Assembly: GCA_051530055.1 (NCBI GenBank)
Contig: CM121342.1
Span: 11,299,480-11,363,479 of the forward strand
Length of the DNA stretch: 64,000 bases
Source: Neoechinorhynchus agilis
Lineage: Eukaryota > Animalia > Acanthocephala
Direction: 5' to 3'
Shown here one piece after another: positions 1 to 64,000 of the stretch; positions within the stretch are counted from its first letter, which is position 1; each line of letters begins with the position of its first letter. The translations under genes and the position numbers were made by a program. A model generated the notes under the pieces. That model searched no databases and had not been told where the DNA came from. It was given only the letters and a program-made list of their open reading frames with translations.

Positions 1-540
1 GCATAAAATGAACATATGAAAAGACGAGCGATTTACAGCATGTAAGCCGCCTAAAGACGCTTTCATTTCTTATCGACAAAATTCTAGAACTCGGAGTGAC
101 GAAGAGTGTTTACAGAAGTGAGGATCTAATTGAACATTGTCAAAACTCAAAAGTGAACGCTCGAAATGGTTCAAACTCACACGTAAATGTCCATAGATTC
201 GAGGTGAGTATTTGTGTGTGGTTGTGAATTTTTCGAATTTTACAACGACTCTTTGAGTCGTGGAAAGTAATGTCCTATGTAATAAAAATACCTTATAAAC
301 AAAAAGAATTTCTTCGATCCGGCGCGAGTCTCTTAGTAGTGTTTTTACGTAAAAGTACACCCATTGAAACTACTACTCTACTTAAGAATATCGAGGCTTA
401 CGTTTGATATATATATGAATATAGGGAAGGGGAAAAGGTTTCATCAGCAAAAAAATCACATTATTGGTAAGTTTACATAAAAAAAGGATTTTATCTACCA
501 TAGAAAACTCAGATCGCTGTTTTAAACAAGAGTTTTTTGA

Positions 541-1398
541 TGGTCACTTTGGCCTTTCAGCGGTTATGGATGTTTTATCGACCGCAACAGTCCTGATTTC
601 CCATGAATTTCTAGGTCTTATAGAACAAGCTTGTGCATTTTCCAAATATGAAATGCTGAGTTTAAAAGTATAGGGGAAACAAAATGTTTAAAGGCTGGGT
701 TTTTAGGCAACGAAAAATGGTTGTTACCTTAATTATTACGAAAGCGTCTTTCCCTTAAAAATTTCTGGCCTGGCAGTTAACCGCAATCCGTCCAACCGAA
801 TCAGTCACCACGGATTGAAATTAGTCTACTATGGAAACCTCAACTCGTTGTTGTGATTAAGGGTCTTATAGCTCAAGTTAAGAGGGATTTCTAACTATTT
901 AAAATGAGCCTTTGTTGTTTAAAAGGTCACTTTGACCTGCGAGCGGTTGTTTTACTGACCGCAAAAGTCCTGATTTCCCATGAATCTCTCTGCTTAGAGT
1001 TTAGGTTGTGAATTTTCGAAATATGAAATGCTGAGTTTAAAAGTATAGAGGAAACAAAATGATTAAAAGCTGGGGGTTTTTAGGCAACGAAAAATGGTTG
1101 TTACCTTAATCACTACGAAAGCGTCTTTCCCTTAAAAATTTCTGGCCTGGGAGTTAACCGCAATCCGTCGAACCGAATTTGTCACCACGGATTGAAATTA
1201 ATCTACTATGGAAAACTCAACTCGTTGTTTTGACTAAGGGTCTTATAGCTCAAATTAAGGGGGATTTCTAACTATTTAAAATGAGCCTTTGTTGTTTAAA
1301 AGGTCACTTTGACCTGCGAGCGGTTGTTTTACTGACCGCAAAAGTCCTGATTTCCCATGAATCTCTCTGCTTAGAGTTTAGGTTGTGCATTTTCGAAA
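541..1398. repeat. ~377-380 bp tandem repeat, ~2.3 copies
   Basis: The block aaaaggtcactttgacctgcgagcgg... recurs at 921 and 1298, with a diverged copy at 541. Confidence 0.85.
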
Positions 1399-2136
1399 AC
1401 TTCAAGACGAAACAAGATGATTGAATTCATTTTTTGAATTATCCAACTAAGGATCTCGGTTTCGGATGAAGATTACTGACCTTGAGGTTTGTGTATGGCT
1501 ACCAGACAAACAGATGATTGCGATTTCTGAGTGTCAGTTGTCTTACGCCGTTTCAGAGTAAACAGAGACACACATTACTGTAGGAGGATGCCACCGGCAC
1601 CGCCGAAGTCGACCGGTCGAAGAAACAATTGCAAATCGTCAGCACCTATTGGTCCGGCGATGTTTCCGGGGGTGTGTGTGTTGTATTGCTCGGCGTCGGT
1701 GATTCAATGGTCCATGTGTCATAATGTCTTAAAAAGCGGGTAGGAAAGACAGTTTGGTTGAGGAGGATACGTTTGAGGAAAAGTCGGGGCGAATGTCGCG
1801 TAACATTCCTTAGTCGAGAAGACGAAAAATGTACTTAATTGCGACTGATTGATTCCATGCGGTTGCGAAGTCGCCGAGCGCAATCGATTCCACCTGTCTT
1901 AAGGGCAGAGAGTAATAATGCACCGACGAGATAACTAATCCGCAGGCGCGTGCACGCTCCATCGGTTATGGGATGTAAATAGCCTCGTTCTCATTCGGTA
2001 TAGTAAAAGACCATGGTCACATCAAGAACCTCTTTGAAAGTTCACTTCCCAAGCCAACCGCGCCATCTTGGCGAGTTGCCGGACCACGCTCTTCCCCCCC
2101 CATCCTTAGTCGTCGTCGTTGTCGCTGTGTTTCAGA

Positions 2137-3425
2137 TGTGGCCACCACCCAGTCGAAACGATTTTGCCAGTCCTCGATCTCACCGCCGGATGCCCGTGAT
2201 CAACCACCACCACCACCATCATCATCACCAACAACAGCAGCAACAACAATGCGGAATTGAACCAGGACATTTCGGTTCGTCATCCGGCTCAGGGTACTCG
2301 CCAAATCCAATGACAACACCAGGTATGACAGTAACAATCTTAATGAATAAAGATGCCCGCCAGAATCCTAAAATGTACATCGATCAAAATCTGGCATCTC
2401 AGCCTACCCGTAAAGGAGAGCGTTTAAAGAAATCATGCGAAACTACTAGTCAGCCTTATGTTGAGATCGGTGGTAGGTGGATTCCGATCAATCAGATGAT
2501 GGAAGCTCAGTCATGGTACGACCGAGCCAGTGTGTATTGTGCCGCCCAAACAGTAGGACCTAAGGAACCAAGTGATCGGATCATACTGAGAAATCAGAAA
2601 CTGGGTAAATCTGTGGCCGGTTCAGCGTTGAAAACGAGTCCTAATTGCAACATTCAACAACACAAGAGAAAGTTAAAGTGTTCATCATCAACTACCAGTT
2701 CAATTTCTCCACCTCTCCCACCACATTCGATAACCAATCAACGCGGTGATGAATTGGACGAAGATATCGATGCAAATGAGTCATGGTGGTTCTCCAGCCA
2801 TAGGTCATCTTCATATAACCACCACCATCATCATCCGCATCTAATGCGGTTGGACGATAAATGTAGGAGTGAGCGGTCGCTTCCCGATGAAATCGAAGCT
2901 CAGTACGAAGATGTCGAATACAAGTCGAAGATTGTGGAAGACGAACCTCAACTGAGTTTTCCTCCAGACACGGAAAGTGAGGAGGATGAAGAAGATGATG
3001 ATACTGTTGACGAGGAATGTAATGCAAAAAGTAGGAAACGTTCATCCACGGGATGGGGGCCAGACGAATATGAGGATAGGATATTAGGTCCCTTGAAAAA
3101 GAAAAAACCGAAACGAGATAGGAAACAGCAAGACGATATGCAACGTCAGTATTTACAGGAACTCAAGACCGTGATTCCCGATCTGTCGACTCTTCTTGAC
3201 CATCAGCACCAATCTGCTAAGTTGAATATCTTATTAGCTGCCCGAAACTATATCGACAAGATGAGAGCACGGGTTGTTTCATTACAACATGAACGTAGGG
3301 CATTGGTTAGGCAAAATAACACCCTTAAGGCAAAGTACGAAAGGCGGCTGAGAAGGAAGCGGAAGAGGGAGGACTCATTTGTTAACCGATTAATGGGAGA
3401 GCTTGGTCTCGATGTGACAGGTTGA
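2137..3425 (+). CDS. Myc/Max/Mad-superfamily bHLH-leucine zipper protein with a degenerate basic region, His/Gln tracts and an acidic region
   Basis: The C-terminus (LQELKTVIPDL...SAKLNILLAARNYIDKMRARVVSLQHERRALVRQNNTLKAKYE) matches the Myc-type HLH-Zip pattern, and there is an acidic DTESEEDEEDDD stretch. The start is placed at the ATG directly after tttcag; the ORF itself is open from 2013. Confidence 0.65.
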
Positions 3426-6400
3426 TTCCCAATGTGACCGTGTAGTTGACTCCCTTGATTTTTTGATTGAGCGAGTGTGTGCGATAGTGTTCAAAAAGTC
3501 TATAAATAGACTTGTGATTGGTCATGAAGGTTAACAAATTCTGAATATCTTTATTGGCCAAGTACCGCAAAATACGGCTCTTTCGTTCTCTTCTAAGAAA
3601 ATTAATATCAAACAATAAATAAAATGGACGTGACGATCGACACTTAATCAGGTAAGCATAACCAGGTTCTTAAATGTTGGAACATAGAAAACTCGACTTC
3701 ATTGTTTAGAGTAATAGGATTTGTAAACTGATAAAGTCTTTATATAAGTAGAAGCGAGGCGTGTAAATGATGTGGAAAGTTTTCGACTATACGCTGCGCA
3801 TTGTGTGATTCAATGTTATTATTCATTCCGAGACTATGGTCTTCTAAACTCTTAAAAACTGCGAAGATTTTTCAGGGCGATTCAAAAAATACCGAATTCC
3901 ATGTTAATCTACAATTGAAAAACATCACAGAAAATTTTTGTTCTAACGGTAAGTTCTTCAAAGCCTGACTTAATCTTTATACTCTAATTGGTCTATGCGT
4001 TTACTAATGGTAATTGGATTTTAACGAGAACGGGAGATCTAAACACCGAATAAATTTCGCGTAAAAGTGGCTTTATTAGAAAAGAATTTCGCATTACCAC
4101 GCAACAAAAACATTACGTTTGATTGTTGAACTTGTTCATATCGGTTGCTTTATGGCAACGAAATTATGAAACTTTTTTTAACAAGAGCATACATAATTTA
4201 TAGTTTCTTCGACGCCCCTATTCATCGGCACAGGCCAAAATGCTAGCCGCATTGCCCCGCTGCACCGCAATGCTTATTTTTTGGGAAAGTGACGTTCTTC
4301 ATAATTATTTGTTCTTAAAAGATGACTTATGCAGAACTAAGAATTTGACTTGCGATTGAAAATGTGGCGAGATTCCTAAAAATCGCAGGATTTCATATTT
4401 GCATATAAAGTTTATGCAATCTCGGTCAGGTATCACGAGAACAAACAGTGGTTGGAGATATAAATTCTATCTTTTTTAAACTATGCTTACTCACACTATC
4501 AAAGGCTTGTTATTTTGTGATGCAAATGATTAAAATACCCCCGAAGAGACCGCGAAATTGCTGTCGACATCAATGAAAGTTGTTCCTTACATGCGGAATA
4601 AGCGGATAAATTTAACTTAGTGAAATAAATCCGAGCTTTCGCCGTCTTACTGCTTTTTTAGGAATCTACAAATGCACGAGTTTGTCCCGCTTGCTAAGCA
4701 ATTCTGGGGATTGGTCGAACTGATGTCCACAATTCTCCCTCACACTCGCCCAAGTGTCCATTTTCGAAAACAAAACTTGATCAATCATGCGGCCGGAAAG
4801 TCAAGCATTCTGAAATTATGTGAATTCGACCGAAAATTGGAGCTTAAAAGTTGCTCGCTTGATGTTCAAGCATACTTGAAGGCGACTTAAAATTTTGTTT
4901 GCCCAAATAGCAATCGACCGATATCGCACACTATCTAGAGCAGCTATTTATTGCTAAATCTAAGTTTAGAGATGGAAATCTACGTTTCTAACTATTGTGG
5001 GTATGCGCGAACCATACCATTCGATCGCTATATAGTAGCTAGCGGCGCGGATGGATCAGCATTCACCTCTAATACTTGTAAAAGTTCTGAAGCTATTGTA
5101 GAGTCATTCTTATGCTTGACTTCCACCAACAGGTCGTTGTACTCACAATCGGCAACTCGAACCTGCACAAAATAAAGTTTAGTCTGGTCAATATTGAAGC
5201 AATGAAAAAATACTTACTCTGACTACGAGTTTTAGAGATGGAGTAAAACTGGTCTCGATTATTTCGTATCTCGTAACTATCAGTCTGCATTGTCGGCCAC
5301 ATCCCAAAACTGTGCAAATCTCCTTATTCAAATAGTCGATAATTCCTTGGACTATGTAATTCGGCACTTGTTCTGGATTAGGTAATGACATTCTTCGACA
5401 GTCACGATTATAGGTGATACCCAAATATCGGAATCCACTCCGTTATACCCCGCCATCAGATGCAGCAAGCAAGGTTTGTTCGAATTTAAAAACATCAATC
5501 TTTGTCGCTAAACAAAACCTGTAAACAGTAAATAGCTTAAGTCAATAATCAACTCATTTGATGACATCAGACGATATTGTCAAGCAAATCTATCATAATA
5601 TGTAATTTCATCCACTCTTACATTAAGACGGCCTGGGAGCATGTTTTGTATACCTGGAGAATATATTTCCCAGTCCACTTTGGGTAGAGTTCAATAAAAA
5701 TGCTTTTAGATAACATTTCAAATGGGGCGACTAAGAAGACTCAAATGAGGTAAGTTTAATACGAACTGTAGAAAATCGACGAGTTGCAATTGCCAAAGAG
5801 CCTTGTGAATATTTCGATATAGAGCAACTTTATTCTACGCAGATTCTGACCCCTGGTATTGTCTATGATTTTTGTACTTTGAAATCAAAATGATTCGTAC
5901 AAGAGCGTTTACATTCTTAAAGACGTTTCAAACCTCGTCGGGTTCATCATCAGTTTTTTTGTTAGTAATAGACGCTATCGATGGCCCGAGACCTCATATA
6001 TCGACGTTTACATTCTATAAATGCCATAAGATTCGTACATGAGTTTATCTTTTTGTTTCACTAATACAAAAATTTATTATCTTCTCAGATAACCCGTAAA
6101 ATGTCGGTTTCGTCTACTCAAAGAATAAGATATTTTCAGTTGCACTTACGTGAATAATCGTTGGACGCGAAACACCAATTTAATAACGTTTACAATTTGT
6201 TGGAAATACCGGCGCCGTGAATTTAGATCGCAACTCTTAGTATTTAAAAACTCTTCGGGTTAAAGTTGTAATATCCAAAAGTGTTGAGATACATTCAAGC
6301 GCATCCATCAAATTTTGTAATGGCCGGAAACAAATTGACTGAGAGGTTTAAGAAGCTTTTTAGTACTAATGGTGATACCCTACTATCTAATCATTTTATG

Positions 6401-6689
6401 CCGAGAAAATAATTTCTAGCATCTTAACTTAGCCGCTATTTTTCATCGCTCGAACTGACCTGCGATCTCACAGAATCCACTTAAGCTTAAAATTTATTTA
6501 CGTATATTAGCAATGGGTAAACAAGTTGAATGTCGTGGGTAATCCACTAAAACAGATTCAGCGCATCAATCAAAAAACATTTCTTCTTACAAGGAATCAA
6601 GGAAAACAAAAACTTAAGAAAATTCTTTACGCAGGATGAACTTCTAAATTGAATCCGTCAAATTGTTAGAATTGAAAAAACCCATCAGA

Positions 6690-7260
6690 CCATTGACGGC
6701 CGGCAAGATTCGTTACCATGCCATTAGAGACCCAGAAAATGGCCATTAACGGTCGGATTGAAACACACTTCTCGTTGAGAAAGCTTACGATTCTCTTAAA
6801 GTAGCGGGGTTTCCTGATCACGACCAGTATCGGGCTCATCGCAGGAGGCCGGAGCTTAAATGAACGCTGTTCCCATCAGCACCATGGGGCTCGATAACGA
6901 AGCAGTGAAGGTATCACTTAGTCTCTTTCGAATTGTAACCTACACAAACGCTGATGTGGATCCAAACCGTCAAGTGACCACTTCGTGAGAAACACTGAGC
7001 TCAACGCTATCATTAGCAGGGCCTTGGACTTTGTCCGTGTCCCTAATATCCTCGAGTCATGTCAGATGGCAAGCTACCGGATGCATTGACAATTTTTCCT
7101 TAGCGGCATGAAAAATACCTAGTCAATTTGCCGGCAACACCTCGGTGTAGGGAGGTGCAGCGTCTGCAATTAAGATATGGCCACGATTTCGTGCTGTTCG
7201 GGGTTACGGGTACGACCGCGATCAGCACCGAGCTGGGTCAAGATTGATGTTGGAAAATGG
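6690..7260 (+). mobile_element. Degraded fragment of a CRE-like non-LTR retrotransposon
   Basis: Decayed similarity to the endonuclease region of the 56865-59390 element. It shares ttacgggtacgacc..gatcag..ccgagctgggtc with ~36430. Confidence 0.45.
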
Positions 7261-8769
7261 CTGGAATCTTAAGTGTATATGTTCCACCGGCGCTCAACTC
7301 AGAAAAAATCGGCCCAACTTACTAAAACCGTAATTTTCAATTATCGATGTAAACAAATCTAAAATGACACGGATGGCGGTTTCGTAGGAACCTTCTTTTG
7401 CAAACAATTGAACGAATCGAGTTCAAAAATTGATTTTTTAAGAGACAAAACACATTTTTATACTAAATAAACAACTAAATTGTTAGTCCAACATCACCGC
7501 ACTCTCAACTAGAAAACAATCATTTTGTTAAAACTCTAAGAGCTCTCAGTCTTAAATACCCGGTAGTAAATTGCAATCGAAAATCTTTTCAGTTCACCTA
7601 ATTTTCGGCTAAAAATAATTTTTGTATAAAATTGATTTCAAGTGCACTGCGTAGTTTGATGCATCTAAAAACACTTATTGGCAGTTAACTAAATCCGGTG
7701 GACTATCATCGAATAATCTGGATCACTTCGAAAGCGTCTTCAGGATAAAAGGTCAATCTAAATCGTACAATAACTTCGTTTGGATAATATGCGAAGAAGT
7801 TTTTCTGAAAAAAGATCTTACACTAGCAAGTATGTTAGAAATAATTTTTATCAAAAAATAGTTGCCAAATAACGAATTTTTCTGCCGACTGTTCACTTGG
7901 ACAAAAGCTTGAACGGCCACAGCATTTCCAGTCTTGCATTTGCATAACTAATAACCAAATTCATCGCTTAATTTAAAAGATCACAAACGCATATCAAGCT
8001 CTGTAGAGAAATGGAAATAAATTGAGAGAAGCTATAGGTTTAAGAAGAAAATATTTTTTTCCTGAGTTTAAAATAAAAATTTTTCGACCTTGACCATAGG
8101 AGCTATTTTTTAAATGTCAATAAATTTAAGACAAGTAAAGCAAAAATGGTTTCCCTTCGAAAAAATTCCACGCAACAAATATCTTGAAAATATGTCGCCA
8201 CTTAAAATCTATTAATCGATCCCGATCGGAAGATCGCGCAACTTTGGAAGCTCAAAATTCTAAATTTTCTTTGCATTTCCTACATTAAGCAAGACCGAAT
8301 GTTCTTCTTTGAAATCACCGCTTATACGAAATCCCTCGATAATTCTTTACGGACCAATTTAGTGCTTTTGTAATAAAACTGCAATCAAACGCCTTCATTC
8401 GAGCAACTTTGCTCACGTCACGAAAGTGCTCGCACACGCGTATCGTCGCCTTTGCTTGACGCGCGATCAACGTGTCCGCTTCTTGCTTTTGTCGCTGGGA
8501 CAAAGATGGTTGCAGAAATTAAGGTGTCATGATTTAGCCAATGAGAACCTTAAACTAGTTTTTCTAAATTTAATACGTGCATAGAATCTGGCGTGTGTAA
8601 AATTAAACCTGGGACCTAATTTCATCGGTGTTCGGTTGCGTTTTCAACATTCGACCAAATAGCGGACAAAACCACACGGAGGAGCCGTTTTATTCAAGTA
8701 ATCGTGCAAATCGATCGTAGGTTTGTGGCCCCTTCGAAAAAACGGTGGCAGATTATTCCAGGCTTTAAT

Positions 8770-11607
8770 GTGCTGAACTCGGTTAGTAAGGCGAATCGTC
8801 ATCTTGTAAGGCTTCATTTGAACGGCTAATCAAGATTTCAATGGGTTTTCCACATAAACATTCGATCTCGGTTTGAATTGTGTTTTTCTCCTATTGATCC
8901 TTTGGTTGAGGCATTCTTCGGACAGAATAGACGTTTTTGATCGTTAGTCGCATTTAAAAAGTCAGGGGCAATTATTTGTTCGGGACGGCGACTGAATCCT
9001 GACTTTAGTTTTTATAAAAACAGTGGCAATCAACGAGTGCTGAACTTGGTTAGTAAGGCGAATTGTTATTTTGTAAGACTTCATTTGAACGGCCAATTAA
9101 GATTTCAATGGGTTTTCCACATAGTCATTCGATATCGGTTTGAACTTTGGTTTTCTTCGATTGATCCTTTGGTTGAGACATTCTTCGGACAGAATAGACG
9201 TTTTTGATCGTTAATCGCATTTAAAAAGCCAGGGGCAATTATTTGTTCGGGACGGCGACTGAATCCTGACTTTAGTTTTTATAAAAACAGTGGCAATCAA
9301 CGAGTGCTGAACTTGGTTAGTAAGGCGAATTGTTATTTTGTAAGACTTCATTTGAACGGCCAATCAAGATTTCAATGGGTTTTCCACATAGTCATTCGAT
9401 ATCGGTTTGAACTTTGGTTTTCTTCGATTGATCCTTTGGTTGAGACATTCTTCGGGTAGAATAGACGTTTTTGATCGTTAATCGCATTTAAAAAGTCAGG
9501 GCCATCATTTTGTGTTCGGGACGGCGACTGAATCCTGACTTTAGTTTTTATAAAAAAGTGGCAATCAACGAGTGCTGGACTCGGTTAGTAAGGCGAATTG
9601 TTATTTTGTAAGACTTCATTTGAACGGCCAATCAAGATTTCAATGGGTTTTCCACATAGTCATTCGATATCGGTTTGAACTTTGGTTTTCTTCGATTGAT
9701 CCTTTGGTTGAGACATTCTTCGGACAGAATAGACGTTTTTGATCGTTAATCGCATTTAAAAAGTCAGGGGCAATTATTTGTTCGGGACGGCGACTGAATC
9801 CTGACTTTAATTTTTATAAAAACAGTGGCAATCCATCAGTGCTGAACTTGGTTAGTAAGGCGAATTGTTATTTTGTAAGACTTCATTTGAACGGCCAATC
9901 AAGATTTCAACGGGTTTTCCACATAGTCATTCGATATCGGTTTGAACTTTGGTTTTCTTCGATTGATCCTTTGGTTGAGACATTCTTCGGACAGAATAGA
10001 CGTTTTTGATCGTTAATCGCATTTAAAAAGTCAGGGGCAATTATTTGTTCGGGACGGCGACTGAATCCTGACTTTAATTTTTATAAAAACAGTGGCAATC
10101 CATCAGTGCTGAACTTGGTTAGTAAGGCGAATTGTTATTTTGTAAGACTTCATTTGAACGGCCAATCAAGATTTCAACGGGTTTTCCACATAGTCATTCG
10201 ATATCGGTTTGAACTTTGGTTTTCTTCGATTGATCCTTTGGTTGAGACATTCTTCGGACAGAATAGACGTTTTTGATCGTTAATCGCATTTAAAAAGTCA
10301 GGGGCAATTATTTGTTCGGGACGGCGACTGAATCCTGACTTTAGTTTTTATAAAAACAGTGGCAATCAACGAGTGCTGAACTTGGTTAGTAAGGCAAATC
10401 GTTATTATTGTTAGGTTTCATTTCAACGATTTATCTAGACTTTAATGGTTTTTTGTTCGATTTCATTTCGATTTTCACTTTTCTTCAATTGAAACTTTGG
10501 TTGAGGCATTCTTCGGACATAACATACGTTTTTGATCTTTAATCGCATTTCCACAGTCAGAGCCAATCATTGGTTGTTCGGGACGGCGACTTAATCCTGA
10601 CTTTAGTCGTTATCAAAAATTAGTGGCAATCAACGAGTGCTGGACTCGGTTAGTAAGGCGAATCGTTATCTTGTAAGGCTTCATCTAAACGATTTATCCA
10701 GACTTTAATGGGTTTTCCACATAAACATTCGATCTCGGTTTGAACTTTGGTTTTCTTCGATTGATCCTTTGGTTGAGACATTCTTCGGACAGAATAGACG
10801 TTTTTGATCGTTAATCGCATTTAGAAAGTCAGGGGCAATTATTTGTTCGGGACGGCGACTGAATCCTGACTTTAGTTTTTATAAAAACAGTGGCAATCAA
10901 CGAGTGCTGAACTTGGTTAGTAAGGCGAATTGTTATTTTGTAAGACTTCATTTGAACGGCCAATCAAGATTTCAATGGGTTTTCCACATAGTCATTCGAT
11001 ATCGGTTTGAACTTTGGTTTTCTTCGATTGATCCTTTGGTTGAGACATTCTTCGGGTAGAATAGACGTTTTTGATCGTTAATCGCATTTAAAAAGTCAGG
11101 GCCATCATTTTGTGTTCGGGACGGCGACTGAATCCTGACTTTAGTTTTTATAAAAAAGTGGCAATCAACGAGTGCTGGACTCGGTTAGTAAGGCGAATTG
11201 TTATTTTGTAAGACTTCATTTGAACGGCCAATCAAGATTTCAATGGGTTTTCCACATAGTCATTCGATATCGGTTTGAACTTTGGTTTTCTTCGATTGAT
11301 CCTTTGGTTGAGACATTCTTCGGGTAGAATAGACGTTTTTGATCGTTAATCGCATTTAAAAAGTCAGGGCCATCATTTTGTGTTCGGGACGGCGACTGAA
11401 TCCTGACTTTAGTTTTTATAAAAAAGTGGCAATCAACGAGTGCTGGACTCGGTTAGTAAGGCTTCATTTGAACGGCTAATCAAGATTTCAATGGGTTTTC
11501 CGAATAGCCATTCGATATCGTTTTGAATTGTGGTTTTCTCCTATTGATCCTTTTGCAGAGGCACTTTTCGGACACAATAGTCGTTTTTGATCGTTAATCG
11601 CATTTCC
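8770..11607. repeat. 267-268 bp tandem satellite, ~11 copies
   Basis: The unit start gtgctg(a/g)act recurs at 8770, 9037, 9304, 9572, 9839, 10106, 10373, 10637, 10904, 11172 and 11440. Confidence 0.97.
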
Positions 11608-12173
11608 ATAGCCCGATAATTACTAGCAATTAGTTTTTCACCTTGTAAGGAATTATTTTTTTTATAAAAGATCAATTGCGCCTCGTAAATAACCAACTAT
11701 TTATGACTTTGACACAAGAATTTCATTCCCGATTAAATGCACCTTTTCTGATCAAATTTTTTCGACTGCTCTCCGTGTGTTTTGTGTTCGGACCACTAGG
11801 ATGTTGCGCGCATGTCCTAGATTCTGATTGGCCACTCGTAATTTATTCGACGAATAGAGCTGCATTAGTGCACATGATGGTCACTTGTGTGTGTGTCTAA
11901 AGTAACTCTCTGTGGGCGTCTCCCATCATCTCGCATGAATTTTACGCCAACGTCAGGCGTTCGAGTGTTTCTCGTTGTCGTCTATGCGTGTGCACCGCGG
12001 TGTGTCGTATACAACACGAAGAGCGTGCGTATACGCGCTTTCCTTAGTACACGAGAGGTTTAGGCGCGCTGGGGGGGAAGGAGGAAGTGGAGCCCGGCAC
12101 CAGCAGTACCTTTGGTTGTGGGACTTAGCGTGTTCGACACCAGTTTACAGAGAGCGAGAGAGCAAGAAAGCGG

Positions 12174-14956
12174 ATGACATCGTACGAATCATCGGCAGTT
12201 TCGGCGGCTCGCGCTGATGATGTGGATGCGATGATGATGCCGGCGAAGATTCGTAGGGTTGGCGACGATGCACCTGCCGTCATATTTGAGGTCGGTTCGA
12301 CCCTTTGTTTCTCTGTCAAGGTTTTGGTCACTGTTCTCTTGTTTTTGTAGGCGTCTGATGAGTTTTATTGTATATTGAACCGACAGGCAGAAATCGAACT
12401 TATATCAGATAATGTAGAAGCTCATTCAGGGCATAAAAGCGACGAGCTCCTTGGTCAATCGGTCTTTCAGCTGATCACGAACGCGTAAGTCCATAGCTCC
12501 TCTTTTTCCACGGGTGCGTGAAGAAAAGGGGAACTGTAGACACATCCGCCCCTCGGAGGCCAATCTTCTTCATTTGACCAGTCTCGTTTTATTCAGATTT
12601 TAAACTCACTGCCAACCGATCCCACAAGTATGCGCACTCGGTTTCTTTTCACACCCCCTCCCCCCACACACAAAAAAATAATGTAGCCAAACAAACCGAT
12701 TTTGATAAATCCTACTTTACTCATACGTTCAATTGTGACGTCTACGTCAAAGATCGAGGCAAGGAAACCTACGTGGTCACTACCACGTCCATTCTGTACC
12801 ATAAAACCATAGGTCAGCAAAAGGGGTTTGCCTTTTCGTGCATTCACTTCGCGCAATTAGATGGAAAGCCGCCCAGTTGGTGCTTACTGATCCTTTTTCG
12901 AAAAGGCATCTTCGATCGCAAACATAATCTTCTCGATACATTGACCGTAGAACAATTCTGTACTCTTATTGACTCCGGACTTGATTACCGGATAGTTGAA
13001 GTGGATACGTCGTGCTCAGTCCATGCCGCCAGCATCTTAATCAATACCAGACTTGCACCATTCAAACCATTCATTTCATGCGTTCATGAGCTTGATCAGC
13101 AGAAAGTGATTGAACACTTTGAAGTAGTGAGGTCTAATCCCAGTATGATTCATAAGGCTGATTAGAGAGAGGCAATCGGTTTTTTCGGGTTGGGAATTCT
13201 CAAAAATCATTGTCCATACAGGCTTGAGACCGCTAACACGAATTCCCTTTACGTCCAAATGAGCAGTCGGTATCGAGAATCAACGAACCAAATACTGTCC
13301 AGTCACACACTAATTCGCCCTGAATCGACGGGTGTTGTTAGAAAGAGAAAATCTCCAAATTCACTTGTTCCTTTGTCCTCAATGCCATATAGGTCAGCTC
13401 CACCGGTAACTTCAACGTGTACATTAACCAAAAATAATACGAGTGCTCAAGATAGGGATATTATGATGGCCAATATATCTCATAAACTCACGATTCAGTC
13501 TTTTAAGGACTTGTTTGAGTCCAAAGATTCTATAGGACCGAAAAGTTTGATTTGCGTGAACACTAGTGCTCAAGAGTCTGCTCGAAGGGATTCAATAAAA
13601 CGTCCATTTCCAAAAGTAGCACTACCTGACATGGACGATGGTCTGATTAAAGAGATTGCGAATACTCAAACTTCAAGTCGAAGTGTTCGTAGTTCTCGAG
13701 AAATTCGAGACTACGTATTTAAACGTTTGGAATTGAAATTTGGAAAGGGTTCGATCGCATCAGCACGAGAAGAACGAAAATTTCGAGCTAAAGCCTCGTC
13801 CTCGTTAATATCAAAGACTCATCAAGTACAGGCCGTCAAGCGTCCCAGTCCATCCCAAGATCATAAAATGGAGAACAAACTGAGGCGCTTCAATAGCAGT
13901 CTTGTCCTTGGTGAGCACGATCAATCGCAAGCAATGACAAGTCTACCGGTGTCATCGACAATGTTCATGCGACCTCTTTTGTCACATCATTTCCAACGTC
14001 CACCTCCTCATCTTCACCAAGCAGCGCCTGTCGTTGTCACTCAGATGATGTATGGAGCTAATATGAGAATGACCGGGGGGACACCTCTTATACGAACTCA
14101 ACCTTGCAGACAGCAATTGATGCAGATGGCGTCTCAGGCTACGCAGGCTTCCGGGATCGAACATATTCAACGTCCTTACCAATACCCGATTATGGTTCAA
14201 AGACCTCAGCAGATGCAGTGTTTGGATCCTTATCAGCAGCGACTTCCAGTCATGCGAACAAACGGAATGTATCCACCTAATCAACAGCAGCAATATATCC
14301 AGAATCCACGAATGCTTCAACCCGGGCCTGTAAATCCACAATACATGATGACGGGAACATCCTCTGTAGGGGCGAATCCTTCTATGGCACCACAGGCATA
14401 TGTACATACGGGCGCGTCGTCGGTGAGACCGATGATGGTTCAGCAGCAGCAACAGACGCAGCAGCCGGTTAGTATCTTAGAGCGAAGGACTTGCGACCTA
14501 TTTTACCTTTAGGTTATTGGTCAACCTCCACATCAGAATCAGCAACAATATTACATGCCAGGGAGTGTCACCATGCATCACCCACAAATGATGCCGCCTC
14601 CTGCTCAACAAATGCAACAGCAGTGGTCCTCACAAAACCAACAGCAGCAGCCAAGAATACAACAAGGTCATTTGCAGCAGCACCAACATTTACTACATCC
14701 ACAACAACAGGCGGCGGCGACTCAGTGGCATCATCAACAGAGATACCTCCAACACCACCATCAGCACTTGGGCACATCAATGCAACCAGTTCCCCCTCCA
14801 CCACCGCAGCATAGAGGTCTTCAACAAAGTCAAGTCGCCCATCACCAACAACAACAGTCAATGTATCAAAATCCACCACAATCCGTTTATGCCCCACAGG
14901 CGACGCCAAACCAACAACCTCCGCCTTCTGCTGGAGGGCACAATGTGTACCAATAA
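12174..14956 (+). CDS. NCOA/SRC(Taiman)-like PAS-A/PAS-B protein with Q/P-rich C-terminus, multi-exon, no bHLH seen
   Basis: Exons read ASDEFYCILNRQAEIELISDNVEAHSGHKSDELLGQSVFQLI, DQSRFIQILNSLP, THTFNCDVYVK (NCOA has SHTFNCRMLVK) and EQFCTLID..., followed by a long Q-rich tail. Canonical introns lie at 12291-12350 and before 14516. Two junctions are unresolved. Confidence 0.65.
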
Positions 14957-15156
14957 AGTTAGAATATATTGTGTATGAATAGCTATCTTTTCTATTTCGA
15001 GGGAATATGGGCGGCACTCTCATGAGTAATCATCGTCTTATAGAACACGCCAATAATCAATTTATAAGATCGATTGGTTTGAAATAAGTGGTTAGTATGC
15101 TCCACGTTTAAAAGTATACGCGCATATCCATTGTTTGTCATTTGTACCAAAATCCG

Positions 15157-15417
15157 TCACTTTCCAGCTGATTGCTTTACATTTCTTGGTGGGCTAGACA
15201 TTTCCATCTTTAGAATCATATAGCCATCTGAGCATTTTTCGTGATTAAAGCGATGAGGGCAAAGTGTACTCTGTATAGCATGTATGATTGGTTCATAGAA
15301 AAACAGACTAAACCTTCTACTTGAATAGAACAAATTGTGTTTTCCAAAATAAACCAAAGCCTTCGCGATGATGCGTCCAGCAGTTAGCTGACCTTTGACA
15401 ATTCTGAGTAGATGCAT
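15157..15417 (-). CDS. Possible terminal exon of an unidentified gene
   Basis: An 86-aa ORF with protein-like composition. I recognise no family and did not resolve upstream exons. Confidence 0.25.
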   Translation of the reverse strand: MHLLRIVKGQLTAGRIIAKALVYFGKHNLFYSSRRFSLFFYEPIIHAIQSTLCPHRFNHEKCSDGYMILKMEMSSPPRNVKQSAGK

Positions 15418-18400
15418 TGTTGAGAAGCCCTAAAAGCTGTTATTCCATCAGGTCTGCAAAATGACGGGAAATTATGCCCGGGAATAGGTCCGTGCTCCTA
15501 ATTCGACAGCTGCGACATGTCGTTAATGGGCGACAGATTGTTACAAAATTGTGTTTTCCATAATCGAAGACGGTATCGCCAACTTAGCTAATTAGTTCGA
15601 TTGCAAATATTCGGTTGTGTTTGCAACAATCCATACACGTTAAATTGTACAAACGTCAAAGGCTCAACGATGGTCTTAGTTTTGTGCAGTTAATGTTTCA
15701 TTCGTCTTTCAACAACAGTGCTAGAGAAGTCGACCTTTAAGGAGGTGACTCACCCTTGAGGCATAGAAGAGCCAAGTTTAGAGCTCATATCGCACTACAC
15801 GACCACTTTGTGAACGCTTCGTCGACCGCGGCTTGTCAGCCACAATCGCATTATTTCCAATGTTCTGATCTTTTTGTTGAATCGGAGCTTTTGCATTTGT
15901 GGCGGATGTTTGTCAAATGTCAGTCTGATTGAACGCAGATTTTGCACATACAAATACCTAAATAGAGATTGATAAACCTGTCTAGGATACATTGGATATC
16001 GCATTCCATGTTAGCCGCCCAATGAACCAAACTACTCAGTTATTTCGCACATTTTTAAGACCTAGAATAGTTAAAGCTTACTCACTGTATCGACCTCTTA
16101 ACGAAATCCCTTGAAGCCTTTCGCTAACGTTGATTGTGATTTGTTTTCGATTCAGCCGCTTTTTGCACACCTAACAGATATTTTAATACTTCACACATTT
16201 CAAGTAGACAAATATGCCCTTAAGGAGTCTAAGGATCCTGTTAGGGCTCTTGTTTCATCTTGTTGGATTTTTTGAAACGATTCGTCTATGATTATGTAAA
16301 GAAAGGTTTCCAGGATATTTTAAATATAAAAGAAGCTTGGGGTAACCAACTCATTGTGTGCCGTTATTCAAACTCCTTTTTCTACACGAACCATATATAT
16401 CCTGCAATGCACATTGAAGAGCTGAACACCTAAATGGATAACTCATTACCACTAACCCGACATCTCAAAGACATGTTATCGATTTCACTATCACAAACGG
16501 CATAGTATTCTACCATTGCAGTTCATGTACTTTAAATAAGAAACGGAATAGCTACCAAAATCAGTCTGCCGACTGTCTGCTCATGCTACTAACACATCCA
16601 CATCAATCTGCTTTGTGTTTGTGTGGATGGCATCTGTGTGATAGAGCAGAAGCTTTTTCCCAAATGTTTCCGTTGAGGACCAAAGTCCCCATTATGAAGA
16701 CTTTTAAAACATCTATCTTTTTAAATTCAAAAAATCAATCTTTAGTCATTTGAAATCAGATATCAAAATGGATCCAAATGGCTAAAAACTAAATAAACGC
16801 GGTATCCAACTTACCCAGACGAAACAAAACTAAGCCGTACCATTTTTAGACTAGCAGATTCACATTTCCGAATAGCATCCCGTTGAGAAAAATATGTTTG
16901 ACCAGGGTGTTTTTAGCTTATTAATTCGAATTCCATTCAAACTTCTCTCTGTTGTGTTTTTTGGGAAACAACTTTAGGATCAATTTGTACGAACCAAAAC
17001 TGTGGCATTACTTGGTTAGCATGCATGGGATTCTATGAAAGGGATGTATGCCCGGATTTATTCCCTTAAGGGTATCAAGCAATTTCGGCGATATTTCTGT
17101 CGACTATGCAGCATTTTGTGCGGCCGCCTGGATGTCCAATTTTGTATTATTCAAAACGACCTTTGCTGATTAAGAAGCAAAAGATGGACGTGGATCATAT
17201 CGATGGTCTTCCACTTTCAAAGATATCATAGTTAAGCGTCCATTTGGAACTTTATTAGTTCCCCATGTAGCCTCACTTTATAATATCACTTGTGTAAGCA
17301 CAAATATTACTTTCTATGTTTATACAAAATCCCATTTTGGGCTATGTCCTACGTCTTCTATGCTCCCTCAAGGCCAATATCCTTCCTAGTAGCAGCCTAG
17401 AGTACCGTGAGATCTTACAAATGTCATGATGATTTTAAATTTAATTTCGGTGACTTAAAACTTATAATATAAATTGTTCACGTCCCTGGTCAGTGCTCGA
17501 CAACTTATTTTGTTCTTACCAGAGGGTCTTACACTTATCAAGCTAAGGAATTCCGCATTTCTTTATTGATGAGATACTAATAGAAACAGGATTCCAAGAA
17601 AGGGAACGCAATTCTCTTAAATTCCAAAAATGCATTTTCCTTTTGCTTCTTAGAAATCCACAAATTCTTGGATCTTAGAACGAGTAAACACTTTTAATAT
17701 TTTAAATTAGTGTCCAATTCTTTGACGAAAGCGATAATGATTTACGTTGCCTTCTGAGCGAATCCCAAAACGCTGCGTTCATTATATAAAGGTCTCAAGT
17801 TGTTGTTTTTCATCACTATAGACGGTAATGCTAGAGACACCAAAGAAGCAGTACCGGAAAAGTAATTATCTCGCTGCTATAAGCATCTTGATTCTTAGCC
17901 TAGCTCATATGGAATCTAAACCTATCTTGAAGCACATTTATTGCACTTGTGATCCAGGAATAATGGCACAAAAACAGCTAAGTTTATTTGCGCATTTTAT
18001 TGATTTTGTTTAATTCTGAATTAGTTTCCATGGACTATTCAGAAGCCGGTTCTTAACGATCCTTTAGACAACCGAGGGCGTCTGACAATAAATCTGTTCA
18101 TGTTGCTCAATGCCTGAGTCAGCTGTCACTTCAGATAAGAATTATTTTCTGATGAAGAAACCCAACGTCGCAAAACTAGGACAATTTCTAAAAGCTACTG
18201 ATACAATGCTTGACATTGATCGATATGGCTTATCGGAAAACTTAGATGATCCAATTAAGCTGGTCTACTTTTAAGTTATGACGACGTGAATTTTAAGATA
18301 CATTTTCTTTTTCTTTTTACCAGATTAAACACATTTTATTCAAATGCTTAGCACCGATGAGACGAGGCTTCCTTTGCGAAATATCTCTTAATTCAATAAA

Positions 18401-20279
18401 ATACTTTTTCCGGAGGATTATCATCAACACCATTAAAAAACTATCATTCCGAAGCATTTTCTTTCTATAATTTTCATTTTAGCAAAAAGTCAAGTTATCG
18501 ATCACCAGCAAACTGCCGTTGTCTATTGTATCAGTTTTATTCGCTATCACATGATGCACGATTGATTCCTCATTGCTGTATTTCAGAAATAAGTTTAATA
18601 AAGTTCACGTTGATTCGAAAATCATAAAAGGAATTAGTAACAATTTTACACTAATTTATTGCGCTCACTTTTCATGGAAGTAAGCAAGCGATGAGTAACA
18701 TTTCAAGTGTACTAAAGGAAAGTTCTTTCAAAAGTACGTCTGAAAATGATAACATGGATTTAAAAAAGGGGAGCAATTTTGGCGAATGCTTTTTATCGCA
18801 AGAATCAATGCATAGACGATCTTAGAGCTACATGGTGCCTTTTGATCGAGATTATAACCAGTATCTTTAAGTCGATTTCAAAAACAAGGATCAACTTTTA
18901 ACTATCGAACTAAATATTAGGAGGGGAAAGTCGTATATTTGAGATCTTAAACAATTGTTCAAAATGTGACTTAAAGCTCAATGATGGAAAAATGGCTTCG
19001 TAGTTTTAGAAGGATTAACGAAGACTAAGGGATTCTTTAAAAAAATCCGCTAAGCTCATCGAGTTAAATCAAGTAAAAAATCATACTAGAACGCACAAAC
19101 GGATGCTCCAATCATACAAATTATCGAGCGAAAATCCTTCACGGATAAAGCATATTTTATTGAGATTTTTTATCAAGGAATCACTACTTTTAAAGAGTAA
19201 TTTTTCACGCCATACAAAAACTGAGATTAAGGCTATGAAGGTGAAACAAGACAAAAATCCATAAAACGTGCAGAGACGAAGGATTAATCCCTAAATGTAC
19301 CATAATCAGATACGGAATCATCGGGTTCCAAGATTCTCAGCTACAAAGTTTCTTTTCTAAAAAGTCGAACATATCCGGGATTCCCGTAGTGAGGAACTAT
19401 AATTTGTCATACGTACCTTTGAATACAAGGACATCGTATTAGTCAATGAGACATTAATTTAATAATCTCAATTGCTGAGTATCATATAACTACGGGCAAC
19501 ACCAAAAACCTTGAAAAATCAAAATGTCCATATGCGAGCCGGTACCGGGGCATATGACCAGACAATTATTGTTTAGTCTTTACAATGTAAATAATTTATT
19601 AAAGACGTTCTCAACGAACCTCGTCGCGTTCATCATCAGCTAATGAACCTGACGAGGTTTCCGCGTGAATACCTAAAAATATTTGAAAAATAAAGACCGA
19701 AAACATTTCCCCAAGTAAACTGAATTTAATGGAGAAGGACCCTGACAATATTATGAAGAACCAGATATGATGTGCTAAAATGAGATGACATACAGACCGC
19801 TAAGGTTATCGATTTGAATTAAAAAAAATTTCCATTCTGAAGAGCACAAACGGATGCTACAATCATACACGTCATCGACAGAAAATTGATCGGTATTATT
19901 GGAGATGCGGTGATCAGAATAACGGACCGTTGTTGTGTTGAGGTAGTCTAGTGGATTTGAGCCCGAATCCCTGTTTATGTGGGTCAAAGGATCGCCGATG
20001 AGTCATAAACAAAGGGGGAGATGCGGTGATCACAATCTAGGGTTACGATTAAAAAAGACTTCAATTCCGACGAATATTTCACAAATTATCAGGAGAAAAT
20101 CATTTCGGAATGATACCGCCGCCCGAATAAAACGCATTTCTTGAATTGAGATATTTCGAGAGGAGGAAGCCTCATCGGTCTTTCAAAATGTGTCAATTCA
20201 AAATATTTTTCATCCAGTGATTATAACATCTCTGGATCGTGCTGAATAAAGATTCTTATAAAGAATTTGTTCATTTATA

Positions 20280-20420
20280 TATGTGTTCTTTGGTGACGAG
20301 AAGAATAGATATTGATTTATTAATTCCCAATGTTTAGTCCTTTTCGTCGGAAAAACACTTAAGCAATCTGAAGAAGTCCGACAAATCAATATCTATTCTT
20401 CTCACCACCAAAAAACACAA
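20280..20420. mobile_element. MITE family A (TIR tgtgttctttggtga(c/t)gagaagaat), copy 1
   Basis: Long terminal inverted repeats; related copies at ~47205-47335 and ~54694-54790. Confidence 0.8.
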
Positions 20421-20480
20421 AGATTCTTTTGGGTATAATCAAGGAAAACGGGTTAACCTCGGTTTTAACCACATTGGTGA

Positions 20481-21078
20481 ATGCGTTACATACATTACCA
20501 AGAGATGATGGAATTAGCCAAGCGCAACGTTCAGGGAACCCATGAGAAGGTATTTATTGTTTCTCACAACTGGAAACCATTGATTTGTGCAAAAGGTCCT
20601 TGCGCTTGAGGATGAGTACAAAAAATTATCGGAAAGGTTACAGAAATTGGACGAAGTGTGCAATTTGGATATGAAAGAGATTGAACAGTTTGTTGAGAAA
20701 CGACTGTCCTTATTTAGGACGACAACGGAGGATCAAACACCGTTGGATACAGGAATTCGTCCAGAAACGCCCATTAAAGCGAAAAGGAGGACCGATCGCA
20801 ATTTAGCCGACGATATGGCTGATTTCATAGTTGACGACGATGGAAATGAGGCTAACGCTGCAGAGGTCGAGAACACGCTGTTGAACGTTTTTGGATATGA
20901 TGCTAGAAAGTTTAAACAGTCTGCTGATTTTGATGAAGACGACGACATGGAAGCCAGTTTCGAAGAAATCATGAAGGAAGAGCGAAAAAGTAAACTTCAG
21001 GGAATTCGGGAGGATATGGAAGATATGCGACTTGAAGAAATGAGAAAGAGAGCGAAAATGGTCGAAAGGGAGAAATGA
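20481..21078 (+). CDS. SPT2: SPT2-like histone chaperone (short), 2 exons (20481-20549, 20596-21078)
   Basis: N-terminal YQEMMELAKRN and C-terminal DDDMEASFEEIMKEERKSKLQGIREDMED motif of the SPT2 family, with a canonical GT-AG intron. Confidence 0.75.
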
Positions 21079-22110
21079 ACGGCGGCGATATTTGAGTGAA
21101 AATACATTTGGAAGAAGTATTTTCTAAATTGAATGTCATTTATCTCATACCTCAAGCATAACTCGCAATTGTAGGTTTGATTGTGCGAATAGAACAACTC
21201 TTGTTGAGGTGAACCAATCAATGTAAAGTATCTATTTCGAACGACTACCTGGAAATTTGTAGATCCAAACTCCTAGTTTTTTTCCAACTCAATATACTGG
21301 ATTTTGCTCAAACTAGATCAGGGGTCTCAAACTTAAAGAACTTGGGGTAAACGAGACAACATAATAAGAACGTTATGCTTTGGTTAATTTAAGTGTTCAA
21401 TTTAGGTTTCGGTCACTTTCTGTAATATCCAAGGAAAGAATTATCAACCGCGGAACAAAGAAAAATAACCGGCTAGCCAGACTTAAAAAAAGCATCAATA
21501 TTTAGGCTTGATTTTATGATAAGAAACCAATCCCAGTGTCGCTTTTGCAAATGTTCATTACTGAGCTAAAATTTATTCAATGCAGTCAACGATAATAAAC
21601 CGGTTTTGTCCGCTTTTAGCGCAACACGAAAATCAATCGAAAAACTACGATTAAATAGATAAGATTTTCTTTTAGTTTATAAAGAGATTTTACTAAAATT
21701 TCAAACACCAGAAAATAGAAAAATTGAAAATAATTTAAATTTAATAAATACGTAAATGCCTTTAGCGCCCCGGGAGCGTGTTGGAGGCATATAAAAATGT
21801 TTGTTTATGGCGGCAGAAAATTTGAATAAAATTTATTAAATTCGATTGTTTTCGGAGCTACGCTTTTATCAAGGGAAGAATTCAATCTTCAAACTGCCTT
21901 TGATGTCTAGATAATTTCTAACAAAGCAATGAAATCGATTTTTCTTTCAATCAAAGATATGAGAAGTCATGATTAATCAATTGAGGACAACTACGTTTGA
22001 TATTTTCTCAAATGATTGCGGCTTTATTCAAATTTGAAAATGGCGAGTAATGAAAGCATGTGATTACGTCACGAATACCGAAGAACTACTGACTTACCTT
22101 CGGATATTAG

Positions 22111-25100
22111 ATGGTTTCTAATAGGTCGAATCGGTTCTTAATGCCGAAGTTGAAAATTAGTGGGATATCTTTGGTTATTTGTGTTCTAATTTCGTTTCTT
22201 GTTAAACTGTGTTTCATTCCTTGCTAGTAAGTTTTTGTTTTGTTGTTGTCCTTCTTCATTCATTTTCAAGTAGTCATTCGACGGACCTTGAAGTTCATGG
22301 CCAATGGATGCGGATTACTAAATGTCTGCCTCTTTGTGAATGGTATTCGGACAACTCAACCGTTCATACCCTCGACTACCCTCCCTTATTCGCGTATTTT
22401 GAACGAGCACTCGCTTTTATTGCCGATCACACCTTTTTTGCGATCGATTGCAATAATTTTAAAACCGATAAGCTGTTCATGCGACTCTCAGTCATCGGGA
22501 CGGAATTTGTTTCGATTTTGATAATATTTGCATTCAAGTATCTCTTTAGCCGTAAGCATAAGTGGAATTTCGATGTGAGCTGCACTTTAGGCTCTATAGT
22601 GAAAAAAATAAGTTCAAAAAAATGTTAAATCTTTTGGAGAATGTTTTTTCTCGGGATGGTAGAGCTTTAGAAGATGCTGAATTGAAATATTTCGAGATCG
22701 TAGATTGAGCGAATTAAAGTACGTTTATTTTATTAAGCATATCATCACTTTTAATTGCTTGATTAGTATTATACGTCCGTTCCGCAAATGTTGTTATTTT
22801 CTTTTGGTAGTTTTGCGACCCCGGATTGTATTCCACGCCGGATAACGACGACATTTTCCCAAGGTTTGTCATTGTTTAAGTAAATGTCGGAATTATCCGA
22901 CGTGAAATATCGGGGAAATAAATCATCGGTAAATTTTTGAGTCTTCGGGGTGGCAAAACTAAAAAAAAGAAAGTATCTTTTCTCCCCCTCCCGAAGACTC
23001 TAATCCAAAACGTTGTGATATTTGAACACTTTTTCTCATATTATGGAAATGCAATGTGAGCAATTTCCTTAATTTAATTATTTTCTAAATGCAAATTTAA
23101 GGAAAAAATAGTATTTAGTTAAAAAAATCAACGCATGTTCAGAACAAACACTTAGTATCTCATGTTCAATAACAATTTTGCTATACAAGAAGAAATTGTA
23201 AAAGAAGGCTGAATTCTGCAATTGAGATCTGAACCCCCGAATAGTCCAGATTTTTTTCTTGGTTTTACTTAGCACAAGCACTGCAACATGACATGGTCGC
23301 TAAAAATGATTTAATCAGTAGATCAAGTTTGGTTTTCGAAAATGGACACTTTGGAGAGGGCTATTGTAACAATAAAAAGGAAATCTTTATTTCCGAGCTT
23401 TCGTGTTAAATTGCTTAAACAACGTCGATAAACGCGTACAAGATTGTGCCTCCGAAATATCGGTACCAATAAATTCTTTTAATTTTTCCGCAGTTCTGAT
23501 ACAATCACCACCGTCCGCAAAATCTTAGCTTCTCTCCTTCCTCGGCTGTCGCTAGCAGCATTGCCTCGTTGTACTGCAAGCGCGATATTTTGTCGCTGGA
23601 ATTACTACTATAAAATTTAAAAAGGCCTCATTAACGAATCGCAATGAGGAGCTCTTTTTAATAGGTTATGACTCTTGAAAATCGATCGAACCCAAACGAA
23701 ACTATAGCTATAAATTTTTTATTAATGTGACGAATATTGTGGAACGGAGTTATTATGTCTTACGTTTTCCCAATAAATTTTCTTCGCCTTCACTTAAACA
23801 AAAAAAATCATAATCTTCTTTAGTGAAGAATCTATCTTAATTCCACTTGAATAAACGAACGCACCTTTCATCCAGCATGCTCCTTCTATCCTTCGTTTTC
23901 AATACAAGTTTGATTATTCTCGACGGTAATTTCTTTTATTCGTAAAAATATCATTAGTAAAAATCTTCGTTCTAGGTATTCATTTTCAATACAATACTTT
24001 TCTGTTCACAATCGTAATTCTCGCAATCGATTCAGCCATCCACGTCGGTACAAACTCTAGGTCCAGTAGGTTAAAAAAATCAAATTTAGAGAGATCATGG
24101 GAGAACGGCATTTTTGTTTTCATTGCTTTTAAACTTCAAACACATGTTTTTATCGTATACTCCGGCGTTTTTTATACACCTTACAAGTCCTTTAGTCAAA
24201 CGATTGATCGTTAAAGGTACGAATAAACTCTTTTTATCGAATATTTAGTCTTTTCCAAATAGACGATTGCGCTTCAGCGTTATGCTATGTGTTAAAGATA
24301 GCTGTTTTCGTTTCAATTCCATTTCTAATCTCAATCGGACCGTTTATTGTAAGCAGAAGAGCCTATTGATCATTAGCGCTCATTTGAACTGTTTCTGTTA
24401 ACTTCTCGTTTCAGAATTCTCTACCACAACTATATAACCGTCTATTTCCATTCGAAACGCGAGGATTAACTCATTCATATTGGGCTGCAAATTTCTATTT
24501 GAATCGAGATCTTAAAACTGAGCTTAAAGATCTCTTTTCGTTATGCAATCTACAATACACTTGATCGGATTCTTGTAAAAAGTATGCTATAAGTAGCTGT
24601 TTTTGTTAAATATATATTTTCGATTTAGTTCTTAACCGAACAAATCAACGTCCACGATCTACCGGAGGTCTGGTAACTAACATTGAACATCAAGTATTGC
24701 CAAATCTCACCACGAAGCACACTCTCGCACTTTCACTTGTGCTTCTCGTGCTCGGACTAAAAAGGTTACGACGAAATCAATCAAAAAAATCAAATACGTT
24801 TTTGGTCAACTGCGTCATGTCTGCGTTCACAGTATTTATGACTGGATGGCACGTCCACGAAAAAGCTGTGCTTACCGTGTTGTTGCCCATTATGTGAGTC
24901 TACTTTGAAATTATAGTACCAAATTCTATTAATTTTTTACACGAATTTGCAGTAATTAGAATTGAGTTCGATATAAATATAATGTTTTTTTGTGATAAGA
25001 AAAATACATATTGATTTATTATTTTGTTTGAAGATTGAATTGTTTATGCTTGCATCTGACGTAAAAATTAAAAGGATTTATTAATTTTAATATCTCGGCA

Positions 25101-25180
25101 CAATGTTGTGCCTTTATCAAGATTGTTAAAGCGCTTTATTCGTACTTGTACCTTGTGCCGAAATATTGGAACCAATAAAT
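22111..25180 (+). CDS. ALG8: ALG8 alpha-1,3-glucosyltransferase, multi-exon (3' end uncertain)
   Basis: Motifs YHSTDLEVH, TLDYPPLFAYFE, IHFQYN, NFKH, RLFPFETRGLTHSYWAANF, STGGLV and GWHVHEKAVL. It has several canonical introns plus two non-GT-AG interruptions. Confidence 0.92.
22555..23853 (+). other. Putative non-canonical stem-bounded intron in ALG8 (1299 nt; can slide over a TAA repeat)
   Basis: A perfect 10-bp inverted repeat, AAGTGGAATT (22560-69) / AATTCCACTT (23839-48), sits at the ends. Removal joins FSRK|RTHLSSSMLLL in frame. The nearby GT (phase 1) and AG (phase 2) are incompatible. Confidence 0.7.
22826..22995. mobile_element. Hairpin-rich repeat family B, copy 1
   Basis: cacgccggataacgacgacattttcccaagg...cttcgggg...cccgaagac; copies at ~38330-38480 and ~46053-46232. 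Confidence 0.8.
24497..24542 (+). other. Putative non-canonical 46-nt hairpin intron in ALG8
   Basis: It splits WAANF|YAIYNTLD (human WAPNFWALYNALD). Retention shifts the frame to a stop. There is no usable GT or AG. It is flanked by a TAT repeat and has an internal GAGATCTT/AAGATCTC stem. Confidence 0.85.
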
Positions 25181-26918
25181 ACTTTTAATTTTTATGCCAC
25201 ATGCAAACATTTATTATTCTGAAGGAGGACTACAGACTAAAACTCAGGATAAAGCCACCGTGACCTACCTCTACTTTTTAGACCTGAAGAAATTCAATTT
25301 CATAATGGACGAAATATTGAGAATAATAATAATCAATACCCATTGTTTTTATCACCAAAAAATAAACATATATGAACAATTTCTTTACAAATATAATGTG
25401 ATAATTTTAAAATTAAAAGTTAAAAATATACTTAATTATGTCACGTCTTTTTCCAATCAAATTCACAATTAATGTATCTATGAAAAATTCGATTTTTCTA
25501 GTCTTCTTCGCGGCACTCAAAATTTATACCTGTAATTTAACCGAAAATTTCTCCTTTCATTTTATTACAATGTTCGCTAAATTTGAGAATTATTTCTTAA
25601 TTTTTCAAAAATCTTTGATTAAAATTCGCGAACTCTTTTGTTGCATAAAGTAAAAAATCAAATCGTTCTCACTATTTTTATAAATAATTCACTTGTTGAT
25701 TTAATTGTGCTAAGAGGGTGACGCGATGATTTCTGATTCGCTAGGTTGTTGAATACACTTTGTGATGTAGATTTTTTCCAAGGCTACACCTTCTATATCT
25801 AATAGCATTTTTAGGATTCTAGCACACAAGGATAGCAAATACGCTCGATTATTTTTGATGCTAAATACGTCTGCGACTCTTTCATTTCTTCCTCTATTGT
25901 ATGAACGCGGAGGTAACATACAAAATTATTTTCTTTTTAATAGAGCATTTCTTTAAAAGAATTCTTTATCAAAACAACGCTCGCCATATCGTTCAGCTGT
26001 CTAACGACTGCATTCTTCACTCATCGGTACCAATGTCCACTTGTAGGGTACGTTCTTTTATCGAAAAAATTAATAGAGCTTTCCCTGTCGATTTAGATCA
26101 TCAGGTCTACTATCAAAAAGAGAAGCCTTATTTATTATTGGTATATTTGTGTTAAATATTGCGCTACTCGACCCATGGAGGACATTTGTACACTTTGCAA
26201 ACTTCGAATTCTTGCCACTTCTACTTACTTCGGACTCCCTCGCACTTTTAAACGTTTACGCACTAAAATGCTTTTTAGTCGAATAAATCGTTTCAAAGCT
26301 CAATATGTTCTTGGAATTTTTGCTCTCTTAGTTTTCGCCCTTTTAAATGGAGTCTTGGACGTCGTTAATCTCCACTTTCATTGATTCTGGGGTATTAAGA
26401 CTAGAAAACAAGAATAATAGTAACACGTTAATTGTGGAAAATACAAAAAAGAATAGGAGGACCATGTACCATTGGGTCCTCATAAGCATTCAAATTCACA
26501 ATTGTTCAAAAAAATGCGTATCCGCTAGGATGGTAATATCTGATCGGAGGGATGTCTATTCGGGTGGTAATATCTGATCGGAGGGATGTCTATTCGGGTG
26601 GGACTATCCAGTCGTTGGATGTTCGTTAGGGTGAGAATGTATCCGTTCGTTCATTGTGATTGCTTACAAGTAAGCAATATTTAAATAAAATATTATGTTT
26701 TATCCGATGATCACTGTCATGATGATAAACCCGATGCATCTCTTTTATGAAAGCAGAAATTATAATAGCACGTTTTATCATTGATCAAAGTAGAGGAATC
26801 ATGTACGTAAGAGTTGTTGTGAGTACTCGAATCCTTGAATGCGTTTGTTTATTCTGGAGTGGGAAAATTGATAGTGATTCGCGTCGAGGAGCTTGTGAGG
26901 TTAGGTCTTTTCTCCGAT

Positions 26919-29135
26919 TCATTTATGCGTCTCGATATCCGAAAAGATTGGACAGTGTGGAAAAAAGAGCGGAGGTATAGGAAGGTGCGAGATTGAGGGC
27001 GGACTGTTCATCGATCGAATATCTTCGATCCTCTCCTCATCCGGTTTTATCTGATTATCTTCGAGGATATGCCTCAGAAATTTGACTCTCGGTTGCATAA
27101 ACGAACACTTATCGTTCCTAGCTTTCAAGCCACTATCTTATAACCTTTTTGGGCACTTCTTTAGGATTCTCGAGATGAGATCGGTCATTACTTCCCGTCA
27201 CAATCACATCATCCAAATAGACCGAAACGTTCGGAATTCCATGCAGCAGATTACTCATGTAACGTTGAAAAATAAGTGGGGCGGACGACACTCCATAAGG
27301 TAGTCTGCAGAATTTGTAGTAGCCCATCGGAGTAGATATGGTTAGCAAGGATCGATACTGCGATTCCACAGGCATTTGTAAATACGCCTCTTTCAGATCG
27401 ATTGTGGAATATTTCTGTCCATCGGCAATTTGATACATTGCCTCCTCAAAAGTTGGCATCATGTATGCGTTGGTTGTCAAATGTGGATTGATGGTTGCGC
27501 GAAAATCTCCGCATAATCGTATACCTCCGTTTCGCTTCTTGACCACTACTATCGGAGTCGCCCATTCTATTGTTTTCTTTGAAGCGTCCACCGGTTCCAG
27601 AATTTCTGCTTCTACCATTCGATTGGTCTCTTGACTTATACCTTCTCGAAGCATCACGGGTATTCGCCTCGACGGTATACACTTCGGTGTTGCTTCGGGC
27701 CAGACAAATAATTTCGCCGGGAAAATTTTAATACGCCCTGTTCCCGGCCCGAACAAATCTTTCATCTTTATTAGCAGCTCATCCAACCCGTCAATCTTAG
27801 CATTGTTCGTGATCTGTGATATCGACACTTCCTTCGGTCATATTAAATCGAAAGCCGCTATCCGCGGCCGTCCAAACAATGGATGATCAGTACCATCGAA
27901 ACCACAACTGATAGTTCTTTGAGAATGTTGTTGAGCCCAACGCGGACCATGCATTCACCTTTAGTGCTGATTGTTCCGCCTCCGTAGGTGCGAAGATTGC
28001 TCCTCTTTTGCAAACACGGGGCACCAATTTGTCGCCATCATCGTTCTGGTAATATCGAGATGGCTGCGCCGGTGCCGTATTCCATTGGAACCGATTTTCC
28101 ATTTATCTCTGAAACGATCATCGGCCTGCCACCACTTTTTTCGATTTCATGGACGCCGGTTTCATGATCCGCAGATATATTAGCGATACTCATCTGATCT
28201 ACTTGCCATACTCGGCTACGACAGCATCGCTTGATGTGTCCCTTTCGCTTGCATTTGTGGCAAATGAAATTTTTCGCCCAACATTCTTTACTGCTTGTAT
28301 AATAAGGCCCTCCTCATCTTCCACAACGCAGGTCACTACTTAATCTTCGTTCCATCTCGCGTTTGCTCGTTCCTATTCGATCAACTTTGGCACATAATTC
28401 TTCACGTACTTCATTATCACTACTGTCCCTGGTCAATATCGTCATTGTCCTTTCGGCTGTCTCGTAGGTCGTAGCTACCTTAAGGACCTGATCGAATTCA
28501 AGTCTGAGAATCTGCGTCCTAATTCCTTCGAATGCGATATTCAGTATGAGGAGATCTCACAGTCTATCCTAAATCGCTTCGTTTTCCGTAATTGTTGATT
28601 TTGGGTGAAATTGGCAGGTATTGGCGATTCCACGGGCCTCCGGCATCCATTGCACGTGATTTTGGTCGGATCCCATCTTACATTGTGCAAACGCATATCT
28701 AGCCGCTACCACATGAATTGGTCTCTGATAGTGGTTAGTAAGGGCGGACACTATATTTGCGTAAGTGGTAGAGCTTGATTTGAAATCTTTAATAATTTTT
28801 CCTATCAGTTGAAACGTCTTCGGTCCACTCCATGCTAGTAGATGAGCTTTCTTGTTATTTTCCTCTATGCCATAAGCGCCAAAATGTTGTTCCAGTTGTC
28901 CCACGAAGTCGGACCATGTCTCATCTTCGTATACGAATCGTCGAAATTGCGGAATCAATCTCTGACTGGATTGTTTATGCTCCTTCATTTCTAGTTGTTT
29001 TTGCAAATCGCGATTCCTTGATTGTTCTTCTCGCAACATTTCCATCATCTCCTTCAACACATCCGCTTTGTCCTCGTCGCCAATTGTTAGATGCTTCATA
29101 ACCGTTTTTATTATTTTTATGAACCGCACCCCCAC
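26919..29135 (-). mobile_element. Ty3/gypsy LTR retrotransposon remnant (gag, protease, RT), truncated and frameshifted
   Basis: Gag-like ORF 28569-29135, protease-like GTGAAISILP near 28060, and RT with WATPIVVVKK, RLCGDFR, YSTIDLKEAYLQ and YLDD. No integrase or paired LTRs seen. Confidence 0.9.
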
Positions 29136-29245
29136 TCCACATCACGTACACACAAATATCTGCACGATATGGCTATCGACCGATCGATATTAGTTAATAC
29201 GCAACAGTAATAAAATGTGGTATAAAGGCGTTTTGATTGTTTGTT

Positions 29246-29620
29246 TTATGAGAATAGTATCAAGGCATTCGGTGAGAGGGAGAAAATCATCTGTTCAAAT
29301 TTTAGAGGCTCTTTTATGAAATATTTCAAGAGGACGGATTTGAGATTTGGATAGGTCGCAAAATACGGAATAACCGTAGGTGAGGGAGGGTAAAGCTCAT
29401 CCCGAAGGATTTTCTTGATGATCTCTAAAAATGCTTCAACTTTTCTGAAATTAATTCCAGCACGGATTGTACATTTGGAATAATGATCGTTATTAGTAAT
29501 AACACGTTTATTTATTTGTGAGTTAATAAAGCAAAGGAACCATGTATCTTTGGGTCCTCCGAACACTAATGCGCAGGAGAGATTGTTAGGTTGTGAGATT
29601 TGGTCTTTCGTCCGGTTCAT
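29246..29620 (-). CDS. Unidentified ORF, possible exon
   Basis: A 124-aa ORF in AT-rich DNA; no family recognised. Confidence 0.25.
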   Translation of the reverse strand: MNRTKDQISQPNNLSCALVFGGPKDTWFLCFINSQINKRVITNNDHYSKCTIRAGINFRKVEAFLEIIKKILRDELYPPSPTVIPYFATYPNLKSVLLKYFIKEPLKFEQMIFSLSPNALILFS

Positions 29621-30374
29621 GATAATTTAAATTTTGATGTCCAAACAGTTTTTTAACTTTGTTTCGTTTTTTGTGGTAAAACAGCCAAAAAAGATGGATA
29701 AAAATTATTTTTTGCAAAGCTGAAAAGCTTCTTACGTTTCACCATCCCGCACTTATCAATCACCGGCATATTTTGATCGGGAAGAATTTTGTATAAGTTT
29801 CCCATACCCAAATAGCACATCTCCTTTCCGTCTTATGAATTTTGTAGATTGGCTGCGTGAGTCAAATGCTCTCTAAGTACGCTGACGTCTTTTGTTTTCT
29901 TTTAAAATTTAATTTTGGGAATGGCAAATATGGGAACCAGTTTCCGTTCGATCGTCATCGTCTTTACAACTCGGAGATTCTTCCAAACCTTAACCTGGAT
30001 GAGGACTATACGGTCCACGGCAAAAACTAGAAGCTAAGACGATGGTGAACATTGACAGTTCCGCTGTTTGTGGATAATTTTTACCAGATCCGTTCATGAT
30101 TTCTTATGGACTTCTGCAAGGCTCTTGCAGATTTTAGTTTCCCAAACGTGTTTCTTCCATAGTGACAATACGGAAGAATCTTTTGTTTTTAGAGTGAAAC
30201 TCGCGTCTTAATCGTGTATTTGGCACACGCTGTCTTCATAATGTGTGATTGGCGATCACCATTGAGAGTTTTAATTTTAGTTTTGACGAGTCTGAGATGT
30301 TTTAGTTTGTAGTTGGTCCACGCACCGAGTGATTTTTCGTTAATTTGAGCCCGACAAAGAAACCGTTATTACCG

Positions 30375-33300
30375 CTTGGAGAGAATAAAATGGACAAACA
30401 GAGATTGAGCACCTTGATTCTACAGACTTGTGGCCAGGTGAAAGTTGAATCGAACGACGTCCTGAGTGCATCCCACATTCTGACCGATTTCCAAGTAAGT
30501 GCTGAAGCGTGGAAACTATCGATGGAGCTTCTAACTGGAGCTCTGAATGACCTCCACAACGAGTGCAGTATCCATTTGGCAACATTCGCCGCGATGACAT
30601 TAAAAAACAAAATCAAATCGGACAGCTTCGATCGGTTGAGCAACGAAGATAAGCTCGCAATGAAGGATCTTTTGGTTCAATGTCTATCCGGATTTTCCAC
30701 AGTTAGAGTTGTAAGAACGCAGATTTGTCTCTGTCTCGTTTATTGCATCCTTAAAAAACCCGATTGGAGCGATCTTCTGAACTTCATTCTCAGTCTGATC
30801 AATAACGATTCTCGCCTCAGCACTGTTAGTAAGAACGACGCAAGTTTAGACGTACTGACCCTTATGGCCGAAGAAATCACTGGATATGGGGCAAGGACGC
30901 TTAAACTCGGTAAACATAGACGAGAGGAGGTTCGCGATCAACTTAGGTGTATCGAGAAACATGTAATGAAAACTCTGTCTGACATCATGCTACGCCAATC
31001 GATCTTTTTCTTCTTCTTAAAGCATTCCGAGGTATGATAAAATTCGTGCGCTGAATTTTCTCTCTTTTACTAACTCAGCCGAAAAAACAACAACGGGAAA
31101 GCTATGGATCCCAGTACCAATTTTTTTTCGTTGTGCGATTGATCACGCTAACCTCGACCATGATTTTCCGGTTCACTTAAACATATTCGAACCTCTTTTT
31201 CTAGATTTTTTGACCAAGACCACCCTTCTTAGAGCGGTGATCGATTGGATAAATTAACGTCTGTTGAAAATGCAGTACGATGTGCTGGTCAATAATGATT
31301 TCTTTGCAACTTTTGGTCAGTTAGATTCATCAAATCCCAAAGAGAGTGAATATGAAAAAAGTACACCGCTAAAAGCACACCAATTTTCGCTCCGAATTCA
31401 CTCTCGATAAAAAAACAATCACCCTTTGTCCGATGCTGAGTTGTTGATTTACGCGAACTAAAAAAAGAATCGAGGATACTCGCTGTTTGTCGTGAAAGAG
31501 AAGATTTTTATCCTACTGATCCATCTCAATTGTTGTTATTCAAACGTCTCTCTCTCAATAGTTTCCCATTTCTAAATCGCTCAATTCAGTCTTGGTTATT
31601 TTTTACGTTTCTAGTATACCGTGAGCAAGAGCTTGAAAAGTCTTCTGTTTTGTTAGGTACTTTAGAAAGAAACACCGAGTTTTTCTATGATTGGCGATCT
31701 GAGCATTCGTAATATTGACAGCAGCCGACTAAGCGGTATACTTTTCCCAGCGGAAGATCGTTTGTGATAACTGATGGAAGTATTTTGGAGACAGGTCTTC
31801 GTTGCTTTACCGGTTGGTGTGAAGCTCGTTTGTTCAGTGAGACCAGTTTGATGGAATCTCCTGTACTATCCGACATAATATTTGGCATAATATCCGGTCT
31901 TCGAGAGGTGCAAGACGTTGACCACATCGATATCTGTGGTGATGCAATGACGACTTTGTTTGACATGGTATCCGACGATCTTGGAAAGTATCGGAGTTTG
32001 TTGATAAAACTAAACCGAATAATTGTTGGTACCGATTTCAAAAATCATTTTATAAAGCTAATAGTGTCCGTGAACAACGTGTACGGCCCTACGTGCGAAT
32101 GTGATGAGGAATCCTGCAATTCAGATTTTACCGAGATGTTAGATCTTCGCCGAATGGACAATATGTGCCGTGCCTACACCGAACTATGCCGTGCTCTGGT
32201 TAATGTCTATCGGCTCGGTATACCCGATGATGAACTAAACGACACAGCGGTTCTGAGTATCCTTTTGGAAATTTGCCCACGATCGAACTACAAAATTGCG
32301 AATCTTATAATGTCAGCTTGGACGTATTTGGCAGACAATTTATCAATAGCATCATCACCAGGAATTCGAAAAAAGTTCCGCTCTTATTTCCAAAGTATTG
32401 TTCCGGTCACCATAGATGTCTCTACGCTTGGTCGATTCACTCTGCATCGTCAAACTTCCCTCAGGAGATCTGCTCTTGATCTCTTTGAGCTACTTGTCGA
32501 AAATTTAGGAGGCAGACAAGTCGGAGAAATGCTATGCGAAACTCTGCGACAAAGTATGGACAATTTAGAGAAATCCGAAGCAATTGTTTTTTTGCTTCAG
32601 AGCTGTCCACCAGTTAACGAAGATATGAACGCTGTCGTTGAGTCGATTGTTAAAACTCCTCGGGAGACTCTCTCGCAAGATTTTGTACTTTCTTCGGTTG
32701 AGTTCCTCGGTTCGCTTGGATTTTTCCTGAAGAACCGAACGGAGCATCTTCCACATGTTATGGAGTTTCTCTTCGCGGCTCTTAGGACTAAAACGGCCAC
32801 TGGATATGACGGTCACGGTGGCGCCGCTCCAAAGTGGTCCACAGTGGCATCCAAAGCACTTCTTCATGTCTGTACATGTTGTAGCAGCGAACTTGTTGGA
32901 AGCATCGGACACTTTATTGATGCGTCAGTGGCTGCGGCGGTCGAATGCCAGCAACAAATTGTCGTTATCAACCTTATAAAGTGTTCGTCTATGCTTCTAG
33001 TTCACTTAGACGGTCGGGTCGAATATTTCTAGGGGATATCCCATTAAATAGTTCTAGTCTTTATTCGCACTGACCCATACGGGGACAGGAGCTCCAAGAA
33101 GGTCTCAATAGATTAACTGGTATCCTATATCAGGATTTGGTTCAGACCTCACAAGACGATGTTCATCTAGTCCGTAAGTTAATGCACAAACTGGATCGTA
33201 TTTGTTCCGTATATCGCACAATCTTTCAGGCTAAATCGGTCAATGCTCAACTCGATATGCAAGTTCGCTCAGCGCTCGTCGAAACGTTGCGTTCAATATT

Positions 33301-34153
33301 GCCGTACACATTGAGTGCTCGTGTGTTGTGTGCCAACGAAGACGTGGTCGAGAGTGCCTGTAATCTCGTACGATATGGAATCCGATCAGTTGGCGATATG
33401 TACCTGTCTCTGCTAGAAGGAACCGTAGATTCTATCTTACAAACCGCTGAAGTGTCATCATCAATGCCTTCTTGCCTTTTGTACCTCGCTTCAGTCATAG
33501 TTGATGAATTCTCAAGTGTCGAACAATCAAAATCCTCAGTTCTTAAACTTACGATTAACAGTCCGTTGATTGCACGAACCATTGCGAGACTTCGTGATGG
33601 AACCGATGCTTTTAGGCGGAATCCGGATCTCGTCGATGATTTCTTCAGACTTTGCAAACGACTAACGGAACATTACACGGTGGAGTTTGTTTCAAGTGAG
33701 CAGTTTGATCAGTGTCTTTCATTGGGTATTGAATCCCTTAACAATGAACGCGAACTAAAGGAAGGAACGTCTTCGTTAATCGCTTTCATTCACTGTGTAG
33801 TTGATTTAATGACTCATGAAGGTCAGTTAGCTGTTCAGTTAAGACTGTATATAACTTCGAAAGGACTAATACCTCCACTCATTACAGCTCTTGTGCGATC
33901 AGCGTGCTTTGAACTGTGTTCTGACTCACGAGAACGAGTAGGCGTCATTTTGTACCGTCTGAAAGGAATTGATGAAGCTTTCTATAAGCAATGCATCGAC
34001 GACGTCTTTTTGAATCATTTGGAAAAGCAACGAGGAGATCTTGTGATTCTCACACAGGACCAAATCAATACGTACGCACACAAAATCAAAACGGCGAATT
34101 CGTCCGATATTGTCGCTAGTGTCTTTGATTCCATTAGTGAGTTAGCGAGATAA
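30375..34153 (+). CDS. TNPO3: Transportin-3/Mtr10-like importin-beta family protein, ~3 exons
   Basis: FAAMTLKNKIKSDSF, VRTQICLCL, LDVLTLMAEE...LGKHRREEV, LRCFTGW and NPDLVDDFFRLC match TNPO3. Interrupted at ~30992-31768 and ~33018-33088. Confidence 0.85.
30992..31768 (+). other. Putative non-canonical intron in TNPO3 (777 nt)
   Basis: The boundaries read cT|ACGCCAATCGATCTT...AAGATCGTTTGTGAT|Aact, with a 10/11-bp stem and a duplicated TA. Removal gives SDIML|TDGSILETGLRC (human ...AGTDEKMLMKVFRC). Confidence 0.6.
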
Positions 34154-35399
34154 TTGCTGAAGGTCGTGGCAAATGATTGAACATCAGTAAACTTCATTTC
34201 ACCTGAAACGAAAAATTATGAATCGAATGCTCATCGCTATAAGTGCTTAAAGGGTGGCCCAGAATTTGTAGAAATGTTTAAATCTTTGCCTCCTAGGTGA
34301 TTGCCAGAATTTAGAGTTGAGGTTTTTCTGAGTTATGCAAACACAAAATTAATGTGACGAATCAAACACAATCCTTGTAAAAAATGAGGAACGATTTAAT
34401 TCAAAAGAGTTTTATTTTATTAGCTTCATTTTTCATTACTTTGTTAGCTTAAGAACCGAGCTTCAATCGTGGAAACAGTACAAATGATACGTAAAATTCT
34501 TATGACGAGATAATTTAGTTGATATTGGACAAAAATTGACGGAAATTTATTAGAGCCTGTAAAATATTGAAATTTGTTTGGCTCAGTATTTTGCATGCAT
34601 GCAATCAAGTTTTATGTTTAAATGGGCACTTGGGCGGGTTGTTGTAATGATAAGGAAAAAGCGAAAATCTCTATTTTAGGAGCTTTCGCCGTATTCATCG
34701 GGAATCTACAATGGCGCATGGAGTTGTGAAGTGTGTTAAAGTAGCGACAACTAAGCGGAAAGCTCGTACCGCTTGTTGAACATTTCTTAGAATTTGCGGA
34801 GCTGATGCCGAGAACTCTCCCTCGTATTGTCTGCGCAAACACCATCCCTTCCAACTGCCTCAGATATAAGTAACGCCTCGGTGATAGATTGTTCCACCGG
34901 GTCCTTGGCGTGGAACTCTGCGTCATGTTTTGCCCATGGTGCGGCCTTAATTGTGCGTCCGGATTCAGCAGATCATGTTTGCGCAGACAATACGAAGGAG
35001 AGTTCTCGGCATCAGCTCCGCAAATTCCAAGAAATGTTCAACAAGCGGGACGAGTTTCAAACTTCGATGTCGCTACTTTAAGATGCTCCAAAGCTCCACG
35101 CGCCTTTGTTGATTCTTGAAGAAGCCGTAAGACGGCGGAAGCTCGAGAATGGCGATTCTCTTTTTCCTCATCATTACAACAGCCCTCCCCCAAATGCCCG
35201 TTTTCGAAAACAAAACTTCATCAATCATGCGACCGGAAAATCTGGTGGTATTTCACAAATTTAAAGTTAATGTTTTTAACACAAAGAGAACCATGGCGCA
35301 AATATTTTTAGAGCGAGGTTAGCTACTTACGTCTCTTTGCCTTCTCACGGCTTGTAAGACGCACAGGTTGCGATGCGATTCGCAGTCTTACTAACACGG

Positions 35400-36460
35400 T
35401 TTGAAAACGTTCTAAAGAAATGCGTTGGGTCCGTAAAATGTGGAATGAGTCTACTCAGATCTCCTTTCGATCTGGCTAATATAATTACGCGAGTCACAGC
35501 TAAACTGGCTGATGTTGGCGAACGTGGTGCAGTCAGGATTTTATACTCAACTCTGTCGTTCGCAAATAGCGACGAGTCCACGTTAAGGCTCCACAGGCAA
35601 AACATCCTTCATCGCTTTCGACAATTCTACCGCTATTAACTGCAGAGGACTTTTCATCAAAGCGCTGTGAGTCATCGGATCTGAAACGAGCCATTGCATC
35701 TTTCGTCAACGGGTCGTGACACGCCCGGACGGTCTACGCCCTCATCACTTGAAAGATATGCTCAGTTCTGAAACTATAGCAGCCAATTTGACTCTTTAAT
35801 CTTCCCTCCTGAGATTATTTGATCATGGAATACAATGCTTCGTATTTGCATCCCTGTGTGCTATCTTCAAAAAAGAAGGTGATATCCGCCCGAACGCTCT
35901 GGGGGCACACTCCGCCGACTAGAGGCTAAGATCCTGTGTATTGAATTTCGTGAAAGGATAGACCTTCTGCCATGTATGCGGAATCATCTGGTCAGAAACA
36001 GGAGTACACTAGGGAGATCTTGGTCCCCTGAGCTTCGACCTAGTTATGAACAGAGTCGTTCACTGCTTGTGATCGTAACTCAAATGTTGGTATCTCAATA
36101 ACGCCACGCTTGATGGCGTGCTCTCGAATTACTTCTCAATGACTTGAAGATGGTGATTAGCGGGGTGCGGGCACCGTAGGCCTTAATATGAATCACAAAA
36201 ACTGTGCAATCGCCGCCTTGGATATTTCTAATACCGAAGGCTCGAATATAATGAGCATCTTCAATGGGCGGCACGGAAAAAGATATGACCACGATTTCGT
36301 GCTATTTGGGGGTTGAATCCTTAAACTATGCGACGAATTGGGCCTTCGAATGAGGGAAGCGACCACAGGAGTGTAAGACTTTAATCGGAGGATAAACATG
36401 GCCGTCCAGCGAAGGAATGTCACCAGCATTACGGGTACGACCTTGATCAGCTCCGAGCTG
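35400..36460 (+). mobile_element. Degraded CRE-like non-LTR RT fragment
   Basis: Decayed PDGLRPHHLKD and GDLGPLSF motifs similar to the 56865 element. Confidence 0.6.
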
Positions 36461-36531
36461 GGTCGCGATTAATTTAATTGAATAATCAAATTTAGTATAT
36501 TAAAAAATATCTTCAGTAAAAATATTAATTA

Positions 36532-36695
36532 TTCTCAATGGCGAATTGTTACACACTCGAGTTTTATTGAAATCAACCTTGCGAATTTTCGAGGCCTCAG
36601 CCTCCTTCTCAAGCATTGCTTGTAAGTTTTTAAATATTCGATTCGCAAGGTTGATTTCAATAAAACTCGAGTGTGTTACAATTCGCCATTGAGAA
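36532..36695. mobile_element. Young 164-bp MITE with ~55-bp near-perfect TIRs, flanked by TA
   Basis: TA|ttctcaatggcgaattgttacacactcgag...ctcgagtgtgttacaattcgccattgagaa|TA. Confidence 0.85.
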
Positions 36696-36906
36696 TACAC
36701 ATCCACCCGAAGGAACAATAGTAAAGTACAAAACGTGCAATCACCATCCTTCTGCAAAATTGGAGCTTTTCTCCTTCCTCGGCTGTCGGATAGAATTAAT
36801 GTTAATTTTTGTTAAATTTTACAATTTTTTTACGAAAACAAGACTCTTTTTTAATAGTTGCGACCGTTTCCAAGGTAATTTAGGTATAAATACGAACAAT
36901 GATGAA

Positions 36907-38308
36907 ATGGACGGCATGCTTTCTCATGAGACGAAATTAAATGTTCCCAATGACACGTCCGCTCCTAAAATATCATCTATAAAAGATGACTCGTGGTCGA
37001 GTGGAGCGAAGCTAACCGAACCTACTCTGTTAGAGCCAAGGAGAACTAAGAAAGCAGCGGAAATGAAGAATTCTGTCAGTGAATCAAAACAGAAAGTGAA
37101 GTTATCAACTTTGGAATTGTCTCCGTCCTTTTCTCGTGACGAGCTCATAGGTTCAGCAGCAAGCCTATTGAATCCAGAGGGGGGCGATAACAAAGTTACT
37201 GCTGAAGGCTTTCTTGATCTTTTTCCGGAACTCCAAGGCAAGCAATTGACTCGAAAACTACTTACCACTAGATTAAAAGCAGAAAAAAACATCAGAAGGG
37301 TATTGTGCTGGATGCTAAAGAATCACAACAAGCAGACTAAAGATTGGCTTGATCGTTACAGGTGGAACTTGTTCTTGCAATCGAACAGCTCTTTTTGATT
37401 CCACTAGCGTTCTAAATTTAGTATTTCCTTGTGGGCCTTCAAAGTTTTGTTACATTTGAATTTTTTTTGCAAGTTAAACGTTTTTATCCTGTTTCATAAA
37501 AACAAGAACCTGCCGATACAAATCGATGGGTCCCAAATCACGTAAAAAATTCATTTCCTCGAAGGAATTATCCCTGTCAGAGGAGTTTATGTTCTTAAAA
37601 TATGCAATCATGAGCATTTCTAACAAGATTCAAGCTCAATCTGCGGAGCTAGAAAATATATCGATAGTTGCAGAGGTCAAGAAGCGATCGTTTCAAAAGT
37701 TCTCTGCAATCCATGAAAAACATTTGAAAAACGTACTATCAATGAACTCTGAAATAAGCGAAGAAGGGTTTATTAAGACTTTGAGAGCAATTAATGACGA
37801 GAGCATGAAAGAGGCGTTAGACATTGCTGCAAAATTTAGGGAATTGCTATCGAAGAAGGATGAAGAACCGGCGAGTAGAGCGATTTTAAGAGAAATGGTG
37901 CACGATGGGATGAGGATGGAGAAAATGAAGAAACAAATTAAGAATTTGATGCAGGATAATATAATTAAAAAAGTAGAAAGTAACATAAATCGATGCGAAG
38001 AACGGTTCAAAAAAATAGAAGAGTCATTACCGAAGCTTATAGAGACCGTTTTACTAGGCGAACGGGTGCACGAAGAGCGAATAAAAGAAAGCGAATTTAA
38101 AGAGGATCAACTTGATCGCATATCGAGCTCCAGCAAGGAAAGTGAGCAAGATTTCAGCATAAAGGAACTTATTAAGCTTAAAAGTCGAGAGGCACAATTA
38201 ACTAAAGATATTGAGATGCTCACAGAAAGGTTTAAAAGAGGTAAAAGGATATTTGAGTCAGATTTCGGCAGTCATGCGAAAATGCTGGATAAGCTGTATG
38301 ATGATTAA
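36907..38308 (+). CDS. Unidentified coiled-coil protein, 2 exons
   Basis: Two long K/E-rich ORFs (36673-37398 and 37526-38308) can be joined in frame by a GT-AG intron at ~37362-37510. Confidence 0.55.
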
Positions 38309-38753
38309 ATATATTTTTTTTAATGTGTTGGATTATTGTCTTCGGGAGGGGGAGAAAAGATACTTTCTTTTTCTCAGTTTTGCCAATCTGAAGATTCAAA
38401 AATTCACCGATGATTTATTTCCCCGATATTTCACGTCGGATAATTCCGACATTTTCCCAAGGTTTGTCATTGCTTGTAAGTCATTTCTTGAGTGTGTTTA
38501 CGTGGTGGATTGTTTTTAAACGGATTGAGTGCTTTTGGATTCTAGATAAGTACTTATAATTTTGACGAGAAACGTCCTGGATGAGTATTTTATCAGAGTT
38601 CGTTAAGATTTGGTTATACCTTTGCGTATTTGCCCTCTTGCACACTGCATAAAAAGATGGAGCGTTTAGAGAGTAGGAGTCTTTTCGTAAACGTCGTCTA
38701 AAAACCGCGCATTCCTAACCTAAAGCAACTATCTCCTCTCTTTTTTATAGACG

Positions 38754-39092
38754 ATGCCTTTGCTCACGGTGACCACCAACATTGACGCCAACTCTTCGGA
38801 CGTTGTGAGTGCGCTTTCCAAAGCCGTGGCAACTTTAACGGGAAAACCGGAATCATACGTTGCTGTCATTTTGATCAAATCCGACGGAATGTCCTTTGGC
38901 GGCACTGAAGCACCTTGTGCTATGATGAAACTGGAATCAATCGGAGCTATTAAAGGCCAACAATCGAAGCTTGCCAGTGCATTAACGGAAACCGCTTCAA
39001 AATTTCTCAATATAAGTGCACGCAGGATTTACATTAATTTCGAAGACGTTCCTGCTTCGAATTGGGCTTTGAACGGATCCACATTCGGTTGA
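38754..39092 (+). CDS. MIF: Macrophage migration inhibitory factor / D-dopachrome tautomerase family protein, intronless
   Basis: 112 aa with catalytic Pro after Met1, GKPESYV, MSFGG and RIYINFEDVPASNWALNGSTF. Confidence 0.93.
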   Translation: MPLLTVTTNIDANSSDVVSALSKAVATLTGKPESYVAVILIKSDGMSFGGTEAPCAMMKLESIGAIKGQQSKLASALTETASKFLNISARRIYINFEDVPASNWALNGSTFG

Positions 39093-39428
39093 ATAGTATG
39101 GTTCAAGCATCTTTAAGAAAAAAATACGTTCTCATAATAGTAAGGGAAATGCGGCGAAAAAACGGCAAAACTGAAATTTTAACAAATTCATGATCATGAA
39201 ATGCCATGCAGCCTTTTAATTGAAAAACCAAAATGCAATTAAAGCAATTGATTACAATCGAAGAAATTTTTAGTTCTCCATTATCTCACTCTTAAAATCC
39301 GAACGTTTTATTTTCTAAATCTGGTCACAGATATGATCTGCATTGAAAGCACCGATAAAACATTTTCATAGTAGGTATCATTATTTGACATTTTTTTGAT
39401 TAAAAACAAATCGTTCAGTAACACATTT

Positions 39429-39497
39429 AATTTATTGATAGTTGCAACCTTATTAACCTATCGGAGAAGTTAATAAGGTTGCAACTATCAATAAATT
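39429..39497. repeat. Perfect 29-bp-arm palindrome with an 11-nt loop
   Basis: aatttattgatagttgcaaccttattaac / gttaataaggttgcaactatcaataaatt. Confidence 0.9.
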
Positions 39498-40483
39498 GGA
39501 ATTCCCCCGATTGAAATCAAAGGCACAAACACATTTAATTGATTCGCTATGATGTTTAGAGATCTCTTTTGTTCTGTTGCACATAAACGTATCCATTTCT
39601 TCGAGAAAAAAACCCAATAATTAACCCCGTTCGTTCTTGAAATCCGAAATCACAATTCAAGAATTGGAGTAAATCAGAGTTTACTATAATTCCAAACTTA
39701 TGCTTCGATTACTTCATTGAAAATGATTTTTTATTTTTCGTCCTTTTCGATTATCGTATTTTTTCGATTCAATTTAAAACATTTCATGGATTCGCTTTGA
39801 TTTTTAGCGATCCAATTTGTTCCCAAGGGATGATTAGTCGTCAACGTTGAACAAAAACAACAATGTTTATCTCGAAAAACGAAGAATGGTTCAAAAAGCT
39901 TCTAATTTTCCGATTTAGCCTCAGGAGATAATCTTCACCGGTTGTGCTGTGATGTCATCATGCAACGAAGAATTTAAGAATTTTGTTAATTAATTGGGTA
40001 CAAAATTATCAAAATTTTTCGTTGTTGTGATTGATTCATCTTGTCGGATGCTAGGCTGACGTTTCGGTATTTTTCTAAAGGCATCTTCATAGAATTTAGT
40101 CACATCGAAAAAAGGCAAAACAAATGAACCGCCGATGCTCTCAAGTCAGTCTTCTGAAAAACGTTCGCACAAACAGTTAAAATTTACAGTAAACAGCCAC
40201 AAAAACTTTAATTTCGATGGCTACAGCATTTATGGATTGCTTACTTAGTGATCCTTTCGGTTATTCAGCGGATCTTTGTTAGCAGAAGGAAGCAGTTCCT
40301 TATGCTAAGAAACATCAGTGGAAACTAAGTCCGCGTCGGTTTCCTTGGGGGATCATTTTGAGGCATTTTTTAGTTCCACTTTTAGTCGTCAGGTTCGATT
40401 AAGTGGTGTTGTTCGTGATGCATTCGCCTTTTTTAACGCTTTTAACTAAGTTTCTGAATCTCTCCTTAGATATAACTTGAGCA

Positions 40484-43279
40484 ATGCTCTCGTCCATTGA
40501 TCGCTTCCTTTTTCTTAAATGTCGTCTATTAATTCGATCTTTGTCTGATAAAAAACAGCCAATAAAGACAGTAATAAAAGGTACCTATTTAAAAAAGTAA
40601 ATCCAATTTTCACAGCCACTTTCAAGTTTTGCCGAAAGTAAGCACAAAATCGTCCAAAAACGTTTATTTAACCCCAGTCCGTGCTTTGTATGAATATGGA
40701 TTAGCACCAAGGTTCTCCCCCTTAAATCACATCATCATTGCAAATCGCTACTTCGTGTTCTAGCGATCTAGACTCGATTCAACCGTTAAGAAAACGAAAT
40801 CCATATTCTGGATCCATGGATACAAACAAATCTATTGAATTGTTCCGGAAAAGTGACGTCGAAGAAATGTCCGCCGTACCTTGGTTAATCGATTTATTTT
40901 ATTTGGTGTTAATTTAGAGCGATCCGGATTTGGGGATCTCTAGAAGCTATCGAACATCAGCGTCTTTATCGCCGAAGATCTGTCTATAGCGATTACATGT
41001 GTACGTATCTTAATAACCAAGAAGTCATTACTATTGTTCGGACTTCTCAAATTGCATGTTTAATAGTTTTAATACTCTCTTTTCTTTAGATTATAAGCGA
41101 TTAAAAAAGCAATGGCGTGATCACGTAAATCAGCTTATTTTATTCCCGGGGTTTCTCCACAAAAAATGAGCTGATAATTGACGAAAAGAAAAACAAGTGG
41201 ATCCGGTCTTCCAATACCACTGAAGGAAATTTCAATAGTCAACAGATTCTCCAAAGTTGTCCTACTGGCAGTAGGAGTGTAAGTTATCATGAAATTGCTT
41301 TCCCCAATAAAATCTCGAAAATTCCTTCAACCGAATGATTAATAAAGTTTTGTAATTTCGAAAATGGACATTTTGACTGCTATAATGATAACGAGAAAAT
41401 CTTGAATTCCGACCTTTCACCGTCTTACGGCTTCCTCAAGAATTGTTTGCGAATTAAACACTTAAACAATTCCATTCGGAAGCTCGGAAATAAATATTTC
41501 CTTTTTATCATTACAACATCCCAAGAAAACTCTGATTTCACATTAATAGCAAAATTTGAAGTTTTAAAAACCCGCTTTAACCATTTCACATTATAAAGCG
41601 TGGCTACTGCATTTCACTTAAATCATTAATAACAACACACAAAGCATAATGCTACATTGTATGGTAAATCACTTGAAGTTCAATAAAATTAAATAGTTTC
41701 TCGACCAAAAGGAATCTCAGCGATATCCCTGTGACGGTGTCGATTAAATTTGAAAATCAACCAATTAGGCTAGAAGAGGCGTTTCTCGATTAACACTCAA
41801 TATCAATGTATATTCACCACTTTCCTATAATCGTTTAGAAATGGTCTCAACTGTCTTACCAAAGGAGCAGCATTCATAATCACAGGATCTGCTAGTATAT
41901 TCAGTGAATTGATTCATTCAATGGCCGATGTGATGAACCAATTGATTCTTGCTTATGGTCAATGGAAATCCCATGAAAGGCCGGACGACCTTCACCCTTA
42001 CGGATACACCAACATGACCTACATTACCTCTTTGATAAGTGGAGTTGGAATATTTTGCTTTGGATCAGGACTCGCCTGGTACCACGGTGCAGTATGTTTG
42101 ATGGGCACTGCGAGACCAGAAAGCCTTTTATATGTAAGCGAATGTCGAATACTCATTCGCTCCATTAATTTAAAAAGGGAATTATGTTCTTGGCATTCTC
42201 CATGATCTCAGAAAGTGCAACTCTCGGTTTTGCTATTCGCGAGAATGCAGCAAGTGCACGAAGAATGGGAATCTCTTTTATGGACTACGGTAAGATAATG
42301 CTCTTAGAAATGCAAAGGTGAATCCGGTGAAGTGGGCCAGGGTGTAAAAGTCACGCAAACATCCGCATTTTTGGCCGATGGCTCCACGAATGAATGATTC
42401 CAGGACAAAAAGGAAAAATTACATTGTATCTTTAATGGATCGGTTTCCTTCTCTGAAACACACCCAGTCAAATTAACCTCGCTGGATTACGATGCTTATA
42501 TTCTGGCTTCGACTTTTTTTTGCCATAAATAGACCAATACATCAGTAACGCTTTCTCGTTTAGTGCGACTTGGTTACAATCCGTCAGTCAATGTCGTTTT
42601 ACTCGAGGATACCGCAGCAGTGGCCGGTGTGGCAGTTGCTGGATTGTCCACGTGGATTTCACACATCACAAGTATGCTTTCTCTTACCACCAATCCAACT
42701 TATTATGGGTTTTTCGTGGAAAAGGCTCTCATATTCCGGACGCAGTTGGTTCATTGTTCATTGGGACGATCCTGGCTTACGTCGCATTCTTCATAATCAA
42801 ATCGAACTCAGGAGCACTCGCGAACCGATCTATCCACCCAAGCAAGTTAAGCCTCATTCAGCGTGAACTCGAGAATGATATTTGCGTGAGAGCTTTACTT
42901 GACGTAAAAGCGACTGACATGGGTCGACAATACGTTATGTTTAAAGCTGAAGTGGATATCGATGGTGCAGCAGTGACTAGATCTTATTTGTCAGCTCTCG
43001 ACATGGAAAAATTGGCTATGGTTTGTTTTGAAGCGCTAACTTTTCCAATTAAATAAAGGTATATTTCTAGGAAGCCAAAATGATTGAAGGGCCCGAGTCA
43101 TTAGAACGATTTATGATGATTCATGGAGAAGGAATTGTTGACCGCCTTGGGGTTGAGATCGATCGGATCGAACAAAACATAAAGGTGAGAGATTTTGATG
43201 ATGACTGTCATTGTCACACTTGAATCAATTATAGAGAAAGTATCCAGATTTGAAACACGTTGACCTCGAAGTCCTTTGA
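40484..43279 (+). CDS. SLC30A9: SLC30A9 (ZnT9) mitochondrial cation diffusion facilitator, multi-exon
   Basis: EYGLAPSDLD, WGSLE, NGLNC..TGSASIFSELIHS, HPYGYTNMTYITSLISGVGIF, VVLLEDTAAV, DVKATD, FKAEVDIDG and HVDLEVL. Introns are mostly canonical. Confidence 0.92.
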
Positions 43280-43378
43280 GAATTTGTGGTTATTCGTGTA
43301 AAATGCTTTTCTTCGAGCGCGAAACACTTTGAATCATCATCTTTTCTCTGTCAGCTTGTCTTTTCTCATCATTATCAA

Positions 43379-45441
43379 ATGAGCTGTCTCAATTCAAAAT
43401 TAATTCAAATAAATGTCGGTGGTCTCGTGTTTGAAACGCTACCTTCGACGCTTAACCGATACCCAAACGCTCTATTAGCCAATGAGAAACGTTTATCAAA
43501 ATATTGGGTTTCTCACCGGAAGCAATATTTTTTTGATCGATCACGCCGATCGTTTGTCGAAATATTCAATTATTACCAGACTGGCGAAATCAAGAAGCCG
43601 CCCGCTGTGAGTCTAAGTGAATTTTTAGACGAAATAGATTTTTTTGAACTGGGAAAAGATGCTTTCTATCAAGTATTAAAATCTGAAGAAATCGAAGAGT
43701 TATGTGAAGATGAAAAGTTGCCTAAAAATAGGTACAAACGGATCATTTGGATTGTTTTCAATAATCCGCTATCGTGCCCGTTAGCCACGGCTATATTTGT
43801 CACTCGTATGCTTCTGGTGCTGCATATCATTGTGCTTTCGTTTGTGGCATCCTCTGGAGATCGCATCAGTAAGAAATTCTTCGATCTAGTTGACAGTGGG
43901 TAGACAGTCGGATCTGATAACGGTTACCCATTTTGGCATTGAAGTCAAAGTAATTCGTTTCCCGATAAAGAAACCGTTTTTAGCCATTTTTATGCTCCGA
44001 TATTTTTCTCCATCCTTTACCGCCAACCTGCTGCCATTATCGAATCTAATTGATATCTCGATTCTTGCTGCCGATCTCCTAATACGCCTAATTGCGTGCC
44101 CTTCAATCAAGCAATTTTTTTCAATATTCTTCAACCGAATCGACGTTGTAGCCGTTATTACCTACACTATTTGCCAAATATTGTCACTTGCAGGAACTAT
44201 AGAAGCCAAGTACGCCCGTCTCGTGCCTACAATGTTCCGAATTCTTCAGCTATGTCGAGTGGTTGAAATCATGCAATCATCGGATTCTTACATCGGAGGA
44301 TCACTCATCAAAGCTCTACAATCCAGTCTAACCGCCGTTGCATCCATCTTCTCAGTCATCATAATAATGTCCATATTCTTCGGACTGATGGCTTACTTTA
44401 TCGAACCTGCGTCATCGGGAAATGGATCTCTAGTCGCCACCGTGAGAGAAGGAGCGATGTCAATCGCTGGAGGCCTTAGAATACGTAGTGTAAGCTAAAA
44501 GATGCAGTTGATTTTCTAACGTTTAACCTTACTGGGTTTTTTCTAAAACTTTTCAAATGTACGCTCGGTCGAATTATTTTGTGGCGTTTTTCGTTGGTGT
44601 TAACACGTCGCTGTTCACCACAACTTCAAGTCTATCATTCCGAAGGATTTTCTCTTGATGATTTTCTGCTTTTTTAGACTCCGACTTAGCTGTCGTTTGC
44701 TCGGGTAATTATAGTACCAGATGATGGTTTGAAAGAAATCAAGGGTTAAAACACAAAAAAGACTAAAATTGGACTGTTTAGCGAATATTTCCGAACTCTT
44801 TTCGGCTGATTTTTATTTCAATAGTCCACCACTGACTTCATCGGTTTGCTTAGTCAAATCTGCCTTTTTGGTTTATCCTAGTTTCTTTTTCCCGTATGAC
44901 TTCAAAGATATTTCACTAATCTCAAAGAGAAAATCCCTTGGGATGATAGAGTTCTGAAAGGTGTCCCCCGTCCGGTTAAAACTGTGTAAAACTTCCAAAC
45001 AATGGCCGAAGAGACTTGCTATTTCGAAACATCTTTCAAATCAATAAAATACGTTTTATCCGGGGGATTACCATCACCACAATTCACATTTGAAAATCTT
45101 TTGATCCACCAAAAAATTATTTACAATGTTACAATACTTAGTCCTAAACACGTTGACATTCTACTTCTATGGGAGACGGGATCTGGTTTGCGCTGGTCAC
45201 CATGACAACTGTTGGTTACGGCGAGATTTACCCAAAATCACAAGCAGGAAGAGTTTTGGCCAGCATTTGTGCCTGTGCTGGAACCGTGGTGATTGCAATG
45301 ATCGTGCCAGTGGTCACTAATTTATACCAAAGACATTACGATGGTCAAATGGTCAAAAGACAGTTACAAAATACTTTAATGAAAGATAATTGGTTTGTGA
45401 AAAATGCCACAGATATTTCCGATCCAGCGGAATCATTATAA
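43379..45441 (+). CDS. Shaker-superfamily Kv channel alpha-like subunit (T1 plus S1-S6), 3 exons
   Basis: T1 domain (INVGGLVFET...YFFDRSRRSF), pore WFALVTMTTVGYGEIYP, a canonical intron at 43869-43983 and a non-canonical interruption at ~44457-45159. Confidence 0.88.
44457..45159 (+). other. Putative non-canonical intron in the Kv gene (703 nt)
   Basis: Perfect terminal inverted repeat ATGTCAA/TTGACAT. Removal gives EGA|STSMGDGIWF (Kv consensus TSIPDAFWW). An alternative register at 44444-45170 also restores the frame. Confidence 0.65.
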
Positions 45442-45753
45442 GTAGAATACATTTGATTCTTTTACTTTAACGCTGACCAATTAAACCTTCTGTAGTGAAT
45501 GGCAATTTCTCTCTTTGAGAGATTAGAAGCTCTGTGCACAAGAAAATTTAAAAATACGACTTCGGTCTTTTTCTCTCTTTCGAGAACAACAGCGTCAAAT
45601 ATGCAGTTTCGTCCGCTTTTTATTCTATTTGCACATTTTTAAAGAACACGAAGCTTCGGAATGTGAGCAAATATTGATTAAAAGACTTAATGATTCACAA
45701 AATAAACTATCATAATACCTCTCGCTAAAATAAACACTTCGTTATTCAATATT

Positions 45754-46915
45754 TCACTCACCTCGTCTGTCGCGATACCATCCCTGTTGCACATCTCCGT
45801 CATTTGGACTTGATCTTCGGGACGTTCGCCTTCGGTGACTGCGTCGATGTCGCTCCTCGTCCGAAGAATCCATTGATCGGGACCGGTGGCGCACTTCCTC
45901 GAACAAAGTGTACCGCATTTGCCCGCTGATTGGTTTGAGATGCATGAAATTATCCGAAATGGAGGCCCATAAAGTGTACATAATTCATATCAATACACGA
46001 AAAATGAATTTTTTTGGTAGTTTGGCCAACTAGGATTAAAAAATTCACTTATTTCCGATATTTCACGCCGGATAACGACGACATTTTCCCAAGGTTTGTC
46101 ACTGTTTAACTAAATGTCGGAATTATCTGGCGTGAAATATCGAGGAAATAAATTAGTTGAACTGTTGAATCTTCGGGGTGGAAAAACTATAAAAAAAGTA
46201 TCTTTTCTCCCCTCCCGAAGACAATAATCCAACACATCAAAAAATGATTTTTTTAAATCTGAATGATAAGCCAGAATAATAGAAATGCAGACAAGGTGAG
46301 AGGATGATTGCTGGGGCGTTGATTTGATTCTTTTACCAAAAATCTAAAATAAATCATTTCAGGCTTAAAACCCGGCTGGAAAGGTAGGCCACCATTTTCA
46401 TTACAGAATCCACCTCGAGGGCATTCCCCCATTTGATATTGTCGGCAGCAGGCTTCATGAAAATCAGTCACCGGACTAAGTTCGGCATAGACAGGTCGTC
46501 CGTCAAACCATCGATTATTAAGTTCATCAACGGCCTTTTGGGCATCCTTCTCATATCTGAATTTTACGTAGCAGTTTCCAGCCAAATGCTCACTGAGGTT
46601 ATCACAAATGTTCATTTCCTCAATGGTTCCATACTTGCGTTCCAATTCAAGGAAGATCTCTTCAAATGTCTCATCGAAATGCTTTTGGATCTTTTCATCG
46701 GTTAAATCGTCCTCGGCTAGACTTTTGTCGGCCAAAGCGCTGTTATTTACCGGATTCAAATACACATTTTTTAGAAGAACAGTCTGACTAAACGTTGGTT
46801 TGTTGTGTAGCTTCGAGCAGCGCTCACCGTGCCGGCAAGCGCCTACTTTGAAGTAAAATGAGCAGTTAACCTTGTCTTTTTCTGTGCCGAAAATCGACGC
46901 AAGATAATCCGCCAT
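45754..46915 (-). CDS. U2AF1: U2AF35 small subunit of U2 auxiliary factor (3' exon uncertain)
   Basis: MADYLASIFGTEKDKVNCSFYFKVGACRHG, the UHM domain, ACCRQYQMGECPRGGFC|NFMHLKPIS and an RS-rich tail. Confidence 0.96.
45952..46402 (-). other. Putative non-canonical intron in U2AF1 (451 nt)
   Basis: On the sense strand it reads tgT|AATGAAAATGG...CCATTTCGGAT|Aat. It splits the invariant GGFC|NFMH of ZnF2. There is no AG in the open stretch upstream of exon 2. Confidence 0.85.
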
Positions 46916-47883
46916 GAGTATTATCAACGGCCAACCCGAGTCTCAAATGCGAGATCTATTCTGCAACCGGAAGAATTGAAAAGATGTTCATCGAATAAAT
47001 TCAAGTCCATTGGATCGATTTGACGACGTTTTTCTAAATGTTTCAAGTTTTTCTTCTCAATTTGGGACTAAATCGGAACAATGTCGAGCAAAGTTGTATC
47101 TGAAGGTCCTTTTGTCTGTCCAGTATGCTTCAATCTTAAGTTTCGGCCCAAATTTTTTCGAAGACAAATTGGTTGTAGCTAGGAAATGCCATACTAATTA
47201 AAAATATGTTCTTTGGTGATGAGAAGAATATCGATTGATTCGACGGAAAACACTGATACGACGAAACATTGAGAATTAATCAATCGCTATTCTTCTCATC
47301 ACCAAAGAACACACATAAAAATAACACTGAATTTGTACACTCTGATTGATTAATCGATTTCACTTCATTAAGTATCTATCCTTGCGGCAAAATATAGCGC
47401 TTGCAGTACAACGAGGCAATGCTGCTAGCGACAGCCGAGGAAGGAGAGAGGCTAAGATTTTGCGGACGGTGGTGATTGCACGTTTTGAACTATATTATTT
47501 TTTATTTTTGTACCTGAATGTGCTCAAGGATTTTTAAAATGTAAGTTTAAAATGAAAATTACACATTCAGTGTTAAAACATTCGAGCTATTGGTTCCACG
47601 GGCTTACTTTTTAAATTGTGATGTTCCAAAATGATAGGGATTTCATTGTAGTCAGTACACCGGAACGTCCATTCTCCTGATATATTTTTGCCAATTACGT
47701 GAACCGCAAAACGCTTAAAAGTGGTTTCGCTTGATTTTTTGTCGAATAATTTAGTATATTTATTATTTTATCTTTAGTCTGGCTAGTCGGGCACACTTTT
47801 ACGTGTTGATGTGAGCATCCCTTATACGGCTGATTGTTTTTTTCGATCAGAGAAGTGATTGAATCACAAAGATCCTGAACAAT

Positions 47884-48185
47884 AAGGTTAAGAGTTTGTA
47901 CGCATCCTTCCGGATCCTCAAATACCTCCCGAGGAGGCGATAATCATCAGTGAGTTTCCTCCTCCCTACAAAATGGTAAATCATCTCCTATGGTTATGAG
48001 TCATTAGTGACTCTTTAACCCCAAAATAGAGATTGGGGCTCAAGCCCACTTGACTTCCTCGTCACAATTACGTCCACAATCTACGACGACTCACAAACAA
48101 GGCTGAACAAAGGAAGCTCAATGATGATTCCTACCTCCTCGGGAGGCATCTGATGATCCGGAGGGATGCGTACAAACTCATAACC
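47884..48185. mobile_element. Foldback/MITE with ~75-bp imperfect TIRs
   Basis: ggttaagagtttgtacgcatccttccggatc... / ...gatccggagggatgcgtacaaactcataacc. Confidence 0.75.
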
Positions 48186-48737
48186 GACCCAGATCGATGA
48201 GATTTGTCCCCAAAGAAAATTATCAGCCATGCTTCAAATTCGAAAAGAACGCGCAACGTCTTGAACATAAGAACAAAACGTGAAATATTGGATCATCTTG
48301 AGAAAGTCGAATGCCTCTAGCACACAGCTGTGGCTAGATACAGAATGGTAGGACCTTAGGATTTCAAGAATGTAATGAAGAGATGTTAAAACCTGGATGG
48401 TATGCGATGCACAAGAGTTTGGATTTCAAATGCCTAATAATGATGATGATGATGAAAATGTGATTTCCGTACAACAAGAATCCTGCTCAGTCGGCGAAGA
48501 AACTGATAAGGATGAGGACATGTAATGCTTTACTAATTTTGCTTTTTAATACCACTTCCTTTTTTTAGAAACTTTGATGCTTTAAAAACTGGATACATTA
48601 CATTGGGTTTTCGGTTATCCGAATGGTGTCCGGTCAAAATTAATCTGCGCATAAACGACTTTCCATTGTATTTTGTCTCATTCAACGCTTTATTTAGGTT
48701 TTTGTCCTCTCATTTCTCTTCGGCATTTGAGTTTTAG

Positions 48738-49674
48738 ATGTCCAGTGACACAGAAGATGGTGGTCCGTCCGAGTCTGCTGACACCGACGAAGTAGATGAC
48801 AGTGGGCGCGATGAGAGTAGTACAGTTGACAAGGACGCTCCAACCAAACTACCAAGCTATATGCACAAAATCGTAAAGTATCTTCAGGACGAATTTATAA
48901 AGGGCGAACATAGGCAACATACGTACAAAAACCTATTAAAAGCATGTAAATTAGTGAACTTGACTCAAAATGAACTTTCATATCTCAATAACAAGGCTCT
49001 TGTTTCTAATCCGTTAATCAATGTTGAGATTAAGGAGAGTCTAAATGGGGATTACCGTCGGTATTTCTCATATAAACCGCCCTACGATGTAACAAGCAAG
49101 TCAAGTCTGCTTCGCATTCTCAAACAGCGATTTTATTATGGACGAGGAGCGCTAGCGATGGACGATTTGGAAAAATCGGTTCCCAATGCGCTTGAATTGG
49201 TTAAAGGGCTTGGCAGTCTTGTTTTGATAACTACCCGAAGTGGCGATAAGAAACAGTTTTTGTTTTATAATGATCCAGATGTAATGTTTAAGGACATGGA
49301 TCCCGATGTTCTGGAACGATTGCGTAACATATACCATAGTGTCCGCTTGGATGGATATGACGACCTACGGATCGAAAAGTATCTGACAGAAAATAGAGTA
49401 AACCGAGATACTGTCGAACTTCCTCCTAAATTGGATGAATCGTCTTTGACTGAGAGAAAGAGAAAGGTTTGTTTATTCCTTCACAATGACTAGCGTTCAT
49501 GTTTAACAGTATATTCAGGAAAAACGTAAGGGTCGACGATCTTATGGATTACGGCAGCGGATATATAATACTCACGTTTCGAACTTGTTACAAGATTATC
49601 ATAACGGTGTTCCAATCAAAAATGCGAAGACAAGTAATAAAGCTGGATTGTACGACGAAGAAGATGATAAGTAA
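48738..49674 (+). CDS. GTF2E2: Transcription factor IIE beta subunit, 2 exons
   Basis: KIVKYLQ, LVSNPLINV, YKPPYDVTSKSSLLRILK, SVPNA and LFYNDP motifs, plus a canonical intron before EKRKGRR...NTHV. Confidence 0.85.
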
Positions 49675-50230
49675 TTGCAAATTGCCGTTTAACGCTAATC
49701 CGTGTCAATGCGTTTAAGTAAAAAGTACACTACTGATTATTCCGCCTGCGAATTAACCTTGTTTCAACTAAATCATATCGATTTTTATGTTTATTTCTTT
49801 TCAATAGTGGAAATTCAAATGCCGACACATATGAAAACTTTTTAAGTTCAAAAGGTTTTATTTCCAGCGATGCTCCATTGCATAATCCACCAGCAGAATC
49901 TCCGTGGAAAGCAGTTGAATTTCGATTGATGATTGTCGTTAAATTTATTAACTTCGTTAGGTTGAAAGAGTCAAATCACGGAATGTTTAAAGAATATCTG
50001 AATGAAACTGAGTCCGCTGGTTGAATCGGACCAAAGTATTGAAACGCTCTTTCACTTGAGACCAGAGATTGAAATTTTTATAACTGAAAAATCGATTCAT
50101 TTTCCCGACCTTAAGGATTCATTGTGGCCCTGGGTTTTACTAATTTTATGCCATTTAACGGCATATTTGTACGAGCTTCAAGGCAAAAGTAAAGTTACTC
50201 AAAGCCTTCTCCCTAAACTTCAAAAGCCGA

Positions 50231-51760
50231 GTGGTTTACCCCTTCAACAGCAATTCAGCCATCCTTCCCGGTTACTTTTCCTTCCATACATACCGCGATG
50301 ACCGTCCAGGAGGGGAGGTCTCAATTTACGTACGACAATCGCTACATTACTCATTATCTCTAACAGTCTCTCTACAAAACCCCGATATAGAATTCATCAC
50401 AGTCCACTTCTCAGCTCCTCCAAGAAATGGCCTTGGAGAATTTACGATTGCTGGCGTTTATCGCCCTCCTGCCTCTCGCCCTGAGCCCTCTCTACATCAA
50501 CTTGGTTCCATGAAAGAGCTCATAAACTCCACAAATTAACACCATTTCTTAATTGCAGGGGACTTCAATAAACTATTTCCTCTTCTACCCTTCTCCGAGT
50601 TGCGTCTACTTATTGACTTCCCAACTCGTCTTGACGCTCACCTTGACAAAGTGTTCACCAACATCGACATCCACTCATCCGCCCCGCGAACTCTGACCAT
50701 TTTTCTGCCCTTCACCCCACCTGAGCGTATAAAATCTTCCTTTTACCCGTCTGGGATAAACGAGATCATAACTTTTACACTTTCAAAAAAAATCAATTCT
50801 ATTATTCACACCCTCCACTCGGATAACACAAATGACCCTTTCGTGGCCATGTCCTCTATAACCTCAACCATGGACTCGGTGGACAATTCATTCCTTCGCC
50901 AGGCCTTCTCCGATTTCGATCTAAACTCGTGGCAGATCAACTGGCTCGAAATTTATATTCACAATCGCAAACAATACATTCACTGCCGTTCTACCTCCTC
51001 TATCAGCCTACCCCTCACCAAAAACGTACTTCAAGGTTCTTTGCTGTCACCACTTTCTATTATTTTCCTAAACGACCTCTCTCCTCTAACTCATCATCAT
51101 CCATTCACCACCCCACCTCTCCCTTTCTTTAACCTCTAACGAAATCACACACATAAACGACTTCTGCAACAATCACAAACCACCTGAATTTCTCTAAAAT
51201 TTTCGAAATGATCCCTTAATTCTTTCGAAACCCTGTCCTCCCCCGAGCTTCTAAATGACATCCTACGAGTCACCTTCCTAAGAATTCGGAGTCTCCAATT
51301 TTAATTAAACTTGAAGTGGGACTAGCACATCACTCTCTCCCTCAAGCTCAATACCTTCAAAAATTATCTCTTCAAACATCTCCGACATTTAAGAATCCTT
51401 TCGCCCGATCTCTACAAATTTTACTTCAGTTTATTTTACCCTCCCTCACCTACGGTTATTCCGTATTTTGCAACCTATCAAAATCTCAAATCCGTCGTCT
51501 TGAAGTGTTTCATAAAAGAAAATCTATAATTTGCACAATTGACTTTCCCCCTCTCACCGAATGCCTTGATGCTATTTTCATAAAACAAACAAAACGCCTC
51601 TCAACCCTACCACCACAATTTCTTCCACATATCGCTCCCTTTTCACACGAGCACAACACTCGTAATCCTAATTCGTTTCATCCTCTCTCGACATCGCACC
51701 TCCCTATACCTATGCTCCTTTTTCCATGCTGCCCAATCTTTTCGGATATCATTACCTGAA
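50231..51760 (+). mobile_element. Degraded CR1/L2-like LINE (APE endonuclease and RT fragments)
   Basis: IAGVYRPP, IAGDFN, RLDAHLDKVFTN, LQGSLLSPL and FILPSLTYG, with internal deletions. Confidence 0.85.
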
Positions 51761-51995
51761 ATGAACTTGAGGAAAGACCCAAGCTCACAAGCTCGCCTGC
51801 AAACAATAAGCGTCAATCCTCAATCGAGCGGACATTTCCCGACCGAACCCTTAATCCACTCCAAAACAAAAACCGCATTAATTGAACAAATCTGATGAGG
51901 ACCCAAAGGTACATGCGTTTCATTGCTTTTTGATTAAGAAATGAACGCCAGACTATAGTCACAAATGTCACATATAATTCACTATCAAGGAAATT

Positions 51996-52220
51996 TTATT
52001 TTTTCATAATTTTTAAAAATTCATCGAAATTTAATCGATGATCTCCATCAATATCAGCCTTCGCCATCATCTTACATACATCTTTCTTTGTGAATTTTTC
52101 TCCCATTTCCTTTGCACCTAGTCGAAGTTCATTAGGTGTGATGAAACCATCTTTGTTTGTGTCGCATAGATTAAAGGCAAATTTAATCATTTCCAATTCC
52201 TCTTTACCAACTTTTTGCAT
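51996..52220 (-). CDS. Calmodulin-like two-EF-hand protein (74 aa)
   Basis: EF loops DTNKDGFITPNE and DIDGDHRLNFDE; a probable 5'UTR intron lies upstream (gtgagt donor at ~52336). Confidence 0.85.
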   Translation of the reverse strand: MQKVGKEELEMIKFAFNLCDTNKDGFITPNELRLGAKEMGEKFTKKDVCKMMAKADIDGDHRLNFDEFLKIMKK

Positions 52221-52686
52221 TTTGTCTTAAACGCGTAAGGCTTTTTCTTTTAAATTCGACTACGAAAAAATGATTCACATTTTAAAAACAAAATTTTTAA
52301 GTGCGCAAAATTGGTGAGCAATTTAATTTACTCACCTGTTTGTTATTTTTTCGCAAATCTTCAAATAAACGTTATGCCTATCTTTAAAATTGTGGCAGAA
52401 TTTTTTATCCAAATGAAATTGAGCAAATTAATTAGTTCACTTAATTAAGTCATTTACTTTTATAAAACTCTGTTCTCGAATACCGTTCAGTCTTATGCCC
52501 GAAAATTCTGATTAAATGTTATTAAATTTATGTGGCATCTTGCTGCTCTTATTGGTCGTATTAATTAGACTGTAACGATTCATTGACGTATAGTAAAAAA
52601 ATTGCTTCTTTTTTTGGTTCTCGATTATTTTGCAGTTTTAAGATGCGTCCCAAAGCTGGAGGTGGATCCCGTGGTTACGTTTTCGG

Positions 52687-53373
52687 TTACATGGGATATC
52701 TACCTCCGTATCCTGCACCAGGATAGCCGCTATTCATTGACGGTTGCCCATAACCTCCACCACCATACATCGGCGGTTGTCCATAGCCTCCACCTCCGTA
52801 TTGCGGTTGTCCGTAGCCTCCACCACCGTACATTGGTGGTTGCCCATAACCTCCACCACCGTACATCGGCGGTTGTCCAGAGCCTCCACCCCCGTATCGC
52901 GGTGGTCCATATCCACCTCCTCCTCCGTACATCGGCGGTTGTCCAGAGCCTCCACCCCCGTATCGCGGTGGTCCATATCCACCTCCTCCTCCGTACATCG
53001 GCGGTTGTCCAGAGCCTCCACCCCCGTATCGCGGTGGTCCATATCCACCTCCTCCTCCGTACATCGGCGGTTGTCCAGAGCCTCCACCCCCGTATCGCGG
53101 TGGTCCATATCCACCTCCTCCTCCGTACATCGGCGGTTGTCCAGAGCCTCCACCCCCGTATCGCGGTGGTCCATATCCACCTCCTCCTCCGTACATCGGC
53201 GGTTGTCCAGAGCCTCCACCACCGTACATGGGCGGTTGTCCATAGCCTCCACCTCCATATCGCGGAGGTCCATAGCCTCCACCTCCGTACATCGGCGGTT
53301 GTCCATATCCACCTTCTCCTCCAAACGGCAAGTTACCACCCAAGCCCTGAAGAACATTTTGCAGGAAATCCAT
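52687..53373 (-). CDS. Gly/Tyr/Pro-rich tandem-repeat protein (66-nt unit [22 protein letters not shown])
   Basis: About 5 near-identical 66-nt units plus shorter variants. The Gly-rich frame is the only protein-like one. The true N-terminus may lie in an upstream exon. Confidence 0.75.
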
Positions 53374-54289
53374 TCCCAAGAATTAAATGTGATAATGATG
53401 TAAAACAAGAGAGGATTTTTCTTATGAACTTTATAAATGACTCAAAACGCGTACATCGCTCATGCGTGAAAATTTTTACAACCGAACTACTTTCTTTTAA
53501 AATATGTTGTCATGATAGTTTAGTCGACTCACTTTATACGCAGTTGTGAACTTTTTGAGCAACGAATTCGAATTATATAATTTTGGCCGTGTTCACAAAT
53601 ATCAATGCCATTTAATAAGGTCAATCAGTCGTGGATGGCTGGTAATTGAAATTTATCAGTTCAAAAAATAAGACTGAAATGAAGCTCAAATAATAAATTT
53701 TGAACGATTAAGCGCGAGACGTTTAATTTTTAAATGAGCGAAATGAAGACTACAAGTGAGCTGATGTACGCTAGCATGTGAACTTGTTGCGTGCGAAACT
53801 ATGAACTACGCTTTTAGTATCTTTTCCATTGTTAACTTAAAGAGATGTATATATTCACCTTTTTCAGATTCTTCTAATAAAAAAGAATGGCCTTGGAGGC
53901 TAAGTGTGTAAATTTCGCTTAGGTGTTCTTCAAAGGGTTTCACTATTTCCACTAAGGATCAAAATTAAATATTGTTTAGTAGAAACTCACTGTGAAAGCT
54001 TGGTTATATCTAACGACCAATCAAGATAAATGATTATCGTTTTTACTATCATTAAAAAGCCACACACCTCATTGTAAGTAAAAACTTCTTAAGCACCTAA
54101 AAATCAGTCTGGGTCTTCATTTACTACGCAAATGTTTGTGTGGCAGTTGGTCGCACGAAAACGAAAATGATTTTGATAGAATTCGCTCTGGCGAGGACGA
54201 ACATTTTATTGGTTAGAGGATAACTAAATTAGATGAAGCTAACAAGTAAAATAAAAACACAGTATGTTTAGAAATACCAAGAAAAAGAA

Positions 54290-55420
54290 CGTCTTGCATG
54301 ATTTGCGTGGGCGATGAGCGCATGTCTGCCAGGGTATCTTAGTTTATTAAAAAGGTCAAATTATCAGTTTGGATGTCCAATAAGATACAGAAATTAAAAG
54401 TGATGATCAAATCAATAGACTTCAGAATAAATGGACCTAAATCAATATGATTTTGACGACTAACAAAATAATACGAAATGACGAATCGGGAAAAGGACTA
54501 TGTATATTGTTCACATTTTCGTTAGCTGTGCTCATTCTGATATTGTGCTCGTATTTTGTGCCCTAATTTCAATTTGAAAATGCGGTTTCCAAATGAGCAA
54601 GTCAATACAAAATCCTCGCAGAAACATTACAGAATTTGATTAAAAGATAACTGCAAGAAAGATTCATAAATTATAGTTTAGGTATGTTATTGTTTTTATG
54701 TGTGTTCTTTGGTGATGATAAAAATCGATATTGATTTATTAATTCTCAATGTTTCGTCCGTCTCGTCGGACTTCTTCAGGTTGTGTTCGAAGAAAAATAC
54801 AAGTAAGTTTTACCCGAGAGGGATCTTTAAATTCAAATAAATATTTCGGCTAAACTCACGACGTGATTGTTCATTATCGTCTTAATTGAGCAATAGCTTT
54901 CCAGGGGATGGCAACGCTGCTTTGAATTAAAAAAATTCGATCCCACAACGAAAATAAAAGTTACAAAGTCGCTCGAATTACGGCTATCAATTTTAATTTT
55001 ATAATAAACAATCGATTACGTCACGAATGTATAGGCTAAAATTTACGTAATCGGAGGCTATAAGAAATTCGACTTTCGTGATACAATCAAATTCTTATCA
55101 TCAAAATCAAACTCATAGCCTTTGATTACGTAATTTTTGCCAATGCGTTCGTGACGTCATCGATTGTTCATTATAAAATTCGACCTCATTGCCGTCATTT
55201 GGACTATGTAAACGAGTTGGTCATTCGTCGTGCATGAAGTGCACTTCTTCAATGGCAGTTGAGATTAGAAAGTATGACTGGCAATGCTTCGATTGTAAGA
55301 CCTGCTCAAGGTGCGGAAAAGCTGGGTGCGATGATCAACTTCTGTTCTGCGATCGATGCGATAAAGGCCATTATACGTACTGTCTGGAACCTAAGCTTAC
55401 CCATGCTTTAAAAGACGAAT
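54290..55420 (+). CDS. DPF/PHF10-like double PHD finger gene (partial, possibly a pseudogene)
   Basis: CKRVGHSSC...KYDWQCFDCKTCSRCGKAGCDDQLLFCDRCDKGHYTYCL, with CMICVGDE upstream. The upstream junctions need non-canonical introns and a 1-nt frameshift. Confidence 0.7.
54967..55204. mobile_element. Palindromic MITE family C; second copy/arm at ~56060-56186
   Basis: The arms gtcgctcgaattacggcta...ttataat and attataaaatt...catagccgccattcgagcgac are mutually inverted. Confidence 0.65.
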
Positions 55421-56864
55421 GTATGTGTGCGAAGTCATTCGCGCGACCATCGGCTGTGGAATTTAATTAGAAATTAAATATTTAAAAAAAACAATTTGAT
55501 GCCGTCACAAAAGGTCCGTAAAAAATCCGACAACCGTCGGCTGTAAGATTAAATTCCATATTGAAAAATGAAACTGCTCATGATTGTTGTGTAGTGGCGA
55601 CATCAAAATCATGGTTCGCGGTGACTTACGCATTGACAGAGTAATCATGGAGGCCATAATAATTCGATAATCAAAAACGGTGGAAGGCAACAAAGCGGAT
55701 CACGTTTTATAGATGAGAGTCGTGTAAATGTTCTCGTAACCTTTCATGTCTTTATAAAGGCTCTGGATTCAGCCGAAATATCGATTCAATGAATTTACAT
55801 AATTTTTGTCGCCACTACACAGCAATTAAATTCCATCTCGACATTTCGAAGACGTCACTGAAGTATATTTTGCAATTGTAAACCAAAAACCGGGTATGAG
55901 ACAAAACGTTTGATTACTTCACTAACCTATAGTAGGTAAATAAATTAGGCAACCGTCGGCTGTAAGATTAAATTCCATCTCGACATTTCGATGACGTCAC
56001 CTGTATTCAGGTTGCAAAAGCCACGAAAACACCGACTGGGAAATTAAATTACATCATAAAAATTGGATAACGTCACGAAAGTCGAACTTCTCATAGCCTT
56101 CGATTACGTCACTTTCTTACCTATGAGTTCGTAACACCATCGAATTTTTATTATAAAATTCAAACTCATAGCCGCCATTCGAGCGACTTTTCAACCATAA
56201 TGCGGGTGCTTACTTAATTTTGTTTAATTTATTTCTTGAACATGAAAAACGTTTCCATCGGCCTTTGTAGCATCTTCGAATTCACATTTCGGTTCCGACG
56301 ACCATCAAAAAGTGTCGTTATTTGAAATTCGATCAAAGAAAGCATTAATGTCTAGGCGCGAAGCACACGCAAAGGTGGATCTACGCGATATTCGGTCGGG
56401 AATTTTAGTTTTCACCAAAACGGATTCGGGTATTTGGAGCAAAGCAGTCTTGTTTCAATTAAATCAGATCGATTTTTATGCTCATTTCTTTTCAATAGTG
56501 GAAATTCAAATGCCGACACATATGAAAACTTTTTAAGTTCAAAAGGTTTTATTTCCAGTGATGCTCCATTGCATAATCCACCAGCAGAATCTCCGTGGAA
56601 AGCAGTTGAATTTCGATTGATGATTGTCGTTAAATTTATTAACTTCGTTAGGTTGAAAGAGTCAAATCACGGAAGGTTAAAAGAATATCTGAATGAAACT
56701 GAGTCCGCTGGTTGAATCGGACCAAAGTATTAAAACATGCATCAAACGAAGGACTAGTTGTCGGAAATCAATTTTCTCGTTTTATACGTCAACCGCATTT
56801 ATAGGCACATCATTGATAATTTCGTGGAATATAAGTAAAGGTAGCCAGTAATGAACCAAGAAGT

Positions 56865-59390
56865 GTGGTCCAGAAGCCAGTCGTTTTACCGAACCTTCGA
56901 TCATTTCGAGGTGGATTTATTATAGAGAATATGGTTGATGCATTGCACCATCAAATGGTGAAGATTGATTCCGATGTTGGATGTTCGAATGCAATAATAT
57001 CGATAAACGCAGCAACCAAATTAAATCGAAATGATGAGAGCAAGACGCTACAAATACTCCGGTCGAAGCACCCATGTAGTAGCGGAAGTTTTGAAATTCC
57101 ATCTCCTCCCATACAAGACTGGACGCCCACTCAAATTTCAGAGTTACAAAAGGCCATCTCATCTTTTGCAAATGGTTCGGGTCACGGGCTTGACGGACTA
57201 AGGCCTCAGCACCTAAAGGACATGATGTCCTTTTCAACTGGTGAAGCAGCTCTCTCTCTAGGAAGTGCGCTATCTCGGTTAGTTGACCGCCTGACTGGAG
57301 AGGACCTGAACCACGTTGCAAAGGACCTATTTTTCGGAGCATCATTATGTGCCCTCAGAAAAAATAAGGCGGGATTCGTCCCATCGCCGTATCCTCGGCG
57401 ATACGCCGACTTGCAGGAAAAATTCTCTGTAAACGTATTACAGAGAAAACCGGACAGCAACTTCGTCCAGTCCAACTGGGCTGATGCACATCCTGCGGGC
57501 GGAAACTATTGTCCACTCGCTCCGAAACTTTGCTATGAGAAGCTCAGAGCTGTGCGTGATTCTTAAGTGTGATTTTCAGAACGCCTTTAACTCTCTCAAT
57601 GGAGAAGCCATGTTCTGCGCAATCAGGGATCATGCCCCAGAAGCCTTCCAGTATTTTCTCAATGCCTACGGGACGGCGACTCCTTTGCTTTTCGAAGACC
57701 ACCTCATTTGGTCCGAAAGAGGAGTGTAGCAAGGAGATCCCCTCGGTCCAATCGCATTCTCACTAACAGTAAATCCAATAGCGCATTCTCTCCATTCCAG
57801 CTTTAACGCTTGGTACTTGAATGACGCTACGCTCGGAGGTGATCCCTCCGTTGTACTGCGCGATTTGGAGACGCTGATTAGGGAGACCTCGAAGATGGGC
57901 ATTGAGCTCAATGCTGGAAAATGTGAGCTCCTTGTATTGAATATTGGAGACGCCGCCAAAGTCAAAGAACTAATGGCTGGGTTCGAGGCCGTAGCTCCAG
58001 GTCTGAAACTCGTGACTCGGGAACAACTCAGCCTCCTGGGCAGTTGCGTCTTCGATTCAAATGTGGAAGATGAGATCGGCCATATCATACCGAAACTTTC
58101 GTTGCTGTGCGATAGGGTGTGCGCTCTCTCGGCTCATGAAGCCTTGTTTCTCATAAAGAACGCGCTCTTCATCCCCAAATTATTGTACAAGGTTCGCACA
58201 GCAACATTTTTCAAACATAAGGAAGGATTGGCTAAGCTCGACGGCAAGGTGAGGGCTTGTCTCGAGCGTATTTTAAATGTCCAGCTCTCAGATGAGGCGT
58301 GGCGACAAGCTTCTTTGCCTGTGTCATCTGGGGGATTGGGGATTCGGGCACTAGTGGACCTTGCTTTGCCGGCCTTTCTTGGATCGTTTGATGGGAGCCT
58401 AACAGTATCGAAGAAAATTTTGAAGGAAAAGTTCTGCCTTGACCGGGATTTCATGGTGACGGTTGAGGAATGGTGCCAGCAGACAGGCGCTAACCATGTT
58501 CCCGTGAATGGTCTCAGACAGTCGACCTGGGACGGACCTCTTGTCGCGAGAGCTCACAGCTCTCTACTTTCAGGTTCTCGCGATGGGGTCGTCCGAGCTA
58601 GACTGTTGGCAGTTTCAACACGAAAATCTGGGGCGTGGTTGGAGGATGTTCCTCTGGCATCAGTGGGAACTCTTCTTACTGATGAGGTAACGAGGATCGC
58701 AGTATCCTTAAGACTCGGTCTCCCGATATGCACGCCCCATCGCTGTCGATGTGGGTCTTTGGTTGATGCTTTCGGGCGACACGGTCTCGTCTGCAGAAGG
58801 TCAGGAGGAAGGTTATCACGCCATTCTGAAATCAATAACGCAATTTCTCGGGCGTTGAGAACGGCGAACTTCCCGAACATCCTGGAACCCGGAACCCGCA
58901 AACCTTTGTCGACTAGACGGCCGTAGGTCCGATGGAATTTCGGTCTTCTCGTGTCGGGAGGGCAAATGCCTTCTTGGGGACGCCACGTGTGTGGACACCC
59001 TCGCAGCCAGCAACATCCGCTACTCCCTCGAAATCGCCGGTGGTGCCGCCAGTGCAGCGGAAGGGAGGAAAATACGCAAATATATTCAGTTATCGAGGGC
59101 TCACTATTTTGTTCCCTTTGAGGTAGAGACGTATGGAGCGCTCGCAGCTCGGCACTCTCTCTGCTCCAGGATCTCTCGAAGAAATTGAGAAAGGCAACCG
59201 GAGACTCAAGAGCAGGTGTATTCCTTCGACAAAATATCTCGCTGGCAGTACAACGAGGCAATGCTGCCAGCGTGATGGCGACGGTCGAGGAAGGACAAAA
59301 GCTGGAATTTGGCGGGAGGTGGTGAGTGTGCTTCAAACAGATTGTTTGAATTGTTAAAAATATATTATGTTTTCAAAAAAAATCGACAGC
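56865..59390 (+). mobile_element. CRE-like non-LTR retrotransposon (RT, CCHC zinc motif, PD-(D/E)xK endonuclease), inactivated
   Basis: GLDGLRPQHLKD, DFQNAFNS, GV*QGDPLGP, WYLNDATLGG, GGLGIR, CRCG..VDAFGRHGLVC, RHSEIN, QRGN-type C-terminus and an A-rich tail, with stops and frameshifts. Confidence 0.88.
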
Positions 59391-60829
59391 ATGATTCATA
59401 AAACGTTCCAAACAATTCGTACCGAAGCCGTTTTTGATGAAGTGATATTCGATAGGTGAACGAAATTTCATAATTTTTGCATATTTGCCGAAACTATACT
59501 AAACCTACAGCTTGAAATATTAACGAGTGTGAGTTAATTCCATAACGGGTGTTAGCGACGACTGTATTTTTGGCCCAGAAAACAGATAGTGGCTATTTTA
59601 ATTTTGCAACCGTAAACTTTGATTTCGTAAGAACGTTCATATTACTCAGTGATAATGTTTTTTATTTTGACTTTTAAGACAGTGAAATTCCTCAAATATT
59701 TCATCGATAGTTCCACAGATTAGACACAATCTGCACTCCGAAATATTAAGACGTATTATAAAACTTCTTTGTTACTACTGTCTGAGCTAATTATAGGCTC
59801 AAAAAGTAAGGTTAGCAACGACGTTAATTTTCTCACATTTCTCATTTACATGGCCCTTGTACGAAATCGTTCGTTCTGCTAAGGTCGCCACTCTGTATAT
59901 ATTGCAATTATTAACATCCAGTGAAGACTCGACACTATCTGACTAAGCAACTGTGTACAAAATTCATGAAAATCACGATATTGATTTCTCCAGTGTGTTC
60001 CTGGAAAGATGCGCTAAATCGATTGCAACTGACAACGAAATGAACAAGAAGGTGACAGTAGAGATGTTAAAACTTGGAGATGTGCTGGAAGATTTTGGGT
60101 AGCTAGCATATACTATAGTAAGGATTTCTACGAAGCATGAGCCAGGTCATAAGAATAGACACCTGTACACGCATCTGATGGCATACACTCCTTTATCAGT
60201 CCACATGCGACTGGAAACATGGAGAGGGTTTACTCGGATCACGGAGTTTGAATTTCCCAACGGCCAGAAGACGTGTTTGCTTGGGCAGGAAAACATTGGA
60301 AGCGGCCCCATGGATGGGTCAGTTCACACAATCAGCACCCTAGGTTGGAAGAACTGAGTGCCCTGGACCACTGCCTGGCTGCCGAGTGGCTAAGGCGAGC
60401 ACACCGGAGGAGCGCTAATGACAACAAGAAGATTGCATGCCTTCAGAAAACGGATAAAAGTCACTGCCGAAGGTTCGCCATTTCTCAGAATATGTGCGCG
60501 CCAAGCAAGAGAGAATGTTTGCAGGGCTCATTACAGGTACGCGACGCTGATGCAGTACAATAACCACATTCTAACCGGGAAGAGCCCATTCCGAGGCGCC
60601 CCTTGCCTTCAATCATCGCAACTTATTGCTCCCGAAATTGGTACAAAGAGGCAGTGCGAGATATAGTAGGCATGATTTCTGCAGTGGCAAGCCAGGTGGG
60701 CAATATGCTAAGGGAGGGTATGGATCCAAAATTCTATCGCATGATAGCAGTCGAAACAATAAATTGGTTCATGAGCCTGCAAGATGCTCGGGGCTAGTCG
60801 CACAAACTAGCCTCTTAAGAACTGAAGTG

Positions 60830-62350
60830 CGATTCTGCATACCAGATAAAAGAATGATTCAGATTGAAGTGTTGGCTCTGCAAACATTTCATCCTACGAC
60901 AATTCGCGAAAATAAACAAAATTTGCTATGGACACGAAACGTTTTACGAAAAATACGCTGTCGTGGAGGCTAAAGAGTTTTGGGAACCATCTATTGCCAA
61001 GAAAAGCAGAGCATTCTAAGAAAACACAAGAAGGTATTGATGAATTATTTGACGATATCTTGACGGATGCGAGGGTACTATAATTTTTTACCTTGAATAA
61101 TTTATACACTGAGCAAAAATACCTACAAGAAAGTCGTTGTGATACGAAGTTTTGCCTAATGACAAGTTACCATCATAAAGAACTTGAGAACAAACAGAAA
61201 ACGCTAGCGAATGCCTTGTGGCATATTGAGGATTCCAATGGAACTCAGCAGAATACTTGACTCGAAGACAGCCAAAAGAGAAACCAACGCTTAAATCCTA
61301 AGCGAACTCAACAAATCGCAGCGTACAAAAAGGCTCAGAAAGATTGAAACGAATAGATTTCAAAAGGCAAAAAAACAAGGAGACTGGACGATATCCGCAT
61401 TCAAAAATATTACCGTAATTCCTTGAAAAAATTGAAAGATCGAATACCTTTTTAATTCAACCTCAATAACTTATCAGTTTAAGAAGTAGAAATGCTCGAG
61501 CTCATTTCAAATCACTTGGAAGAACACATCGACACCGTTCCACAAAAATGGTGAAACAAAACGTGCACTCAATTCGACGTCGAGGAAACCTTTTAAATAT
61601 GGAAAAAGCACGGTTTTAATTCATGCATAGATCGTATTACGTCGACGTATTCATTTATTAACTTTACATTTTGATATCGCCAGAGAATTGCCAACGTTCC
61701 ACATAATAAAATGTATTCGAGACTGAAAAAGTTGCTTACATTCTACAAGCTTTGTTTTGTAAAAAGATAGAATTATTGAAAAAATTATTCTTTTTTAATT
61801 GTTATTTCGAATGTCTACGATTGATCGAAAAGCAGAAAGTACTTAAAACTAAAGAAGGTTTCGAAAAATTTGAATTGTTAGACACCCGGAAGTGGACGCT
61901 GCCAGTATAGACCGAGAGACACTCAAATGATTGCTAATGGTATGCACATCCGGAACACCTTTCTTGTTCAAGGATCGGTGTTATCTTCATACTGAGAGAG
62001 TTTCTATGGGATCACCTTTGGGTCCAACTGTGGCTAACGTCTACATTAACTATGTAGAACAGCGGACATTGGATAGCACCGCGCAAGAGGCCCGTCCCAG
62101 CTTCTACATTCGATATGTAGATGACATCTTAACCATATTCAAGGAAAAAGCAGATGTGATCAATTTCAAAAATAAAATTGAAGCAATTTTAAGCTTGAAA
62201 TTTACCATTGATGAATGTGACAGGCAAGATTCCCATTTATTGGACGTCTGAATATCGCTAAAACCGGGACAACCACTAGAAACCTTCTTCTATCACAAAC
62301 CAAGTGATAATGGAGTCTACACGCATTTCCAGTCCTTTACTCCCTTCAAA
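60830..62350 (+). mobile_element. Penelope-like element remnant
   Basis: RT motifs SMGSPLGPTVANVYI, YIRYVDDIL and LLDV in 61931-62251, followed by FYHKP and GVYTHF; degraded. Confidence 0.8.
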
Positions 62351-62759
62351 TAAAGAGCATCCTTTTTATCTTGTCAATCATGGATCGCTTGCAATTAAGA
62401 AGAGATTTTTGTATGAAATAAAATGAATATTACAAGCAGATAATTTGAAATGGTCAATTTTATTTTCTGATTAAATGCGATTTTTTACCTTCGTTTATTG
62501 GAACATACAGTTATAGAATTTTTCATTTGGATATTAATTCGACTAAGTAATTTATCGGAAATCGTTGTTGTCAAAGCACATACTGATCAATATTCTAAAA
62601 GAATTATTTATCGGAAATCGTCGTTGTCAAAGCGTATACTGGTCAATATTTTAAAACAATTTTATATTTCATGTCTATCTTATTTTTATCGGAATTAAAT
62701 ACTCTTGTTTCTCAATAACCCCTCGGATCTTCGAACCAATGGAGCATCGAAGTAAACGG

Positions 62760-63960
62760 CTGATCCATAAATCCGCCTACTGTATCCTCGTCAGGAGGCC
62801 GAGTAGGCAACATTTCTACAGTGTTTTTGCTAGGATACACAAACACAATTCTTAGTTTGCCCCCTCGTCCAGGATTTGAAAAATCAGGTTTGATTGTAAC
62901 ATTTAGAATTACATGCTATAAAATAGTTATCGCAGACGATGATGAATCGCACGCATCGGTATAAACTCGGAAACGCTCCATAGAATCTCTTGGCAGACAA
63001 GTGGAGCGTGTTATGTGAACCTAACGAATATTAGATTTTGGCAGTTTACGACCTTTCATCGAAATGGCGTTATCCACAAAAGATTTTGGATCAAGAATAC
63101 CAAACCCAAAATAATTACTTACCCAATATCCAGCTCCATTTTTCCACCATCCTTCGTGCATAGACCGATGAACTATCATATTTGCGTGCTTAACGGACGA
63201 CACTTGACTTCTTTCTTCAAATTTGTTCAAAGCTCACTGGAGCGGAACAGAAAATACTTACTAATTTGTTATCTACGGTGATAAGTAGTACCGATAACAA
63301 GACGGATAAACTGAACTATTGGTTAAAAGGCGAAACATGTGAACTAGTTCAGATGGAAGGATGCACAAAATTTACAATTACAAAAAGGCTGCAGAGATGA
63401 GATTTCTTATGGCACCGCGTCTTCTGTTTGCGTAATCGGGATAAGAAGTAGATTCGAAAAGAAATTTCCATTAATTTCACGGGATGCTTTAACCTTTCAA
63501 ATTGTTCCGGATTTGAATGATGAGACGAACTCTGCACAAGGTTCGTCTGAGCAATATTTGGAGGGATCGAGAGCTTTTGAAACTAACAAGAAGCGAGTTG
63601 TCAAGAAAACCAAAAAATACTACAATGAAAAATCACCGAAAAAATATTTTGATCGTTTAGATCACCAATCGGCTAAAAAAGGTGATCAGGAATATACTGA
63701 AAACGGCTGATGTGCAATTGAAATCTTCATTACACGTACCAATTATACCCGCAGTTATTCGATTTGAAGATTCATCGCTTGTATAACTAGTTTTCAGCGT
63801 AGTACGGCGATGTATGGTTTTTTAGAATACCAGCCACTGCAATCGCGTAATGGGAATTCACTCGTCCATCGGCGGCACAATTATCAAACAAGTGACCACC
63901 ATTACCAGAGGCCATAACTAAGGAAGATCCTAATCCATTGCGTCCCACCCGTGTATTATT
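62760..63960 (-). CDS. Furin/PCSK-like subtilisin proprotein convertase, partial and divergent (5' part outside the window)
   Basis: GRNGLGSSLVMASGNGG...CAADGRVNS..SPYYAEN|CTS and GWWKNGAGYWVSNYFGFGILD match the furin catalytic domain C-terminal half. Middle exons are unresolved. Confidence 0.7.
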
Positions 63961-64000
63961 AGTTAGAATTGTGTTTTCGTATTTCTTAATTTCCTAAACC

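Follow-up and report, generated by a model that had tools for sequence, protein, structure and literature searches.

Candidate transposon-derived non-canonical introns in essential genes of the acanthocephalan Neoechinorhynchus agilis

Five segments that interrupt the coding sequences of U2AF1, ALG8, TNPO3 and a Kv channel gene in Neoechinorhynchus agilis (assembly GCA_051530055.1, contig CM121342.1) are, with a probability of about 60%, transposon-derived non-canonical introns that are removed from RNA. The animal probably removes an unusual class of introns, previously known from one tunicate and a small number of protists alone; no report of such introns in Acanthocephala was found in the literature. 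U2AF1 and ALG8 are essential and otherwise intact, and both are cut within conserved motifs by transposon-like segments without normal splice signals, which makes the removal of an unusual intron probable. The presence of a TA repeat together with an inverted repeat suggests that the segments originated from transposons.

If this reading is correct, N. agilis would be the first protostome, and after the tunicate the second lineage of animals, known to carry transposon-derived non-canonical introns, of an origin independent of Fritillaria and closer in appearance to the protist systems. The small genome (46 Mb) and the presence of both kinds of introns in the same genes would provide a convenient setting for studies of junction choice without GT-AG. 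Gene finders restricted to GT-AG would truncate such genes, as seen for the U2AF1 product called from open reading frames in the window (the whole stretch of 64,000 nucleotides that was analysed), which is truncated. The 'massive loss' of conserved genes that has been reported for acanthocephalans could thus in part be an annotation artefact.

The features are listed below by position in the window.

22143-26262, plus strand: ALG8 gene; start codon and first intron read by eye
22227-22270, 23926-23975, 24044-24089, 24217-24262, 24349-24414, 24582-24628, 24894-25814 and 25913-26104, plus strand: the eight canonical GT-AG introns of ALG8
22555-23853, plus strand: large ALG8 interruption, 1299 nt; GT-AG alternative 22561/23876
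22553-22555 and 23852-23854, plus strand: direct repeat TAA of the large ALG8 segment
22560-22569, plus strand: stem arm AAGTGGAATT of the large ALG8 segment, pairing with AATTCCACTT (23839-23848)
24497-24542, plus strand: small ALG8 interruption, 46 nt, an end-to-end hairpin that separates YWAANF from YAIYN
24496-24498 and 24542-24544, plus strand: direct repeat TAT of the small ALG8 segment
30992-31768, plus strand: TNPO3 interruption, 777 nt; Pomphorhynchus laevis has a single continuous exon at the site (L003:6001-7035)
30991-30992 and 31768-31769, plus strand: direct repeat TA of the TNPO3 segment
31000-31006, plus strand: stem arm CGATCTT of the TNPO3 segment, pairing with AAGATCG (31754-31760)
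44457-45159, plus strand: Kv channel interruption, 703 nt, immediately before the pore helix
45952-46402, minus strand: 451-nt interruption of U2AF1, separating codons GGA TTC TGT from AAT TTC ATG CAT; absent from P. laevis (L001:2697-3470)
46400-46403 (left copy) and 45949-45952 (right copy), minus strand: direct repeat TAAT of the U2AF1 segment, read from the sequence
46387-46399, minus strand: 5' stem arm GAAAATGGTGGCC of the U2AF1 segment, pairing with GGCCTCCATTTC at 45956-45967
46009-46236, no strand assigned: interspersed repeat of ~230 nt nested in the U2AF1 interruption; other copies at about 22800-23011 (in the large ALG8 interruption) and 38316-38475

Junctions within conserved proteins

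Re-reading of the sequence located the five interruptions where the original prediction had placed them, with the 7-mers at both ends exact and the lengths within the predicted range of 46-1299 nt. Outside the segments, U2AF1, ALG8, TNPO3 and Kv contain no frameshifts or stops. The prediction that removal restores conserved protein motifs stands for U2AF1 and the 46-nt ALG8 segment, where the motifs are invariant and no canonical alternative is acceptable. For the large ALG8 and Kv segments, the non-canonical junctions are preferred over in-frame GT-AG junctions by 4.5-8 bits of homology score, whereas for TNPO3 a GT-AG alternative is equally acceptable. U2AF1 and the 46-nt ALG8 segment are therefore graded here as firm non-GT-AG cases as far as protein homology can fix a junction, the 1299-nt ALG8 and Kv segments are probable non-canonical cases, and homology leaves the splice route of the TNPO3 segment undecided.

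Without its segment, U2AF1 reads GGFC followed directly by NFMHLKPIS, exactly as in the P. laevis gene, where no segment intervenes, and in all other U2AF1 proteins. The TAAT repeat permits five possible cut registers, none of which yields GT-AG, GC-AG or AT-AC, and all of the in-frame GT-AG or GC-AG options lose the last histidine of zinc finger 2 and 19 conserved residues. Upstream of the segment, dN relative to P. laevis is 0.045 with saturated synonymous sites, and the first 179 residues include 173 identities; downstream, the frame is open for 65 codons. The U2AF1 is of conventional appearance, and no divergent paralogue like that of F. borealis was seen.

The ALG8 model, scored from 22224, is stop-free over 442 aa and reaches 353.7 bits against the ALG8 profile. 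The 46-nt segment lies within the motif RGLxHxYWA(A/P)NF followed by (W/Y)A(I/L)YN, and the HMM coordinates run from 272 to 272 across it. No GT-AG pair removes this segment, and the sole GC-AG option costs 12.3 bits and destroys AANF. The hairpin has a folding energy of -10.9 kcal/mol, whereas, of four short canonical introns of ALG8 that were folded, three have next to no structure (0 to -2.5 kcal/mol); the fourth (24349-24414) reaches -13.1 kcal/mol but is unremarkable with a z-score of -1.1. The alignment across the 1299-nt segment is also collinear (HMM 123 to 126), but the site is a variable loop, and the GT-AG pair 22561/23876 scores just 5.8 bits below the non-canonical junction.

In the Kv gene, the non-canonical junction scores 83.6/54.3 bits (Ion_trans/Ion_trans_2) versus 79.1/46.0 for the GT-AG pair 44487/45176. 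The TNPO3 alternative 30976/31751, which removes 30977-31750, is no worse against human TNPO3 and 2 bits worse against P. laevis. GT-AG splicing is thus possible in frame for three of the five segments (large ALG8, TNPO3 and Kv), while in U2AF1 and at the 46-nt ALG8 segment no GT/GC...AG register is compatible with the protein. Neither ATATCC nor a terminal AC, as in U12-type AT-AC introns, occurs in any register at the homology-fixed junctions. The proposal of a minority non-canonical class beside normal introns holds in that repeat-bounded segments with inverted-repeat ends and no GT-AG share their host genes with ordinary short GT-AG introns; however, a non-canonical route is compelled for just two of the five. 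The class amounts to about 2-5 of the roughly 17 introns examined.

End structure, shared repeats and relatives

The predicted base-pairing between the two ends was borne out by duplex energies, computed on the first and last 20 nt, of -17.7 (U2AF1), -13.6 (ALG8 46 nt), -14.4 (ALG8 1299 nt), -12.8 (TNPO3) and -11.0 kcal/mol (Kv). Random TA-TA pairs from the window served as background (-4.8 ± 2.8 kcal/mol), resulting in empirical p values of 0.001, 0.008, 0.005, 0.012 and 0.030, respectively. By the same measure, seven canonical ALG8 introns range from -0.9 to -7.1 kcal/mol. The subterminal stems comprise 7-13 bp and begin 0-8 nt in from each end; the outermost 3-7 nt are usually non-complementary, and pairing extends to the very ends only in Kv.

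In one register, all five segments start with A and end with T. A cut between T and A at both ends is possible in four of the five, as predicted, at the direct repeats TAAT, TAT, TAA and TA, and the 5' dinucleotides in the T-A register are AA, AT, AA, AC and AT. The exception is Kv, which has no direct repeat and instead carries a perfect 7-nt terminal inverted repeat (ATGTCAA/TTGACAT).

The description of the interiors as unrelated was not entirely correct, as the U2AF1 and large ALG8 segments have the ~230-nt repeat in common (87% identity). The claim that geometry rather than sequence is conserved was likewise too strong: AATCG occurs at +6 to +10 in three of the five segments, and the internal repeat is common to two. 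The third copy of the repeat, at 38316-38475, directly follows a stop codon and lies in a 3'UTR or intergenic sequence. The copies of the repeat diverge by 8-15%, so the two repeat-bearing segments are probably not brand-new insertions; this argument from age would weaken if the nested repeat arrived inside the element, as it may have done. Neither similarity between whole segments nor additional whole copies were found within the 64-kb window, and an Rfam search of the window found nothing.

A rule combining TA...TA, a stem and restoration of an open reading frame is unusable for blind discovery, because 1302 pairs in the window pass at ≤ -12.8 kcal/mol. A scan for the motif pair AA[TA]CG ... 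CG[AT]TT as a finder of further cases returned noise only. The weaker candidates of the original prediction were not borne out: a 36-nt GT-AG intron (13132-13167) explains the PAS candidate (13137-13163) equally well, the SLC30A9 candidate was not located in the part read, where the introns between 42136 and 42724 are canonical, the furin-like candidate (63.0-64.0 kb) consists of frame breaks rather than clean interruptions, and the DPF candidate was not substantiated.

Comparison of intron positions with P. laevis, whose exons run through the U2AF1 and TNPO3 sites without interruption, identifies these two segments as lineage-specific relative to that species. The search of a representative library yielded one useful relative, for TNPO3. 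An ALG8 orthologue was searched for and not found in P. laevis or rotifers, nor does ALG8 lie in the 10 kb that precede TNPO3 in P. laevis, and no synteny was detected around P. laevis U2AF1. Farther downstream, the U2AF1 locus of P. laevis consists of transposon sequence and provides no information.

Proposed routes of removal and competing explanations

In the proposed mechanism, small elements with terminal inverted repeats would enter coding exons where a target contains TA, and duplicate that target. The subterminal stem (7-13 bp) would draw both junctions together, and removal of the element with one copy of the repeat would restore the pre-mRNA. We infer that removal takes place at the RNA level with cuts at the repeat boundary. 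The remover could be either a tolerant U2 spliceosome of the Fritillaria kind or, as is suspected for euglenids, an activity outside the spliceosome that is guided by structure. The stronger proposal of a bilaterian with euglenid-like excision and ligation, in which a non-spliceosomal pathway cuts at the base of the terminal stem and rejoins at the short direct repeat beside ordinary splicing, is doubtful; under such a pathway, TA-inserting transposons could colonise the coding exons of essential genes. Counting against transposon-derived non-canonical introns are the in-frame GT-AG alternatives for three of the five segments, the usually non-complementary outermost nucleotides, which differ from fresh MITEs, the lack of a whole-element family within the window and the conventional U2AF1. 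Other processes were dismissed by reading the sequences without dedicated computation, namely a BHB (tRNA-endonuclease) motif, as no exon-exon helix lies beside the stem, loops of the IRE1 type, two-step splicing of the stwintron type and translational bypass.

Removal of genuine transposon insertions by the ordinary spliceosome at cryptic GT-AG sites, with misplaced junctions accounting for the non-canonical appearance, is unlikely. The Tc1 elements of worms and the Ds elements of maize are known to be spliced out via cryptic sites, donors starting with GTC occur in this genome, and the in-frame pairs described above mean that the large ALG8, Kv and TNPO3 segments may possibly exit in this way. 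However, cryptic splicing is impossible for U2AF1, given the loss of the zinc-finger histidine and its conserved neighbours, and for the 46-nt ALG8 segment, which no GT-AG pair removes and whose GC-AG option destroys AANF; the cryptic sites are also the poorer choice by homology in Kv and the large ALG8 segment. A rather improbable explanation is that the insertions truly disrupt these copies, which would be pseudogenes, decaying duplicates or deleterious alleles with the function supplied elsewhere. The direct and inverted repeats do resemble transposon insertions, two of the insertions are lineage-specific, and the frame breaks in the furin-like locus indicate that the genes of the window are not uniformly clean. 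Against disruption, the host frames are clean outside the segments and the ALG8 splice sites are preserved. The intact paralogue that would point to decayed copies was also absent for U2AF1: no second U2AF1 from the same assembly occurs among 2899 matches in the protein collection, and the window ORF forms a singleton cluster. Moreover, five exon insertions per ~25 kb of essential genes would amount to thousands per genome, which is not viable, and the assembly derives largely from a pool of 50 worms and therefore represents majority alleles.

Precise excision from DNA in the expressing cells, in the manner of the internal eliminated sequences of ciliates (TA-bounded, with one TA kept), is very improbable. 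The TA boundaries in four of the five segments, the fully symmetrical ends, the length range of 46 nt-1.3 kb and the interruption of coding sequence agree with it, but the assembly contains a single form, recognition would have to cope with five different end sequences, and the Paramecium end consensus TAYAGYNR is absent. To our knowledge, precise DNA elimination has no precedent in animals. These are housekeeping genes that are needed in the germline as well, and RNA-level removal is favoured over DNA-level removal because germ cells require U2AF1 and ALG8. A weak hint in favour of non-canonical introns comes from the BUSCO scores of N. agilis, which are higher for the transcriptome than for the genome (metazoan, 54.9% vs 47.1%; eukaryotic, 71.0% vs 58.4%; PMC12690905). 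Assembly artefacts, such as chimeric or hairpin reads or mis-joins, are scarcely credible as the source of the segments. The N. agilis assembly was built with MaSuRCA from Illumina and ONT reads combined and includes little HiFi data, and indel errors could account for some of the frame breaks in the furin-like locus; nevertheless, five independent sites with clean direct and inverted repeats, nested interspersed repeats and an exactly restored frame are the marks that real insertions, and not assembly errors, leave behind.

Relation to known intron systems

In the dinoflagellate parasite Amoebophrya, more than 60% of introns are non-canonical, belong to repeated families and are supported by RNA-seq (PMC7789003). 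The N. agilis segments resemble these introns in their non-GT-AG ends, in an inverted repeat that joins the ends (8-20 nt there; stems of 7-13 bp with -11 to -17.7 kcal/mol here) and, in part, in a direct repeat overlapping the boundary (3-5 nt there, which TAAT, TAT and TAA fit, while TNPO3 has just TA and Kv none). Variable sequence, coexisting canonical introns and a parasitic host are also common to both. In contrast, Amoebophrya is a protist with a non-canonical majority organised in families, whereas the candidates here form a minority class in an animal, known from genomic sequence; with respect to families, no whole-element similarity was detected in 64 kb, and AATCG at +6 to +10 is common to three segments.

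The nonconventional introns of euglenids are excised as full-length circles, later than the conventional introns, by an unidentified machinery (PMC11282704, PMC12501133). Likenesses include a pyrimidine-purine step at both junctions (T-A in four of the five segments here), a subterminal stem joining the ends (starting at +1 to +9 here), repeats that look like target site duplications (TSD), lengths of tens to thousands of nucleotides and conventional introns in the same genes. The euglenid stems differ in being centred at +4 to +6 and -8 to -6, often with CAG/CTG, and the host here is an animal.

In the tunicate Fritillaria borealis (PMC13326754; Henriet et al. 2019 via PMC11282704), 95% of introns are non-canonical and are removed by the U2 spliceosome, the U2AF subunits are duplicated, and the 5' dinucleotide is mostly AG with YAY flanks. 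This system is likewise found in an animal and involves a MITE origin, TIR and TSD, lineage-specific positions and a large AG/AT class that starts with A and ends with T, as do the segments here. It differs in that the second base of the N. agilis segments varies (A, T, A/G, C, T), canonical introns dominate and one conventional U2AF1 is seen. The Fritillaria-type termini (AG/AC or AG/AT with YAY) do not occur in the five segments, the 46-nt ALG8 segment being the sole one that agrees with YAY (TAT/TAT); TIR, TSD and lineage-specific position are present, with P. laevis lacking the segments at two sites.

TA boundaries are a likeness to ciliate internal eliminated sequences, from which the missing TAYAGYNR consensus separates the segments. 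Tc1/mariner-type MITEs resemble the segments in having TA at both flanks (four of five), inverted-repeat ends and no coding capacity, and differ in the outermost 3-7 nt, which are usually unpaired here, and in that none of the five whole segments belongs to a multi-copy family in the window. A genuine TA-flanked foldback element is present elsewhere in the window, at about 54976-55199.

Junctions of the five interruptions

The original prediction proposed a class of non-GT-AG, stem-defined, MITE-derived introns from five segments interrupting conserved genes of Neoechinorhynchus agilis. Their positions, lengths and terminal heptamers were all as quoted when re-read from the sequence.

45952-46402, minus strand, 451 nt, in U2AF1
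24497-24542, plus strand, 46 nt, in ALG8
22555-23853, plus strand, 1299 nt, in ALG8
30992-31768, plus strand, 777 nt, in TNPO3
44457-45159, plus strand, 703 nt, in Kv

Each junction was tested against homologues, and every in-frame GT-AG or GC-AG pair at most 45-60 nt from each boundary was listed. Judged by these comparisons, the non-GT-AG assignment is firm for the U2AF1 and 46-nt ALG8 segments and probable for the 1299-nt ALG8 and Kv segments; for TNPO3 either route is plausible.

The U2AF1 junction is pinned to the nucleotide by comparison with the Pomphorhynchus laevis gene, a single 774-nt ORF without interruption that reads ...CPRGGFCNFMHLKPIS...; DNA similarity between the two ends precisely at 46400. 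With the segment deleted, the protein agrees with P. laevis GJ496_007865 at 173 of its first 179 residues and is 88% identical to it overall. The ORF-called product of the window reads directly on into the interruption. A 4-nt direct repeat, TAAT, permits five cut registers (TA..GA, AA..AT, AT..TA, TG..AA and GA..AT), none of which yields GT-AG, GC-AG or AT-AC. Any canonical splice pair nearby would take out 19 conserved residues as well as the final histidine of zinc finger 2.

The 46-nt ALG8 segment falls in the family's most conserved block, RGLTHSYWAANF/YAIYN, where it separates F from Y, and profile coordinates run from 272 to 272 across it. Within the listed range no in-frame GT-AG pair removes it; the sole GC-AG pair replaces AANF at a cost of 12.3 bits. 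Removal of the 1299-nt segment also leaves the product collinear with the profile (123 to 126), but within a variable loop, and the GT-AG alternative at 22561/23876 (donor/acceptor) is merely 5.8 bits worse. In Kv, the pore helix is better with the predicted junction, which gives ...STSMGDGIWFALVTMTTVGYG, than with GT-AG 44487/45176 (Ion_trans, 83.6 versus 79.1 bits; Ion_trans_2, 54.3 versus 46.0). For TNPO3, the predicted junction and GT-AG 30976/31751 each align continuously with the human protein and lie 2 bits apart against P. laevis; GTC-starting donors, which bear on this alternative, are present elsewhere in the genome. Transcripts of these three ambiguous segments may thus use cryptic GT-AG sites. 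Transposon insertion into an exon is nevertheless well supported by sequence for all three, because of their inverted repeats, the direct repeats of the ALG8 and TNPO3 segments, the in-frame empty site and the intronless P. laevis TNPO3 site. The first P. laevis TNPO3 exon runs uninterrupted over L003:6001-7035 and is followed by a canonical GTAAGT; P. laevis exons are continuous at both sites compared (U2AF1 and TNPO3).

That GTAAGT intron follows ...KHYD (L003:7035, WNNJ02002804.1), where TNPO3 of the window is continuous. The deposited P. laevis TNPO3 protein (356 aa) reads through the donor to a stop and is therefore a truncated model.

Shared anatomy of the segments

The predicted pairing of the two ends was borne out. 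Duplexes of the first and last 20 nt reach -17.7, -13.6, -14.4, -12.8 and -11.0 kcal/mol (p = 0.001-0.03 each) against 4924 spacing-matched TA-TA pairs drawn at random from the window (mean -4.8, sd 2.8 kcal/mol); combined by hand with Fisher's method, the five p values give about 3e-7. End duplexes of seven canonical ALG8 introns span -0.9 to -7.1 kcal/mol. The stems begin 0-8 nt in from the segment ends, and the 46-nt ALG8 segment folds from end to end into one hairpin (-10.9 kcal/mol, z = -2.2). When four short canonical introns of ALG8 were folded, 24349-24414 gave -13.1 kcal/mol, though its z-score of -1.1 does not stand out, and the other three gave 0 to -2.5 kcal/mol. The rule of TA...TA, stem and open frame is not diagnostic by itself: scanned blind, the window yields 1302 TA...TA pairs with joined open frames and a duplex energy of -12.8 kcal/mol or lower.

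TA-containing direct repeats (TAAT, TAT, TAA and TA) bound four segments. In the T/A register all five start with A and finish with T, including Kv, where the register is unique. The view that sequence is not conserved was too strong: read from the 5' ends, AATCG occupies +6 to +10 in three segments and AA(A/G)TGG occurs in two. An interspersed repeat of ~230 nt is common to the U2AF1 and 1299-nt ALG8 segments (87% identity), with a third copy after a stop codon at 38316-38475. The nested copies diverge by 8-15%, and the segments are therefore probably not fresh insertions.

Host genes, proposed removal and known systems

Once both segments are taken out, the introns of ALG8 are eight of the ordinary GT-AG kind (44-66 nt, 192 nt and 921 nt), and the model that was scored is an open frame of 442 aa with 354 bits against an ALG8 profile. 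Between U2AF1 and its P. laevis counterpart dN is 0.045 and synonymous sites are saturated; the 65 codons 3' of the U2AF1 segment remain open, the start of that stretch being conserved. No second U2AF1 of this assembly occurs among 2899 matches in the protein collection, where the product of the window forms a singleton cluster. Most of the assembly DNA came from 50 pooled worms (PMC12690905), so the segments represent majority alleles. Together with the continuous P. laevis exons and the probable age of the segments, this evidence makes broken copies unlikely.

Precise removal would then have to occur at some stage. Removal from DNA is improbable, since germ cells require U2AF1 and ALG8, five unlike end sequences would need recognition and the ciliate end consensus is absent; removal at the RNA level is accordingly the favoured proposal from sequence. 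The stem would draw both junctions together, and one direct-repeat copy would be retained. The spliceosome is compatible with this proposal, as the A...T terminal pair resembles the AG/AT class of Fritillaria and the 46-nt ALG8 segment equals the shortest canonical introns in size. Their symmetrical ends, with no 5' or 3' consensus other than the stem, resemble more closely the systems of euglenids and Amoebophrya.

Known here from DNA, the segments agree in nearly every point of architecture with the introner elements of Amoebophrya, and their Y/R junctions and subterminal stems recur in the nonconventional introns of euglenids. Fritillaria introns likewise occur in an animal, derive from MITEs, as the segments probably do, and include A...T termini, but their specific signature (AG start, YAY triplets) is absent from the segments, as is the U12 signature. 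They are provisionally filed with transposon-derived, repeat- and stem-bounded non-canonical introns, a kind already known. Within the searchable literature such introns appear unreported in Acanthocephala; the word 'intron' is missing from the genome papers of N. agilis (PMC12690905) and P. laevis (PMC7310846) and from PMC12256650. The N. agilis genome (46.2 Mb, N50 16.4 Mb, three major scaffolds, WGS JBMGUZ) has a k-mer completeness of 96%, and BUSCO scores are higher for the transcriptome than for the genome (metazoa, 54.9% versus 47.1%; eukaryota, 71.0% versus 58.4%; PMC12690905). This gap fits gene models broken by introns invisible to GT-AG-only finders.

Other features of the window

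8770-11462, tandem array, 267-bp unit, 10.1 copies, 92% matches
27136-28313 (minus strand), 50159-51892 (plus strand) and 56835-59372 (both strands), long retroelement-like (reverse-transcriptase-type) ORFs, judged by eye
51999-52220, minus strand, small single-exon two-EF-hand gene adjoining the next ORF
52690-53382, minus strand, ORF of 231 aa with Gly/Tyr/Pro-rich repeats
54960-55199 and 56014-56195, two inverted copies of a ~240-nt foldback element, TIR TATAAT(A/G)AACAATCGAT.ACGTCACGAA, TA-flanked
63000-64000, minus strand, furin/kexin-like protease locus continuing beyond the window edge

The retroelement-like ORFs make the window repeat-rich despite the small genome. The foldback copies flank the PHD-finger exon of DPF on either side. 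This exon may have a non-AG acceptor: the stretch 55119-55228 is free of AG, and the frame that encodes CKRVGHSSC is not open before 55177; a canonical GTAAGT donor at 54804 complicates that reading. In the furin-like locus, 63790-63993 aligns well with furin residues 172-225, but the catalytic-Ser region is scarcely recognisable, and between homologous pieces the frame appears to shift twice. Indel errors in the hybrid ONT assembly could explain this, as could a pseudogene or a diverged pseudo-protease.

The gene originally named for a PAS domain has none in Pfam (E <= 0.01). A single in-frame TAG (13163-13165) parts two long same-frame ORFs and must go via a very short 36-nt GT-AG intron (13132-13167) or a 27-nt A...T segment (13137-13163). 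Each 267-bp tandem unit holds an open frame of ~83-88 aa, which is probably no gene.

Follow-up and report, generated by a model that had tools for sequence, protein, structure and literature searches.

The window analysed here is a stretch of 64,000 nt from Neoechinorhynchus agilis (GCA_051530055.1, CM121342.1:11299480-11363479), and its minus strand carries at 46915-45754 the gene for the small subunit of U2AF (U2AF35, or U2AF1), with the ATG at 46915 and the stop ending at 45754. The gene is intronless apart from a single interruption in the second zinc finger. Exon 1 (46400-46915, minus strand) comprises codons 1-172, from Met to Asn, in which lie zinc finger 1, the RRM/UHM domain and ligands 1-3 of zinc finger 2; it ends in ...GGATTCTGTAAT (GGA TTC TGT AAT), the final T being at 46400. 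Exon 2 (45754-45948, minus strand) begins with TTCATGCAT (TTC ATG CAT) at 45948, its junction-side sequence being TTCATGCATCTC, and reads FMHLKPIS... through 64 open codons up to the TGA at 45756-45754. It supplies zinc finger 2 with its His ligand and continues with the conserved LKPIS motif and a tail rich in Arg and Ser. On joining the two exons conceptually, the junction reads GGTGGATTCTGTAAT/TTCATGCATCTCAAA (a slash marks a junction here and below) and the protein ...GGFCNFMH..., which gives a product of 236 amino acids where Pfam finds zf-CCCH twice and RRM_1 once. This product matches S. pombe U2AF23 (PDB 4yh8) over residues 1-190 with an E value of 8e-71, and the alignment crosses the junction without a gap, in keeping with the original prediction that the second CCCH finger is split by a discrete segment. 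The arrangement that defines U2AF35 (finger, UHM/RRM, finger, Arg/Ser tail) is found for the conceptually joined product only. The residues that contact the AG had also been predicted to be intact, and the product indeed retains both of them, namely Ser34 (RCSKLH) and the CCRQ Gln, the numbering being that of the human protein.

The best database match of U2AF35 is the orthologue of the acanthocephalan Pomphorhynchus laevis, with 88% identity. For exon 1 the amino-acid identity to P. laevis is 96% and dN is 0.045, with dS saturated. Exon 1 is accordingly under very strong constraint, and since dS is saturated between N. agilis and P. laevis the statement is limited to long-term constraint. For the time since the insertion, dN/dS was dropped as a measure of constraint on account of the same saturation of synonymous sites.

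The finger is broken between the Asn and the Phe of C-N-F-M-H, that is, between its third Cys and its His. A TAAT direct repeat, which has the form of a target-site duplication, lies on either side (both on the minus strand). The left copy (46400-46403) falls within the Cys-Asn codons TGT AAT and the right copy is at 45949-45952. The interruption amounts to 451 nt, which are 447 nt plus one TAAT. With TAAT present at both 46403-46400 and 45952-45949 there are five equivalent cut registers, and the interval 45952-46402 by which the interruption was originally described is one of the five. The inserted segment proper (45953-46399, minus strand, 447 nt) is 35% G+C, has no protein homologue and is absent in P. 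laevis. If the element stayed in the RNA, the product would be 220 aa long, without the zinc finger 2 His and with 47 junk residues as its tail. The public gene call for this locus (P0002 on CM121342.1, GCA_051530055.1) is the same shortened ORF and ends inside the element. Gene predictors thus cut U2AF35 short at the element, whatever its fate in RNA.

The P. laevis U2AF35 is a single uninterrupted ORF of 774 nt with an empty site, TGTAAT/TTTATGCAC, at the homologous point. In the bdelloid rotifer Rotaria the gene has three introns, at LAG/N, QMG/D and after KPIS, and none of them is at N/F. An old intron at a conserved position was therefore rejected, and the interruption is a lineage-specific insertion. 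Judged by the P. laevis gene, the insertion is one into a gene that was already intronless in acanthocephalans. The segment bears the marks of a transposon, namely a 4-nt duplication at boundaries set by homology, terminal inverted repeats, small size and a non-coding sequence; a duplication of TA, TAA or TAAT is in each case compatible with what is seen. Its longest stop-free stretch is 77 codons, and protein searches with its translated peptides found no homologues. When six-frame peptides of the outer element and of the nested repeat described below were searched against 5.8 billion predicted proteins, either the ORF of the window itself or nothing was returned. By these marks the segment is identifiable as a composite miniature inverted-repeat DNA transposon lying in the U2AF35 coding sequence. 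The outer element is about 213 nt long with terminal inverted repeats of 12-13 nt, and it carries a nested repeat of 234 nt (family B). A search for further copies of the outer element came up empty in the 64-kb window, the 9.5-kb P. laevis locus and the public predicted proteins.

The nested family B element (46011-46244, no strand assigned) is palindromic, with arms at 46056-46086 and 46112-46142 that are 87% complementary, and it is flanked by a direct repeat AAAAATGA(A)TTTTTTT at 45991-46015 and 46230-46254. There are three copies of family B within the 64 kb, and the two beyond U2AF35 are outside coding sequence. One of these (22829-23011, plus strand, 87%) is located downstream of coding block 1 in a glycosyltransferase gene of ALG type, where it apparently lies in an intron and leaves the reading frame unsplit. 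The other (38316-38475, minus strand, 86%) is directly 3' of the stop of the 37526-38308 reading frame. It had been proposed that the U2AF35 segment absorbed its family B repeat as a tolerated intron would. The nesting itself holds, while the conclusion drawn from it is not decisive, as the composite may have moved into the gene as one unit.

Inverted repeats and a target duplication together make a substrate for a cut-and-paste transposase, and one reading would be that the gene is restored at the DNA level, by somatic excision or by programmed elimination in the tissues that express it. The internal eliminated sequences of ciliates, which are removed precisely at a short direct repeat, are a precedent of this kind. 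Yet the window is without a transposase, cut-and-paste excision mostly leaves footprints, and the element is present in the DNA of whole, mostly somatic worms. We also know of no programmed DNA elimination in acanthocephalans, and we regard restoration of the gene at the DNA level as very improbable.

The sequence before exon 2 is open only back to an in-frame TGA (45985-45987, minus strand), 39 nt upstream of the exon, and there is no AG in between; both points, which had been made in the original prediction, were verified. The nearest AGs around exon 2 are at -101, -83 and +21. An enumeration that began midway through exon 1 and ran as far as the exon 2 end took in all in-frame GT-AG, GC-AG and AT-AC pairs, and among them no pair keeps C-N-F-M-H. 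Every GT-AG or GC-AG pair removes the His ligand of FMH. FMH is kept only by bare AT..AC pairs that lack a U12 consensus, and these add LWASISD. As for U12 motifs, the segment has no ATATCC or GTATCC donor and no branch site of the TCCTTAAC-like or CCTTAAC type. Neither GT-AG or GC-AG pairs nor U12-type sites therefore offer a way of removing the insertion and regaining the finger, and the expectation that GT-AG splicing would be unable to join the exons is borne out, as regards an intact finger, by the full enumeration of pairs.

An ordinary spliceosomal intron (U2-type GT-AG or GC-AG, or U12-type AT-AC) would find some favour in the GTAATG at the end of exon 1 (TCT/GTAATG) and in the tract before the 3' end, which is 55% pyrimidine, like the real acceptors in the window. 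But an AG is missing between the in-frame TGA and exon 2, the His ligand of FMH is lost with every GT-AG or GC-AG pair, and neither an ATATCC donor nor a branch site of the CCTTAAC type is present. If instead the segment were an artefact of assembly, a clean target duplication and inverted repeats at a site defined by homology would not be expected, as they are unlike a misassembly. Taken as one alternative, an ordinary intron or an assembly artefact is most unlikely. Other routes by which the segment might leave the RNA were also tried. A-to-I editing could make an AG within TAAT, and by reasoning on the sole GU donor (TCT/GTAATG) this leads to a frameshift or to a Cys-to-Tyr change, so it was rejected. 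A search of Rfam with the segment gave only generic hairpin matches far under the gathering scores, and no tRNA. A group I or group II intron was rejected, as was a tRNA-type intron with a bulge-helix-bulge, for which a 4-bp central helix is possible at a pair probability of merely 0.05-0.07.

The ends of the segment are able to pair. The 5' arm of the terminal inverted repeat, GAAAATGGTGGCC (46387-46399, minus strand), was identified by repeat search, duplex energy and fold, and the 3' arm, GGCCTCCATTTC (45956-45967, minus strand), is followed by GGA and then by TAAT. These arms of 13 and 12 nt form 11 bp, interrupted by a single bulge and a single mismatch, and the repeat search reports a terminal inverted repeat of 11 nt at 91%. 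The duplex of the terminal 22-mers has an energy of -17.8 kcal/mol with an empirical p of 0.0017, i.e. 0.17% of 3,436 equally spaced pairs of 22-mers in the window do as well. With this duplex and a TAAT at both boundaries, the description of the ends as paired and flanked by TAAT is confirmed. As the boundaries are independently set by the P. laevis empty site, the p-values are not inflated by the choice of ends. The minimum-free-energy fold contains the terminal stem, whose base pairs have probabilities of 0.97-1.0, and 491 nt around the segment give a fold z-score of -6.8. Outside the segment the fold predicts a second helix between the two exons, formed by GAGGUGGAU in exon 1 (46408-46416, minus strand) and AUGCAUCUC in exon 2 (45937-45945, minus strand), with a pair probability of 0.8-0.99, an energy of -9.5 kcal/mol and an empirical p of 0.02. 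In the predicted fold the inverted-repeat stem and the exon-exon helix thus enclose both junctions, and the two TAATs are placed in one internal loop. It may be that the exon-exon helix simply mirrors a palindromic target preference of the transposase. Also, a terminal stem of merely about 13 bp is short, which counts against removal.

A general non-canonical splicing pathway had been supposed as well, and of this there is no sign in the window, where the five other gaps examined all read as GT-AG. In the Kv-channel gene the gap at 43896-43983 has an in-frame GT-AG solution, and so has the gap at 44488-45175, with the donor A/GTGTAAG at 44488 and an acceptor AG ending at 45175. This second gap was considered as another AG-less case, its downstream exon being open only to a TGA, and was dropped when a pyrimidine-rich AG acceptor was found. 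In-frame GT-AG solutions exist also for both gaps of the importin gene (31032 to about 31721-31733, and about 33000-33018 to 33088-33145), and a short gap in the ALG-type gene (about 23925-23976) reads as a GT-AG intron. Many AG-less introns across the genes of the genome are not what this window displays, as all four of the enumerated gene gaps in it are in-frame GT-AG. When the window was scanned for candidates that combine a direct repeat of 4 nt with a terminal duplex and a restored ORF, 729 of 42,484 passed on one strand alone, so that the signature is uninformative without homology. The idea that the two splicing systems could regulate each other is pure speculation. No second interruption of the U2AF35 kind and no other copy of the outer element were found in the window, an observation that also counts against removal.

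The source of the assembly bears on how common the inserted allele would be. The N. agilis assembly (46.2 Mb, N50 16.4 Mbp, three major contigs; transcriptome 39% G+C) was made with MaSuRCA from Illumina and Nanopore reads of about 50 pooled worms plus single females, with Nanopore at about 90x and RNA-seq from 74 worms (PMC12690905). In the portion of the supplement of that genome paper that was available, there is no mention of U2AF (PMC12690905). As the assembly probably derives from about 50 pooled worms, the inserted allele is probably common. A hybrid assembler need not choose the majority allele, which weighs against this argument. For a second copy, predicted proteins from public assemblies were searched, and among the best 120 of 2,899 U2AF35 matches none other than the shortened P0002 could be assigned to this assembly; the check for another U2AF1 copy proposed with the original prediction thus came out, for predicted proteins within these best 120, in favour of a single gene. 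A precisely joined U2AF35 protein is absent from the public collection, and the RNA-seq of the species is probably outside that collection. The pooled assembly, the otherwise intact and constrained gene and the lack of a second U2AF35 among the matches seen suggest that the insertion is compatible with life.

A different account is that the assembler kept a young, polymorphic and non-functional allele, perhaps heterozygous in one female, and that intact alleles supply the function. The perfect target duplication and the undecayed exon 2 are as expected of a young insertion, no other exon in the window bears such an element, the outer element is single-copy within the 64 kb, and P0002 is exactly the shortened ORF. 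Recent exonic insertions of DNA transposons are moreover rare and purged according to the authors of SOS splicing (PMC12779559). Against this, a recessive-lethal allele would be far too rare to enter the consensus if the Nanopore reads at about 90x came from about 50 pooled worms. With no other intron in the gene, the shortened product would escape the decay that depends on the exon-junction complex, and its retained domain for binding U2AF65 points to a dominant-negative cost. We consider a null allele of this kind unlikely.

Equally unlikely in our estimate is that the full gene is dispensable, either with the shortened protein being sufficient or U2AF35 being on its way to loss, or with a second source that has gone unrecognised. 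A loss would be in line with both the N. agilis genome and its transcriptome, which are without 40-45% of the metazoan BUSCO genes (PMC12690905). The second-copy search, being on predicted proteins and on the best 120 of 2,899 matches, leaves room for an unrecognised source. Budding yeast, too, is viable without U2AF35. However, exon 1 has a dN of 0.045 where dS is saturated, exon 2 is still open, and a conserved second copy should top the list of protein matches. Since GT donors with AG ends are the rule in the window, a reader of the AG should be needed. Both zinc fingers of the S. pombe protein touch RNA in PDB 4yh8, which is a further point against dispensability of the second finger.

Given that the insertion seems compatible with life, removal at the RNA level would be the most likely mechanism, and we put forward tentatively, as quite possible though short of probable, that the insertion is removed by hairpin-guided excision at the TAAT repeat. 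Such an excision would be guided by RNA structure rather than by the sequence of splice sites. The terminal inverted repeats would form a stem on one side and the helix between exon 1 and exon 2 would close the other side, so that the two copies of TAAT would face each other within one internal loop. If the RNA were cut in register at any point inside TAAT and rejoined, the outcome would be ...GGFCNFMH... exactly, in a manner comparable to SOS splicing or to the introners of Amoebophrya, Fritillaria and the euglenids. Among the points in favour of tolerance and removal, exon 2 retains its 64 open codons and the Arg/Ser-rich tail, both junctions are located in the loop between the two predicted helices, and precedents are documented in SOS splicing and in the Amoebophrya introns compared below. 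It may be noted on the other side that an indel of one residue within C-x3-H would destroy the finger, and SOS splicing is reported to be imprecise. A stronger form of the hairpin-guided reading, where the insertion is fixed in N. agilis and is cut precisely at TAAT from every U2AF35 mRNA independently of the spliceosome, appears to us doubtful.

Should the insertion be both fixed and excised, then an animal whose introns are otherwise of the ordinary GT-AG kind would rely on hairpin-directed excision of a transposon for the protein that reads the 3' AG, and the element would be the first SOS-type substrate in an essential gene that is natural, fixed and obligatory. If it is removed at all, this would be a case of transposon excision from mRNA, independent of splice-site sequence, in a wild animal and in an essential, conserved gene. 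It would also imply that the pathway can be precise, since only an exact join works at this position. Further, a fresh insertion would be acting as an intron from the start under a conventional spliceosome, a step in the origin of introns that has so far been inferred mostly from protists and one tunicate lineage. Should the element stay in the mRNA, the locus would be of narrower interest, representing either an allele that is disrupted or a core splicing factor in early decay within a strongly reduced parasite genome.

By host and likely mechanism, the closest known system is SOS splicing, where DNA transposons in exons are excised from RNA in C. elegans and in human cells, with the pairing of inverted repeats as trigger (Zhao et al., Nature 2025, PMC12779559). 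It depends on AKAP17A, CAAP1 and RTCB, and it is imprecise, function being rescued only for insertions in poorly conserved regions (PMC12779559). Like the SOS substrates, the U2AF35 element has, in silico, terminal inverted repeats that can pair and lies in a coding exon of an animal. The cut sites of SOS splicing are 'in or near' the repeats and are not GU-AG, and those needed in U2AF35 would similarly lie 0-7 nt outside the repeats. Unlike the U2AF35 element with its stem of about 13 bp, the elements on which SOS splicing was shown (Tc1, Tc3, Tc4 and HSMAR2) have long repeats. The inverted repeats of Tc1, for example, are 54 bp. A second difference is that SOS splicing is imprecise and rescues only insertions at poorly conserved sites, whereas U2AF35 requires an exact join inside a zinc finger.

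In architecture the closest match is the introner of Amoebophrya, with the introns of Fritillaria borealis and of euglenids also close. The Amoebophrya introns have inverted repeats of 8-20 nt and direct repeats of 3-5 nt over their borders (Farhat et al. 2021, PMC7789003), and the same combination of inverted and direct repeats at the junctions is present in the U2AF35 segment. This dinoflagellate has thousands of such introns, which account for over 60% of its introns; they have no fixed terminal dinucleotides and their removal is supported by RNA-seq (PMC7789003). Unlike them, U2AF35 is a single candidate case in an animal whose other introns look GT-AG. The non-canonical introns of F. borealis derive from miniature transposons (Henriet et al. 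2019; reviewed in PMC11282704). The likeness extends to an animal gene, a lineage-specific position, derivation from a miniature transposon, the lack of GT-AG and a link to U2AF1; in contrast to the case described here, non-canonical introns are about 95% of the total in F. borealis. There, U2AF and the spliceosome have evolved together, U2AF1 and U2AF2 being duplicated and divergent (PMC13326754), whereas in N. agilis the gene that is interrupted is U2AF35 itself, the sequence of which is highly conventional. The nonconventional introns of euglenids resemble the segment in terminal pairing, non-canonical borders and frequent junction repeats that look like target duplications (PMC11282704, PMC12501133). 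They differ in being protist introns that are excised as circles and that have a CAG/CTG pairing consensus (+4-6, -8-6), which the segment lacks. Older examples of exonic transposons that are spliced out with partial function are the Ds and dSpm alleles of maize and the Tc1 insertions in unc-22 and unc-54 of C. elegans. In maize the splicing goes by cryptic GT-AG sites at or close to the ends of the element, and no such pair works for the U2AF35 element. Placed among these systems, the U2AF35 segment is an exonic miniature transposon and a candidate for a newly arisen non-canonical intron.

This compact genome is rich in small hairpin transposons. A palindromic miniature element of about 105 nt (window 47207-47311) precedes the start codon of U2AF35 by approximately 300 nt; copies at 20268-20351 and 54690-54770 are related to it, and further self-complementary elements were located at 20282-20419, 25046-25210, 36530-36697, 39429-39497 and 54961-55211. 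The inverted-repeat pair found directly downstream of the importin-like gene (34604-34841 and 34976-35221, arms of about 240 nt with 79% identity, spacing 135 nt) is a larger foldback element. Another family of short repeats (about 95 nt) is dispersed at 47384-47478, 23502-23596, 36714-36788 and 59220-59329, and the 97% identity between two of these copies suggests that the family has been active recently. Retroelement remains with gag- and reverse transcriptase-like reading frames, identified by eye from translations only, are present at 27133-29135 on the minus strand and at 50231-51759, 56865-58926 and 61931-62251 on the plus strand. Also, a 288-nt segment at 49758-50045 is 97% identical to that at 56449-56736. 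Among the tandem repeats, the array at 8770-11462 (267-bp unit, about 10 copies, 92% identity) is a satellite-like repeat whose similarity continues to about 11613, and a 377-bp unit is repeated 2.2 times at 571-1398, again with 92% identity. A 66-bp tandem repeat (array 52849-53322) is protein-coding on the minus strand in the frame 52687-53379, its product being a Gly/Tyr/Pro-rich protein with a recurring peptide (21 letters, not shown); GC skew is strongly negative across the surrounding stretch, between about 50 and 54 kb. It may be noted that the Shaker-type voltage-gated potassium channel gene on the plus strand (43286-45441; BTB/T1 domain, S1-S6, TVGYGE pore) resembles the U2AF35 situation, as the upstream opening of its last exon ends at a TGA. 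Here, however, an in-frame GT-AG intron (44488-45175) accounts for the gap. On comparing the U2AF35 loci of the window (45754-46915, minus strand), Pomphorhynchus laevis (L001, 2697-3470) and the bdelloid rotifer Rotaria (L003, 1501-3226), we found no introns in either acanthocephalan, setting the transposon aside, as opposed to three in Rotaria, suggesting that the acanthocephalan lineage either lost all U2AF35 introns or had the gene replaced by a retrocopy.
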